DNA from: an uncultured Nitrososphaerales archaeon
Lineage (GTDB): Archaea > Thermoproteota > Nitrososphaeria > Nitrososphaerales > Nitrososphaeraceae
Assembly (NCBI GenBank): GCA_963841565.1
Contig: CAWJCY010000008.1
Coordinates: forward strand, 1-64,000
Direction: 5' to 3'
DNA length: 64,000 bases
Made by a program: the position numbers and the translations under genes. Below, one piece after another: positions 1-64,000 of this stretch. Numbering within the stretch: position 1 is the stretch's first letter; each line of letters starts with the position of its first letter. The notes beneath the pieces are model-generated. The model was given only the letters and a program-made list of their open reading frames with translations. It was not told the DNA's origin and made no database searches.

Positions 1-293
1 GTGCTTAAGTAGAGAACGTAAGGGTAAACTTGAATGATCTGCCTGTTCTTGAATCACTGTGAGAATCACTGATTCTTGTCTTAGAATCAATTATTCTTGG
101 GCAATTATTATGAGTCGTATTTATTTGATTGACCGTTCCAATATCATCATCCTAGTATGTCGAACCTGAGAATTAGAATTTCATGCTACGATAAAAATTA
201 CCACTCTTATCTAATATTTCGAAGCGGTTTGTAAGATGGCAAACAAGGAAAATTTAATAGTAAGCCTAGAAAAATTGGAGATCTCGCACCAAA

Positions 294-1001
294 TTGATCC
301 TATTCTACCTTTTCCCGATCATTCTCTCAGAATTAGTATTTGCTACATCAAATACTGTATCGAATACAGCTGATCACGGCATTTTCGGGAATATGATTGA
401 ACTAATAACTGGTTGGATAACTAATTATGGATATCCATCAGTATTCGCTGCTGCTTTATTAGAAAATCTTTTTCCGCCTATTCCTAGCGAATTAGTATTT
501 CCATTGGTCGGTTTCTCTGCTCAGACAAATGATCTTGGAATTGCAGGAGCAATAGGGATGGCTCTCATAGGGGCAGTCGGCTCCACAGTCGGAGCAATAA
601 TAATATACTATATCGCTTTAAAGATAGGACTGCCGGCTATAACCAGGATTGGTAAACGATACCACCTAATTTCAGAATCAGATATAAAAAAGACAGAGAC
701 ATGGTTTGTTAGACACGGTGAACTAGCGGTATTCCTTGGTAGGATGGCTCCAGGGATTCGTGAATTGATTTCCATACCGGCAGGGATTGCTGAAATGAAT
801 ATTGTTAGATTCACATTTTTTACATTTATAGGATCATGTGTTTGGAGCTTATTTCTAACATTAATAGGATTTTTCATTGGAGATGCATGGATTAGATTTT
901 ACGGTGATTATTCTCAAATCTTTGATATAGCAGGGATCACATTGATTCTGGTAATAGTTGCAATTGTCGCTCTAAGATATTATAAGGGAAGACAGGAGTA
1001 A
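294..1001 (+). CDS. DedA family membrane protein
   Basis: LENLFPPIPSE and FLGRMAPGIRELISIPAG motifs; several hydrophobic helices. Confidence 0.9.
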   Translation: MILFYLFPIILSELVFATSNTVSNTADHGIFGNMIELITGWITNYGYPSVFAAALLENLFPPIPSELVFPLVGFSAQTNDLGIAGAIGMALIGAVGSTVGAIIIYYIALKIGLPAITRIGKRYHLISESDIKKTETWFVRHGELAVFLGRMAPGIRELISIPAGIAEMNIVRFTFFTFIGSCVWSLFLTLIGFFIGDAWIRFYGDYSQIFDIAGITLILVIVAIVALRYYKGRQE

Positions 1002-1345
1002 CATATGTATTGACTGTTTAGCAGACTTGCATGCCTTGGTTGAACCTCCTTAGGATGATTGCTAAGCATATGGTTTCCGTCTATTAGTATCATCTGGTTG
1101 ATTCAATCGTATGTTAGTCAAATATTAGGTTTTGTTCGTAACAGTTACAAATATCACTAATGTTGTATTCGAATTGGGGACTTTTCACATACAATTGCTT
1201 CACTAAATTTTGGCAGGAGGTTAAACAGGTATCAAAATAAGGTCCGACGCAAAGGTCGGATATTTGTTTTAACCCGTTTTTCGGTAAGAGTATTACAATG
1301 TATTCAATATTTATAATAATGGCTTTTGTCTAACATAGTTGGATA

Positions 1346-1630
1346 ATGTTCGGAAATATCTTTAGAAGATGGAAGCCCAAAGGAAGCATGTACAGTCTAA
1401 AATGTGCACAATGTGGCAAGGGTTTTCTTTCCAGTTTAAAACTCGAAGCTCCTATATGTGGGAAGTGTCTTCAGAAGGTGAAATCACTGGATTCAACAGT
1501 AGATCAAGAGAAAAAATGCAGCAATTGTGGAAAGAATGGAGTCCTCTATGGAAAAAGTATGTGCTCCCAGTGCTATTTTGGTTTTTCAAATCCTACTGAA
1601 AGTAAGGAGCAAGGAACTAGAATACAATAA
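1346..1630 (+). CDS. Small double zinc-ribbon protein
   Basis: Four CxxC pairs (CAQC, CGKC, CSNC, CSQC); TTTATAA TATA-like box ~30 bp upstream. Confidence 0.6.
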   Translation: MFGNIFRRWKPKGSMYSLKCAQCGKGFLSSLKLEAPICGKCLQKVKSLDSTVDQEKKCSNCGKNGVLYGKSMCSQCYFGFSNPTESKEQGTRIQ

Positions 1631-1946
1631 AGCTCAACAATACCCCCTCTATGCATTTGAGATCTGGGGCGGCACATTCAAAGCACGAGGGAATTGTGGC
1701 GTAATATCGATCAATATTTGCGAGGGGGACTAATTAAGAATGCCCTAATGTAAAGTGTGTCTAGTTGGAATATTTTACTAAAGATTCATATTTCTGTTGC
1801 TGATTCTATTTGTATTTGCGTTGAATGTTGACAGACCTTGCTATCTAAATATCCATGACGAGTCCTGCCCGGTCTCCCTAAACGGTCATATGGCATTTTG
1901 CTGAATAAATGTGTAATTTCTGGGCCAGGACTAGAACTTTACAAGT

Positions 1947-2924
1947 CTAAGAGGGGGCAAACACCTGGACGCGGCTGTTCCCTGCATCAACCACATAAAC
2001 TTTCCCTGACATGTCTAAAGCTATACCCAGAGGATCAATAAATTGCCCTTCACTGCTACCTTTAGATCCCCACTTTGTTATAAAATTGCCTTCGCTGTCA
2101 AACTTCTGCACCCGGCTATTACCTTGATCAGTAACATAGGTATTTCCTTCTGAATCGACTGCAACATCACCTGGTCGAGTAAACTGTCCATCTCCAGAAC
2201 CAGGTGTTCCCCACTTTGTTATAAAATTGCCTTCGCTGTCAAACTTCTGCACCCGGTTATTGCCTCCATCAACTACATAGATATTGTTTGAGGAATCAGC
2301 AGTTAAGCCAGCAGGATTAATAAACTGTCCATCACCAGTGCCTGGTGTTCCCCACTTTGTTATAAGATTGCCTTCGCTGTCAAACTTTTGTATTCTATTG
2401 TTTTCACCAAAGTCCCCTACGTATATGTTGTCAGAACTATCCACAGTCAAACCTCCCGGGTTAATGAATTGACCGTCGCCCAAACCAAATGAACCCCACA
2501 TTCTTAGAAAATTGCCTTCGTTCGTGAACTCTTGTACTGCTGTATCTGGACTACCAAAATCAGCGACATAGACATTTCCAGAAGAACTAACACCTATACC
2601 GCTGGGACTGGTGAAGAGAGCAGGACCAAAACCCAATGTTCCCCAAGAAGTGAGAAGGGTGCCATTGTTAGTAAACTTCTGTACTTTGTTAGACACACTT
2701 GTAAAGTCCGTGACATACACATTGTCGTCCTGATCTACAGTGATCTCAAGGGGTTGTTTGAAAGTACCAAAGCCAGTACCAGTTGAACCCCATTGTGTAA
2801 CAAATGAATATTGTTCCTGCCCTAAAGCTGTCATCGCGGTATACAAAGTGGTTCCTAGTATCAGAGTCAATGTGATACCCATAAATGTCGCCAATGCCAT
2901 TCTAATGGTGACAAAGCTTTTCAT
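1947..2924 (-). CDS. Secreted NHL-repeat six-bladed beta-propeller protein
   Basis: Signal peptide plus six repeats of WG..G.GDGQF..P.G..VDS.GN.YV.D..N.RVQKF. Confidence 0.92.
   Translation of the reverse strand: MKSFVTIRMALATFMGITLTLILGTTLYTAMTALGQEQYSFVTQWGSTGTGFGTFKQPLEITVDQDDNVYVTDFTSVSNKVQKFTNNGTLLTSWGTLGFGPALFTSPSGIGVSSSGNVYVADFGSPDTAVQEFTNEGNFLRMWGSFGLGDGQFINPGGLTVDSSDNIYVGDFGENNRIQKFDSEGNLITKWGTPGTGDGQFINPAGLTADSSNNIYVVDGGNNRVQKFDSEGNFITKWGTPGSGDGQFTRPGDVAVDSEGNTYVTDQGNSRVQKFDSEGNFITKWGSKGSSEGQFIDPLGIALDMSGKVYVVDAGNSRVQVFAPS
2068..2390. repeat. 141-bp-period near-identical DNA repeats within the NHL gene
   Basis: CCCACTTTGTTATAA(A/G)ATTGCCTTCGCTGTCAAACTT recurs at ~2069, ~2210 and ~2351. 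Confidence 0.85.
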
Positions 2925-3084
2925 ACTAAATCAAGTTATGATTGTTTTATATAAATGAATACTGTGTAGTGAAGGAGTACGAATACTATTTTAGATCGTT
3001 CTGCGGACACGATAAAGGCTGGATATAGGAAATAAATAAGATTTATGAATTGTTTTATTGCTGCTTTATCAGATTCATATTTTC

Positions 3085-3690
3085 CTATCTGCCTATTTGT
3101 GTACTATTCGCTTTCAACATAGGTCGCATATCTTTACGATCATCCATGACCAAGCCATAGATTGGAGTATTCCCATAATGATTGCTTACCTTTGAAGGGT
3201 CAAGCAATATGCTTATCACTTTATCTCCGGTGATCGTTATGCTCGAAGGGATGTCTGTAACCGGTCCTTCCCTCATACTTGCAGTTGCAGTACCATTAAA
3301 TATCATCGTTGAATTGTTTACCTGGGAAGAATTTGAAGCAACAAAATTAGTTATAGTGTGTGTATGTCCCGCGCTTCCATTAAGCCTTACCATCTCAAAC
3401 TGCGCATTGAAAGATTCTCCTCCTAAAGTTCCATTTCCTTGACCTTCAACTAATGATTGGTTGTTCGCCAAATTGCTTTTCCAATGCCCGAAAAGAACCC
3501 ATGCCGGATTCCCATTTTCACCATTCTGTACGCTGGATATTGTTCCAAATTCATACCCTCCTGTATCATTACCATATGGATAAGCTCTGGCCTGATTAAT
3601 CGGGTAGGTAGCTATCAAGACTGCTGATATAACGACAAAAGAAGCGAATATAGCAGAGCCTATCACTCGTTTTTCATCTCTTCTATCCAT
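3085..3690 (-). CDS. Secreted/membrane-anchored hypothetical protein, Nitrososphaeraceae type
   Basis: N-terminal TM helix; FNAQFEMVRLNGSAGHTHTITNF...NHYGNTPIYG; many NxS/T sequons. Confidence 0.75.
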   Translation of the reverse strand: MDRRDEKRVIGSAIFASFVVISAVLIATYPINQARAYPYGNDTGGYEFGTISSVQNGENGNPAWVLFGHWKSNLANNQSLVEGQGNGTLGGESFNAQFEMVRLNGSAGHTHTITNFVASNSSQVNNSTMIFNGTATASMREGPVTDIPSSITITGDKVISILLDPSKVSNHYGNTPIYGLVMDDRKDMRPMLKANSTQIGR

Positions 3691-3807
3691 AAAATAATAA
3701 TGGTCGACACCATTATTTGTACCTTCGTTCTAATTTTACAAGTTTATCTATCCTCTTTCGACTTTCGTATGAATCTCATCTAGTTACAAGCTAGCAATAC
3801 GTCCACC

Positions 3808-3892
3808 GAAAATCCAAATCCTGTAAGAGCAGTGAGGAGGAATTCAGGAAAATCCAAAATGTAATCCGGATTAATTAGATTAGGATCGGATT
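3808..3892. promoter_or_regulatory. Putative operator cluster between divergent genes
   Basis: GAAAATCCAAA direct repeat at 3808 and 3848; perfect palindrome TAATCCGGATTA at 3862-3873. Confidence 0.35.
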
Positions 3893-4114
3893 TATTCACC
3901 TGACAATGCAATTAATTTCTGGGTCTCTCCTTATCGTAGGTATAGTGAAAGAAAAATGTAGACAAAATTTGGAGATCAGCATAGCATTGTTAGAACGAAT
4001 TTTCAAGCAAAAATCAGTAGGTAGACTATCGAATTAAAATAGAATTAATCCGATGCAAAACACAATTAGGCCTTCACTTAATATATGGCCGTATTTTAAA
4101 GTGATCAGCACTCA

Positions 4115-4714
4115 ATGCAGGTATTGATCGCTGAGGACGACCTTGACATAGCTACACTTTACAAAAAGGCTTTAGAGAGAAGAAGTCATAGTGTCACCAT
4201 TACTTCAAATGGAGAGGAATGTCTTAAGAGATATCTAGACGCGTTGCATCATATTACTTTTGGAATCTCATTAGCAAGTACGTACATGTCTGAAAGAACA
4301 GCAACAAGACCGGATCCCTCTTTATCGACCAGGTTTAGTAGATTCAGATCGGTCAACAAGTCCGCACCATATGATGTTGTGATTCTTGATTACAGCATGC
4401 CAAGCATCAACGGAATGAATGTAGCCAAGGAAATCTTAGCAATAAATTCCCATCAAAGAATTATTTTTGCTTCCGCATATGTTAAAGAAACCCTTGAACA
4501 TTCTATTAAGGAACTCAAGCAAGTAGTAGAACTGATTCAGAAGCCCTTTTCATTGAACAAACTAGTGGACATCATCGAAGACAAGGAAGTATATGAAGAT
4601 TTGAGAGCTCTTAACATTGATGTTGACCTTGTGAAAGCAACGAATCCGACCCATGAGCAAATCCTCGACCTTTTAGAAAGATTAAAGAGGATCCAGAAAC
4701 ATAGGACAGTTTGA
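4115..4714 (+). CDS. Response regulator receiver protein with internal insertion and C-terminal helical extension
   Basis: LIAEDD, ILDYSMP (phospho-Asp) and IQKPF motifs. Confidence 0.88.
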   Translation: MQVLIAEDDLDIATLYKKALERRSHSVTITSNGEECLKRYLDALHHITFGISLASTYMSERTATRPDPSLSTRFSRFRSVNKSAPYDVVILDYSMPSINGMNVAKEILAINSHQRIIFASAYVKETLEHSIKELKQVVELIQKPFSLNKLVDIIEDKEVYEDLRALNIDVDLVKATNPTHEQILDLLERLKRIQKHRTV

Positions 4715-5019
4715 TTTTATTGTCGCGTCTCACTAGTATCTGGTCCTCACGAAGGTGGTCACTAATTAACAGAACAACCAGAATAACAAACAAGGTTATC
4801 TGAAAGAAGTAGAGGTATACTAAAGCATAGAATGTATCCTAACCTGTCCGCAAACAAGGTTTTTCCAATTTTGGGTATCCAAAAAGGAAAGTCTAAATGG
4901 GTTTTAACAGTGTTTAGTGTAGTTATGAACGCTAGGAAATGCGTTATGTCATCTGTTCTTGCGACCATAATAATTATTGTGAGATATGAAACTGAAAAAC
5001 GAGAGGATAGCTAAAATAA

Positions 5020-5283
5020 ATGTCTTCTTATAAAAGCAAAAGGCTTCCTAGGTCAGCCAGAAGGTCGCGTAAGCCGTTGCAGGAAAATTGGATAAGAGGT
5101 CCAGGGAGGGGGACCACGCTCAAATGTACTTACGTGAAGTGTTCTTATGAATGGGAATATTTTGGTCGCCGGAAATGGGCGCAGTGTCCCGCATGTCACA
5201 GTGTGTTGAAAGTTGCATTGGCCAAGAAGAATTTAATTTATCATCAACAAGCTTTGAATTCTAATGAATTCAAGAATGAATAG
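5020..5283 (+). CDS. Small basic zinc-ribbon protein
   Basis: CTYVKC..YEWEY...CPAC; Arg/Lys-rich N-terminus. Confidence 0.6.
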   Translation: MSSYKSKRLPRSARRSRKPLQENWIRGPGRGTTLKCTYVKCSYEWEYFGRRKWAQCPACHSVLKVALAKKNLIYHQQALNSNEFKNE

Positions 5284-5338
5284 GTTGAAAATCATGTATA
5301 ATCCCAGATAAAACTATCAACACCCGATGGTGAAGGCT

Positions 5339-6154
5339 TTATGGTCTCCAGGTAAACTTGCTCGACTGTCTAAAGAATTCGTAAGCGTTGTAAAAAGTCA
5401 CCTTTTCTATTTGCTCAATATTAAATTCTCCTGATTTTCTCATTTCTCTTGCCATTAGTGGAACACTCAAAGGGTCTGAAACTCCCCAATCAGCTGCACT
5501 ATGTACCATGATTTTTTCAGTACCGTATTTCTTTATTATATTGATTGCTCTATCAGGAGAGAGCTTAGTATATGGATATACTGACAACCCTGCCCATAAT
5601 CCAAGAGCTAAAGTTTTTTCAATGGTTTCTTCTACATTATGGTCTACCAAAATCATTTTTCTTCTATATTTATTAGAACTATTCAATATTTTCTCAATCC
5701 TATTGATCCCTTCCACTTTGTTATTGTGCGGTAGGTGTATTGTCATTAGCAAATCTTTATCCGCCGCTATGTCCATCTGTTTGATGAATACCTCTTCTTC
5801 TAGTTCGTTTATAAGATTATAGCCAATCTCGCCAACTGCCACAACTCGTTCCCTGTCAAGATATCCTTTTTTTGTCATTGCGTCAATTGCATCGAGTCCT
5901 AACGGTCTAGCATTTGCCTCCTTAGGATTTACTGAAATACAAACATAATGTTCGATGGCAAATTCTCTTGCTCGTTGAGTTTCAAAGGTGATCATATGCT
6001 CCCAATAATCCTCAAAAGTCCCAACAAACCTTCTCGGTCCTCCGAGCCAAAATGATGGTTGTACTATGACCTCGATGCCGGCCTTTGACATCAGATCATA
6101 ATCATCTGTCGTACGAGAATACATGTGAATATGGGGATCGAATAATCTTGTCAA
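5339..6154 (-). CDS. TatD-family metal-dependent hydrolase (EboB-like subfamily)
   Basis: DPHIHMYSRTTDDY, FWLG.PR, AVGEIG, LVDH and SAADWGVSDPL motifs. Confidence 0.88.
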   Translation of the reverse strand: MTRLFDPHIHMYSRTTDDYDLMSKAGIEVIVQPSFWLGGPRRFVGTFEDYWEHMITFETQRAREFAIEHYVCISVNPKEANARPLGLDAIDAMTKKGYLDRERVVAVGEIGYNLINELEEEVFIKQMDIAADKDLLMTIHLPHNNKVEGINRIEKILNSSNKYRRKMILVDHNVEETIEKTLALGLWAGLSVYPYTKLSPDRAINIIKKYGTEKIMVHSAADWGVSDPLSVPLMAREMRKSGEFNIEQIEKVTFYNAYEFFRQSSKFTWRP

Positions 6155-6581
6155 TTATGCTGAACTGTCTTTCTCTCACATATATATGGATGTAGTATAT
6201 CAAATATTGTATTCAAGACTACAATAGAGGGATCTTGGATGTTAGCGGTGATTCCAACGCAACTTTGTAACCTAAAGATAGGACATGTACAAATTTCATA
6301 TTTTGATAAACGAACCACTAACTATTTCGAGAATATTTTTAGAAACTTTGGCGTCAACTCTTTTCGTCTGTTCTCTTGAGTCAAGATTAAGAAATTTGGG
6401 CTATTCTGGAGCAGTTAGACGCTAAAATCATTGCACTAGCTATTCTACATATTTTATATCTGCGAGCAGAATAGTATAGATCTTAGATTAGATATATTTT
6501 ATAGTTAGAATTAATACACTTACTATGAGCAATGAGATCAAATTTATATATTTCAACATTCACAATATTATCTAATAGGCC

Positions 6582-6812
6582 ATGTCGAATGAGGATATAA
6601 TGTTTGCGGATTGGGATAAGATCATTCTTAAGAATGCACGGTCGAGGGATAGTAAAGAATTGGGTAATATTATTGCTGTTGATGATGACAACATTATTTT
6701 GAATCAAGATAACATCGAATTTAAGATACCAAAGTCTTATGTGGAAGGATATAGAGGGAACGCTGTCTTTCTCGGTCTAAATGGAAAAGATATCCAGTAC
6801 TATCAATTTTAG
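6582..6812 (+). CDS. Single-domain DUF2171/PRC-barrel-like protein
   Basis: W..I..K..RS.D..ELG.I...IPK.YVEGY.G pattern shared with 39126-39548 and 39669-40721; TTTATATA upstream. Confidence 0.7.
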   Translation: MSNEDIMFADWDKIILKNARSRDSKELGNIIAVDDDNIILNQDNIEFKIPKSYVEGYRGNAVFLGLNGKDIQYYQF

Positions 6813-6839
6813 GACTGATACTCATTAAACCATGATACA

Positions 6840-7592
6840 TTGGTCCTACGCAAGATGACTATTTTACCGCTATCCATTATCCAATGGTTAAATTCTAATC
6901 AGATTCTCCTACTTGCAATGAGCTTATTGAGTGTGTTACTTTTGCTCTTTGTTAATGTATCCGTAGTACAAATGTTCAATTCGATTTCATCTATTCCGGA
7001 TAGTTCGATAATCTCAAAGTTTATAATTGCACTGACACTTGTATTGATAGCGATTATCCCTCTCCCAATAGTACATAAGGGAATAGTTCCAATTGCAATA
7101 GCCGGCATAGGATTGCCTCTATTATATGCTGGTACGGTAATCCCTATTACAACCACATCATCACCTGGCATATCTGGAAATTCCGAAGAAATATTGTTCA
7201 TTGCTGAGGGATACTTTCTACTTGGAGTGTCAATGATGGCATTTAGTATTATCAGTGCATACAAACCTTCCATACTATATGTCAAGAATAGGCCAAAAGA
7301 TACAGGAGATATGAGCCAAGAAGAATATCCGCTGTGGGATAAGATGCATGGAGGAACAAACCACATTCTTTCCGTAGGTAGATTCGACGATGAGGTGAAT
7401 ATTCCTCTCAAAGATTTGATGAGCGAGATAGAGACGTATTTATTATGGCGATATTCGTATGTCTTGGTCTCAATTCGTGGAATCCGTTATCTCGCCAATC
7501 CCAATAGCTATGTTCCATATAGTTCAATTATCTTGAGAGACGAAAACGGGCGGATGATTGGGAAGGGCAAATTTAGCAGCTATCTAGTATAG
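6840..7592 (+). CDS. Hypothetical membrane protein
   Basis: About four TM helices followed by a soluble C-terminal domain. Confidence 0.65.
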   Translation: MVLRKMTILPLSIIQWLNSNQILLLAMSLLSVLLLLFVNVSVVQMFNSISSIPDSSIISKFIIALTLVLIAIIPLPIVHKGIVPIAIAGIGLPLLYAGTVIPITTTSSPGISGNSEEILFIAEGYFLLGVSMMAFSIISAYKPSILYVKNRPKDTGDMSQEEYPLWDKMHGGTNHILSVGRFDDEVNIPLKDLMSEIETYLLWRYSYVLVSIRGIRYLANPNSYVPYSSIILRDENGRMIGKGKFSSYLV

Positions 7593-7899
7593 CTAAATCA
7601 AATTTCGTAGATCATTCATTTATTTGGCCACAGTGTGGGACCAGGATGTGAAAGATTAGCATATTCGATAACGTTCCCATAAAAGGTCCATTCTATGATC
7701 TATGAAATCTATTTGACTCCCCCTGAGGTCGGTATTCAAATCTTCATAGTGCCACGTTGTATTTGTTTTGGAACAAACTAGAAAAGCATTTTTTAATTAG
7801 GTTGGTTCACTAACTCGTAAGGGTAGTTAGTAAATAAATAAACAAATCTTTTAAGCAAGATGACGGAATACGATAGCTATTTGAAAGATGGGAACATAA

Positions 7900-8468
7900 T
7901 TGGTTAGTAAAAATAACAATAATTTGGATTTAATTAGGCAGATATCGGATGATGTGATCCGTTGTACTAATTGCGAACTCTGTCATGCAAGGAAAAATGC
8001 GGTACCTGGCGAAGGATCTGCATCTGCAAAGGTCGTGTTTGTAGGAGAAGCCCCCGGTAGATTTGAGGATATCCAAGGCAAGCCATTTGCAGGACCCGCA
8101 GGAAAGATCCTAGAAGCAGCACTGTTAAACGCGAATATATCCAGGTCTCAAGTTTTCATAACCAATATTGTAAAATGTAGACCGCCTGGAAACCGAAGGC
8201 CCAAACGTGATGAAATCATCATGTGCAATGACTACCTCAACAAGCAAATATCAGTCATTAACCCCAAAATTGTATGCATCTTAGGAGCGACAGCATATTC
8301 GTCACTTCTGGGTGGTAAAGAAATCACATTAAATCGAGGAAAATTGCTAAACATCAATGGACGAGATTATTTCTTGACGATTCATCCTGCAGCGACTTGT
8401 ACAGAAGAAGTTTGCTTCGCGTCTTGGAGGAGGACTTGTTGAAATTGTCAAAATTGATTTTTGAGTAG
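7900..8468 (+). CDS. udg: Family-4 uracil-DNA glycosylase (4Fe-4S) with a 1-nt frameshift near 8397
   Basis: CxxCxL, VGEAPG, KCRPPGNR.P and HPAA motifs; adding one T restores LYRRSLLRVLEEDLLKL...FE*. Confidence 0.9.
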
Positions 8469-8724
8469 TGATGGGAATAACAGATGACATCTTAGGGTCA
8501 GAAGATCACCTGGTCACATTCTGCAAGGGCGTCAGGGGGATTGATAAGAAGTCAAGTTTTTGATCTTGTTATTATCGGGCCTGGACCAGTGCATGTCGAT
8601 GTCGATATGCACTCTTTAACCACAGTACATTTTACGGAAGCTCTAAGAATGAATTAAAGGTACGGCCAATGGAAAAAAATGGGAAATGCGCTAATCTGCA
8701 GTACTACATTTATCCCAGGATATC

Positions 8725-9702
8725 TTGTTCACACCTATGAAAATAGGTGTGATTGGAACCGGAAAGATGGGAGCACAATTAGCGATCAGGCTAGCAAAGA
8801 GCGGACATGAAGTCATAGTCTTTAATAGGGACAGATCGAAAGCACAGATTGTACAGCATTCTATTGCTAAAAACAAGATCAGGATGGCGAGCACACCAGC
8901 AGAAGTAGGAAATAATTCTAAATTCGTGATAATTTGCGTGAAGGACCATCAAGCCATTTTGGATATAACTACTGCTAAGGGAGATGCAGGCCTAATTGAT
9001 TCTCCGAGAAGTAATCGGATTGGCAAGGATTTCATTGTAGTTCAATGCAGTACAATATCTCCCACCGAATCAAATCATGTGGCAGATCTTTATGGCAATA
9101 AGAGCATCAAAATGGTCACTGTGCCAATTATAGGGGGGATAAGTGCCGCAGAAAGAGGAGAACTAATTTTGATAGCTGCTGGTCCAAAAAAATCGTTCAA
9201 TCAGACCAAGTCATTACTTAAGGACCTTAGCAAGCAAGTATTCTATGTTGGGCCAAATCATGGTACCGCAAGTACGCTCAAACTTGCAGTCAACATTAAC
9301 ATTGCATTAATAGCTCTTGCACTTGCAGAAGGTTTGGCATTTGTGAAAGGGTCTGGGTTGGACCCAGATATTTTTATCAAGATTTTCAATTCTACCTACT
9401 TCAAGACTGGTGTGAGTGAAAACAAGGGACCAAAAATTATTCATGATGAGTACAGCCCCTCTTTCTCTGTTGCGAATATGGCAAAAGATCTAAAATTAAC
9501 CTTGCAGACAGCGTATAGTTCAGGTCTTACACTCCCAGCTACTGCTTCATCTCATGCTATTTACAAGGCCTCGGAAGCAGTTGGCCTATCGAATTTGGAT
9601 TACACCTCAGTAGCTTCTTTCATATTAAGGCTAAATGGAATCAGTCGCTTCGGAATAAGGAAAGGGCAGAGTAGAGATACTGATTTTCTACTGTCGTCCT
9701 AA
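8725..9702 (+). CDS. NAD(P)-dependent beta-hydroxyacid dehydrogenase (3-hydroxyisobutyrate dehydrogenase-like)
   Basis: IGVIGTGKMG Rossmann motif; STISP; KLAVN catalytic Lys; KDL. Confidence 0.88.
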   Translation: MFTPMKIGVIGTGKMGAQLAIRLAKSGHEVIVFNRDRSKAQIVQHSIAKNKIRMASTPAEVGNNSKFVIICVKDHQAILDITTAKGDAGLIDSPRSNRIGKDFIVVQCSTISPTESNHVADLYGNKSIKMVTVPIIGGISAAERGELILIAAGPKKSFNQTKSLLKDLSKQVFYVGPNHGTASTLKLAVNINIALIALALAEGLAFVKGSGLDPDIFIKIFNSTYFKTGVSENKGPKIIHDEYSPSFSVANMAKDLKLTLQTAYSSGLTLPATASSHAIYKASEAVGLSNLDYTSVASFILRLNGISRFGIRKGQSRDTDFLLSS

Positions 9703-10072
9703 TAGCTCAACGTTGATTTCGACGACTCGCGTCTTTTCGGACAGTTAAAGTCGTCTAAAGTTTCGGAATGCATTTTTTTCCCCGCTGCAACGTTCAACCG
9801 CAAAATACCATTAAACATCAAGTGAGATAAATCGGAAGTGTGCGATTAATCCTATAATTATTGAGTTTCTTTATGATTGTTTCTCTACAGTAAAATGAAT
9901 TCTCATGTTGGCCGTTGGTTGATACAATTCAGATTTGTGAGATGCATGAAAAAAGTGAATATGTCACTCTTGAATGGATTTATGTACTATTCATCATCAT
10001 TGACAATATGATATTCATCAATAAAACACAAAAAATAGTTTCAGGGAGGTCTTCTAAGAAATGACCATCGAT

Positions 10073-11248
10073 TTAACCTGAGGCCGCCAAGAGCTCCTCT
10101 GCTTGATTCAAATTGCTGTTGATCTTGTCTACGTGCTCTTGAATCTCCTCTATTGGTGCATGGGATTGGATCAACTGTCTTAAGTCTTCTCTGAGCATCA
10201 ATTCAGTTGTCTCCATTAGGGTCCTATTCTGTTCCGCTAAAGGAGCTTCTATAAACTCATAGTTATCTAGATATGCTTGTATAGCTAGAGTGTCAGCCTG
10301 GTCATAGTTCTGATTTTCGTATGCATCAAGTGTTTGATTTAGCAAATTGCGAATCTCAGGGATATACGCCGAAGTATCACTACCAGTACCAGAGATATTT
10401 CCTTCATTAATACCGGTCACCTCTGAAATCTCATGTATAATCGATCCAATTGCATTAGATACTATTTCAGGATTTGACTTTTCCTGAACAGCGTTTCCAA
10501 GATCTGCAAAGAATCCATTTATCACCGGAACGTCAGCCGACTTTTCTTGAGGGATCAAAGGAGATGATTCATTGAAAATTGCTCGAGCTCTTGAAATAAA
10601 TGCCTGTCCATCCTGATACTCCACTATTTCCTTTAATTGACCATTCTCTATTGCTTCTTTGTATTCGTTATCTGCTACAGATAATAGGTTTCCAACGACC
10701 ATGAGATTGAATGCACTGTCATTTATCGCTTGAGCTGGAATGATCTTGCCAACAGTATCATTGAGTAATCCATTGATATCCAGAGCCTTGGTCATAAATT
10801 CTTGTACAGTAGAATTGTCTACAATATTTGAAAGCTGACCCAAAGAGGATGATAACGATTGATTCAGACTTGGATCTGTGGCATCTATCTGGACCTCGAT
10901 GCTACTGTAAATCTCTTCGATTGGATGAAGAGTGTGTGCCTTTGCCAGAGTCGTATTTCCAATCTCTTTATTTGAAACAGCCTGGTCTAAATGTCCCCTG
11001 ATCTGCTCTATATTTGAATCAAAACCTACTAACGAGCTATTTGAAGTACTAGAACTCATATTCGTGGCATTTTGAATTGCACCAACTTCTGTTCCCCCTG
11101 ATTCTTGTCCATTCACAAATCCAGGGTTTAGAGATACTGATGCAAAAATGGCCATAACAGCAGCAGCGAAGCAAGCGACAAAAAGGATAGAGTTGATATG
11201 TTGTTGTTTACTTGAAGTCAAACTTTTCGATTCATCTTGCATTTTCAT
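10073..11248 (-). CDS. Secreted helical protein resembling FTR1-associated extracellular iron-uptake domains
   Basis: Signal/TM helix; EQIRGHL, HTLHPIEE, EYQDG and AYLDNYEFIEAPL motifs; DtxR-like box directly upstream. Confidence 0.65.
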   Translation of the reverse strand: MKMQDESKSLTSSKQQHINSILFVACFAAAVMAIFASVSLNPGFVNGQESGGTEVGAIQNATNMSSSTSNSSLVGFDSNIEQIRGHLDQAVSNKEIGNTTLAKAHTLHPIEEIYSSIEVQIDATDPSLNQSLSSSLGQLSNIVDNSTVQEFMTKALDINGLLNDTVGKIIPAQAINDSAFNLMVVGNLLSVADNEYKEAIENGQLKEIVEYQDGQAFISRARAIFNESSPLIPQEKSADVPVINGFFADLGNAVQEKSNPEIVSNAIGSIIHEISEVTGINEGNISGTGSDTSAYIPEIRNLLNQTLDAYENQNYDQADTLAIQAYLDNYEFIEAPLAEQNRTLMETTELMLREDLRQLIQSHAPIEEIQEHVDKINSNLNQAEELLAASG

Positions 11249-11249
11249 A

Positions 11250-11263
11250 TTAGTTGAACCTAA
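11250..11263. promoter_or_regulatory. DtxR/IdeR-like operator
   Basis: TTAGTTGAACCTAA (TTAG-N6-CTAA) between the TATA-like box and ATG of the 10073-11248 gene. Confidence 0.55.
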
Positions 11264-11425
11264 CTCTAAATATATGCTATTTATCTCATTTGATGATTCT
11301 CGATCCAGAGAATAACAAATTAAATTTTGGTACTTAATGTCTCTTCGTTGGATATCACAATTAATAGATGAAAAATATACTGATATCTCATTCTATGGAC
11401 AGAAAATCGGCATAGGTAATATATA

Positions 11426-11453
11426 TTAGTTTAGACTAATTAGACTGGGCTAA
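11426..11453. promoter_or_regulatory. Two tandem DtxR/IdeR-like operators
   Basis: TTAGTTTAGACTAA followed directly by TTAGACTGGGCTAA, just after an AATATATA box. Confidence 0.5.
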
Positions 11454-11990
11454 TATCAAAGAAGTGGAGAATAGATGATGACTGTGAAATGTCTGGATAA
11501 CATGCAATTGGCATCTGTATATTTGTATGTTTACAGTCACCTTTGGAACATTCGAAATCTAACCTACAATCCTACTCGGCAACAATACTGGCGTATCCCG
11601 CTCTAGCTTCTTGATATTATACTGACCAAATCCTTGCCGGGTAGGATATTATTATCCTATACATGATAGCAGTTCAGGAAATATAGCAGAGGCAATGATC
11701 TTATGTATCTTCACAATTGCTAGAACCTGAATTCCTTGGATTGACATGTACTTTTCAATTGAGGACCAGATCATGAATCGAAGGAAAGATAAAAGTTTCG
11801 ACAGGGAAGTCGATTTTTCAAAGGTTGTTTCCATCCCTAGTTTCCGACTTCAATCGAAAGTCACAATCATCATCTGTTGGGGAGGAAGGGATAAGCAGAT
11901 CATATTCAACTCAACTCTACTATCAGACTGCTCCGAGTCAGAAAAATACACCGGTAATGCGTATCGACATTAAAAGTATGAATGAATGTG

Positions 11991-12278
11991 TTAGGATGGA
12001 CAACCTTCCATTTGTTGAATATAATACCCTTTGGCTGTAATCTCTTTTTCTATCCTTTCTGGAGCTTCTTGAATATGGCAGAATTGACACTCTTCCTGTG
12101 TCATCCTTTGGCCGCTCTTCCCAACGCTGTCTAAATACTTCTTTCCATATTCTATCGCTTTTTCTTGAGGAGTATCAGCCTGTACTATTACATCAAAATG
12201 CATTACTCGTTTATCCTTTTTTGTAACATATGTATCATAAACAGCGCATTGCATTATAGTAGTTTCTTGCCATATCAA
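11991..12278 (-). CDS. DUF2024 family protein
   Basis: VYDTYV.KKD..MHFDVIV...YGK.YL...CQFCH. Confidence 0.85.
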   Translation of the reverse strand: MIWQETTIMQCAVYDTYVTKKDKRVMHFDVIVQADTPQEKAIEYGKKYLDSVGKSGQRMTQEECQFCHIQEAPERIEKEITAKGYYIQQMEGCPS

Positions 12279-12692
12279 TATTTATTCCGTATTATCATTC
12301 TCATCACAGAAAATATCCCTCTGATCTGATAGATATATCACCTACACTTTCCACGAGCTTTTTTGACTAGATTCCAACATGTAGCAGGATTTAACAGAGC
12401 AATTCCTTCCATAATTATCTCGGTTTTAGGCAAAGGATCCAGATGCGAATATAGTTTTAGATGAATTGTGTGACATTGGTTGTTTTATCATTTCCCAAAC
12501 TACAATACTTGTTTATCCATAGAGAATCCTGGTTAAGTACCACTAGAAATATGGCGTAATTTGCAAACCACACCACACAACATCAGACGTATCTCATCAT
12601 CATAATTATTTTTAGATTGCTAGAACGGTACCTCAATTTACTAGATGATCCTATGCTTTGTATTTAAGGTTGAAAATATCTGAATTGATAAT

Positions 12693-13678
12693 TTATTGTA
12701 CTTGTTGAGTACCGTTTTTTAGAAACGACAGCGTTTTGTTCCATGCATCTGCGGTTTGATCAGGAGCATAACTGTCCCTTGATGGGTTGGCAAACGCGTG
12801 CCCTACTCCTTTGTAAACATATATCTCGTTAGGAATTCCAATGGAATCTAGTGCCGCTTTAAAATTGGTCACATTCTCAACCGAGATTGAATCATCTTGG
12901 TCGCCAAAGATTCCCAGTACCGGCCACTTTATCTTAGAGAGTTCAACCGGGTCAGAAACTAACCTTCCGTAATAAATTACAGTTGAAGACAACGGATATT
13001 TCGGTTCTGTGTTTAACGCTAGTTGCAGAGACTGCTGACCACCGAAACACCACCCTAGTGATGATATCTGAGATGGATTAACATTCTCTAAGGAGGCAAG
13101 ATATCTGACAGCAGCACGGAGATTTGCGATGGCCTCAGTCGGATTCTCCCTCACTGCACCTGATAATAGACCAGCATCTTCCTGACTTGTAGCAACTTGA
13201 CCGTTGAACAAGTCCACAGCAAGAACAACGTATCCTTCCTTTGCTAGAGTATCAGCCATCATCTTAATATGTTCATTTAAACCTCGATTCTCATGAATCA
13301 TAACTACCGCTGGAAATTTGTTACCGACTAACGATGAAATGATGATGATGATGATGTAGTTGTTGTTGTTGTTGGTGAATCAGTATTATTTGATTTTATC
13401 AGTGTAGCGTCAAAGGATTTAGGAAAAACAAGGTATCCCGATGTATTGCCATAATATTTAACCGTTTCATTTTCCAAAGACTGTGTACTGTTTTCTTGAA
13501 TGATGTCACCACTTGTAGAATTTGCCGAAATCCCAATTGCATTTGATGAATCAGTGTCATTCGAGGAAATCATTGATGCGTTAGTTTCTTGTGCAAATGC
13601 AGTACCCGTATAGTGAATTTGTGTCAATAGTACATATAAAACAAATGATATCATTAGCCACATCCGAAATATTTTCAA
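12693..13678 (-). pseudogene. Secreted dienelactone hydrolase, split by a frameshift at ~13338 (may be an assembly error)
   Basis: PAVVMIHE, GWCFGG (nucleophile Cys) and GHAFANP motifs; upstream ORF 13328-13678 supplies the signal peptide and GYLV.P. Confidence 0.85.
13339..13373. repeat. Compound trinucleotide microsatellite (ATG)n(GTT)n
   Basis: ATGATGATGATGATGATGTAGTTGTTGTTGTTGTT; encodes the Thr/Ser linker next to the frameshift. Confidence 0.85.
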
Positions 13679-13958
13679 CTTATTTTCTCACCCGATAATA
13701 CACCGTATTCTATTTGAATGATGCGGTATTATGCAACACTTTATCTATCACGTATGTATACGGAATCCCTCAATCTTTTGCTTGTTCCAGTGAACTTTAA
13801 CAAAGAACTTTCCCATCTTGCGCCACAGCTGAGAATAATAATTATGAGATACAGGAGCAACGTTCGTATCTAGTTTGCCAATTGATATAAATAAGAAATA
13901 AACTTAATTTAGATCGAAAAAACATTTAGAAGTGTTATAACCGAGCCTTAGCTAGTAG

Positions 13959-14443
13959 TCACTCTAACTTTGCTTTAATTCGTCTTAGCAGTAGTTCTGT
14001 AGTTATTGGCTTCTTAATGAAACAACCTATACTTTTAAGTGGATGCACTTCTCTTGCTGCGTCCATATTTATTTCTCCAGAGGTCATAAAACAAACCCTG
14101 ACATTGAGGTCTTTCTGCAATAATTTCTGTGCTAATTGAAAACAGTCCATTAAAGGCATGTTTACATCAATTAGTAATAAGTCGTAGAATTAGGTCTAAA
14201 TCCTAATAAAGCAGTTACTGGATTATCATAACTGTATACCTGCATAGTTGGATCACTTTCTAGTCCAATCCTTAAGGTAAACACAATATCAGAGTTATCA
14301 TCAACCACTAGAATCCTCTTGTAGTGTTGGGGATCCTGAGATAATAATGATGAAGATGATTTTCTTTGATTTGGTTTTAACTTCCCAGTATGGTTGGTAC
14401 CTTTCTTGGGCTCAAAACTATCATTAGGATGAATTTTATTCAC
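13959..14443 (-). pseudogene. Response regulator receiver protein, 1-nt frameshift at ~14189
   Basis: ILVVDD; adding one T gives FRPNFYDLLLIDVNMP...VCFMTS...IKKP. Confidence 0.85.
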
Positions 14444-14779
14444 GTAGTTCTAACATCCACTAGTTATATTCAATGTGAAATATCAAGCAATAAAAAATTT
14501 TATGATGTTTTTTAGTAGATGATATGATATTTCCATCTGTCAAAATTAGAGGAAGAATATTTTTTACATGTACTAGGACATCATTGCAAATCCAAGTCTC
14601 TCATTAATTTTAACAATTAATCTAACTGTTCTGGACCGGCCTTCTGGGGTGGATGCAAATAAGATGAATCTTTCAGATTATTTAGATCGGCTCCATCAAA
14701 TATTTGATAGTGATAACGGTAGTAGTACCTTGGTGGTAAAGGTCCCACTTCATTATCCATCGCTATCGATTCTAAGTCC

Positions 14780-15692
14780 TGAAGTGAACCGAAATTCATC
14801 AGGAAGAGTAATGCCCCACTAATAGGATCTCGGGTATACATGCTAAACAAAGAAACTATTCAAAAATTTATTTGCTATACGCCTAAGGGAGAAGATCTAT
14901 TAAAAAATTATGACATTGGCGATCGTAACAGAAGAACAAGTACCTTTTACAGTAAACATAGAAAAGCTTCTGCATTATCACGTAGGCGTATTTGCATTCA
15001 CAGGATCTGGGGAAGGGTAATCTTACTTTACTTGTATTAAGGAAATCAGTTAATTCACTTCCAGATATGAAATTTGTAATATTTGACGTATCTTCAGAAT
15101 ACGGCATTAATATTCTCGATCTACTTAAATCTATTCCAAGTCGAGTCATATTTACAGATGAACTAAGAGGAAAGGATATCACTGAAAAAGCTAAAGACTA
15201 TTTGAGGAGACATGTAATTCCGGAGACATTAGAAGATGTGAATGATACGTTTCTTGCGTCAATTGAGAAAACGATCAAACAGGATAAGATAAAGAAAATC
15301 TTTATACAGTCAGAATCAGAACAAGGACTTCAGGGGATAACTAGTTACGGTGGTCTGTTGGGAACACTAGGGGATCTCGCAGGTGAAAAATATGGCGCTC
15401 TGCTCAGAAAATCTTGATTCCGACCATTGCGGGAATGATAAGGAAGTTCATGGTTGACAATAATATTGAAGATGAATCAACAGCAATTGGAAAGGAGATA
15501 ATGCCTTTGATAGAGTTAGTAGAAAAGTTGTTAGCCTCAGCCAAGCTACGACAAGATGCGGCCTTAATATCTATATTCAATAATCTGAAACTCGTACTAG
15601 ATAATCCTGCTCAGGGAGATTTTGGTGACTATAATTCAACAAGACTAGTTAGAGAAATTATGGATGGTAGAACGTTCTACTATTTCAATTGA
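14780..15692 (+). pseudogene. HerA/DUF87-like ATPase remnant, multiple frameshifts, 3'-truncated
   Basis: Frame-joined HYHVGVFAFTGSG/KGNLT Walker A; VIFDVSSEYG; PLIGSRVY; ends at the repeat element. Confidence 0.7.
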
Positions 15693-15897
15693 ACGTTCTG
15701 AACGAACACCTATTTTGGGGCAATAAGGTGGGGGTTTTATGAAACCGTGTGTACAGTAGGCGTTCAATAAAACGTTCTGAATGTTTGAATGTCTTTGAGC
15801 GTGAAGTCTTATTGAACGATTTGTAAACCTGTTAACAGTTAACGGTGTCTGTTAACACTCGGAGTAGATGTTAACGAATCTGTAAACGGGCGTTTAC
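15686..15897 (+). repeat. TGAACG/GTWWAC composite non-coding element, copy A
   Basis: Multiple TGAACG/CGTTCA motifs, then GTWWAC at 15823, 15831, 15838, 15851, 15870, 15882 and 15892; collinear with the reverse complement of 53099-53299. Confidence 0.75.
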
Positions 15898-16256
15898 GGC
15901 CTATTCTCGAACTCTTCTATCAGATATTGATAAGTCTCATCATTGTATTGGTCTAGTTCATCCATAAGCATGAAGTTCGTATGATTAAACACATCACCGA
16001 AAGCTAGCAGTCTTCTACCTTTCTTACTATCTCTATCTCGTTGGTAATATTGTTCTTTAAATGACTTCTTTGATACAAGACCACGCCACATCTTATATTC
16101 TAATTCTGATAGTATGTATCCAGTGACTTTATGGTATTCTTCAAGATGTCTCTGTTTGTATGTGTGATGAACTACTTTACCGCATAGTTGACAGCCATGA
16201 AACTCTGCACCATAATAGTTAGCTGCTCGACCTTCTTTGTCATATTCTACTTCTTC
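15894..16256 (-). pseudogene. 5'-truncated C2H2 zinc-finger protein fragment
   Basis: Open frame upstream of track ORF 15894-16091 reads CQLCGKVVHHTYKQRHLEEYH; no start codon before the motif. Confidence 0.55.
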
Positions 16257-16830
16257 TTAACACGGTACTTCCGCTTATGCTTGAGGTCCTAACTATTAGA
16301 TCTTCAATTTCTTTTCTTGTCACCATTTTCTTTCTATTACTACTGATCTCCAAGAATATTTCGTTAATAATGGGAAATTGTAGTAATTGCCTACAGACAA
16401 AATTAGATCTAGTCTCGCCACTTAGCTTTACAAGTTTTTCTCCTTTATCCGTTAGCCTATATCTGTGGCCTTCTGTAGTCTCTACTAAGCCCAACAACTC
16501 AGCAGCTTGACGGTAATATGAGCTCTGTCGATTGACAAAACCTAACACAACTTTTATGCTCTCAGCGTTGTCATACCCTTCAAGAACACGAATAGAGAAT
16601 TCTATTATTTTATTCACATCATCAACTTGAGGTATCTCAACTTTCCTTAGGCTGTTATCTTCAGGAATCCCCTTGAAGTTATCAGCTGATATTGTCTTTG
16701 AAAATAAAATTCTATAATGTGCCCCACTTATGAGTTTGATGGATTCAAGCGTATCATGGGGACTAAATTCATACTCCCAAAAAGAGTATATTTTTTCTCC
16801 TGGTTCTAAACAGAAAAGAATAAGAGACAT
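16240..16830 (-). pseudogene. Fragment of restriction-endonuclease-associated protein (DUF6997/DUF7226-like)
   Basis: YSFWEYEF, EIPQ.D, RQSSYY..AAELLGL, LT.KG and ST..RR motifs; truncated at both ends. Confidence 0.6.
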
Positions 16831-17095
16831 GATGTATGGATACGAATACGAAAGAAAGGTTTTATTCCCAATATGGGAACGCGAACATTTAGAATCCAAG
16901 AACGCTAGCATTTACAAAGAGACAAGAGAACGATTTAAGGAAATAGGTTTAGAACTGCTTAAGGATCCTGTAGAGACAGAGGATAGAATACGAAATCACA
17001 TTATAAAAAATCCTGATAACTTCTATCCTAAACTATCACCGGATTATGAGTTTATCAAGTCCACACGAATAAGTAAATGTTACAAGTTGATGTGA
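16829..17095 (+). pseudogene. Unidentified gene fragment
   Basis: Protein-like charged stretch MMYGYEYERKVLFPIWERE... abutting the previous fragment head-to-head. Confidence 0.3.
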
Positions 17096-17186
17096 TATCG
17101 CTGCATTGGGGAGATAATGCTGCATTGTGTCTTTCTATTGCTGCGCACATAAAGTTTTTAATGTTTGCATTAATGTATTTTGAATA

Positions 17187-17832
17187 ATGTCCGATAGGCA
17201 AGACGGTTCGAAAGATAAACAATATTCGAGAATTTATGAAACTTGCAGGAGCGGGAACGTTGTTTCTTGGGCTGGGTGCTTTTGGTATATCGAACCTTTC
17301 TAAGAATATTAGAGAAGTGTCAGCAACAGCGGAAGCAGCACCGTCTAGTAATAACACTAACACTACGCGTAGTGACATGGGTATTCAGGGTTCCATGATT
17401 GCTCACATCGTCCGGTTCACCCTCAAGCCGAACACCCCCAAGGATCAAGTCGATCGCGCGTTTGAACAATTGCGCAAACAGGGTCGAGAGATCAAGGCAG
17501 TCCAGTTATTCGTTGTCGGGCGAGACTTCGGAGGAGAGTTCGATTATGGTGCCATGTATATAATGAAGGACCTCGAGGGCTACCGGGAATACATGATGTC
17601 TCCAATCCATCGTAAGAGCGACGAGATCGGATTGCCCGTCGTAGATAAGTTTATCTCGATGGATATTACCGATGACAAGGATCCGGCCATCGGAGATAAG
17701 ATTACGGAAATTCACCGCAACAGATTTGCGCACGATCCGGCCCTCGCTAAACTCGTCGAAAACCTTGGCTATGCTGGAGAAGTAAGAAATATAATGAATC
17801 AATTAAAAGCTGTAGGAGTCTCTATTCCATGA
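17187..17832 (+). CDS. Dabb (stress-responsive A/B barrel) protein with damaged Tat-like leader
   Basis: MIAHIVRFTLKP...FVVGRDFGG...Y..Y...P.H; leader MSDRQ...YSR/EFMKLAGAG frameshifted at ~17230. Confidence 0.75.
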
Positions 17833-17920
17833 TTTCCCCTGCTCGTATTCCCTAAAAGAACCCCTTCAATCATTTCAGATATTGTATTATAATCCTAATT
17901 TACATACATAGGCTATTTCC

Positions 17921-18592
17921 ATGATCATAAAGGAAATTAAAAATTTAACTCATGCTGAATTTGAAGAACTTCGTAACATATATGTTTCAACTTTCCCATT
18001 GGAAAATGCCAAACAGCTTGATACATATATCAATCATATCCATGATATGCTCAGAAATGATAATAGATATCATCTATATGCCGCTCTAGAAAAGAGATCT
18101 ATGATAGGTATCTCTTTGTTATATATTTTCGAAAATTTAAAAATGGCGTTACTTGACTATATGGCAGTTACTCCAAATTTTCAGCGGCGTGGTATAGGCA
18201 GAAAGCTATTTGAATTCACAAGTAATGAGTTTAATCGCTGTATTTCAGATAACATGGGAATATTGTTAGAAGTACCGAAAGAAAACGTATCTGATCCAAA
18301 TGAATGGTTAAAGAGGAAGAAAAGAATTCAGTACCTTAATCTTGGAGTGAAAGTATTGAAAGGTGTTAATTATTTACTTCCAATACAGGTAGACGGAGAT
18401 GTAGAAGAGATGCATCTAATGATCAAACTTTCAAAGAATGTAACTTCGATATCAAGAAAGAGTATAACTCATTTCATTAATTCTGTATATACAGATGTTT
18501 ATGACTATAGAAAGACTGATTTGCTTCGAAGGACTATCACTAACTTGCCCGATGTCATTGACATCCAGGAACTGAAAGTACGGGATTTATAA
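17921..18592 (+). CDS. GNAT N-acetyltransferase
   Basis: LDYMAV.P.FQRRGIG acetyl-CoA-binding motif. Confidence 0.85.
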   Translation: MIIKEIKNLTHAEFEELRNIYVSTFPLENAKQLDTYINHIHDMLRNDNRYHLYAALEKRSMIGISLLYIFENLKMALLDYMAVTPNFQRRGIGRKLFEFTSNEFNRCISDNMGILLEVPKENVSDPNEWLKRKKRIQYLNLGVKVLKGVNYLLPIQVDGDVEEMHLMIKLSKNVTSISRKSITHFINSVYTDVYDYRKTDLLRRTITNLPDVIDIQELKVRDL

Positions 18593-19211
18593 AAACAACA
18601 TTTGCTAGTCTTTGGTCAGTTTTCATATGTATACGTTGTCCGTAACCAAGTGCTTACACGAAATTGGCTACAAGGTAGATTTTGCTATATGTATGAAGCA
18701 TATTGGGATCTTGGAAATATATCTAACAATAAACTTTTGTTAAAAGCGTTTCCTTAATTTTATCGAGTGGTATACATCCTTGAATTTCCATAATAAGACT
18801 ACCGACCGATATCTGCAGGGCAGACGACGTAATTGAGGCATAACAACACTATTACAGTCTTTGTTTAAAGCGCCACCTCAAAAGTGACTACGTAACAAGA
18901 GTAAACGTATTAAAATATCGCTACCCGATATTCAGTCAAACTGCTATTTCATTGACAAGTAATACGGTGTATCATACAATATTCTATTTGAATGATACGG
19001 TCATTAACTAGGTGGATACTTCGCCATTAGATTCTTGTTCAGACTGAAGTTATTGAAAAACAGACTAAACTTAGATGCAATATTATAAAATCGAATTTGT
19101 TCCGAGATAATCTATACGAGTTACGGGACTGCCAAATCTTGCTCCTTTTCTTATCTCTATTGCTAGAATTCTAATCTCATCTGAAACCGCTCTAGTTTAA
19201 AATAATAAATA

Positions 19212-19490
19212 ATGCTTAGGACGTATATACTAAAAGTGAATGATATGTCTGAAGGGATAGCAAGAGACCGTGACATAGAATTAGAAAACATCATCGGAAA
19301 CTTGATGATCGCTGAGTATCAAGTCGATAAACTTCAATCTAGATTGAGTGAGAGGGTAGGGGGTTTAGGATCAGGGAGCAACAAGAAATCGTCTTCATTT
19401 GTGTTTAAGAAAAATGATAAATGGTATAGGGTCACCCTATCTGTTGAGGAGATGACCAACATCAGTATCACTGATGATGAAATGGCATAA
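19212..19490 (+). CDS. Hypothetical protein (start probably ~19245)
   Basis: Protein-like ORF; AT-rich TATA-like upstream region. Confidence 0.55.
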   Translation: MLRTYILKVNDMSEGIARDRDIELENIIGNLMIAEYQVDKLQSRLSERVGGLGSGSNKKSSSFVFKKNDKWYRVTLSVEEMTNISITDDEMA

Positions 19491-19609
19491 ATTAATAATT
19501 TCACATATACGCCAATTCGTAGAGGACATGATGATGTAAATTAGTAAATCATTTTACCGTAACACATTTAAAATAGTTAAATAACTTAACTAGTTCGTGT
19601 CGCTGTTTC

Positions 19610-20335
19610 CTAGACTAATATTCTAGTCCCTATTTTGGTATCGGATTCAATAACTTTGATAATGTTGGTGACGCTGGCTCGTAATATCACCGTAGGGATT
19701 CTTGAACGTTCTATGATCTTTAAAGCGACCATATCCATCAGATCATACTTTCCTGCCATTGAGCTATTCTTACCTAATACCTCTATGCATTTATCAACGG
19801 TGACCCTTTTAAACACCTTTGCGTGGCGGTTGATATTTGGATCAGAATCGTAAATGCCATTGACATCTGTCGCGTTCACAAATATCTGAGCTTTAACCTT
19901 TTCAGCGACCAGTGCAGAAGTTGCATTAGTACTCTGACCCGGATGCAATCCTCCTAAAATCACCGGTTCTCCTGTCTCAGCTGCAATTGAGACTTCTTCG
20001 AGATTTGTGGGTACCTTTGGGTATACACAGCTACGTATTGAATGGAGCAGCAACTTGGCGTTAAGTCTTGAAACTTCTATGCCCAATAAATCCAGACTTG
20101 CTTCGTCACTTCCAAGTTCTCGTGCAAGATCAATATAATGCCGAGCAATATTCCCTCCTCCTGCAATAACTACCGGTTGTACATGCTTATTCAATTCAGT
20201 TATCATCATTCCATATTCCTTAATCGATTTCGACCTTGCGCTACTACTAAAAATGCTACCACTAAGTTTAATGACCACCTTTTTTTTCCTGGACAGTTTA
20301 CTCATTGTACCTCTGACTCTTTGTTGATCCTTCAA
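19610..20335 (-). CDS. pyrH: UMP kinase
   Basis: VIKLSGS, GGGNIAR, GGLHPGQSTNA and TDVNGIYD.DP motifs; overlaps the upstream gene by 4 nt. Confidence 0.95.
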   Translation of the reverse strand: MKDQQRVRGTMSKLSRKKKVVIKLSGSIFSSSARSKSIKEYGMMITELNKHVQPVVIAGGGNIARHYIDLARELGSDEASLDLLGIEVSRLNAKLLLHSIRSCVYPKVPTNLEEVSIAAETGEPVILGGLHPGQSTNATSALVAEKVKAQIFVNATDVNGIYDSDPNINRHAKVFKRVTVDKCIEVLGKNSSMAGKYDLMDMVALKIIERSRIPTVILRASVTNIIKVIESDTKIGTRILV

Positions 20336-21567
20336 CTCGGGTCTCCGAGCACCTTATCGATAATAGAAGTCACTGCATTTCTACTCTCAGCAGTTGTGTA
20401 TATCCTCAACATATCTAGAAATCCTGTGATTGAACTGATGACAGGAATTTCTGAGATAGGTGTATCGTATGCCCATTCCTTGTCTACTAGAAGAACGGAA
20501 TTAATTTCTTCTTTTGAGGGAGTAAGTGGCATTGAAGGCGCTCTGGATGCGTCCACGAAAACAGTATTCTCATGAACTCCTGCAACATCGCATATACGCA
20601 GTCTTAACTCTTCAAGTGTTGAGATGCTCATCTTGTTGTACAACCTGTCACGCTTATGTAAAAATTTTTCATAGACACATTTTAGTAACTTTCTAGCTCG
20701 GTAGTCCCTGGCTAACTTTGCTACATTTTCATCCTTATCTATTGAACAAATTTGTTCAAGAGTAACCTCATCGGTTAGGTTAAGGAATTTATCAAGTGAA
20801 ATCTTTGTGATATGTAAGTAATTATCTGCTTGTGCTAACGAATGGAGTAACATTACTTCAGCTGATCTAACTGTCTTGTGGAAATAGACTGCTTTGAACA
20901 TTTCGTATCTGGATATGAGCATTGATTCAAACGAATATAGTGCAGATTTATTAATCGCCAAATGTCCTGTTGCCACCACTTCAAAAGAGGCTATTAGCCT
21001 ATGGTAGTCAATCTTACCGTATTCTGCCCCAGTAAATAGACTATCCCTGGGCAAGTAATCCATGATATCTGCGGATAGACCGCCTGCAATTATTTCATTT
21101 AAGAAACTTGATTTAGACTCACCAAATGATAACCTACATATGTCTGAAGGATTAAACCCGTGACCTCTTAAAACGTCTCCAATTTCACTTTCGAGTATCA
21201 CTTTTTTTCCCATATCCTCATGTGTCATACTGCACTTACTCTCCAATACTTCTTCAAAGAGATGAGAAAACGGTCCATGACCAACATCGTGTAGTAGAGC
21301 AGCTAACCTCAATTGTTGTATACTGTCTTCGTTATCGATGAAACCCTTCCTCAGAAGGCTCTCTCCAGCGTACCCCGCAACGTGCATTGTCCCTAACGAA
21401 TGTTCAAATCGGGAGTGCTGTGCACTGGGATAGACAAGGTGAGCTCCGGCAAGCTGTCTAATCCTTCGCAACCTCTGGAATACAGAAGTATCTATAAGAT
21501 CTCGCTCGACTGCACTGAAGCTGATATATCTATGAACTGGGTCAGTTATTTCGCCAATAAACTTCAT
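20332..21567 (-). CDS. HD-domain phosphohydrolase (dNTP triphosphohydrolase/SAMHD1-like)
   Basis: DPVH, FQRLRRIRQL, HSRFEHSLG, LHDVGHGPFSH, D.MDYL.RD and VYFHKTVR motifs. Confidence 0.92.
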   Translation of the reverse strand: MKFIGEITDPVHRYISFSAVERDLIDTSVFQRLRRIRQLAGAHLVYPSAQHSRFEHSLGTMHVAGYAGESLLRKGFIDNEDSIQQLRLAALLHDVGHGPFSHLFEEVLESKCSMTHEDMGKKVILESEIGDVLRGHGFNPSDICRLSFGESKSSFLNEIIAGGLSADIMDYLPRDSLFTGAEYGKIDYHRLIASFEVVATGHLAINKSALYSFESMLISRYEMFKAVYFHKTVRSAEVMLLHSLAQADNYLHITKISLDKFLNLTDEVTLEQICSIDKDENVAKLARDYRARKLLKCVYEKFLHKRDRLYNKMSISTLEELRLRICDVAGVHENTVFVDASRAPSMPLTPSKEEINSVLLVDKEWAYDTPISEIPVISSITGFLDMLRIYTTAESRNAVTSIIDKVLGDPS

Positions 21568-21681
21568 GGAGCGTACCTCCTAATCGGGTATTGCTCTTTA
21601 ATAGATTATCTGCAAGATCTGTCGTCTCGCGATAACAGCTAAAATGATAATTTACTATTTTGTTTGGGTTCTTTTTGAGAC

Positions 21682-22143
21682 TTACACTTTAGTCATTCTT
21701 GTAACTTCTTTCAGCAGATCGTAGTTGTCAATCGGCTTTTTGAGAATGGTGCATCCGGGGAATTTACGCAAGGCAAAATCAAATACCATCTCTCCCGCAG
21801 TTATAAAACATACTTTGACCTTGCTATCGATTTTTTGAAGCTTGTTGCACAATACCAGCCCATTCATCTTTGGCATCCTGATATCAAGCAGGAGAAGATC
21901 GTACAAACCTGGTTTGAAATTATCTAATGCTACGAATGGATCATTAAAAACATCTACTGAAAATTGATCCTCGAGGACAATCTTCAAAGTAACGTTCACA
22001 TCGTCTTCATCGTCTACAACCATTATTCTCTTTCTCATCTGATGGTCGCTGGTCATTGCTGTTACTTGATATCGCACGCCACCGCTGAAACCTTCCTCAT
22101 TACGTTGCCGCTGTGAGTACGAAAACGATGAAGTCGATGTCAT
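21682..22143 (-). CDS. Stand-alone response regulator receiver protein
   Basis: IMVVDDE, LLDIRMPKMNG, CFITA and KKP motifs. Confidence 0.88.
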   Translation of the reverse strand: MTSTSSFSYSQRQRNEEGFSGGVRYQVTAMTSDHQMRKRIMVVDDEDDVNVTLKIVLEDQFSVDVFNDPFVALDNFKPGLYDLLLLDIRMPKMNGLVLCNKLQKIDSKVKVCFITAGEMVFDFALRKFPGCTILKKPIDNYDLLKEVTRMTKV

Positions 22144-22383
22144 TTCGGGGGTAGGTACCAGTTAATAATCATTGTAATAGATAAGTATTACCTGCAAATT
22201 GGAATTGAACAGCAGTACTGCCTGACAATTTTACCATATTGGTTTAAAGCAGAAGCATTTACAGGTTCTTTTAATTTCGCGAATTGGCTTAATTAATCGT
22301 CTAAAGTCTTTTCATAATAAGGTAGCTTATGACATTCTTGAGCATCACCAACTCAATAAGGGACCGCTAGTCGTTAGAGCATA

Positions 22384-22641
22384 TTACCAATGCGGATTAT
22401 AGCGCTCAAGATATTTTTGGCCCTCTTTAGTTATGACAAGCTCATTCACGAAATTTCGTTCTACTAGCCGAATATCGCTCAGAACTGCTAACCATGTCTT
22501 AACAAGCTGTCCATCTCCGATGAATCTTTCTACTATCTGATCTTCATTTTTGCCCTCTGATATACACCTCAGTATGTACAACGCAGATTGAAGCTCAGAG
22601 AGTCTATTGACATATGAATTTCTTTTTATCGTATTCACCAC
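22384..22641 (-). CDS. Small winged-helix-like protein
   Basis: C-terminal IT.EG..YL wing motif. Confidence 0.6.
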   Translation of the reverse strand: MVNTIKRNSYVNRLSELQSALYILRCISEGKNEDQIVERFIGDGQLVKTWLAVLSDIRLVERNFVNELVITKEGQKYLERYNPHW

Positions 22642-23316
22642 TCTTATTTTTCTTAGCGATATAATACAGAAAGTTGATATTTATTACGCCTAGAGCTTAA
22701 TAGCGTTTGAGCAAGTTTTTACTGTAAATTTCCCATGGATTAATCTTCTAAAAGAAGGCATATTTTATTTGTAATAATGTAATATGCATCGTTATTAAAT
22801 CTCAAATCTAAATATGATCCTTTTGCCAACAATCCTCTAGATACTGTTGACCTTTAGTCAAAAAAATATAACATTGTGACTTAAATTACTATCGTCTGAG
22901 AATAAACACACGAAGACGAACACGAACCCGAGATCAATCGAGATACAAAAAGTTTTACAAAATGTCAAGAAATATTGTAAAATTAATGATGACAATAGCG
23001 ACGAACAGATCCTAGAGTACATTACTAAAAATACTCCAATTGGTACTCAGGAAACCGTCATTTATGGATCAAAACAGATCGAGATAGACGGAATCTGATA
23101 TTATTGATTGGTGAAAGACATGATAAGAAAATACTCTGTACTCTCTATTCTACTTAGAAGGTAAAGATTAGGTGAGTGAACACCAAGAAGATGCTATGAC
23201 GATTATCTAAACTGCTATGATGATAATATTTTTACTGGGCCGAATTTCTGTTTATAGATAGAGAAGTCGAGTTTACCAAGTTGGATTAACAGAATTATAC
23301 CCGAATGTATCTCTAG

Positions 23317-23610
23317 CTAGGAAACGGTCTTTATAGTTCCCTTAAATTCCTTTAACCCATCATGAATCATCTGTTGAACAATCTTGCTTCCTTCTTCCAA
23401 GGTCAATGGCTTTGACTGGGCTTTTGCATAGCCGTCATTGTCGCAGATGAATAGCAACATCTCGCTTCCTCTAGACATTGATCCTGCAAGCATTTCTTCA
23501 CCTACTGGTTCGAATCCTTTGTCGGTCTGTTTGATCGTATAAGTGAGCATGGCAAAGCCTGTATAGTTAAATAACTTCATCTGCGCTTCTCTTGATCTCT
23601 CAGATCCCAA
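23317..23610 (-). CDS. Conserved hypothetical protein
   Basis: KLFNYTGFAML...LFICD.DGYAKAQSKPL pattern; clean ORF. Confidence 0.65.
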   Translation of the reverse strand: MGSERSREAQMKLFNYTGFAMLTYTIKQTDKGFEPVGEEMLAGSMSRGSEMLLFICDNDGYAKAQSKPLTLEEGSKIVQQMIHDGLKEFKGTIKTVS

Positions 23611-23741
23611 AATGGCAGACTTTATGATATTGCATGTATTGATAACTTACCCCTCTGATATTCAAAAATGCCGATTTGTTGATGAGCAGCTATGGATTCT
23701 AAATGCATGATATTATAATTAGACATAAGATACAATCCAGA

Positions 23742-24254
23742 TTAATTGCTTTCCACTTTTTCGTCACGCGTAATTGAAGTAGCATTTGTATTTGTCATGT
23801 CGATTAAAGATTTTAATGATCTGTATCTATTATAGTCATTAAGTAGGATCTTTGCCAAATGCTTTGTAATATCTGTAACACTAAGCAAACCGCATATTCT
23901 ATTATCTTCCTCTAGAACGACTAGATGCTTAATCTGATTCCGTGTCATGATCCTGGAAGCAGTATCCACCGAATCGTAGGACATAATTGTGATCAAAGGC
24001 GATGACATTATTTCCTCTACAGTAAATCTACTTGCTGATATGTTTTTTAAACAAACACGTCTAACTAAATCTTTTTCAGTAACAATGCCAATCGGTGTTG
24101 TCTTCTTGTCTATCACTATCACAGAGCTTATCCTTTTCTTAACCATAATCTCGGCAACGTCTCTGGCGGTATTGCCAGATTCTGAAGTGATCGTGACAGT
24201 ATCCTCACTAGACATTATCTCGCTTACTGCGCTCACAGCCTTAAGATAGATCAT
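23742..24254 (-). CDS. CBS-pair protein
   Basis: Two CBS repeats (VSEIMS...IGIVTEKD; VEEIMSSPLIT...GLLSVTD). Confidence 0.9.
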   Translation of the reverse strand: MIYLKAVSAVSEIMSSEDTVTITSESGNTARDVAEIMVKKRISSVIVIDKKTTPIGIVTEKDLVRRVCLKNISASRFTVEEIMSSPLITIMSYDSVDTASRIMTRNQIKHLVVLEEDNRICGLLSVTDITKHLAKILLNDYNRYRSLKSLIDMTNTNATSITRDEKVESN

Positions 24255-24446
24255 ATGCCTCTTTTAAATTACTGGTTATTCCCACCCGCCTCACAATATG
24301 CAGAACGAATTATAATATACTACTCCAATTTGTTAGCCGTGGTGTTTATCTTATTCGCCAGGCCGCCTTATAGACGGTTTCATAGTATATTTCATGCTCT
24401 CTCGTTTGCTCTTAATTTCAAACGAGCAACATCTGATAGCTGCCCC

Positions 24447-24581
24447 TCAATAATAAACACGCGAGTAGTATTGCATTTCTTCTTCATTAATTAAAATTCT
24501 TAGATGACAATCCCTGCATAACATATACTTTGAAGATGCAGGTAGTTCCTTCCTGCATTTACTGCAGAATTTTCGTAGCAT
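24447..24581 (-). CDS. Zinc-finger microprotein
   Basis: MLRKFCSKC...LCRDC; ~44 aa. Confidence 0.45.
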   Translation of the reverse strand: MLRKFCSKCRKELPASSKYMLCRDCHLRILINEEEMQYYSRVYY

Positions 24582-24845
24582 CAAAATAATGTATTCACTA
24601 TTTGGATTTAACTCTATGTAGACACGATAGGATATTGTACAAATCATGGGCAACTGATGCCTAATCTATCAGATGGACACAGGCAGGCATTAGTTAAACA
24701 TTCTTATTGTTTGTAGCACAACATCATTTAGGAAAATAAATAGAGAGCCGATAAGTGATATTCCTCCTCGTTACGTGTACGAGAGCACCGGATAATGCAC
24801 AACAGATCGATTGTCAGTCTTCCTAATGACGAATTAAATAAACAC

Positions 24846-24867
24846 ATTGTAATTTTTTAATTACAAT
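24846..24867. promoter_or_regulatory. Palindromic operator upstream of TFB paralogue 1
   Basis: ATTGTAATT-N4-AATTACAAT perfect inverted repeat. Confidence 0.4.
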
Positions 24868-24909
24868 ATAAACCCCTGACTTTAATACAATTTCGATATT
24901 TAACCAGCT

Positions 24910-25920
24910 ATGGAACTTCCCAGAAGGAGAGTGAAATCATTGTCTTATCAATATCATCTCCAAGAGGATTATCAACAAAAAAATAAGCTAGCAGATAAAG
25001 GCATTAAAGAAAATTACTCGTCAAATGTACTTTCGCACTCATGTGACTCCATCTGGATGATCTTCGACGGATCGACTGGCGAAACTATTTGTACTAAATG
25101 TGGAGCTGTTATAACTGAAAGGCCGACGACTTTGGAGACTGGTCCAAGTTCTACCGAGTCATTTAGCAATTCTGTATCGCTTGCCTTTCCTGATAAAGGA
25201 CTTTCAACAGTTATCACGAGTGCAAATATCGACGCTTCCGGTTCAACATTAAATCACGACCAGATTCAAAATGTAAACAAGATTAGATATTTAGATAAGG
25301 TTTCAAATAATAATAGAACTCAAATTAGAAACCTTAAGAATGCCTTTGTTACTATGGCCGCTATCAGAGATAAATTGACACTCACAGATCCTGTCATGGA
25401 AAGAGCTGCTTATTATTATCGCAAAACACTCCACAATAAACTCATAAAAGGGAGATCTATTCGGGAAATGGTGGTTGCTTCCATTTACGCTTCCTGTAAG
25501 GAGATGGAAGTACCTAGAACTTTGTGCGAAATATGCGACGCAGCTAATGCAGATCCTATATTTGCAGGTAAATGTTACAGAACCATGGCAAGAGAGCTAA
25601 GAATAAGTCCATTAATTGTTGATTCTGCGAGATACATCTCAAAAGTTGCCGACAGCGCCTGTGTTAGCCAGAAAACATACAGAAGGGCCGTAGAAATGCT
25701 AGATATTGTAAAGAAGCATTCAATATCTTACGGAAAGGATCCAAAGGCGCTTGCAACTGCAGTTCTTTATGCCGCATGCATAAAAGAAAATGAACTCAAA
25801 GTTAGTCAAGCAAAGATAGCAGCCGCAGGGAGCATCAGTGTGGTTACATTGAGGAAAAGGTTTTCAGATATCTTAAGAATAATACCAAGGGATAATGATA
25901 ATAATACTAATTATGCATAA
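24910..25920 (+). CDS. tfb: Transcription initiation factor IIB paralogue
   Basis: Zn ribbon (HSC...GETICTKCG), DKGLST, two cyclin repeats (KGRS..., GKDP..., VTLRKR). Confidence 0.92.
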   Translation: MELPRRRVKSLSYQYHLQEDYQQKNKLADKGIKENYSSNVLSHSCDSIWMIFDGSTGETICTKCGAVITERPTTLETGPSSTESFSNSVSLAFPDKGLSTVITSANIDASGSTLNHDQIQNVNKIRYLDKVSNNNRTQIRNLKNAFVTMAAIRDKLTLTDPVMERAAYYYRKTLHNKLIKGRSIREMVVASIYASCKEMEVPRTLCEICDAANADPIFAGKCYRTMARELRISPLIVDSARYISKVADSACVSQKTYRRAVEMLDIVKKHSISYGKDPKALATAVLYAACIKENELKVSQAKIAAAGSISVVTLRKRFSDILRIIPRDNDNNTNYA

Positions 25921-26301
25921 ATGTGACAGCTAAAGTCGACACGATCAGGACGTGATCAAAACCTTACCAGCGTCAGACATGTCAGAAAGAAAGAATGCAA
26001 ACTTTTAATTGCCCCGTTCGATCTGAGTTTATAACCTTTCATGGGTCTATGATTGTCCCCACCTGCTGTAGAATGGGCTGCCTGTTGGTGATCCGAAATT
26101 ATCGCGTATTACTTGTTCTCTTAGGCGGTTGCTATTGTTAATGGCAAACATTTTGTTTCATCTCCGAGTCCGAGGCAGAAGAAGAAATGTATTGCCAAAA
26201 ATGTCACCCAGTAATTCTATTTCTTTCTGACTCATTACAACCATTCAAGTGACGATGTGTCACAACACTATTAACTACCTCAAGATCCAAAATCAGAAGA
26301 T

Positions 26302-27096
26302 ATGCCGCATTTTGGTTTGCTTACAAATCCCTCCAATGAATTGCTAGGTGAAATTAGAAATATTCATTTACTGGGTTTCGAATATGCAGAGGTTGCCATT
26401 GAAGGGCCAGAGGGGAGTCCTCAGGTATTAATCGATAAACGGAGCGGGATTACAAGACTACTTCAAAAATTTAAATTAAAACCAATTGGTCACACTGTAC
26501 CATGGGTAGATTTAGGATCAGATTATGAGTACATTAGACAAGCATGGATTCTTGAGGCAATGAGAAACATTAAAGCATCTAAGCAAGTTGGAATAAGCCT
26601 TGTTAACTTTCATAGTAATCTTAACGGTGGAATGTTTAAAGGTGAAAAAAGACGGAGGCTTTTGGAAAATTGGATCAAAAGCCTTCGCGAAATTGTCAGA
26701 TACGCAGATTCTCATGGCGTGCAGATAATGTTAGAAAATGTTCCCCTTTCTAAAGGAGTACATAAGCTTGAAGAATTTAAATACATAGTCGACAACGTCG
26801 ACGGATTGCTTGTTCATTTGGACGTTCCTCATGCTTTCACATCCGCAGGCATGCAGGGAATAATAGAATATATTCATTCATTTAGTGACAGAATTGCCCA
26901 CATTCACTGGCATGACAATAATGGAATAAGGGATGAACACCTCCCCATAGGACGTGGACTTATAGATCACGAGTTAATAGTAAGAGAATTGAGATCGATA
27001 AACTACGATAGAACTATTACTTTGGAAGTCTTCACGAATAATGCTGATGCGAAGGCATCCGCAGAAGTGCTAGGAAAGCTGTGGGCAGAAAATTGA
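26302..27096 (+). CDS. Sugar-phosphate isomerase/epimerase (xylose-isomerase-like TIM barrel)
   Basis: MLEN, HLDVPH, HIHWHDN, DEHLPIG.G.ID and TLEV motifs. Confidence 0.88.
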   Translation: MPHFGLLTNPSNELLGEIRNIHLLGFEYAEVAIEGPEGSPQVLIDKRSGITRLLQKFKLKPIGHTVPWVDLGSDYEYIRQAWILEAMRNIKASKQVGISLVNFHSNLNGGMFKGEKRRRLLENWIKSLREIVRYADSHGVQIMLENVPLSKGVHKLEEFKYIVDNVDGLLVHLDVPHAFTSAGMQGIIEYIHSFSDRIAHIHWHDNNGIRDEHLPIGRGLIDHELIVRELRSINYDRTITLEVFTNNADAKASAEVLGKLWAEN

Positions 27097-27410
27097 TTAT
27101 GGTGCAATCCCAGTGATGCTCATCAGTTACTATAAAGTTACTATAAACGTGAATAGGTGAGAAAAGTTGTATAGAAATTTCTTGCGCTCTTTGTACATAA
27201 TGGGAATTTTCAAAAACATTATCTGACAATAGGCCCAGTAAGCGGGTTCGCTGAGCACGAATTTTACCAATTCTCGTTTGGCGAATTATAGATTCTTCTA
27301 TAGATTATCTATCCTCAATAAGTATACCATTAAAAGCAGATTTATTTCCAAGTAGTTACTTAAAATTTACCTAAATACTTGTATTCGTTTCTAATACTGG
27401 ACATAGAAAA

Positions 27411-27677
27411 ATGAAAAACAGGGATAGAGGGGAAATAAATGCGATGATCCTTGACATTGCAAGCCACGGTAGAGTTACCAAGACAAAGATTATGTACAGA
27501 GCATATCTATCGTATAACAAACTTGAAGAATACTTAACCGATCTGGGGGAAAGTGAGCTATTGGAATATGAAGTTAAAGCTCAGACCTATCGTACTACGG
27601 AAAAAGGAAAATGCTACCTAGAGATACATAGTAGAATGAATGAACTGATCACTATCAATAGAGAAGTAGCATTCTAA
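27411..27677 (+). CDS. ArnR1-like winged-helix transcription regulator
   Basis: R.R.EI...IL...TKTKIMYRAYLSY..L..YL...YRTTEKG. Confidence 0.88.
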   Translation: MKNRDRGEINAMILDIASHGRVTKTKIMYRAYLSYNKLEEYLTDLGESELLEYEVKAQTYRTTEKGKCYLEIHSRMNELITINREVAF

Positions 27678-27950
27678 CTAGGAATTCTAATTACCATAGT
27701 AGAGGGCTAAAGCTAAACCATATCATTGCCAAACCTCAAATGTCACAAAGTGATGATGGTACAGTATGAAGAAAGTTCTTGTTATTGACTCTATCTGAAC
27801 TGAAGACAATGTTTTTGCCCGAGTGTATATACTACATAAAATAATTAATAGACAATACTAGTATTCAGTAAGTGTACTACACAGTAAAAGATCACCTTGA
27901 TAGGAACACAGGATATTATGTAGGTGATCTGGTTATCTCCGATGTACTTT

Positions 27951-29753
27951 CTAATCATGATGGTGAAAGTCTCGTAATTTCTCATGAATCTGATTTCTAT
28001 ATAATGTTAAGCCAATTCGCTTTGCGTACGGCTGTCCCTTTGCAAACGATTCAGCCATTTTTTTGACAAACTCTAATTCGACTTGTGGTGGCATTGGTGG
28101 ATCGAACGGATCTACATATACCTCGACTAATGTTGGTTTCCTCTCGTTCATTGCTTCATTTAGGATTGGTTTGACTTCATTGGGCTCTTTTATAGCATAG
28201 CCCTTTCCACCACAAGCCTCAGCGAATTTTGCGTAATCTATAGGCGTGAATTCTACGCCAAATTCAGGGTTTCCTAGAAAGGCCATTTGCTCCCAGCGGA
28301 TCATTCCCAACACGTTATTCTTGATTACTATCACTTTGATCGGAAGATTGTATTGAACTGCTGTGGCAAATTCTCCCATTAACATCGTGAAACCACCATC
28401 TCCTACAAAAGCAACAGACTGTCTATTCGGAAAAGCGATCTGGGCTGCGATGGCGTATGGTAGGCCACATCCCATACTCGCCAAAGTACCAGACAGCGAA
28501 AAAAGCATTCCTCTCTTAATATTGATATAGCGAGCAGCCCAACTAGTGATAGTTCCACTATCTACCGAAATTATTGCATCATCATCTAATTCATCAGATA
28601 AGGATGTAGCGACAAACTGTGGCTTAATTGGCCTATCTTTTCGAGAACCCTGTTCTTCAAGCAGGCTTCTCCATTTTCGCATAGCTCGCTGTTTTGAATC
28701 AAGAAAATCCGAAGCATTCTTTCTATGCAATAGCGGGAGAAGAGCAGTCAACGTGAGTCTAGAATCTCCCACTAATCCTACCTCCACTGGATATCTAGCT
28801 CCAATTTTTTCAGGTAAGATATCAATTTGAATGCCTCTTGCTTGTCCTGGTTTGGGGAGATAGTCAATGTAAGGAAAAGATGTTCCAATCATTAGTAAAG
28901 TGTCTGCTTCATTCATTGCTTCACTGGCAGGCCCGGTTCCCAGGAGGCCAAGCCCTCCTAGACTGTATGGATGATCGTCAGGAACCACTGCTTTGCCTAA
29001 GAGTGCCTTGACAACGGGCGCGGCTAAGCGTTCACAAACAGAAGTCACTTGATCTGTAGCCCCAAGGGCCCCCTGCCCAACCATAACTACAACCTTATTC
29101 CCTGCATTTAGTATATCTGCGGCCTTGTTCATTAAGGCTTGATTAGGAATACTAGCAGATGCAATGACATCGGATGTATGGCCGGGGACTTTATGTCTTG
29201 AGTACCGGTTTTTCAGCTTTTGCTCTTGAACATCGATCGGAATTGTCAAATGGCTAACTCCTCTACGCCCAAGTGCAGTTCTACATGCTATGTCTACCGT
29301 CATTTCTGCATGCTCTGGAGAATTTATCAGGTTATTGTAAACAGCTACGTCAGAAAAAAGCTGTAATAAGTTTACATCTTGCTGGTATCCTGATCCCATC
29401 AGATCAGAGTAAGTACTTCCAGTGATAGCTAATACTGGTGTGTTATCGGCTTTGGCGTCGTACAACCCATTCAAAAGGTGTATAGCACCCGGACCTGACG
29501 TAGCAACGCACACACCAAGTCTTCTCGTGTACTTCGCGTATGCGCAAGCCATGAAAGCTGCTGATTCTTCATGCCGTACCAAAATGAACCTGATCTTGCT
29601 TTGTCGCTGTCTTAGGGACTCCATAAAGCCATTGATCCCATCACCTGGTAAACCAAAGATAGTGTCGACATCCCAATCAATCAATGCCTCAGCAACGATA
29701 TCGGCAGTCCTTAAATTTTCGTATTCACTCATATCAGTCAGCCCCTCCTGCAA
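27951..29753 (-). CDS. ThDP-dependent pyruvate oxidase/PoxB-like enzyme
   Basis: FGLPGDG, VRHEESAA, TSGPGAIHLLNGLYDA and GDGGF...NN motifs; LGMIRWEQ. Confidence 0.9.
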   Translation of the reverse strand: MQEGLTDMSEYENLRTADIVAEALIDWDVDTIFGLPGDGINGFMESLRQRQSKIRFILVRHEESAAFMACAYAKYTRRLGVCVATSGPGAIHLLNGLYDAKADNTPVLAITGSTYSDLMGSGYQQDVNLLQLFSDVAVYNNLINSPEHAEMTVDIACRTALGRRGVSHLTIPIDVQEQKLKNRYSRHKVPGHTSDVIASASIPNQALMNKAADILNAGNKVVVMVGQGALGATDQVTSVCERLAAPVVKALLGKAVVPDDHPYSLGGLGLLGTGPASEAMNEADTLLMIGTSFPYIDYLPKPGQARGIQIDILPEKIGARYPVEVGLVGDSRLTLTALLPLLHRKNASDFLDSKQRAMRKWRSLLEEQGSRKDRPIKPQFVATSLSDELDDDAIISVDSGTITSWAARYINIKRGMLFSLSGTLASMGCGLPYAIAAQIAFPNRQSVAFVGDGGFTMLMGEFATAVQYNLPIKVIVIKNNVLGMIRWEQMAFLGNPEFGVEFTPIDYAKFAEACGGKGYAIKEPNEVKPILNEAMNERKPTLVEVYVDPFDPPMPPQVELEFVKKMAESFAKGQPYAKRIGLTLYRNQIHEKLRDFHHHD

Positions 29754-30011
29754 TGAAATTTCTGCAATTTTCTTGAATTTGCTGAAGTAATCGTAAATGC
29801 CAATTGAGTGTCTTTATTGCTGAGGAGTTCGTCCAGGTCAAATGTTTGCGTCCCTACCACCATCTACTCTCTAGTTCTTGATGAGCAAAATATTATTTAG
29901 ATATTATGTATTGTGATGCGATATTTTATTAATATGATATGGTTAATTATCCAGCGTGCAAGTCGTAAAGTCCAAATACGAATCAAGGCTGCAGCTTTTG
30001 GAAACTGATAG

Positions 30012-30176
30012 TCAATCCCATCTTTTCTTTCTAGACTTTTTGAAGGCTTCAGGAGCCACAACAGTAAAAGCACCAGCCATTAATTCTAATGGGACGGAGA
30101 GAAATAATGAATAATTATAAAATACTAAATCCACAGTTTCAGCCGTTATTATACATACACTTTCTGCTGTAATCAA
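30012..30176 (-). pseudogene. C-terminal remnant of a membrane protein
   Basis: Frame reads LITAESVCIITAETVDLVFYNYSLFLSVPLELMAGAFTVVAPEAFKK. Confidence 0.35.
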
Positions 30177-31041
30177 ATAAAGACGCTTGTTTTCAGTATA
30201 TATTTGATGTTATGCTGCTTACCGATCTTCAAAATCTTTATTATCCCGGTACTAAAATTAAGGAACGTTATGCAAAGATTAGCTATAACTGTAATGCGGA
30301 TTGGACTTATCATCTAAATATAGTTCCCTCAAACTCTACTCTGGCACAGACTTAAAAGTGGACGATATTTCTAGTCAAAGAATAACATAAGAGAATATTA
30401 TTTCGTAAAACTGGGTCCCAAAGTGGGTAACCTAGATAATATTCTCCATCATTGGATAATTCAATTAGTAACAAAATAAATACAATGTCTCCACTAAATA
30501 ATTGTCAACAAACGGGGCTTCACTAATCCTGTTCTAGACTTGATTTGGTGGTTAAACCGATAGCCCCCAAGTCATTTATCCATTATCTTTTTGAATTGCT
30601 GTTTATTTCATACACGTTTATTTGAGTCTGTGATCTTACTTCATAATTCTTCCTCTACTATTAAATTCAAGGGGTGACTCATAGTCCATTCTTTTTTATT
30701 TGTTAGAGTAAGCTTTTCCATATCCGCTAAGTTCGTTCATCTTCAGATAACGTTCGTAAAGAACAATCCTCTTTTCGCATAACTTATTTTTACATAATAT
30801 CATGATACCATGATAAGGAAAAATAGAGCGACCCAGTCAGTTACCCACCTGGATCACCCTACAATGTCAATAAGGAGTGTAGAAATCGCTGGGATTTCAA
30901 TCTATTATAGATACTTTCTACCTAATAACGTGTTCTTAATGTAGCATCTGTTTATTATGTATTAATAATAATAAATCACACTAGGTTATTAGTTACTTGA
31001 AGCACATTAATTGTACCAGTGCCGTTTTACAAGAATAGAGA

Positions 31042-31074
31042 GGCCCCTGGAAGAAATTCCAAAGACCAGGGGCC
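31042..31074. other. GC-rich hairpin in long intergenic region
   Basis: GGCCCCTGG-N15-CCAGGGGCC perfect 9-bp stem. Confidence 0.6.
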
Positions 31075-31366
31075 CAGGTTGTCAATGCTGAGGGATCTTC
31101 TAGTTGTGCTTCATTTTGCCATTTGCTGCCTTTGTTAGGGATTGGACGCTTGAAAGCAGCATTACTATTTTGGAATATGATTTAATTAAATAAGATGAAA
31201 ATAGCTTAGGGATTATGAAATGGGATCTAAATCATGAAAGTAAGTTACTGTTTATAGAGCTGCAATACCCATATAGTCATCTGAAATTAATCGAAGTAGC
31301 AAGTTTCTATGGTGCTTATACCTTATTAGGTAAATCATGTAATTGGGGTTATGAAAAAAGACTATT

Positions 31367-31582
31367 GTGAACATCCAAACCATGAAAACTCTGAATGCCT
31401 TTCTAAAGAAGTACCCGACTGCAAACAAGGATGCAGGTATTTCAATTAATTTAGTAAACCTTGAAGAATGGTGGATTTCTGATAATCTGACAGAGAATAC
31501 TGTAAAATGCTGTAAAATGTGTTCTATTTCAGAAGACATTGCCAGAGCAAGTTTTAGAAATATATTCACTGCTACTAATTAG
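31367..31582 (+). CDS. Hypothetical protein
   Basis: 71-aa ORF with CCKMC; weak support. Confidence 0.35.
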   Translation: MNIQTMKTLNAFLKKYPTANKDAGISINLVNLEEWWISDNLTENTVKCCKMCSISEDIARASFRNIFTATN

Positions 31583-31700
31583 ATTCTATTAGTATTTTCT
31601 AACTCTAATGGATTCTTTCACGTTTATTCCTACTCAGGAATAGGCTACAAATTTCTAGCACTCAACTTTAAATATATATCATGAATTAGACATTTTGAAA

Positions 31701-31838
31701 ATGGCTAATTGTGATAGTTGTGGAACTTCTATTGAAACAGCACCTTCTGGGGTACTTGTACATGTTGACAGATATAATAGAGAAAAGAATGAGGTACAGA
31801 CTCAAAAATTATGTAGGAGTTGTCTTCATAAACCCTAA
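31701..31838 (+). CDS. Zinc-finger microprotein (45 aa; not in ORF track)
   Basis: MANCDSCGTSIE...QKLCRSCLHKP*; TTTAAATA box ~30 bp upstream. Confidence 0.6.
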   Translation: MANCDSCGTSIETAPSGVLVHVDRYNREKNEVQTQKLCRSCLHKP

Positions 31839-32178
31839 GCAACTGCATGGTTGCTGCTGTACCAACTCTACCCTATTAAACCCGGCTTGTAATCATCCCT
31901 TTTCTTAAAACACTGAACCCAATAATAGTTTAATAAATTCTGGAAGATATACAACCACAGGCCACCCACATAATAAAAAAGAGATTGAACGAATGTTGCC
32001 AATGCAGCGCCAACATTAACTGAACTTCCTAAATTAGTCTAGCGTGTTTCTTCTTGTACTCTGCTAATTAACTGAACCGCCTTTTCTAACCTGTAAATAG
32101 GCTTTTGTCGGTCTGTAGATCAATCCGCAATAGCATTATACTTTATAAACACACAATTGGTCTGAATTAGCTTTGCTC

Positions 32179-32496
32179 ATGCTATCGCAACCGCGTTGGA
32201 AACACCCGGATGCTATTGGGTTCTTTTTTGGGGCTGGTGCTTCTATTGAATTTGGCATCCCTTCCATGAAACAATTGACCGATTCCTTTTCTGAAAAAAT
32301 TTAGCAGAACAAATCCCTTCTCAAGAAGAGGGAGATGTTTGCTGACATCTACAATTCGTTAGCTGACGTATACGGAAAAGATAAAGTAGATTTGGAAGCT
32401 ATCATGTCTTTTATTGTTGGGTTAAAAGAAGAGAACCGTGTTAGAGACGATATTGGGGAAGAAACCTGTGATCTGCATAATACCGCTGTTAAATAA
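32179..32496 (+). pseudogene. SIR2-like domain N-terminal remnant with in-frame TAG at 32302
   Basis: IGFFFGAGASIEFGIPSMKQLT...VDLEAIM; typical GAGAS...GIP start of SIR2-type NADases. Confidence 0.7.
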
Positions 32497-32731
32497 CTAC
32501 TCCTTTATTTTGGGTCTAATGAACGACGAAGGATCATGCCGTACTAAGGAAGCCAATCAACTGCTTTGCAACGGCATCTGAAAATAGGCTTCCTCTCTAT
32601 TTCCTCACCTGTTGCATTTGGCTCAGGCATATTTCATTATTCCTGTCTGAAACAAATGGGAGCTGATAAAGGTAAAAGTGAAATGGAGCAAATCACGAAA
32701 AAGGGAGGACGATTTATGTGCTCGGCCATTA

Positions 32732-32920
32732 TCAAGTGCAATTTGGGCATTTTCCCTTATCCGATCTAATGGAACAAAGCTTCCCATTTGAGTTGAAATG
32801 AGAATGAGAATAGATGAACCCGCAATTCTCACATTTGTGAAGGTGAGTGCTTTCATGAAAGAATTCGGAATTTTTTAGCTTTTTGTCTATAACTATCCAT
32901 AGATCGTCGCTGTCACTCAT
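32732..32920 (-). CDS. Cys/His-rich metal-binding microprotein
   Basis: H.H.CENCG...H.H...C...CPNC; TTTTTATAT box upstream. Confidence 0.55.
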   Translation of the reverse strand: MSDSDDLWIVIDKKLKNSEFFHESTHLHKCENCGFIYSHSHFNSNGKLCSIRSDKGKCPNCT

Positions 32921-33153
32921 TCAACATCATTCCACAATTATCGGTTTCAATGCACCGTTCCATATAAAAAGTCACTGGATTGAACTGGAGATTTCCTAGA
33001 CTTATTTTTGAGAGGGAATAAGAAAATCGAAAAACCGATTTACAACATAGTTGAATCGAAACGTACAATTTCAAATTGGTTTATTGCCTATGTTACAGTG
33101 AAGTACTGAACAAAAAAGTGGAAAGTTCACATGAGCTTTTAGAAAGAGACCTT

Positions 33154-34161
33154 CTATTTTGTTCTGCTTCGAGTTTTCGTATAATTTACCTCTGGGCAAA
33201 TTTTTAGAATGTCAGCAAGTCTCTTTCTTAGTGTCACAATACTTATGTTTCCAGCTGCCGCTATTTTTGATTGGCTAATGCCTTCCTCTTTCTTTTTTAA
33301 ACAAGAAGCGTACAACACGGCTGCAGCCACTGCCTTAGGATCTTTGCCATGGCAAATAGGATTCTTCTTTGCTACGCTCAACATGTTTACTGCTTCCCTA
33401 TAAGTCTGTTGACTAATCTGTGCATTGGTTGCTATTTTGGATATGTACGATGTAGCATCGACTATGGGAGGGATAATCCTCAATTTCCTGGACATTATTC
33501 TGTAGCATCTACCAGAGAAAATGGGTTCCGCATTTGCCGCATAAGATATCTCTTGCAACCTTCTTGGAACACTCATTTCTTTACATGCGGCATAGATACT
33601 TGCTACAACCATTTCCTTTATTGCCCTTCCCTTGATCAAATTGCTATCAAATGCTTTTCGGTAATAATATGCAGCTCTTTCTATTATGGGATTGGTCAGC
33701 CCCAACTTGTCGCTAACTGCCGCCATTATTGCAAATGCGTTCTTAAAATTTCTCAGATGATTCTTGTTATTACCCCAGATTTTGTCCAAGTATCTAATTT
33801 TGTTACTTGTTGTAATCTGTTCTTGATTTAGGACGGTACCATTAGCATCGGTATTTGAGTACGTTATAATTGTTGACAGACCCTTGTCAGGGAATACAAG
33901 TGATGATGGCATGCCCGATCTATTTTTTGCATTTATATCACTTACTGGCATTTCCTGCTTGTCCAAAACAACCGTACCACAGGTTGTGCAGATTATTTCA
34001 CCGGTTAATCCGTCGAAAATTGTAGCGTCACTCTTGCATGACGGGCATCTGCGAGAACTACGAATAACCTCAAGAGCATTTTGTTGTTCTCTAGCCTGAA
34101 CAGTGTTAGCAGGAGATTCATATAGAATATATTTCCCCTGTTGTATAGATTGCTTATTCAT
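33154..34161 (-). CDS. tfb: Transcription initiation factor IIB paralogue
   Basis: CPSC...GEIICTTCG, FPDKGLST and cyclin repeats; closely similar to 24910-25920. Confidence 0.93.
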   Translation of the reverse strand: MNKQSIQQGKYILYESPANTVQAREQQNALEVIRSSRRCPSCKSDATIFDGLTGEIICTTCGTVVLDKQEMPVSDINAKNRSGMPSSLVFPDKGLSTIITYSNTDANGTVLNQEQITTSNKIRYLDKIWGNNKNHLRNFKNAFAIMAAVSDKLGLTNPIIERAAYYYRKAFDSNLIKGRAIKEMVVASIYAACKEMSVPRRLQEISYAANAEPIFSGRCYRIMSRKLRIIPPIVDATSYISKIATNAQISQQTYREAVNMLSVAKKNPICHGKDPKAVAAAVLYASCLKKKEEGISQSKIAAAGNISIVTLRKRLADILKICPEVNYTKTRSRTK

Positions 34162-34298
34162 TGCATCAATTTAGCTCATCTTTTATAAAAAACGTTGGTG
34201 TTTTGTGTAATTTAATGAATCAAATACGTTAAATAACTCTGGTGTAATTAAACAAGTACAATGTATTCCCCGGGAATGGATACATAGGAGACACTTTC

Positions 34299-34874
34299 AT
34301 GAAGACAGCTACCAAAAGACGAAAATCTGCTACCGAAGGAGTAACTTTCAGACTTCCCTCAGATAACCTTGAGCAATTATGCAAGGAAGCCGAAACAAGA
34401 CAGATTAGCGTCAATACGCTTGTAAACCAAATCATTAATGAACACCTTGATTGGCATCTGTACGCTGCTCAAGCTAAACTGTATTATGTACCAAAACCTT
34501 TCATATCAAGAGTTCTTGAAAAGTTTAACGAACAACAACTAGCTGATTTGGCGGAAGCGAGCGCGAAGAAGGATTTTGTGGACATTGGGTTGCTATTGCG
34601 GGGAGAATTTACGATATCCTCCTTCCTGAGCATCTTGGAAAACTGGTCTAGAATTTCAGACATACCTTACAGGACCGAAGAAAATGATACTACCCAAAAG
34701 ATCATAATTGAGCATAACATGGGGTCAAAGTACTCTTATCTATTCAAGGAGATTTACAGGCGTTTGTTAGAAAACTCATTTGAAACAAAGACGGAATTTG
34801 ATATCACTGATAACACAATAGTTCTAACATTCGATAAAGAAGCACGTCCTTTGGAGAAGGAGACTGAATGTTAA
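34299..34874 (+). CDS. Ribbon-helix-helix regulator with C-terminal domain, Nitrososphaerota type
   Basis: VTFRL...L..EA....SVNTLVNQI RHH pattern; IEHNMG.KYS. Confidence 0.75.
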   Translation: MKTATKRRKSATEGVTFRLPSDNLEQLCKEAETRQISVNTLVNQIINEHLDWHLYAAQAKLYYVPKPFISRVLEKFNEQQLADLAEASAKKDFVDIGLLLRGEFTISSFLSILENWSRISDIPYRTEENDTTQKIIIEHNMGSKYSYLFKEIYRRLLENSFETKTEFDITDNTIVLTFDKEARPLEKETEC

Positions 34875-35152
34875 ATACCAAATCTCTTGATTAGTGGGAG
34901 AATTCCCAATGTGAAATTTTAATAAATGCTTTTTTCATTAAACGAACGATTTTGACCTTGAGTTGATGTTGCGAGGATATTATTTCAAAGATTTTTTCGA
35001 GTACTTAAGTTGTCAGGTTCGACGAGAGGAGACTTAATCATCCCCATCTATTTACAAAAATAGAATTGCACTTTACTAACCATGGTAAACAAGATTGAAA
35101 ATACAAAAGAAAAGGAAAATTAACTCATACAGTAACCTTTATTACGCATACT

Positions 35153-35452
35153 CTAGTCGAGTTTTTCTTTTACTTTCTCTTTCTGGTACTCCGTTTCTGT
35201 ATCTTTGTCGGGATCCTTTGCTTTGTTAAATACAGCTTTTGCTCCTGCTTTTAGTTTGTCTTTGACATCTTTGGCACCTTCTTTTACTTCGTGACCGACA
35301 TCTTTGGCACCTTCTTTTACTTCATGACCAGCATCTTTGGCACCTTCTTTTACTTCATGACCAGCATCTTCGACATCATCTTTTGCATCATCATTAGTAT
35401 CCACTTCATATTTTGTTTCTTTCTTTACCTCAAATTCGCCCATTTTCTTCAT
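35153..35452 (-). CDS. LEA-like hydrophilin with 11-mer repeats
   Basis: (DAGHEVKEGAK)x3; highly charged; no Cys or Trp. Confidence 0.8.
   Translation of the reverse strand: MKKMGEFEVKKETKYEVDTNDDAKDDVEDAGHEVKEGAKDAGHEVKEGAKDVGHEVKEGAKDVKDKLKAGAKAVFNKAKDPDKDTETEYQKEKVKEKLD
35264..35370. repeat. 33-bp tandem repeat x3.2
   Basis: Unit (GA/AG)CATCTTTGGCACCTTCTTTTACTTC(G/A)TGACC. Confidence 0.95.
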
Positions 35453-35614
35453 TCATTAATACTCAACATTCTATTTATAACTTGTAAAATTTAGTGCCTA
35501 TGTATCTATCAGACCAATTTTTTAACAAATTATGATAGACTCAACCGGGTTGATTGCTTTGCCTTCATAAGTAATGCTATTTATATTTTGTTCACTAAAT
35601 GTAAGATACAATAA

Positions 35615-36127
35615 ATGAAAAACATGTTTGAATCAAGAAAACTGCCTTATGTAGCCTTTTTGACTTTAACGGTAGCGGTAGTGACATCATTAACCTATGG
35701 AACCGAGACCCAAACACCCCAAAACGTGGTTGCTCAGAACGAATCTGCTGATAGTGCTCAACTGCAGACGGCAAACGTAACTGGAGAACTTACAAAGCCA
35801 GCCGGTGGTAATCCATATGGCGGAGAGAAGATCGGGGATATCACAATATCGTCAGATGGACATCAGACAGATATCAAGGGATTGGTCAGTGCATCTCCAG
35901 CAGAGGGAAATGTTTATGAGGCTTGGCTAGATGATGCCGGAGGATCAGAATACAAACTTAGTTTAGGACAGCTCAACGAAAACGGAACAATAAATGTAAG
36001 CCAACACATGGTCAATCCATTTACATACACTATATTCTTCGTAACTGAAGAACCACAGGATGATGTAGATCCTAATTCGGCTGACGCCATAGCAGGAGTC
36101 CAATTAAAAGCTCCATTTGGGCAATAA
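35615..36127 (+). CDS. Secreted protein with RskA (anti-sigma-K) C-terminal-like domain
   Basis: Signal peptide; VYEAWL...SLG.L...VTEEP pattern. Confidence 0.65.
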   Translation: MKNMFESRKLPYVAFLTLTVAVVTSLTYGTETQTPQNVVAQNESADSAQLQTANVTGELTKPAGGNPYGGEKIGDITISSDGHQTDIKGLVSASPAEGNVYEAWLDDAGGSEYKLSLGQLNENGTINVSQHMVNPFTYTIFFVTEEPQDDVDPNSADAIAGVQLKAPFGQ

Positions 36128-36140
36128 CATAACTTACGTC

Positions 36141-36150
36141 CTTTTTTTTA
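36141..36150 (+). terminator. Archaeal oligo-T terminator
   Basis: T8 tract ~15 nt after the stop of 35615-36127. Confidence 0.4.
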
Positions 36151-36258
36151 TTGGCAAATCATATTCCTAATTTTAAGAAAATACTGCTGTATTGCTATAC
36201 GAAATTCGACTTGATCGATCAACCAAACGATATACATGGAATAAAATTTCAGATGTAC

Positions 36259-38035
36259 TCAGAAGAGGGAAAATTTGCTTCCTCCTTTTGCCTTAGGATA
36301 GGGAGGGGGAAGATTCATTTCCTCGAAGTTGTAATAGTAGAGATGACCTATAATGTTACTCTTATGTGAAACGCTGGAACCATTGTGCTCTGCTATCTTC
36401 TTCCAGATGTCAAATCCACTATCAAAGTCCTCAATATTTGAGTAGTTAGCATATGAAAAAGACTCAAATTTTCGCCTTGGTGCCTGACAAGTTTTTAGTC
36501 TTTTCGCGGCTGTTCTCCAGGTGTCTAGTGGTCGAATTTTCGGGCTTTTTAAGCAATCCAATATGCTCACACCAAAGTCGTATCCTTAGTTCTTTAGCCA
36601 GCGAACTAGAAGTGATTCCAATATTAACCTCAGTTGAATCTTTGAATCCATTTTTGTCTGTATTTGCTGATCCAACTGTAATCCATTTATCATCCACTAT
36701 CAAAAGCTTTGAATGCACGTAAATTTGACGCAGTTTTTTGGTTTTCTTATCTTGGCACACAAGGGAATAAGTTCCCACCCGTCTGCCAGAGTCTCCTGCA
36801 TCCCTTATCCACTGTAAATGTTCGTTGACATCATTTACACTAGTCTTTGATAATATACTGCCTATCAACCCTGGGAGATTGGGCTCCATCGGACCAACTA
36901 TAATGACTTTCAGGTTCTTTTGTTCTTGCAGTCTTTTGCAAAGAATTCTTGTAATGAACTCATTCTGAAACGGAAATTGGTTTTCAATATAAATTGAAGC
37001 CTTAGCTTTTCGGATAGTATTACTATACCAAGATAAGATACCTCCATCTCTATCAATTCCTTCCCATGTACGTAATGCTACTGCTTTGGTATTTCCATCA
37101 TCTCCTCCATATAGAAAATTTGCTGGCTTCAGATCCATAGCCCGGATCCTGTTTTCATCTTTGACTTCGTGATAGACCCATCTTTGATTGAAATGATAAG
37201 CCAAATCCCACACGATAGGGCCTTTTATCATGACATGGAGGTCATGCCAGGGCTCGGAATCCTGATCTCGATGCGGATCATTGTAATCGTGTTTGCTTGT
37301 GTCCCATTTACCTCTGGATAGATCAAATCCTCCGCAGAATCCTATCTTATTATCGATTACAATTATTTTTTCATGGTGAGCTGAAGACAGAGTAGGTGAA
37401 GTGTTATCTATCTTAACAACCAGCTTCTGTTCTATTCCATATTTTTTTACAAGTTTATTTAATATCTCAACCTCCTGAGCTCTCCCATCAAGCCCTCTTT
37501 CATCAGCCCCTGGCAATATGCGAAGCGGTAGCCGTGGTTGCCACACAATAATTCTTACTATTGCCCCCTTCCTAGCTTTCTCAATTATCAGTTCTTGGAA
37601 TCGTTTATACGCTTGCCTGCCTTTGAGGCGTCGCTCAGAAGTTGTGATATTAGTTACAAGAGAGTTAGGATTTTGACGACTTTTTGCAGAACTAGAAATT
37701 GATAAAGCTTGATCCCTTTCTTCTAGGGATTTCGGATCAACCCTGACACTTTCTTTGACAGACCTGAAGGATTTTGAATTAGAATTACGGGAATGTCCAT
37801 TGATAGCAATACTAGTAGTATAATCATTCAATTTACCAGCACTAGATCCCTCTCGAACACAATTCAGAGAAGGATCAAGGTCATATCCAGCTATGTAAAT
37901 AGAACTCTCAGCTTCCGAAATGGCATCATAAATTTGCTTAAATGTGTCCTCACCATCGACAGTGAAGACTATCTTATTTCCGTACGTGATTTCCCCGAAG
38001 CGCCTCCTCTCGATGGGAGCATGCATACGCTTCAT
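36259..38035 (-). CDS. Phospholipase D / cardiolipin-synthase-like protein, frameshift near C-terminus
   Basis: Two HKD motifs (HHEKIIVID, VHSKLLIVDD), GSAN, PWHD and IYIENQF; tail continues in the frame of ORF 36259-36570. Confidence 0.88.
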
Positions 38036-38337
38036 GGTTCCACGTTTGCAAACAAATTCTTATTATATATCATGCATTTTCTCCTGACCAGTACAAACAG
38101 CTATCATACCATAACTAAACAGTCCTGTCATCCTCCTAAGTGAGCCTGACTAGCGCATATCCACCGTTACATACTATATTAGGTTTGGCTCGACCGTATT
38201 TCATCAGGCTTGTTAACGCCCGAGGTTAATCAAAATCGCGTCAAATACCACACAAGTGTGGATTGCAAGAATTAACAACATGTTAAGAGCAAAATAAAAA
38301 AAGATAATTGAGTTAGAGTATAAAGAGATTATTGGCC

Positions 38338-38700
38338 CTACTTTTCTCCGCCTTCATTAAAGAACTCTTGTACGCCTTTAAGGGCTTCTCCTGTTTTGTT
38401 TCCCACTGCTTGTAAACCTTCACCAGTTTTATTTCCGACTGTTTGTAATGCTTCTCCTGTTTGGTTTCCAGCAGTCTGCATAGCTTCACCTGTTTGGTTT
38501 CCAGCAGTCTGCATAGCTTCACCTGTTTGGTTTCCAGCAGTCTGCATAGCTTCACCTGTTTGGTTTCCAGCAGTCTGGTTTCCAGCAGTCTGGTTTCCAG
38601 CAGTCTGATTCGATCCTTGAGCGAACAACAGATCTGGAACTGACACAGCAGAAAAGAGCCCCGCGAACAATACCAACACTCCTATTGTACTATATTTCAT
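38338..38700 (-). CDS. Secreted repeat protein (11-mer QTAGNQTGEAM)
   Basis: Signal peptide MKYSTIG...AQ; repeated NQT/NKT sequons. Confidence 0.8.
   Translation of the reverse strand: MKYSTIGVLVLFAGLFSAVSVPDLLFAQGSNQTAGNQTAGNQTAGNQTGEAMQTAGNQTGEAMQTAGNQTGEAMQTAGNQTGEALQTVGNKTGEGLQAVGNKTGEALKGVQEFFNEGGEK
38385..38607. repeat. 33-bp and 15-bp tandem repeats
   Basis: CCTGTTTGGTTTCCAGCAGTCTGCATAGCTTCA x3 plus degenerate copies; TGGTTTCCAGCAGTC x3. Confidence 0.95.
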
Positions 38701-39125
38701 TTTGCTTGTGACCATATTACAATCAATAATGTAACTTACGCTATAACCTTTTCTTTTTGTCCGAACAGCATATTTTATTCTTCTATGTCCGATCACCTTA
38801 CTTTTTCCGCTGCCATAAGACGAGAAGTACTCGGATTCTCAACCTATAGGACACATCTTTGGTTCTTTCGTCCAGGCTGCAATGGGGTGCCGCAACCATG
38901 AACCACCCTCTCCCAACGTTAAAAGTGAATTCATGATCCGAATATTTGTGGAATCCGCATTCCGAGCCCAGCAACGCAATAATATCCCCAAAAAAGGCGC
39001 CCATTTGCTCTCAGCAAAATGAAATGCTTCCGGTGAATTTTTTTACTTCGTGGTGAGTGATCCACAAAAATTGTGACGGGAAGTGTCAATCGATTCACGA
39101 TGTTTGATTTCATGATTGCAGAAAA

Positions 39126-39548
39126 TTATCTAAAATCTCTTATGTTTTTATAATTCTCAACAACACGAACACTCTCGTCAAGATTTGAACTATATTCTCC
39201 ATCTTTCCCTGCGGGAGAACCCTTAAATTTTTCAAAGTCCTTTGTATATTGCTCAGATGACGGGGCTTCCTTAAATTCTCCTTCCTTTTCTCCATATTTA
39301 AACCGCTCAAGAACTTCTTGCTCGCTTATTAGGAGCCAGAGCGTGTGGCCGTCATAAGCATCTCCTACGTATTTCGGAACCCAGAAGCTGTCCTTTCTTA
39401 CTGTCCCCTTTTCTACCTTTACGTAGTTCTGTGAAAACTCTTTAATCTCGCCTAATTCCTTCCCGTCATTGGTTTTTACTTTTTTTCCTTTGAGGACATC
39501 CCATAGCACACTCGGACCTCCCCCACTATTACTACTACTCGAAGACAT
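39126..39548 (-). CDS. DUF2171/PRC-barrel-like protein
   Basis: WDVLKGKKVKTNDGKELGEI...VEKG...FWVPKY...AYDG. Confidence 0.75.
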   Translation of the reverse strand: MSSSSSNSGGGPSVLWDVLKGKKVKTNDGKELGEIKEFSQNYVKVEKGTVRKDSFWVPKYVGDAYDGHTLWLLISEQEVLERFKYGEKEGEFKEAPSSEQYTKDFEKFKGSPAGKDGEYSSNLDESVRVVENYKNIRDFR

Positions 39549-39668
39549 ATTTTTGAACTATATAGTGCATAATAGAACAAAAAGGTATTCATTTGATAAA
39601 TTGGTGTTTACGTGTTCTGTGCAAAGCAATATATCTTTTGTTGCATAATAACCAATTAGCAAATAGAA

Positions 39669-40721
39669 TTGGGAATCAATGTTATCTCTTGGGATACAGT
39701 TATTGATAAGAAAGTAAAGTCGAGCGACGATCAGGATTTGGGAAAAGTCCATACTATTACTAAGGATTTTGTGCAGACAAAAGAAGGTTTGGTTTCAAAG
39801 AATTATTACTTTATCCCGAAGTATTATGTGCAAGGTTACGATGGTGAACATGTTTGGGTCTCTTTAACTAAAGATGACGTGAAGACGAAATTTGAGAGGG
39901 ATAACGCTCCTACTGATTTGAAGGGGTTCTTGCCAGAAGGATATGACGAGAAACGAGATGCCACAATTAAAGAATATCCTGAATTCGAGAACCAGGTACC
40001 TTCATTTTCTCCTGTCGGCAAGAGTTCAAGTGATATTACTTCTCAGAAAGAGAAACTAATGATGCCCTGGCAGGACGTTATTGGTAAGAAGGTCAAATCT
40101 ATTGACGAGCATGACATAGGTGAAATTAAGAGTGCATTCTCTTCATTCATAGAAGTTGAAGATGGTATCCTAAGAAAGGATCGGTACTATATTCCAAAAT
40201 ACTATATTGAAGGCTTCGATAACGAAAACCATGTTATCTCCTCACTTACCAAGGAAGATATAAAGGAGAAGTATAAACGAAACGGCCCACCGTTAGAATC
40301 AGAGCTGGATACACAAGAATATCTCCAGAGAAAGCAAGCTCAAGATGAAAAGCATCCCCAGGTCTTTGTAAACGGAATTCCGTTTATGGCCAAAGAACCT
40401 GGTGTGTTGTTGGAAAGCAAAAAAACCGGAGAAACTCTGAGCATCCCATGGGAAGAGGTCATCTTCAAGAGAGTAAAAACTTCAGATGATGTGGATATTG
40501 GGGACATAGAGACGGTAGCGAATGAATATATAGTTGTGAGAGAAGGGGTGGGTAAAATACGGCGTTACTATATACCAAAATCACAAATTAATAATTATGA
40601 CGGCAGTGCTCTTTACGTAGCTGTGCCCGGTGGCCTAGTCAGTGCCAAATTCGAGCGAGAGTCTCCTCCAACGCCAGAGGAAGTAAAGGCATTAACTGAG
40701 GACAGACCAAACCTTACTTGA
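39669..40721 (+). CDS. Protein with three tandem DUF2171/PRC-barrel-like domains
   Basis: Three W..VI.K.VK(S/T).D..D.G...EG...Y.IPK...(G/N)(Y/F)D repeats, each followed by K(F/Y).R..(A/P)P. Confidence 0.8.
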   Translation: MGINVISWDTVIDKKVKSSDDQDLGKVHTITKDFVQTKEGLVSKNYYFIPKYYVQGYDGEHVWVSLTKDDVKTKFERDNAPTDLKGFLPEGYDEKRDATIKEYPEFENQVPSFSPVGKSSSDITSQKEKLMMPWQDVIGKKVKSIDEHDIGEIKSAFSSFIEVEDGILRKDRYYIPKYYIEGFDNENHVISSLTKEDIKEKYKRNGPPLESELDTQEYLQRKQAQDEKHPQVFVNGIPFMAKEPGVLLESKKTGETLSIPWEEVIFKRVKTSDDVDIGDIETVANEYIVVREGVGKIRRYYIPKSQINNYDGSALYVAVPGGLVSAKFERESPPTPEEVKALTEDRPNLT

Positions 40722-40886
40722 ATGAATACATAATCCTGTGGCGTGCCCATGACAGGCAAGCAAATCCGATTTTTCCCTCTCTCTTTGAAGGACCGATATA
40801 AACACTACACAAGATAACAGCATCTGACGTATAATAAACCGATGACTAAGGTTCGCTGCAGAATGTATACTTTTTAACATGGTCTA

Positions 40887-40900
40887 GAATACCTTTAAAT
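40887..40900 (+). promoter_or_regulatory. BRE/TATA promoter
   Basis: GAATACCTTTAAAT ~20-30 bp upstream of 40919; GAATACCTTT also lies upstream of 39548 on the minus strand (39581-39590). Confidence 0.45.
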
Positions 40901-40918
40901 CGTTAATAGCTCGATCAG

Positions 40919-41182
40919 ATGATAATGGTGAAAGGACAAGACCTACAAATTCTCGGTATCGTTGCTAAATTGGCACATAATGACGTCAACAAAGAGGTCC
41001 TCGAAACAGACATAATTGCGCTAAGTGAACTTTCAGAGTCCGAAGTGAGGAATCACCTGAATGAACTGGAATGGCTGCATTTAACAAAAGAGGCATCACC
41101 CAATGCTAGTCGTGCAGAATTTAGGTTGTGGAATGTAACAGAGAAAGGGTTGCAGGAATTGTCCAGTAAAGAATCTGGTTAG
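40919..41182 (+). CDS. Small winged-helix protein
   Basis: LS.SEV..HL.EL helix-turn-helix and VTEKG wing motif. Confidence 0.65.
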   Translation: MIMVKGQDLQILGIVAKLAHNDVNKEVLETDIIALSELSESEVRNHLNELEWLHLTKEASPNASRAEFRLWNVTEKGLQELSSKESG

Positions 41183-41293
41183 CTTCAGTTTTGCCCAGAT
41201 ATATTATTCATTAATCATTTATTCTATCAAGATTGAGTAGGGAAACCTATATAGCATTTGGTCCCTAGTGTAGTAGTATGAGAGGAATCAGAA

Positions 41294-41611
41294 TTGAGTG
41301 AAGACTTTGTAAGGGTTGCTGAAACAAAGGACATCCAATCATCTAGTATGAAAGCATACGACTTGGCAGGCGAGAAAGTCTGTATTGTTAATGTAGAAGG
41401 AAACTACTATGCTATTGGAAATGTATGTACTCATCTTGGTGGACCACTAAATGAAGGTACGCTTGAAGGATATAATGTGGAATGTCCTTGGCATGGCTCT
41501 AAGTTTGATGTTAGGACAGGGGAGCCAACTAAGCCTCCAGCACAGCAGCCAGTTCCATCCTATGAGGTAAAGGTAGAAGGCAACAATATACTACTTAGAA
41601 AACATCATTGA
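41294..41611 (+). CDS. Rieske [2Fe-2S] ferredoxin
   Basis: CTH...CPWHGSKFD. Confidence 0.93.
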   Translation: MSEDFVRVAETKDIQSSSMKAYDLAGEKVCIVNVEGNYYAIGNVCTHLGGPLNEGTLEGYNVECPWHGSKFDVRTGEPTKPPAQQPVPSYEVKVEGNNILLRKHH

Positions 41612-41877
41612 TTACGAATATTCTAAACATTGAGGATGGAAGAAAAGAGAAATAGTAACAATGTAGATAACAGATGCGCAAGGGTTTTTCTGGAATACAC
41701 CATGTAAGAGCAGGAACCAGTAACCCACAAAGTAAGATAGATTTCCATATCAGTATTTTGGGACTTTGATTAGTAGAATTAACTGTAAGATGACCCTTGA
41801 TAAAAAATTTAAATGTCTTAAATCTGGATGCTCAGTAGAGAGAAATACTTAACAGCAAGCCACTAAATAGTTATCCA

Positions 41878-43179
41878 ATGTCAAATGAATTCGATAGTTC
41901 AGATGTAATAATTATTGGAGGAGGGCTTGCAGGTCTTACTACTGCTGCGCTGCTTGCACGTTCTGGAAAAACAGTAACGTTATTTGAACGATCATCTAAA
42001 GAAATAGGAGGTCGTGCAAGGACTACAGAAGTAGATGGTTTTTACCTTAATCAAGGACCACACGCTCTATTTCTCACTGATGCAGCAGACTCAATTTTAA
42101 AAGAGATTGGCATCACTTTTACTGGAGGCACTGCTGGAGGGAAAGGGAAATCTTATTTAATAAGTGGTAGCAGGAAACGTGAAGTTCCGGGCGATTATGG
42201 TAGCTGGCTATCTTCTGGGAAGGGTGATGGCACTTTAGTGGAAACAGATGGGAGTCGGTTCTTTAACTCACCTACCGAAATGGATTTCTCACAGTTAGAA
42301 GGAGTTACTGTAAAGGAATGGTTAGACAAGAATTTTCACGATACAAATGATGCTGAAATAATTAAGGCAATTTTGAGACTTAATACTTATGGAAATGATC
42401 CAGAGATTCAGAGCATAGGATCGGCGCTTCGCCAAATCTATGTGAGTAGTCGAGCGGGAGGAGTCATGTATGTGGATGGAGGCTGGCAGACATTTGTAGA
42501 CGGACTTCTAACAGTGGCCAAAAATGCAAAGGCAAGAATTGTCATGGACAAAAAAGCAATTAGCGTGAAAAGAACTGATTCTTCTGGATGGCAAGTTCTG
42601 TTATCTGACAAAACCCAAGTATCAGCAAAGATAGTTGTAATAGCGGCAGGTCCAATGGATGCTTATGGCCTCTTCGATGACAAAGAGAGACCAGAGGTGC
42701 TGTCCAAGGCAGCAAAGGAAGCAAAACCCGTACGCCTGGTGTGTATGGATGTTGCTCTTAGCAGTCTTCCAGACAAGGATGCATTGTTTGCTTTGGGGGT
42801 AGACCGTCCACTATATTTTTCGGTTCATTCCGCATATGCAAAGCTTGCTCCTGAGGGCGGGGCCCTAATCCATGTCGCAAAATATCTCGGTACTTCGATT
42901 GCACCTAAACCAAGAGAGGATCAGCCGGAGTTAGAGGAGCTCCTCGATTTAATGCAGCCAGGATGGAGAGAGGTGCTTGTTAAGAAGAGACCACTGCCCA
43001 GCATGGTGGTATCTAATGCTGTTGTTACTGCTGCAACAGGTGGATTAGCAGGAAGACCTGATGTAAGGATTGCAGACAATTTGTACATAGTAGGAGACTG
43101 GGTAGGCAAGGAGGGAATATTGTCTAATGCGTCAGTTGCAAGCGCAAAGCACGCTGCCCAGCTAATTTTGAATGAGTGA
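41878..43179 (+). CDS. FAD-dependent oxidoreductase (phytoene desaturase/amine oxidase-like)
   Basis: IIGGGLAGL, GGRART, NQGPHAL and VGDWVG motifs. Confidence 0.85.
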   Translation: MSNEFDSSDVIIIGGGLAGLTTAALLARSGKTVTLFERSSKEIGGRARTTEVDGFYLNQGPHALFLTDAADSILKEIGITFTGGTAGGKGKSYLISGSRKREVPGDYGSWLSSGKGDGTLVETDGSRFFNSPTEMDFSQLEGVTVKEWLDKNFHDTNDAEIIKAILRLNTYGNDPEIQSIGSALRQIYVSSRAGGVMYVDGGWQTFVDGLLTVAKNAKARIVMDKKAISVKRTDSSGWQVLLSDKTQVSAKIVVIAAGPMDAYGLFDDKERPEVLSKAAKEAKPVRLVCMDVALSSLPDKDALFALGVDRPLYFSVHSAYAKLAPEGGALIHVAKYLGTSIAPKPREDQPELEELLDLMQPGWREVLVKKRPLPSMVVSNAVVTAATGGLAGRPDVRIADNLYIVGDWVGKEGILSNASVASAKHAAQLILNE

Positions 43180-43442
43180 CTATTTTATCTTAATTAGACA
43201 ATCAATATCAAAGCGATAATGCTTACGACATGATGGCAAATTTTTTCATCTAAGTAAATATATTCTTCATCAAAACAGAACATCATACGTCTTATCTGGA
43301 ACCAAAATTTCTTATCCTTCTTGTTCCCCTAAATCGTAAAGTGAATTAAGGCAATCTATCTAGTTGATTATTTCCTGTAAAATCTCCTTGTATTTCAAAT
43401 AAGCAAGTATCAATACTGTTTTCTAAACAGGGCTGATGCTTT

Positions 43443-44654
43443 TCAAGAATTTAGAGTATAAACTTTGTAAGGCTTATCAGTCCCATAGTTGATATATTTC
43501 CATCGACCATCCGAGATCGATAACTCGTGAAATTCTCTCTGTAATTTGCGATCTAATGATTCATATACATTCTCTCCTATGGACACTTTATTTGCGCCTG
43601 TTAGAGAAGTTATCTTAGATGCTATATTCATGCTATATCCCAGTATGTCAATAGGTGAGTGTTGATCATAACCAAACTGAACAATTGCGTTTTCTCCTGC
43701 ATCTATACCTATCTTGGGGAAGAGTTCAGGATACCTGTATATTTTATGCAATATTACATTAATTTCCTCCTTGACCGCATTAATCATCGATTTCCCACAT
43801 TGAACTGACATGTCTGACGCATGATATTTTTTCTTATTATTAACACGATCTGGAAAAAATGAGATTACTCCATCGCCTGCATATTTCAAGACATATCCAC
43901 CATGACTATCTACAACATGTGACATTTGATGGGCGAAAGCTCTAATTATTGTAACAAGACTTTCTACGGGTAGGGTCATGCTCATTTTCGTTGAGCCGAC
44001 GAGATCGGCGTATATGATAATGAGCGGAATCTTGGAACTGATGTGATTAAGAAGAAAGTTTTGACCACGTCTTACTGAAGTATGAATCATCTTCGGCCAT
44101 AAGTTGTCAAGTATCAAAGGCGTATGTATTTTGTACCAATATACCATTGATTCTTCTTGCTGCATACTCTTTTCTAGTAAAGATATATTCTCATCCTGTC
44201 GCGGCATATCTGTCATTTGCATTTCCCGAATCAGCGATTCGTAAGCCACCAATTCATCATGTTTTAATGCAAAATCTCGTTTCATTTCTACTAATTCATA
44301 TTCTTCTGGAACAGAATCTTCTAGACCGTTATCTTCTGTATTTGATTTTACATTCTTTGGAAGATTATTTCCCATCGGCATCGTAGCAGACACGAATGAT
44401 AATGATAAGTCTGCTTTAACATCAGTTGGCTTTCCTCCTAATTTTATAATTATTCTTCTAAGCCTATTTTTTTGAATATGTGTTTCTTTCAAGTGCCGTT
44501 TTAGTCTTTGTTTTACTTCTTGTATAGGGGTCTGATCTATTCTTGATATTATTCTATCTACTGACGCATTTTCAGTAGATAATGCTTCATTTAGTTTGTC
44601 GATTAGCTCTGAAAGTAATTGAATCTTGTTATCATAGCTCTTTTTATAATACAA
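43443..44654 (-). CDS. Ferritin-like (DUF892-like) domain fused to class III adenylate/guanylate cyclase
   Basis: N-terminus: EN...HL.ET..Q..RL..I...LGG.P, E...YE.L, EE; C-terminus: YADLVGST, KYAGDG, IGID.G, DILG..MNIASK. Confidence 0.82.
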   Translation of the reverse strand: MYYKKSYDNKIQLLSELIDKLNEALSTENASVDRIISRIDQTPIQEVKQRLKRHLKETHIQKNRLRRIIIKLGGKPTDVKADLSLSFVSATMPMGNNLPKNVKSNTEDNGLEDSVPEEYELVEMKRDFALKHDELVAYESLIREMQMTDMPRQDENISLLEKSMQQEESMVYWYKIHTPLILDNLWPKMIHTSVRRGQNFLLNHISSKIPLIIIYADLVGSTKMSMTLPVESLVTIIRAFAHQMSHVVDSHGGYVLKYAGDGVISFFPDRVNNKKKYHASDMSVQCGKSMINAVKEEINVILHKIYRYPELFPKIGIDAGENAIVQFGYDQHSPIDILGYSMNIASKITSLTGANKVSIGENVYESLDRKLQREFHELSISDGRWKYINYGTDKPYKVYTLNS

Positions 44655-45324
44655 ACACTTTTCATGTTCTATTATATTATTTAAGATTGTTTCTCAAAGA
44701 GTCAGCAATTTAACTTCCAATCTTAATTAATATAAAAACTTCAGGATCTATACTTTTCTATGTTAGACAATGAAGTTGCTGTAAGTATACTCTTGTTTGC
44801 ATTGATAACTTTTGGGTTCCATTTATCAGATCTCTGTCAGAACATACCATTATGGATTTGAGACTTAGAGGGGGTATAAGCAAGCGGATATAACAACAAA
44901 AGTATATTGTTGATTTAACCATCATCTAAGATTACCAACTAAGGAAAGGATCGATAGGCCCATCTTTAGCTATGATAAGTTAATCCTTGATTCTCTGCTG
45001 ATTTTAGACTTTAGTAATACCTTAAGACATGATTTTAAAACGAAACGTATATGGGTAAAGAAATCCTACCTATCTGGGAATTACCAAATTCTCTCTGAGA
45101 TTGATACCCACTTCTGTAGAAATAGTTGATACTATTCCACCTGTTGCAGAGAAGGAAACCATTTCAGAATCAGATATCGTATCAGCTGGCGGGCAGTTTA
45201 GGAGAACTCGCAAGTATCATTGGACTAATAGCTGGAAGCATTTTGTATGATTTTCTCGGAGGACTCGCATTCATGATACTACTCTACATACTTATATAAG
45301 AGATATTATTATTGTCATCATAAG

Positions 45325-46149
45325 TTGAAAAATATAAAATTTTTTGGGTTATTGTGTCTGAGCATAATTCTACTTCTGGGTTTTGTGTCGCCCACATATT
45401 CCGGCTCCGCTACCCCAGAGAACAAGACATTAATGCAACCCCAAGGAGTACAGGATATGGCAACAAATGCTACGAATATCGTTTTAGTCCATGGTTTATG
45501 GGCTGATGGATCTTCATGGAGTAAAGTAATTCCTACCTTGGAAAAAGCAGGACACAAAGTTATTGCTGTTCAACTTCCTCTCCATTCTCTGGCAGATGAT
45601 GTCGCTACTGTAAAGCGTGCAATTGACCTAGTTGGCGGACCAACAATACTTGTGGGACACTCATTCGGTGGATTCATAATCACCAATGCTGGTTATAATA
45701 ATCAAAACGTAACAGGGCTTGTCTACGTTTCAGCCTTTGCTCCTGATGAGGGTGAATCTACCGCGAATTACGTTGATCTTGCAACATTACCTCCAGGATT
45801 ATTGGTTCCCGATAGCGGAGGATTTTTGTACCTAAACCCAAAGATGTTCCACGAAGCGTTTATTCAGGATGCAAATGCGACTGAAGCTGAAACTTTGGCC
45901 GTTGTACAAAAGCCAGCTCATCAATCACTTGCTACTGAACCCTCTGGCCCTCCTGCTTGGAAGCAACTTCCTACATGGTTTGAGGTGTCTGAGGGCGACC
46001 ACATTATCCCTCCTGATGCACAACGTAATTTTGCAAAACGAATGAATGCTACTACTATATCACTTAACTCTAGCCATGCGTCACTTGTATCACACCCAGA
46101 TGAGATCGCCGAATTAATCCTAAATGCAACAAAAGGAGTGACAAAGTAG
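45325..46149 (+). CDS. Secreted alpha/beta hydrolase
   Basis: VLVHG.WADGSSW, GHSFGG, D..IPP and SSHAS motifs. Confidence 0.88.
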
Positions 46150-46150
46150 T

Positions 46151-46972
46151 ATGAGCACAATCATTACCAAGGACGGGACTGAAATCTACTATAAGGACTG
46201 GGGTAAAGGTCCTGTCGTAACTTTTTCGCACGGCTGGCCCCTTAGCGCAGACGCTTGGGACGGCCAAATGCTGTTCCTTGTGCAAAATGGCTTTCGCGTA
46301 GTCGCTCACGACCGTCGCGGTCATGGCCGGTCAAGTCAGGCTTCTTCGCGGAACGACATGGATGGCTATGCCGACGATCTTGCAGCAGTGATCGAAGCGC
46401 TTGATCTCAACGATGCCGCGCTTGTGGGGCATTCAACTGGCGGAGGTGAAGTTGCCCGCTATATCGGTCGCAATGGAACGAAGAGAGTTGCCAAGGCTGT
46501 CCTGATAGCGGCTGTGCCCCCGATCATGGTTAAGTCCGCTACCAATCCGGAGGGTCTACCGATAAAAGTGTTTGATGACATGCGTTCGAGTCTTATCAAG
46601 GATCGCTCGCAATTCTACAAGGATCTAGCAATCGCGTTCTATGGTGCCAACAGGGAAGGTGCCAAGGTCTCCAAAGGAATCCTGGATCAGTTCTGGCTTT
46701 GGAGCATGCAAGCCGGCCTCAAGAATGCCTATGAAAGCATCAAGGCTTTCTCCGAGACTGATTTCACCGAAGATCTCAAGAAGTTCGATGTCCCAACCTT
46801 GGTTATGCATGGTGAGGACGACCAGATCGTTCCCGTCAAAGACGCAGCTAAGAAATCAGCCAGGCTCATCAAAGGCTCGAAGGAAATCTACTATCCTGGT
46901 GCGCCTCATGGCCTCACGGCCACACTTCAGGATCAGGTCAACACCGACCTGTTGTCCTTCCTGAAGTCCTAG
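46151..46972 (+). CDS. cpo: Non-heme chloroperoxidase/perhydrolase (alpha/beta hydrolase)
   Basis: [40 protein letters not shown] and APHG motifs; GC-richer than the flanks. Confidence 0.9.
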
Positions 46973-47304
46973 ATGTCTCGTTCCTTCGTATATGGCTTTA
47001 GCGCTTATATGGAAAAGCTATAATGACACTAGTTCTAGAATATCAAAAACTTAAGACACGCGGCTTAATTAGACATAAATAGTATGATTTAGTGATTCTA
47101 TTATAATAGTACAGTATTACAGCCATGGGACAATCGAAGTAATGAGACAGCCTAGCCGCCATACGCCTAAACATCTTCCACCTTTAATGAGTGAACTATC
47201 ACATCGAGAAGGCATTAGTAATGACAGTTTATGAGGATACTATCGATCCTGTTTTAAAAATACAAGCAATTAAAAAGGATTAGAGCTAAACTCAGTATAG
47301 AAAC

Positions 47305-47778
47305 CTAACTTCCATTATTTTTATGAGTCTCAGGAATTACTTCCTTATTGACAAATGCCTGGAAGGAAGGATCAAACCAATTCTCTGACTGTGTTAGCTT
47401 CCAATGTTCACCTAAAGTTCCATATCTAAAGCAATTTCTCATCCAGTATAACCACCTTGTCCAATCATCATCCTTGAGCACATTTCTTTGATGCATCGCA
47501 TAAGCATGAGAAGAAATAAAAAAGATATAGTACGCAAATGCTAATTCTTCTGATGGCTTTTCAAGTTTATACATGACTTTTTGCATCGATGGTTTTTCAA
47601 TTATGATTTCTGCCATCTTGCGAACCTTTTCATCCAAGTCATTAAGAACCTTTGTTTCGATATCCAATTTGAACCCCTGTGCTTGCTTCCTCGAGAAATA
47701 CAGAACTATAAGCATTGTACCAATTATTCCCAGTGCTCCTCCCATCCCGATAATCTCGACTATACCAATTTCAACCAT
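47305..47778 (-). CDS. Membrane-anchored hypothetical protein
   Basis: N-terminal TM helix plus helical domain. Confidence 0.65.
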   Translation of the reverse strand: MVEIGIVEIIGMGGALGIIGTMLIVLYFSRKQAQGFKLDIETKVLNDLDEKVRKMAEIIIEKPSMQKVMYKLEKPSEELAFAYYIFFISSHAYAMHQRNVLKDDDWTRWLYWMRNCFRYGTLGEHWKLTQSENWFDPSFQAFVNKEVIPETHKNNGS

Positions 47779-47840
47779 AAATTGAATGCTATATTCGCTT
47801 GTTCTTAAGTGTATGTTCTCGCACTAGAACTAACAATCTA

Positions 47841-48190
47841 GAATTATATCCCTCAGATTGTGGCGGCAAAGATGAAACACCTACAGGTCCTGAAATAATA
47901 AGTATGATTAGTAACGCCTCTGATTCTACCCAACAGAGCATATAGAAACTCATACCTTTCCTGTTTCCGAATGAATAGTTTCACTACAAATGCAGATTAC
48001 CTAAACTACTTTCTTATTCCTAAAGAATCAGTGTCTACTCAAATAATACGACAGCAAATACAATTAGTAGGAAATTAGTCAGGTAGTTGCAATACTATCT
48101 CAAATTTTAGCCAGCCTACTTTGATCATAGTTGGAACAGATGATGCTCCGCTACAAGACTCGTTAATGCTAGCAACGGCAATAACTATTG
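47841..48190 (+). pseudogene. Alpha/beta hydrolase remnant
   Basis: LYPSDCGGK...LFP...PKESVS.QII.QQ...QPTLIIVGTDD with several stops and a frameshift. Confidence 0.55.
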
Positions 48191-48907
48191 TTCGCCGCAG
48201 CACCAATTTTTCAGGAATTTGCTTGCTGACTTTGTATCCTTGAAAGTAAATTTTTTCGGATCTGAAGACATTACTTCTTTGAAATCATTGTGGATATCAA
48301 GAGGCGTGTTATTCAGAGTGATAATGCATTCCAAGCCAGCCTTATTGGCAGCTTCCACTCCTAATGGTGAATTCTCGACTACAATTACCTGTGAAGTAGG
48401 TAGATTCATTTTATTTAAAGCAATCAAAAAGGGTGCTGGATTTGGTTTCCCTTTTTCTATATCATCGCCGGTAATTATGAAATCAAAATACGTGGTCCCA
48501 ATATTCTTGTCTAAAATCGCCTCGACCTCTTCTCTGGCAGCGCCACTAACAACAGCTTTGATACAAGACTTCCCGCAATTTGATGTTAGATCTTCAAGCA
48601 GTTGCTTCGCTCCATCTATCCCTTTAGCATTTTGAATCTGTTTGAAAATCTGTTCCTTTCTCGATCCGATCTGCTTTGCCAGATCATCATCATCATCTAC
48701 ATCTATCTTTTTATTAATGTTCTCTCTTTTGAAGATCTCCTTAACTAAATCTGAACTAGGCATTCCTTCAAGTAGAAAAATATTCTTCTTGTCTATTTCA
48801 TGATTTGTTATTTCCTTTATTGCTCTGCTCATAGCCTCTGCATGAAAAGGCATTGCGTCGACAAGGACGCCGTCCATATCAAAGATAATACCTTTTTTAG
48901 TTGTCAT
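48185..48907 (-). CDS. HAD-superfamily phosphatase (beta-PGM/CbbY-like)
   Basis: FDMDGVLVD, VVSG, KP.P and VENSPLG motifs. Confidence 0.9.
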   Translation of the reverse strand: MTTKKGIIFDMDGVLVDAMPFHAEAMSRAIKEITNHEIDKKNIFLLEGMPSSDLVKEIFKRENINKKIDVDDDDDLAKQIGSRKEQIFKQIQNAKGIDGAKQLLEDLTSNCGKSCIKAVVSGAAREEVEAILDKNIGTTYFDFIITGDDIEKGKPNPAPFLIALNKMNLPTSQVIVVENSPLGVEAANKAGLECIITLNNTPLDIHNDFKEVMSSDPKKFTFKDTKSASKFLKNWCCGEQ

Positions 48908-48932
48908 AAAACAAATTATTCATTAGGGAATT

Positions 48933-50013
48933 TTATGGATTTATAACTCCTCGACCAACAACTTTTCCCTCCTTCAGCATGGACAGTGCTTCGGTAGCCT
49001 GCTCAAGGTTGAATTTGTCGGATACAAGGGGTTTTATTACGCCACGTCTAGTCAATGATACCAGTTCGGCAAGCTGAGCGATGTTCCCTGTATAGGATCC
49101 AATCAGCTTGTATGCTCTTGTGGGCATACTTAAGAGGTTTAATTTTATCGAGCCTCCATACAATCCAACTAGCACTAATCGTGCACGCTTTCTCAAAATT
49201 TGTATACCGTTCGCTGTGCTTTTAGAGGAGTTTACAAAATCAATCACTGCATCCACGCCCAATTTTTGGGTCACTTCCATCACGGCTGTTACTGCATTCT
49301 CCTTCATTGCATTCACTACGTAGTCTGCGCCATTCTCTTTAGCTGTCCTTAACTTGTTGTCATCCAAATCTAAGGCGATCACCGTTGAACCCGTAATTGC
49401 CTTCGCGAGTTGGATTGCCATTAAGCCTAATCCTCCAGCACCAATAATAACAGCAGTGTCATATGGTCTCAGACTTGCATTGTTTATTGCACCATATGCA
49501 GTCAATGAAGAACATGTTAACGTGCATGCTGTATTTGCATCAAATGAACCTGTCTGAATATCATTTGTAATATCTAAAAGGTATCTGTAAGCTTGGCACC
49601 AAGACATACTCAGAATATCCACCATCATTATAAACACCTAAAGATCGCGGTCGGTCACATAAATTCTCGTTGCCCTCTCTGCATGCCGGACACATTCCTT
49701 CTCCCAACCAAGGGTAAACAAGAACATTGCTATCTTTTTTGAATAGATTAAGTGATGACACTTCCTCACCAACCTCTTCCACCACCCCTGCAATTTCATG
49801 CCCGGGGATTAGCGGATAGCGTACGCCTCGATCAGTTGCTTTGAGGAACTCTCCATCTGGACCTTCATAACCTCCTTCCCAGAGATGAATATCGCTATGA
49901 CAAACTCCACAGGCTTCTACCCTGACAAGAACCTGGGAACCGATAGGTTTAGGGGTTTCTTTAGTTACAATTTCTAAAGGAGATTTTGGCTTGGTAATAC
50001 TAGCAGACTTCAT
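48933..50013 (-). pseudogene. Zn-dependent alcohol dehydrogenase, 1-nt frameshift at ~49590
   Basis: CGVCHSD, GHE, C..C..G.ENLC and GAGGLG motifs; removing one base gives VPSYRYLLD. Confidence 0.88.
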
Positions 50014-50557
50014 AGAGGGGTTAAGAAGAGATTGAATATAAAATGATTGTTATGGGATTGCGTATGAGCAAATCATATTAGTATACTAAAAAATTGAAAA
50101 TTCTTGACATCTTTTCCTATTCGATATTATTGTGGAATACATGTGCTTGTAGTCAAATCACAGTGGTATTGCTACCTTAATAATACTCTCTCAAGTTAAA
50201 ATCTCGTACCCCAGATTGGTTATACACCTGCAGCATTGCTCCTTCGTTCGCTAGTCGTAGACTTTTTAGACATGCGGAGAAGAGGCATATAGCTTGGAAT
50301 TCTTCGGGCGGTTGGTTCAGTTTGTGATACTTACAACATATGCTGCATATAGTCTTCGATCAATGAAGTCAATAATTCCTGCTGACAACAATTCAACTCT
50401 CTCAAATGTGGTGACTTGGAATCTACCAGGTAAACCATATTGGAACAAATATGTTTATTCAGCCCCCAAGCCTCTTTTTAGATGAGATCGGTCAAATATT
50501 GGCAGAAAATTGCATGGAATTCAAATCTAGTTCAACAAATAAATAAAAGACCACAAT

Positions 50558-51037
50558 TCACTTAACATCGTGGCGATATTTATCGCTATTCTTTACCATA
50601 CCAACTATACGTGTCCACGTATCCCGAAAAGAAGTACAGCCTGATCCGGCCAAATGACTACATGTATCATTATTAAGCAATGTACCATCTTCATCTTCGG
50701 TGAGAACGCGTCCTTCGCTATAATTAGGGAAGCTATTTCCTAATCTAGTCTTAATAAGGCCACGAATTATTTCCTTAAAGACCTCAATCAAGCCGGATCT
50801 AGCACCAAAAGCCCCGTTTTTATTGATCAACCAAAACATTTGAGTGGGGTCGTAGTCGGCTGGAAAGATAGATTTCTTTACTTTCATTGCCTCAGGCGAA
50901 TAATAATGACCTGCCAAACGTATCCAACCTCCTGATATCCTTCTAGCCCAAAAAGCGAATTGCCCACATGACGAGCATCTGTCATCGTATATGAGCAACG
51001 GCCTTGAAAAAGGAGAGGACACAGGTATTGACAACAT
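50558..51037 (-). CDS. DCC1-like thiol-disulfide oxidoreductase (DUF393-like)
   Basis: LIYDDRCSSC (DxxCxxC) motif. Confidence 0.7.
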   Translation of the reverse strand: MLSIPVSSPFSRPLLIYDDRCSSCGQFAFWARRISGGWIRLAGHYYSPEAMKVKKSIFPADYDPTQMFWLINKNGAFGARSGLIEVFKEIIRGLIKTRLGNSFPNYSEGRVLTEDEDGTLLNNDTCSHLAGSGCTSFRDTWTRIVGMVKNSDKYRHDVK

Positions 51038-51217
51038 ATGTTGCTACTCTCTTCACAAATATAAGACTTCTCGATAGACTTTCCATAGATTGCTAAAGCA
51101 GTTTCTGTCATGGCAAAAAAAATATTACAAACTGTGAATAACTTATACTAGCCAGATAATATGCATTCATAAATATGAATAAATACGTAGACCTGTCCAT
51201 AGCTAATAGAAACTGTC

Positions 51218-51343
51218 GTGCTAAAATGTATCCGATGTGGACATGAAATGAAGGACATACAACCTTGTCATTTGAAATGTTTCAACTGTGGGAGCGAGAT
51301 CGACTGTTCTGATATAAACTATTTTTTGATTGAAGATGATTGA
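51218..51343 (+). CDS. CPxCG-type zinc-finger microprotein (41 aa; not in ORF track)
   Basis: VLKCIRCGHEM...CHLKCFNCGSEIDCSD; start codon uncertain. Confidence 0.7.
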   Translation: MLKCIRCGHEMKDIQPCHLKCFNCGSEIDCSDINYFLIEDD

Positions 51344-53098
51344 ATTTGTTAAAGAAAGAATGATCATTATAGTTCCACTTCTTTATTTTTCTAACTTAAA
51401 GGATCTCCATTCCTTGTTTCATTAGTCAGTTCATATTATTTTGGTAAAATGTTTAATAGATGCTGTAGTTAGGACCATTGGATATCTATCTTTATTTTTC
51501 TATTCTTTCATTTTCAAATGGTATCGTTGTCAACCATGATAGATCGATGGGTGAATAATTAGTCAGCATTTGTGTACATAAAAAATGCAGCAGGTTATGC
51601 TTTAATATCGTTACTACATTTAAGATGATTTCTTTCAGTTCTCTCAAAAATATCTAGGTTACATTTTGCAAGCATCTGTGCAATTCAATCCATTCAACCC
51701 GGCCTATATTCTCTAAAGTCTTGATCTGTTGAAGGATTTGAAGCAATTTGTAAGAGGATTTATTGCAATTCTGAATAACCATGCTAATTGCAATTTGTGG
51801 TCTAACTATTTGTAAAGAACCGATCATGTTATTCTTGCCATTTTGCCAAATATTATTTTTAATGACAGAATGAGGACTGTCCTGTTTTATTACAATCAAT
51901 AAAACGATATTCACCAGCCAAATATGCTTGTATCTACATCATACACTGCTCAGGATAGATTTTTTCCAAAGGTTTCGTACTTTTCTGAACGGTAGAAAGA
52001 GGTGTTTTACCCTTTTACCAATCTTCCGACTGCTTAATTCTGGATTTTCTATCAACTCTAACAATATTTTTGCTTAGTGTCAATTATGACCAGCCTGATA
52101 ACATTCGCAAAATTAATGTACCCCTAAAACGTGTTGATACACATTCTTTAAACGGGTAGTATGCTGAATGATAAAGTATGTAAGAGCATTGCATGATTTT
52201 GACTACTGTACCAATAATTAGAACGAGGCGTGGGCGTCTGCGCTAGTGTTCATACATTGGATCGCTCATACCATTGTAACTAGTGAACCAAAGATTATCA
52301 TGTATTCGGAGGGTACATTGTTTACTGAACAGCATATGTGTGGGCATTTTAGCTATCCATTGGTCTGGAATGAGAGGCTTCTAGTGCAATATGAGAATAT
52401 TACTTATAACATGAGGCTCAAATGCATGTTTAAAGGTAAATGGTTATGCCGTGAATAATAGACCTAAGTATGACCAAAATGTTAATAAATTCGATGAATC
52501 AGCACCGCTTCCAATTTTAATAAATACTTATATTTGATATTATATAATTGTTTTATTGGTAATTCAGTCCGGCTCCCCCCAGAGCCATTGAAAGGCCAAT
52601 GGTAGGGAAAAATATTTCCCTGCCATTTTGTCAGTTGATCACCCATTGTCTACTTCCCTGTATATGATAAAGTTCCATCCAGGCTGATCTTGGCTTTTTG
52701 AAATTTATTGCTGGGGATAATTAGGAACACCCAAGGTAGTCTAATTATCTTATAATGTATATTTTATACGCTACAATACATGGATCATAGATTAATGTTG
52801 AATGGCGATGATAATGTTATCTTCATCAGTAAGTTTAATTGAATCATTATGATGTTGTCTTTGGGTTGAGCACCAAATTGCAAGATAAGAGTAAGCTTTT
52901 GATCAATATGCTACTTGTGGCTTGGGTGATTAGTTCAATCGTTGCTGTGTATTATCTTCGCATCGATTTCTTACGAAAGCATTTTGTTGAATGCATTTCT
53001 ATTCATTCCCACTAAAAAGTCATGCTCGTTGATGTGCTCCTATGTCTTCTAGTTCTAAAGGATTAGCTAAAAATGGCCACTCTTTGCTAGAGTGTCAT

Positions 53099-53299
53099 GT
53101 ATACGAGAAAGTTTACAGATTTCTGAGTGTTTACAAATTTGTATACAGCCATTGTATACAGACCTGCTTGTAAACAGCCGTTCAGTAGAAATTCACGCTC
53201 AACATACTGAACGACCCAAATTGAACAGCATCGTTCAAAACACTTTTCAATAGTTTCCCTAGGGGGATTCGTTCAAGGCGTTCAATTAGCGTTCAATTA
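53099..53299 (-). repeat. TGAACG/GTWWAC composite non-coding element, copy B (inverted relative to copy A)
   Basis: GTWWAC at 53099, 53111, 53129, 53141, 53154 and 53170; several CGTTCA motifs up to 53295; TTCACGCTCAA at 53192-53202. Confidence 0.75.
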
Positions 53300-53627
53300 A
53301 GTTATATGCTAGAACTTTTGGCATCGGCTGTATGTCGTCAGCAATTTCATCCCATAAGACTATCTTCAGTTTGTACATTCCCGCTTTCGAGATTTAAAGA
53401 ACACATACGTCCACTTGGCTATATTTGCACGTAGTATTTTCGAATCGAATTACGTAGATCAATTAAACTTGGTAGATGATAAAAATGATAATAATCAAAT
53501 GGAGGGTCATAAGACTCATAGGTTTCTTATGCATGGCATTGCAAGCTAAGTAGATTTTCGATGCAATAATATTGATAAAAGCATAATAGCAGGTCCAGAG
53601 CATTACTTTGACTTGTTGTCGCGGAGT

Positions 53628-54677
53628 CTACCCCGAGTTCATCATAATGACTCTGGCTTCAGCATACCATCCTCTTCTCCACCCTACGAAGGGGAATTTT
53701 CCAAAAATAAAACCAAGCTGTGACCAGTAAGTCATTAACTCCCCCGCAACGTGCTGTATATTATCTTGACCTCCAGTAATGATGAATGATGCTACCTTGT
53801 CTCTAATTAGGTAATTTTCATGAGTAATAATCTGGTTCTGAATGCAGTTCATCCTCTGAATCATCTGATAGTAAAGAGAGCTAGCATTTCCCCATCTAAT
53901 TGGTGTGGCGAGAATTAATACATCTGCCCAAACAATGAGTTTTTCATACACTAGTATCATCTGATTGTCCTCATCCATCTCCGAAATCGAACACGGAAAA
54001 ATACATGCCTTGGCATTTTTGGAGTAATATCCCTTGCAATGTTTAAAGGCTAAATTTCGCAGCTTAATCATATCAGTATTTGAACCAAGTTTATTCCTTG
54101 CGTAGTTAAGAGCATACGTCAAAGCTTGCTCGGATGTACTTTGACGAGGAGCAATCTTTTCATTCAGATTCGTAGTGGATATACCAAGTACATTTTTCTT
54201 CCTCGCAATTTCGTTGCTGTGTAGGATATCCTTATCCTATTGTTTTAGATAGCTGTTGATAGAATTTTTGAGCTTGTTATATGAAGTATGTGGCACACTT
54301 ACCCGTTTTCCTACATTAGTGGGCAATGGATTTACATATAGCATTCCCTTTAGCACCCTAGTTTCGTACGAATCAACACTGTCTCCTCCTTTGTGTGGCG
54401 ACTTTCCATCAGCGATAGAATACTTCCATCCATGCCAGGGACATGTTATTATCCGTTCTGTTAGCTCTCCCTCACTCAGAGGACCACCTTCGTGTTTGCA
54501 TCGGTTCGAAATAGCATAATATTTTCCGGCAACATTAAAAACGGCAATTTCCAATTCAGTTCCAGTTCCGTTCACGATCAAGAAACTTTTCGATTCACCA
54601 GGGTTAATTTCGGCAGTTCGACAAAGATAGCGAAGATTACTGGTTGTGCTATGTCTTGTAGTGCTACGTTTGGTCAT
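53628..54677 (-). pseudogene. Rieske-flavodoxin (NADPH-dependent FMN reductase-like) fusion interrupted by in-frame TAG at 54237-54239
   Basis: CKH...CPWH; the same frame continues VLGISTTN...STSE...C.GYYS...C.FPC...ATPIRWG; C-terminus looks degraded. Confidence 0.78.
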
Positions 54678-54782
54678 ATTCTTTTTGTCGTGAATGATAG
54701 AAAAATACTTTGCTTGTGGATAAGATCGTCATCCAGTACGCGTAGACCATAAAAAAGAAGGTAATCCCAGGTATTGTTATTG

Positions 54783-54996
54783 TTATTTGTGTATCTCTTT
54801 CTCTAGTGCTTCTCTTAACATGTTAGCATGCTTCTGCCTGTCTCGTTTAATAGTTTGCCACAGTTCTACTAAATCTGATCTGTTACTGCCTTGAGCGTCT
54901 TTAATGTAGCTGTCTACCGTCTCGTACAAAAAAATCTGCATCTGTCCCTAATGCTCTTAGTATACTATACTCAACATTTGATATTACTTGAGTCAT
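54783..54996 (-). CDS. Small ferritin-like (half-ferritin) protein, one extra base in the A7 run at 54928-54934
   Basis: MTQVISNVEYSILRAL..DADF/LYETVDSYIKDA...LWQTIKRDRQKHANMLREAL; TATTAAATA box upstream. Confidence 0.65.
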
Positions 54997-55061
54997 TGCA
55001 AGATTGGTTTGTTAATAAAATATTTAATAGTTGTACATTTATACTAAAGTCTATTGACTAA

Positions 55062-55268
55062 AGATTTGATATTTCCCGTTACCATGATGGATATATAGAA
55101 GAATTAGAAAAGCTAATAAACGCAAAGGCAAGAGGAAAGGTCCGCGTAATTAGACAAGTGACCAAGGAGCCTCAGCAAACACAAGATTTGATAGCAGCTT
55201 TGAAGGCTAGTTTGCAAGGGGCCGTCGTGAAGAAAAAATACAAGACGTGGATCAGATTCCGTTTATGA
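55062..55268 (+). pseudogene. ku: C-terminal remnant of prokaryotic Ku (NHEJ) protein
   Basis: FDISRYHDGYIEELEKLINAKARG...DLIAALKASL plus basic tail; no start codon. Confidence 0.75.
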
Positions 55269-55564
55269 TAACTAGTCGCTATTCTCTTTTACGAGGTGAA
55301 GGTCGTTGAAATAGTTATGACGGACCTCCGGTAACATTCGAATCTTATCCTCTTTTTAATCAGTCTTTAATTTGGTATGGGAAGGTTGCCCGGTCATCGT
55401 ATATGCTCTAAAAATACATCCACTGTGATCTCGACTTTTTCTTTGACTATTTAAACAGAATATTTACTTGGTATCGGATTACCTCAAATACGGCTTGACT
55501 ATTTTCCCGTAAAATGTATGATGGATTCTATTTTATATTATGTTGTCCATAGTTTTTATGACCA

Positions 55565-55846
55565 ATGCCTAGGCCCCAAACAAAAAAAAGTGGTGCAAAG
55601 AAAAGCTCAGGGGGATTAGACAAACGGTTATCTACACGGACAAAAAAACAAATAGATTCATTGCCGGAACATGCACAACATATATACAAAAAGGCACATG
55701 ATAATGCCATCGAACAATACCAAAATCCTGAAAAAAGACGCGGTGGTAAGAGTGAAAGCGCTGAAGAAGTAGCACACAAAGTTTCGTGGGCAGCAGTTAA
55801 GAGAAATTATAAAAAGAAAGGAGATCAGTGGGTTAAGAAAGTATGA
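55565..55846 (+). CDS. chaB: ChaB family protein
   Basis: LPEHAQHIYKKA...EEVAHKVSWAAVK..Y.K.GD.W. Confidence 0.92.
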   Translation: MPRPQTKKSGAKKSSGGLDKRLSTRTKKQIDSLPEHAQHIYKKAHDNAIEQYQNPEKRRGGKSESAEEVAHKVSWAAVKRNYKKKGDQWVKKV

Positions 55847-56244
55847 TCCTCACCTGGTGACGGGGCGGATACATAGTTGCGACGATTGCAACGGCACTTG
55901 ATTATTGTTTCACGTTTTATTGCTACACTTTGGCGAATCACGAATGCATCTCTGGCATAATAACGTACATACTAAGGGAAGGCAGAGTTTAACTTTAATA
56001 GTGAACGATGGAAAAAATCTATACTCTCAAGTTGTTCTGACTATTAGGTGCCCACAACATTCGATTCATGACATAAGGATCTTGAATTATGCACGTATTC
56101 CATTAGATCTATTTGTCAATTAAGGATATGATTTTCATTGTGCTTTATTCTACATTATGATTTATGCAGAAAATCCTTCCTTTTTAACCATCAATGTAAA
56201 TTGTTGTATCGTAAAGTATTATATAAAATGTTGATATCCTGTAC

Positions 56245-56484
56245 TTGATGACTAGAAATTTGAAATTCTTAGGAATAGGCGCATGCCTACTAGCCGCTGC
56301 AGTTATTGTTATGGGTGTATCGGCTATAACGCCAGATGCAGTGGCTCAGAACACTACCGAAAAAGGCACCGGTGGGGGACTAGGTGTACCTCAGAACGCA
56401 ACGGGTTCTCAATCATCGCCCGAAGCTATGAATAATACTCTAACACCCATGGGTCCTGAAAATGAAACCGTAATTACAAACTAG
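56245..56484 (+). CDS. Small secreted protein
   Basis: Signal peptide ending AVAQ; NxT sequons; T-tract downstream. Confidence 0.65.
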   Translation: MMTRNLKFLGIGACLLAAAVIVMGVSAITPDAVAQNTTEKGTGGGLGVPQNATGSQSSPEAMNNTLTPMGPENETVITN

Positions 56485-56647
56485 AGAAAACACAGAATCT
56501 ATTCAATATTTTTTTAATTTCAACATTAATAAAAGACGGTTGTAGCATTAACTTTTTTTATACGCATAATGCTGCAATACCATATTTGGATCATGCAGTA
56601 ATGCGCGGTGATATGCTCTGCCGAACTATTGTATTTTAAGGTGCCAA

Positions 56648-57133
56648 TCACTTCATACCATAAATCTTAGAAATATCCCATGACAGGATTTTTATTGGTT
56701 TGACAAGCAATATGTGTCTCGGCAAGTTTATACTAAATTGAACCATCGGATTATTAAGCGCCTCCTTGCCAACATATCTTTCATACATCTCTATTGCAAC
56801 TGTGTGATCAATGTCATCTTTTATCTCTACCTTGCCTTCGATTATCACAGCCTTGCCATTAAGAAATGAAATATTTCCAGGTTTTCCTTCAATAATATCT
56901 ATCACAATAGAAACATACGGATTCTCCTTGAGGTTCCTGACTTTTTTCGTATCTTTAGTGACTGTTATGACGATATATGTTCCGTCATAATAATACCAAA
57001 CTGGCACGACGTGCGGTCTTCCCTTGTTAGCGGTCGCCATTCTCGCGATTCTTGGAACAGAAAGAAATGAGTCTATCTCCTCATTTGACATCGCCATTGA
57101 AGACATCCATTTTTTCAGATCTTTCGAGGACAA
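56648..57133 (-). CDS. Pyridoxamine 5'-phosphate oxidase-like (PPOX, F420/FMN-binding) protein
   Basis: ARMAT..GRPHVVPVWY...K..NL..NP.V. Confidence 0.85.
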   Translation of the reverse strand: MSSKDLKKWMSSMAMSNEEIDSFLSVPRIARMATANKGRPHVVPVWYYYDGTYIVITVTKDTKKVRNLKENPYVSIVIDIIEGKPGNISFLNGKAVIIEGKVEIKDDIDHTVAIEMYERYVGKEALNNPMVQFSINLPRHILLVKPIKILSWDISKIYGMK

Positions 57134-57385
57134 AATTAGGTACGATTTAAAGAAAGATGTAACGATATTTAAGTGAAGGCAATATTCTGCTGTATTGAAT
57201 ATATTGCGTTGAGGTAAGAGTCCCTTGGCTGATGTGTATGCTGATTCTTCGTATGTAAATTAATTTTAGAATCTGAGTTTTGGTATTACGCCAACGAGAG
57301 TTACTAGATAACAGTAATTTACAGATTTCTAATACGGGATTAAGGAGAATTAGTGCCGCCTAAATGAAAATTGCCTACCACACAC

Positions 57386-58576
57386 CTACCTGTTACTCCC
57401 AAGAAAATCCGTTATTCTCAACTGTGCCTTCTTATGTTCGAAGATTTTACTACCTCTAATCCACTCTCCTTTCGAAACAGATAAATTCATACACGCAAAG
57501 GACAACGCTTTTTCAAAGCTCTCAAATTGCATTTTTTTCGCTTTCAACGCTTCCCTGACTCCCTCTCTCACCTGCCATACTCCCACCGGCATGACATATT
57601 CTGAATGAATTTCTCTTAAGATTAATGCTGCTGCTTTTCTTCCTCTTTTTGAGAGGTGTTCTGCAACACCTAGTCTTGCAGCAAAGTATGCACCTGCTAT
57701 AGAAGGATAATGGTCTAAACCTCTTGCATCTTCGAAATCAAGTCCCATCCCCAAGTTTCCATTGTTGTCAAACCATACCTCTTTCATTTCAAAGCTCCAA
57801 ACGTCATCAGGGATCAATATAACAGAGTAGTAGTTACCAAGATGCGAATAATTATAAACTTCAAAAAAATCTATTTGGGCATTTGATACTAAGCTTCTTA
57901 TCAAGGAAACAGAAATTATATCATCTGTTGCAGAGATGCTCCATCGTGTAGGGACAAGTCTTCTGTTTTTTTGTATGCCTAGCATTCCTACGCTAAGAAC
58001 TCGATGAATTCTGCTAACCTCCACTTCTTTTTTGTAGAGTTCAACGACAGCTTCGGCTGCGTGCAAATCCTTATCGTAATAGACCTTCTCCAACCGTCTA
58101 TCTATTGAAAGTGATGCTGTTTTGAAACCCTTTAAAGGCGCTATTGGACCAAATGGGGCAGATTCACCTAAGTCCTTTTCTTGTTCTATGTCTGTAATTG
58201 GTTTTTTTTCAAACAACAGTTCACTTTCAGCTGATTTTGTAGCCATAGCCAATTCCTGTAAAGATTCAATATATCTTCCAGAAGTAACATGGGCATTAAC
58301 GTCTGATACTCCTCTTACCAGAGACAGACGATAGTTAACAATATCTTCAAGACTTTTACCAAGCCACATCTCTGGTTTATCAAGTACAGTAGTGTCGCCA
58401 TGGAACGGTGGCACCATTGGTCCCACCTTTACCTTGGGATAGCCGTAGCGTCCAATAAAAACAGAAGGAGGCGTGGCACCCGCAAGTGTCTCTGAACTCA
58501 ATTTTGACGAATTTGTACTAAGAAACTCAATCCAGTTATCTTCTAATCGCTTCCTGATTTCATTAGCAGTAGCCAC
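57386..58576 (-). CDS. nre: Nre family DNA repair protein
   Basis: PPSVFIGRYGYPKV, LVPTRWSISA.D, GAYFAARL and PVGVWQVRE motifs; C-terminal PIP box QLRITDF. Confidence 0.92.
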   Translation of the reverse strand: MATANEIRKRLEDNWIEFLSTNSSKLSSETLAGATPPSVFIGRYGYPKVKVGPMVPPFHGDTTVLDKPEMWLGKSLEDIVNYRLSLVRGVSDVNAHVTSGRYIESLQELAMATKSAESELLFEKKPITDIEQEKDLGESAPFGPIAPLKGFKTASLSIDRRLEKVYYDKDLHAAEAVVELYKKEVEVSRIHRVLSVGMLGIQKNRRLVPTRWSISATDDIISVSLIRSLVSNAQIDFFEVYNYSHLGNYYSVILIPDDVWSFEMKEVWFDNNGNLGMGLDFEDARGLDHYPSIAGAYFAARLGVAEHLSKRGRKAAALILREIHSEYVMPVGVWQVREGVREALKAKKMQFESFEKALSFACMNLSVSKGEWIRGSKIFEHKKAQLRITDFLGSNR

Positions 58577-58632
58577 AACTTTACTGATGATTCGACATTA
58601 GGGATAATTCAACCTATCGAGTCCGTATTGAG

Positions 58633-58662
58633 TGCGGTCACCGGAAATCGAATCTGTATTAC
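58633..58662 (-). other. Degenerate tRNA 3'-half (possible att scar)
   Basis: Minus strand GTAATACAGATTCGATTTCCGGTGACCGCA resembles a T-arm plus acceptor 3' strand (Gly-like ...GACCGCA); no 5' half present. Confidence 0.4.
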
Positions 58663-59187
58663 ACGCCCAATGCAGTCCAGAAAAATTTGTTAACTTAAAC
58701 TAGTATATTTGACCTTCAACTGCCGTGCGTCTGATACGTGCTCTAGGCCCTTTGCAGATTTTATCTCTGATTACGAAATGCCCACTAGGATCTTTTTCAT
58801 CTTGTCCTGAAAATTGGATGAACGACGCAGGAGATACTAAGCTTTGAAGGATAAATTTTTGAAAATTTCAGTCTTCTTTCTATTTTCAATCTCGCACGTT
58901 AAATGTAAAAGAATGAAAACAATTCATATCCTAAAGTCAATTTCAAGTCAAGATGAATAGGTAAATATTCATCCAACAATACAATCGAGCTATGAAGTGC
59001 ATAAGAAAAGAATTCAACAAGAGTAGTTTACTTCGGAACGATTGTAGACCAGTATACTCAGGGAGATTTCTGATTCTTGTCATAGACTTATTCTGTCGAA
59101 CCAACACAATATGTGGTTATATTATTTCCCTTGGATAGTGGTCGTCCAGTCGATAATAAATTCATAAGATAATGTAATGGACTAAAA

Positions 59188-59388
59188 TTAGTCTCCTTGC
59201 CTAGGTTCCTCGTCCTCAAATTCCTCTCCTCCAAGAGGGACCTCTTTCTTTAGCTCTCCTTGGCTTTCTAACTCCTCAATTACTTTTTCCTCCTCATCAA
59301 TGTTTGCTCTATTTTTTGTCTCAGGTCCCATCTTTCTTTTGACTTCTGATGCCTTAGTCATTATTATTATTATAGCATTGGACGACAT
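59188..59388 (-). CDS. Small acidic hypothetical protein
   Basis: Hydrophilic Glu-rich ORF; start probably MTKASE. Confidence 0.5.
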   Translation of the reverse strand: MSSNAIIIIMTKASEVKRKMGPETKNRANIDEEEKVIEELESQGELKKEVPLGGEEFEDEEPRQGD

Positions 59389-59873
59389 TTTATTTGTTGA
59401 TTAGCATCCATTTTTCCCACTCGCTTCAATCACCGTCCTCTCAAGTACTTTTAAGAGTCAATATAGCGGCGTCAATATGCCTTATCTCTTATAATTAGAA
59501 AGAAAAAAAGGGAGATAAAGCCTCAAATTACGTCATATTAGACCTAAATTCATAATTCCTACTATTAACAAGTGATGCAAATGATATTTTATTCCGAAGT
59601 TAGATCCAGAGCATTATGGAAGGTATTTTCATTATTCTTCGAAATAAATAGTCAAAAATATATCCGATGATAAACAGTAGAGCACACCCGAACCGCGGGA
59701 ACAAGGTGTAGCCCATTTTTGAACTTAAGCATTAAGCACTGCTAATACCCCCCATACTTGAGTATGCTTTCAATTTTTATTTGCATAGTCAAATTTTGAA
59801 GAAAAAGATCTGATACAGTACTGTCACAATCATCTTATACAAGCAGGTATTCATTTTACTTCATAAGGGACTT

Positions 59874-61694
59874 ATGAACTTAGAAATTGCGAGAATATTC
59901 AGAGAAATAGCATATATTTTGGAAATGGGGATAACCGAAAAGGGCAAAGAAGATCAAAAAACAAAACTAGGACTGATTTTTAAAATCAGGTCTTATAGAA
60001 GGGCGGCAGACGTGATAGAGAATCTCAATCCTGAGATAGATCAATTATACAAAACAGAGAAACTAGACGGGCTTTTGAAATTACCTTCTATCGGTAAAGC
60101 AATCGCCTTGAAACTTGAAGAATATATTAACACAGGTAAGCTCAGATATTACGAAGATCTAAAGAAGAACATTCCGATAAATGTTAGCGAATTCATGAAT
60201 TTGGAGGGGATAGGTCCGAAAACAATCATAGCGCTTTACAACTCGCTAAAAATTCATAATATCTCTGAATTAGAAAGAGCAGCTAATGAAGGCAAAATTA
60301 GGAAGATTGCTGGTTTTTCTCAAAAGCGAGAAGAAGTAATTCTTAAAAGAATCCAGTTTTTTAAGAAAGGCAAAGAAAGACGATTAATTGGTGATATATA
60401 CCCGCTTGTTAAGGAAATCGAGGAACGACTTACAAGTATTGCAGGAATTAAAGATGCCATTGCAGCTGGTTCTTTTAGAAGAATGAAGGAAACAGTTGGA
60501 GACATTGATTTCTTGGTTTCGGTAGCAGAAAAATCTGAGAGTACTACGAAAACCAAGATAATTGAATATTTTACCAGCATGCCTGAGGTTAGAGAAATAA
60601 TCGGCAAAGGATCTGCCAAAACATTCGTTAGGCTCAGAAATGGGATACAAGCAGATCTGCTAGTAGTCCCTGAAGATAGTTTCGGTGCAGCGCTTCAGTA
60701 TTTCACAGGAAGCAAAGAGCATGGCGTAGCCTTGAGGAAAGTAGCCCTTACAAGAGGTTTCAAGTTAAATGAGTGGGGAGTATTTGATAGTAACAATCAT
60801 AAAGTTGCAGGTAGAACGGAAGAAGAAGTATACCAATTCTTAGGCTTGGAATGGATTCCTCCAGAGATTCGAGAAAATAAAGGAGAGATAGAGCTCGCAG
60901 CTAAAAAGAAAGGCAATCAATCCAAGAAGGGATATAAAGGAAAAAAAGCAAATCTACCTCAATTAATTGATTATAACGATTTGCAAGGAGATCTCCAAGT
61001 TCACAGCAACTATACTGACGGAGCTTTCTCAATAGAAGAAATGGCACAAAATGCAAGGGTTAGGTTTGGGTTGAAATACATAGCTTTATCGGATCACACG
61101 GCAAGCCTCAAGTTAGCTAATGGTCTTGATGGGGAACAATTACTAGAACAGTCAAATAAAATTGCAGAAATCAACGATGAAAATAAGGAGACAGGCTTTC
61201 GCATTCTTTCCGGTGCAGAGGTAAATATACAAAAAGATGGATCTCTTGATATTCCCAATAATGTACTAGACAGACTGGACATTGTAGGGGCTGCCATTCA
61301 TTCTAATTTTTCCTTACCTGTCGATATCCAAACTAATAGATTGTTAGAAGCAGCAAAAAATCCAAGTGTTGACATTATTTTTCATCCAACCGGCAGAATA
61401 ATCAATAGACGAGACGGGTATCCCGTAGATATTGCCAGGCTAATCGAAACTGCAAGGGACACAAACACTGTTCTTGAAATAGACGCACACTATAATAGGC
61501 TTGATCTCAAAGATGAATACATAAGGATGGCAGTCAACAACGATGTAAAACTAGTTATCGATTCAGATGCACACCATCCTTTGCATTTTGCTTTCTTGAG
61601 ATTTGGCATTGGCCAGGCAAGAAGAGGGTGGGCCGAGAAACCGAGTATCCTAAATGCTCTACCCGTTGGTCAGTTGCTAGATAGTTTAAAGTAA
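59874..61694 (+). CDS. polX: DNA polymerase X with PHP domain
   Basis: HhH motifs (LPSIGK, GIGPK), GSFRR..ETVGDID, YFTGSK.H; PHP motifs DLQVHS, SDH, HPTGR and DSDAH. Confidence 0.95.
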   Translation: MNLEIARIFREIAYILEMGITEKGKEDQKTKLGLIFKIRSYRRAADVIENLNPEIDQLYKTEKLDGLLKLPSIGKAIALKLEEYINTGKLRYYEDLKKNIPINVSEFMNLEGIGPKTIIALYNSLKIHNISELERAANEGKIRKIAGFSQKREEVILKRIQFFKKGKERRLIGDIYPLVKEIEERLTSIAGIKDAIAAGSFRRMKETVGDIDFLVSVAEKSESTTKTKIIEYFTSMPEVREIIGKGSAKTFVRLRNGIQADLLVVPEDSFGAALQYFTGSKEHGVALRKVALTRGFKLNEWGVFDSNNHKVAGRTEEEVYQFLGLEWIPPEIRENKGEIELAAKKKGNQSKKGYKGKKANLPQLIDYNDLQGDLQVHSNYTDGAFSIEEMAQNARVRFGLKYIALSDHTASLKLANGLDGEQLLEQSNKIAEINDENKETGFRILSGAEVNIQKDGSLDIPNNVLDRLDIVGAAIHSNFSLPVDIQTNRLLEAAKNPSVDIIFHPTGRIINRRDGYPVDIARLIETARDTNTVLEIDAHYNRLDLKDEYIRMAVNNDVKLVIDSDAHHPLHFAFLRFGIGQARRGWAEKPSILNALPVGQLLDSLK

Positions 61695-61896
61695 ATATAG
61701 ATCACTAACCTGTGCGTGTTTGAAATTTATTGAGTCTATCTTTGAAGCATTGTCAAAAGGAGGTAGATTTTAAACTAGATATGCATTGCATTACCACTCG
61801 AAATTTAGCTCGATACGTGAATGCAACGTAATATTCCCTTTTTAACACTCATTAAACAAACAGGTAAGAGCAAATTTAATACTTCAATGAAATAAG

Positions 61897-62880
61897 TCAT
61901 CCATACATTAGATTCTCTTCATTTTGGCCTGTCCCATTTTTGTCCATCGATTTCTGCTGATTCCGTATGGATCTTGCAATTTTTTCAAGGTTCTTCTTGA
62001 CCTGATTTCCCTGTTGTCTTAACTGAGCGACATCGATTCTCAATTCGTCGTAATTTGTTATATCTGCAAGTGTTTCAAGTATTACAGCAGCGCCTTCAGG
62101 ATCCGGAATGCCACTTAATGATGGGACAAGGATTGCACTGCATGGGATATTGTTGGAAATACAGGAGGACAACAAACCGCCAGATATCCCACCAATATAT
62201 GTAGGTCCTAAATTGTTAGAAGGTTCACTGTACTCTGATATGATTTCATTGCCGATTCCATCTTGGCTTGTTTCACTCGATTGCTTTAGACTCCCATCAA
62301 ATGCGTTCAATTTATTGATTAGAGTATGATTCTCTTCGGTGTTTGAGAGTATGAATGGCTTTCTTTTGGATTGTGGTATGCCTTGCATTGGCATCCCTTC
62401 TAGAACTAATACGTTGGTTACATTACTGTCTAACGCCCATTTCATGACTGCATCGAGAACACGATGAATGCCCTGAACCAATATCGGGGTTTCACAAACA
62501 AGAACACAAATAGTTCCTTCGTGATTAGCGTACAGTCTAAAAGGGTGCCTTAGCTTTCCTCCAACATAAATTACACCTGGCATAATAAATTCTGATTCGA
62601 CGCATGCTATCTGTCGCATCCTTAAAGACTCTATAATGAAACTTGTACCTATAGAGCCAATTAGGCCAGGACCTGGAAATCCTGCAATAAGGAGGGGATT
62701 ATTCAGCTTTACTGGTCCTTCTTTTCCTGAGATTGTTGAATTTATTTCTGTTGTACGCCAGTTGCCACCTATGGGTCCGCCGCGTGCCTTGCCCATGGCT
62801 GACCTGATCGCAGGCTGGCCATATTTTGGTCTTTGATTACTATTATGAGTATTATTATTACCTTTTTTACTTTGTGCCAA
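61897..62880 (-). CDS. PAC2 family proteasome assembly chaperone
   Basis: LIAGFPGPGLIG, HPFRLY, GGISG.LL and PDPEGAA motifs; C-terminal MYG (HbYX-like). Confidence 0.88.
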   Translation of the reverse strand: MAQSKKGNNNTHNSNQRPKYGQPAIRSAMGKARGGPIGGNWRTTEINSTISGKEGPVKLNNPLLIAGFPGPGLIGSIGTSFIIESLRMRQIACVESEFIMPGVIYVGGKLRHPFRLYANHEGTICVLVCETPILVQGIHRVLDAVMKWALDSNVTNVLVLEGMPMQGIPQSKRKPFILSNTEENHTLINKLNAFDGSLKQSSETSQDGIGNEIISEYSEPSNNLGPTYIGGISGGLLSSCISNNIPCSAILVPSLSGIPDPEGAAVILETLADITNYDELRIDVAQLRQQGNQVKKNLEKIARSIRNQQKSMDKNGTGQNEENLMYG

Positions 62881-63035
62881 TAACGATGTATTAACCTACA
62901 AGACTGATAATTGTTTTTGTATGCAAATGCCATCTCAACGTGCGTACGTTGGTAAGACTCTGGAATTGTTCGCTCCAATTTTCCTATTCAGTCGATAGGT
63001 AATCGTAAGCCGGTTTAGCCCCAGTCTACGGTTAC

Positions 63036-63869
63036 CTAGCTCTGACCACCTTGGACGGTTGCCGTAAATCTTACGGATTCACCAGCTTTTTCACTAGAAC
63101 CAGAAGTTAAGGGGGATTTAATATCGGCTACTGTAATAGTTATTCCACCACTGTAATTAGGATCTAACATGACCCTTATAGGGGCTCGGCCGGCAGTCAA
63201 AGTTTGATCCATTTTGCTCCATAATTCCTTTCCTTGATCATCATAAATCGTAATGTCAAAGCTATCAATTGGCACTATGGGCTCTACGGTGGAGAGATTG
63301 GAAACCTCGCTAGTGATTGATCGCTCGAAATCCATGGTCAAATTACTGTTGTTACCCTGCATCGTTTGAGGAGTCGCTTCTGGTGAACTAGCATTTAAAA
63401 ACAATAATTCAATGTCAAAACCATCTTTTGATAGGATAGCTGGTGACTGAATATCCACAGGGGAACTCCAGCGAAGTTCTACTTTGTAAGTACCTTTATC
63501 CGACACCTCTGTTAAAATTGGTAGTCGAGGTGAACTGGTCTGATTCTCGTTACTTGCAGAGATGTTACCTTGTCCTATGTCTCCTGGCTCATTCGTTTGG
63601 CTCATAGAGCTAGACAAGTTAATGTTACTGCCTTCCAACGATTGATCGCCCGTCGTAGCGTTCGCCTGAGCCAATACGGGAGTTGAGTCGCCCGATTGAT
63701 TGACTGCCAATACAAAAAGCACGACATAAAGCGCGATAAAAACAGAACTCTTTAGACAACAAACAAGTGACAAGAACGGGTTTTTGACGTATCCATTAGT
63801 AGCAATATCATAGTTCAAACCTATTTTTGACATGGTTAGAATATTTTTAGCACAATAGAATATAACCAT
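63036..63869 (-). CDS. Secreted hypothetical protein
   Basis: TM/signal segment, NxS/T-rich linker, SDKGTYKVELRW domain; start codon uncertain. Confidence 0.65.
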   Translation of the reverse strand: MVIFYCAKNILTMSKIGLNYDIATNGYVKNPFLSLVCCLKSSVFIALYVVLFVLAVNQSGDSTPVLAQANATTGDQSLEGSNINLSSSMSQTNEPGDIGQGNISASNENQTSSPRLPILTEVSDKGTYKVELRWSSPVDIQSPAILSKDGFDIELLFLNASSPEATPQTMQGNNSNLTMDFERSITSEVSNLSTVEPIVPIDSFDITIYDDQGKELWSKMDQTLTAGRAPIRVMLDPNYSGGITITVADIKSPLTSGSSEKAGESVRFTATVQGGQS

Positions 63870-64000
63870 TTAACATTTTACCTTTCTTGCTCTCAGAGGA
63901 ATCGAATCCATTCGATACCCCGGCAATTGAATATCTGAATGTACACTTAATGTAAACAGACATAAAGGTACATGAAAAACAGAGTCTGTAACTCTTTTTA

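Follow-up and report, generated by a model that had tools for sequence, protein, structure and literature searches.

Most of what is known about mobile DNA in ammonia-oxidising archaea concerns islands that carry an integrase or a casposase. Multi-site transposon ends are represented by the TnsB sites of Tn7, L1-L3 and R1-R3 of Mu and the ends of IS21. Iteron-type plasmid origins with adjacent partition sites contain direct repeats of ~20 bp each at helical spacing, and attP of the phage lambda type comprises arm-type and core-type sites within ~240 bp. Archaeal chromosomal origins, according to the available part of PMC4010727, consist of ORB repeats around an AT-rich region beside cdc6 or whiP. 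Nothing resembling the repeat described here is found in the available part of PMC6563490.

We analyzed a 64-kb stretch of Nitrososphaerales DNA (the window) that contains two related elements, A and B. They have diverged from each other and represent two subfamilies of a dispersed non-coding Nitrososphaerales repeat. This repeat turns up at unconnected sites in several ammonia-oxidising archaea from soil, where it is probably a control region of mobile DNA that was left over or hitch-hiked. The two copies and their immediate surroundings are laid out as follows.

14741..15665, + strand: relic of a HerA-like (DUF87) ATPase gene, frameshifted and truncated at the left edge of A, spanning residues 137-447 of 620-aa homologues
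15668..15897, + strand: copy A, GTTAAC subfamily, cut off on both sides (profile match E = 7e-70)
15668..15704, + strand: block I of A, palindrome GTAGAACGTTCTAC followed by direct repeats TTGAACG (15689) and CTGAACG (15698), 9 bp apart
15761..15818, + strand: block II of A, CGTTCAA (inverted), TTGAATG and the invariant core TTGAGCGTGAA-N7-TGAACG at 15795-15818
15823..15897, + strand: block III of A, seven GTWWAC palindromes (4 GTTAAC, 2 GTAAAC, 1 GTTTAC), 7-19 bp apart, at 15823, 15831, 15838, 15851, 15870, 15882 and 15892
15894..16256, - strand: orphan ORF with a C2H2-like Cys/His pattern and no start codon giving 80 aa, ending at the inner edge of A
16258..16821, - strand: relic of a DUF6997/DUF6996/DUF7226-family gene, residues ~164-350 of 386-aa homologues, cut at both ends
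51100..53032, no strand: ORF-poor tract on the palindrome side of B, with only short broken frames
53033..53375, - strand: copy B, GTATAC subfamily, full extent (profile match E = 2.9e-88)
53033..53098, - strand: right tail of B, common to copy L018 and more weakly to copy L048 (B versus L048 z = 4.2, reached by 1 of 500 shuffles)
53099..53175, - strand: block III of B, six GTWWAC palindromes (3 GTATAC, 2 GTAAAC, 1 GTTTAC) at 53099, 53111, 53129, 53141, 53154 and 53170
53179..53238, - strand: block II of B, TTGAACG, two inverted copies and the invariant core at 53179-53202
53270..53296, - strand: block I of B, three TTGAACG direct repeats, start-to-start 11 and 9 bp

A preliminary description of this DNA had claimed that A and B are homologous and bipartite, and the gapped score, the reciprocity of the match and both motif clusters bear this out. 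Each copy is the other's best match in the window. Their gapped collinear alignment scores 50.5, which is 7.6 sd above the scores of 1,260 real window segments (mean, 21.6; sd, 3.8; next unrelated segment, 36.5), and in the reciprocal search from B, the windows of A come top (42.5 versus 36.0). While the gapped alignment stands out, the best single block, under strict scoring, is not beyond chance, as its score of 28 lies below the maximum of 30 reached by dinucleotide shuffles (18.3 ± 2.5; n = 500). BLASTN gives E = 0.19, with a best segment of 63% over 95 bp; mean column identity in a MAFFT alignment is 71%, and the pair ranks only 25th in an inverted-repeat search of the window. The sequences read as first described, and the matching blocks are present: AATTGAACG-N3-TGAACGAA, TTGAGCGTGAA..TGAACG (20/24), TGTWAACACTCRGA and AATCTGTAAAC are collinear in A and the reverse complement of B. 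TGAACG/CGTTCA occurs 4 times in A, 6 times in B and 27 times in the whole window. In counts over 130 bp (Poisson with correction for 492 windows), TGAACG is clustered in B (six; 2e-8) and A (four; 2e-4), as is GTWWAC in A (seven; 8e-8) and B (six; 4e-6). Outside the two copies, neither motif class exceeds three per 130 bp anywhere in the window.

The preliminary description had suggested looking for further copies, and a scan of reference genomes found at least three among the matches listed (L018, L048 and L080), all in other Nitrososphaerales. There are thus at least five copies in all, in at least three genomes and five unrelated contexts. L018 (1402-1747) and B match at 88% identity across 349 bp, outside which their flanks are unrelated. 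L048 and L080 lie on different contigs of one MAG and are 95% identical over 286 bp, which implies a recent duplication of the unit alone; their neighbourhoods have no gene in common except distant bPH paralogues (31% identity), and neither has a second repeat copy within 10 kb. Flanks are unrelated among all five copies, and there is no synteny between the contexts. Eight contigs of other assemblies contain locus B and its flank, so this locus is stably resident. Viruses and plasmids, which the preliminary description had named as further places to look, gave only chance-level matches of 32-46 bp among 50,697 phage and 72,556 plasmid records (the plasmid search left out L048).

The unit is ~230-345 bp long and non-coding, with no conserved ORF or coding frame in its copies, and its block order is identical in all five. 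The limits first given for A and B stood only in part: B is longer (~53033-53375, from the 88% match to L018), and A starts at ~15668, next to the end of the HerA homology at 15665. In every copy, a TATA-like stretch directly precedes phased TTGAACR direct repeats. B, L018, L048 and L080 each have three such repeats, start-to-start 11-12 and 9 bp, or about one helical turn, and A has two repeats of this type plus one variant 21 bp upstream. All five then have a second TGAACG cluster in both orientations, ending in the invariant 24-bp core TTGAGCGTGAA-N7-TGAACG, and an array of GTWWAC (TGTWWACA-type) palindromes, five to seven per copy (four in L018). A ~60-bp tail is common to B and L048; A has no significant right tail. 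The palindrome centre is fully subfamily-specific, with 14 GTTAAC and no GTATAC in A, L048 and L080, and seven GTATAC and no GTTAAC in B and L018, the pattern expected of sites co-evolving with a cognate binding protein. Motifs had been said to be kept while spacers diverged, and this agrees with the two close pairs, which differ at 7 of 171 motif positions but at 48 of the 463 remaining ones (P = 0.007 by one-sided Fisher test, which is somewhat circular, as motifs were marked on the compared sequences).

Copy A sits in a patchwork of three gene fragments, with genes converging on the unit. As the preliminary description stated, A begins where a HerA-like gene is cut, the homology ending at 15665 (residue 447 of 620); no N- or C-terminal remainder of this gene was found elsewhere in the window, including beyond B. 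What had been called a zinc-finger gene fragment does have a C2H2-like pattern and stops at the inner edge of A, but it is an orphan ORF whose sole relative among 1.84 billion representatives is a near-identical 65-aa protein. The placement of B in an ORF-poor tract was correct. At L048, an SF1/Mokosh-like helicase gene, represented by its C-terminal third, directly adjoins the repeat end. Truncated defence-type NTPase genes thus abut two copies (A and L048), and the other copies adjoin ORF-poor, decayed DNA. Inspection by eye of the edges of L048, L080, B and L018, which are set by pairwise comparison only, gave no convincing target-site duplication.

The preliminary description had read the copies as ends, an origin or a recombination site of a mobile-element family, possibly flanking integrase, transposase or Rep genes. 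Gene content did not uphold this: none of these families was detected in 64 + 17 ORFs (the 17 including 12 further window ORFs) or in 33 ORFs of L048 and L080 within 10 kb of the copies, the ORFs scanned contained no tyrosine or serine recombinase families, and terminal inverted repeats were found in none of the five copies.

Among the closest described systems are the non-autonomous dispersed repeats of bacteria and archaea, such as MITEs and Correia/ERIC/BOX-type intergenic units, which are likewise ~0.3 kb, non-coding and multi-copy at unrelated sites, form subfamilies and sometimes disrupt genes. The present repeat is short, non-coding and found twice in the window and twice in one MAG, always at unrelated sites; however, it differs in having no terminal inverted repeats, no target-site duplication seen and no known parent insertion sequence, and its interior is an ordered array of two site classes rather than a single hairpin. 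With the ends of Tn7, Mu and IS21 it has in common an asymmetric unit with phased short sites packed at one extremity and more further in. In contrast to those ends, it has no paired end enclosing a transposase (the A-B interval contains none, and L048 and L080 are solo within 10 kb) and no transposase or AAA+ partner gene nearby; neither a terminal TG...CA nor duplications of 5 bp were observed, and the palindromes have no counterpart there. Lambda attP is of similar size (~240 bp) and has three adjacent direct arm-type repeats on one side, opposite-oriented copies on the other and accessory sites. Unlike attP, the repeat has no integrase nearby, its copies are whole rather than split into attL and attR, and no core in common with a host target was identified.

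Our leading explanation, which we hold tentatively, is that an undescribed family of mobile elements gave rise to the copies, which would be non-autonomous versions or relics of its cis-acting control or end region. The repeat family, its architecture, its dispersal to unrelated sites and its location at gene breakpoints are observed, and from there we infer that the repeat is bound by proteins, is mobile and is linked to mobile elements. Each copy would be a fixed-order array of putative protein-binding sites, in which the phased repeats may be coated by one protein, probably of a monomeric helix-turn-helix or winged-helix type, and the palindromes may be bound by a dimeric protein. The complex would serve recombination or transposition, or else replication or partition, through proteins supplied in trans, and the copies would have been carried into, or stranded in, parts of the chromosome that are variable and decaying.

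Several observations speak for this explanation: the five contexts, the L048/L080 duplication, the fixed block order, the constraint on motifs, the segregation of palindromes by subfamily, the breakpoints at A and L048, the ORF-poor DNA at the others, the three-fragment patchwork, the lack of a coding frame, the very weak consensus RNA fold and the absence of an Rfam match. Against it are the absence of transposase, integrase and Rep genes from the 64-kb window and from within 10 kb of L048 and L080, the lack of terminal inverted repeats (0/5) and of a clear target-site duplication, and phage and plasmid matches no better than chance. No autonomous parent element was found. In addition, the edges of the unit differ between subfamilies, so sharp edges could reflect different truncations of a longer ancestor, not a mobile unit.

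A bolder version of the mobile-element explanation, which we consider possible but doubtful, is that soil ammonia oxidisers harbour an unknown archaeal mobile-DNA system that works without terminal inverted repeats and has this repeat as its recognition end or control region. Such a system would build a multi-site nucleoprotein complex on phased TTGAACR and specificity-determining palindromes and insert or recombine at defence-gene islands, with the two palindrome types marking separate specificity or incompatibility groups that coexist in one genome.

For Nitrososphaerales, a dispersed repeat that is small and rich in protein sites would provide a new marker of genome plasticity and also of breakpoints in defence-gene regions, and its two well-defined motifs could be used to pull down DNA-binding proteins, whether transposition, replication or regulatory factors.

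The alternative that survives best, though we regard it as unlikely, is that the unit is a relic of the replication-origin and partition region, with iterons and a centromere-like part, of integrated, decayed plasmids or viruses, the best-conserved module of a mosaic that never moved by itself. Iteron plasmid origins likewise combine direct repeats at helical spacing, nearby inverted copies and a separate array of short palindromes, and here the phased ~10-bp direct repeats near inverted copies resemble iterons, while palindrome arrays whose centres vary with the subfamily are reminiscent of partition or immunity sites; the decayed, ORF-poor or defence-type surroundings and the subfamily-dependent edges of the shared unit also fit. 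However, the repeats are 7 bp rather than ~20 bp and the unit is dispersed and solo, with no initiator or cognate Rep gene beside any of the five copies. There is also no AT-rich unwinding stretch (maximum 40-bp AT content, 0.70-0.775 in the copies versus 0.80 at the 99th percentile of the window), no plasmid or phage record matches, and L048 and L080 are nearly identical with no common neighbour but the bPH paralogues. Archaeal chromosomal origins, as described in the available part of PMC4010727, also consist of non-coding DNA in which conserved repeats of both orientations are clustered, but the present repeat lacks their AT-rich core and adjacent cdc6/orc1 or whiP (no such Pfam families among the 64 + 17 ORFs of the window and copy loci or the 33 of L048 and L080) and lies in decayed regions, with several copies to a genome.

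A host cis-regulatory or chromosome-organising module kept by host selection, such as a multi-copy promoter/operator or a nucleoid-protein loading site, seems rather improbable. Archaeal repressor sites are often located directly after a TATA-like stretch, and the phased repeats of every copy have this position; the better conservation of motifs than spacers and the stable residence of locus B are also consistent with such a role. Yet no upstream or downstream gene is common to the five non-syntenic copies, genes converge on A, B and L018 face ORF-poor DNA, and two copies cut genes. If it were such a module, it would be among the few defined multi-site operators in the phylum.

We disfavour, as very improbable, a single transposon-like element of 37.7 kb with A and B as its inverted ends, or a programmed inversion of the interval with A and B as its substrate, despite their inverted orientation with repeat blocks outermost and the gene breakpoint at the outer edge of A. 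The preliminary description had noted core genes between the copies, and the presence of an archaeal pyrH (TIGR02076; 215 bits versus a cut-off of 158) indicates independent copies rather than ends of one cargo element. Besides pyrH, the interval contains two TFB genes, a TPP enzyme and further chromosomal genes of an ordinary kind, none of them for mobility; the rest of HerA lies neither beyond B nor elsewhere in the window, A and B belong to different subfamilies (with the 71% and 63% identities given above), and the related copies L048 and L080 are each unaccompanied by a partner over 10 kb.

A non-coding RNA gene transcribed from the TATA-like stretch is scarcely to be expected: the position of that stretch at an edge and the discrete, block-wise conservation would fit, but the conservation falls in repeated hexamers and DNA palindromes rather than paired stems, the RNAalifold consensus reaches only -9.48 kcal/mol over 317 columns, and no Rfam family matches (none at gathering score in the window, none at E ≤ 1 in L018). 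Finally, chance or an assembly artefact, to which the BLASTN value alone and the at least 1 in 500 shuffles equalling or beating the best single block might point, is rejected as next to impossible by the gapped score against real segments and its reciprocity, and by the independent L018, L048 and L080 copies in other assemblies.

Copy A (15668-15897, plus strand) and the reverse complement of copy B (53033-53375, minus strand) carry the same features in the same order: TGAACG half-sites, then a 24-bp block (TTGAGCGTGAA-N7-TGAACG), then a run of GTWWAC palindromes. Taken alone, strict local alignment and BLASTN are weak. The best single block scored 28 by strict local alignment, against 18.3 ± 2.5 with a maximum of 30 in 500 dinucleotide shuffles, and BLASTN returned E = 0.19; the pair ranked 25th among the inverted repeats in a repeat search of the window. 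The case for likeness is carried entirely by the collinear gapped score and the clustering of motifs. Collinear gapped alignment of A and B scored 50.5, compared to a mean of 21.6 (sd 3.8) for 1,260 real window segments and 36.5 for the next unrelated segment, and the match was reciprocal. A and B together hold 10 of the 27 TGAACG/CGTTCA motifs in the window, 7 of 13 TTGAACG, 6 of 12 TGTWWACA and 4 of 9 GTTAAC; the four motif clusters had corrected Poisson probabilities of 2e-4 to 2e-8, with no comparable clustering elsewhere in the window. These data confirm the likeness proposed in the preliminary description. The homologous tract described for B also stands, but it is longer than the boundaries first drawn for it and runs from 53033 to 53375.

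GTTAAC is rare outside copy A, with five sites compared to the 14.1 ± 3.3 that dinucleotide shuffles predict across the whole window, and the four sites packed into 45 bp at A stand out all the more. On one reading, the scarcity reflects a restriction system in the lineage with this specificity.

A scan of reference genomes with a 17-base core pattern matched at least 117 loci. Among the matches listed, 114 of 117 were chance matches confined to the searched pattern, while three resembled A or B once the pattern was masked. All three come from Nitrososphaerales assemblies, bearing out the suggestion that further copies exist. One (L018), on a 2,362-bp contig, is 88% identical over 349 bp to window positions 53375-53033, and neither flank of the match aligns. 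The other two (L048 and L080) lie on two contigs of one MAG and are 95% identical to each other over 286 bp, with unrelated flanks; a weak protein-level extension of their match past the left edge of the unit was judged to be alignment run-on. A five-copy profile (alignment A2) recovered all five at full length (E from 7e-70 to 3e-89) and matched the remaining listed loci at the searched pattern only (E ≥ 0.003). Searched with this profile, neither the window nor the 20-kb flanks of L048 and L080 yielded an additional copy. Six-frame comparisons revealed no synteny among the five contexts; FMN-reductase genes near both B and L080 had suggested some, but the proteins are unrelated (E = 0.45). 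Full-length recovery by the profile, together with the unrelated flanks, therefore defines a discrete dispersed repeat family, known from five copies among the matches listed. A protein search (P0084) with a spurious frame across B found the B locus with its left flank on 8 contigs of other assemblies, and no new copies; B is thus a stable resident of that locus in those assemblies.

The unit has three blocks. Block I, directly downstream of a TATA-like stretch, consists of three direct TTGAACR repeats, whose starts in B, L018, L048 and L080 are 11-12 and then 9 bp apart; in A there are two TTGAACR-type repeats and a variant inside a 14-bp palindrome. Block II, which follows after a spacer varying in length (roughly 35-55 bp), contains additional half-sites in both orientations and terminates in an invariant core. 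Five to seven GTWWAC palindromes make up block III (four in L018); they frequently take the form TGTWWACA and frequently stand next to each other in pairs. Beyond block III, B and L048 have a common tail of about 60 bp (z = 4.2; reached by 1 of 500 shuffles), which is not shared by A. The palindrome centres split cleanly, with 14 GTTAAC and no GTATAC in A, L048 and L080, and 7 GTATAC and no GTTAAC in B and L018, so the window holds one copy of each subfamily. Within the two close pairs, 7 of 171 motif positions differed, compared to 48 of 463 other positions (one-sided Fisher P = 0.007, with motifs marked on the same sequences as those compared). The right flank of L048 also carries an inverted copy of the stretch from the core to the first palindrome pair (9814-9830 and 9971-10004; 16 nt at 88% and 10 nt at 100%), which is absent from L080.

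The window is ordinary thaumarchaeal chromosome, with genes for two TFBs, Nre, PolX, a TPP enzyme and an archaeal pyrH, the last scoring above its curated cut-off and lying between A and B. Copy A lies amid a patchwork of gene fragments:

Left of A, ending at 15665: frameshifted HerA-like gene, residues 137-447 of 620-aa homologues
Right of A: orphan ORF with a Cys/His pattern; one relative among 1.84 billion representatives, a near-identical 65-aa protein
Beyond the orphan ORF: fragment of a DUF6997/DUF6996/DUF7226 protein, residues about 164-350 of 386

As had been described, A starts where the HerA-like gene is cut, with HerA homology ending three bases before the unit. The relic is 72-93% identical by segment to Nitrososphaeraceae homologues, the window does not contain the rest of the gene, and the homologue matches defence HerA models. 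The supposed zinc-finger gene fragment is this orphan ORF with the Cys/His pattern. We rejected the idea that it forms the C-terminal part of the DUF7226 gene, as the homologous proteins finish with DUF7226 plus a tail unlike it. P0086, a homologue of window 16258-16821 from another assembly, has an N-terminus that resembles by eye the last part of an adenine DNA methyltransferase, a likeness that hints that the DUF6997/DUF7226 family belongs to restriction-modification. At L048, the repeat-bearing end adjoins the C-terminal third of an SF1 helicase matching Mokosh-type defence models, and it is this same end that faces the HerA relic at A. L018, L080 and, in agreement with the original observation, B adjoin ORF-poor DNA.

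Several known classes were rejected. The unit is not coding sequence, as there is no common frame and every frame is broken by indels, and it is unlikely to be a structured RNA (consensus fold of -9.48 kcal/mol over 317 columns; no Rfam match). It is not a classical MITE, with terminal inverted repeats in none of the five copies; no target duplication was seen by eye at the copy edges. Chromosomal origins, as defined in PMC4010727, and iteron-plasmid origins were rejected by their defining features: there is no initiator gene or rep gene, respectively, nearby, and no AT-rich unwinding stretch. The unit has no real counterpart in the phage and plasmid collections. Integrase, transposase or Rep families were found in none of the ORFs scanned, and six-frame comparison of the A and B flanks found no shared coding relic (best E = 0.004 over 26 residues, judged chance). 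A literature search, thin in its coverage of subscription journals, found nothing on this element.

The observations to be explained are thus an ordered array of two classes of site, subfamily-specific palindromes, unrelated contexts, gene breakpoints in decaying defence-type regions, and a dispersal that includes recent duplication within one genome (L048/L080). The site array, palindromes, dispersal and breakpoint placement fit best with a unit that would be the cis-acting region of a mobile-element family, its present copies being non-autonomous copies or relics, and we tentatively favor this reading; in doing so we infer protein binding, mobility and the process that the unit serves. The nearest rival, which we consider rather unlikely, holds that the unit did not move by itself and is a conserved origin/partition module from integrated plasmids or viruses of mosaic make-up. 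That would suit the different unit edges of the two subfamilies, but not the solo, nearly identical L048/L080 pair or the missing rep gene. Somewhat less likely again is a host regulatory or architectural module: the TATA-like stretch and motif conservation are consistent with one, while the copies have no neighboring gene in common and genes are cut at two of them. That A and B are the ends of one 37.7-kb element is disfavored as very improbable.

The window holds other repeats. Its two TFB (TFIIB) paralogues are inverted relative to each other and separated by about 9 kb. They have in common a 25-nt stretch (88% complementary), placed 45-80 bp ahead of the start codons, and are also similar inside the genes. 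Tandem 33-bp (11-codon) repeats (35200-35397 and 38351-38610) lie inside two ORFs:

24841-24865 and 34243-34267, inverted: TFB-paralogue match from the repeat search
25060-25110 and 33970-34020, inverted: TFB-paralogue match from the repeat search
35153-35452, minus strand: ORF holding 33-bp repeats, function not assigned
38338-38796, minus strand: ORF holding 33-bp repeats, function not assigned

A response-regulator gene (13959-14449) and a zinc alcohol dehydrogenase gene (48933-50013) are both broken, each into a pair of frames that adjoin or overlap; together with the HerA relic, they point to either many recent pseudogenes or assembly indel errors. Finally, GC content reaches 0.50 at 46001-47000, compared to about 0.38 elsewhere. 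The rise coincides with the second gene of an adjacent alpha/beta-hydrolase pair, and recent acquisition is one possible explanation.
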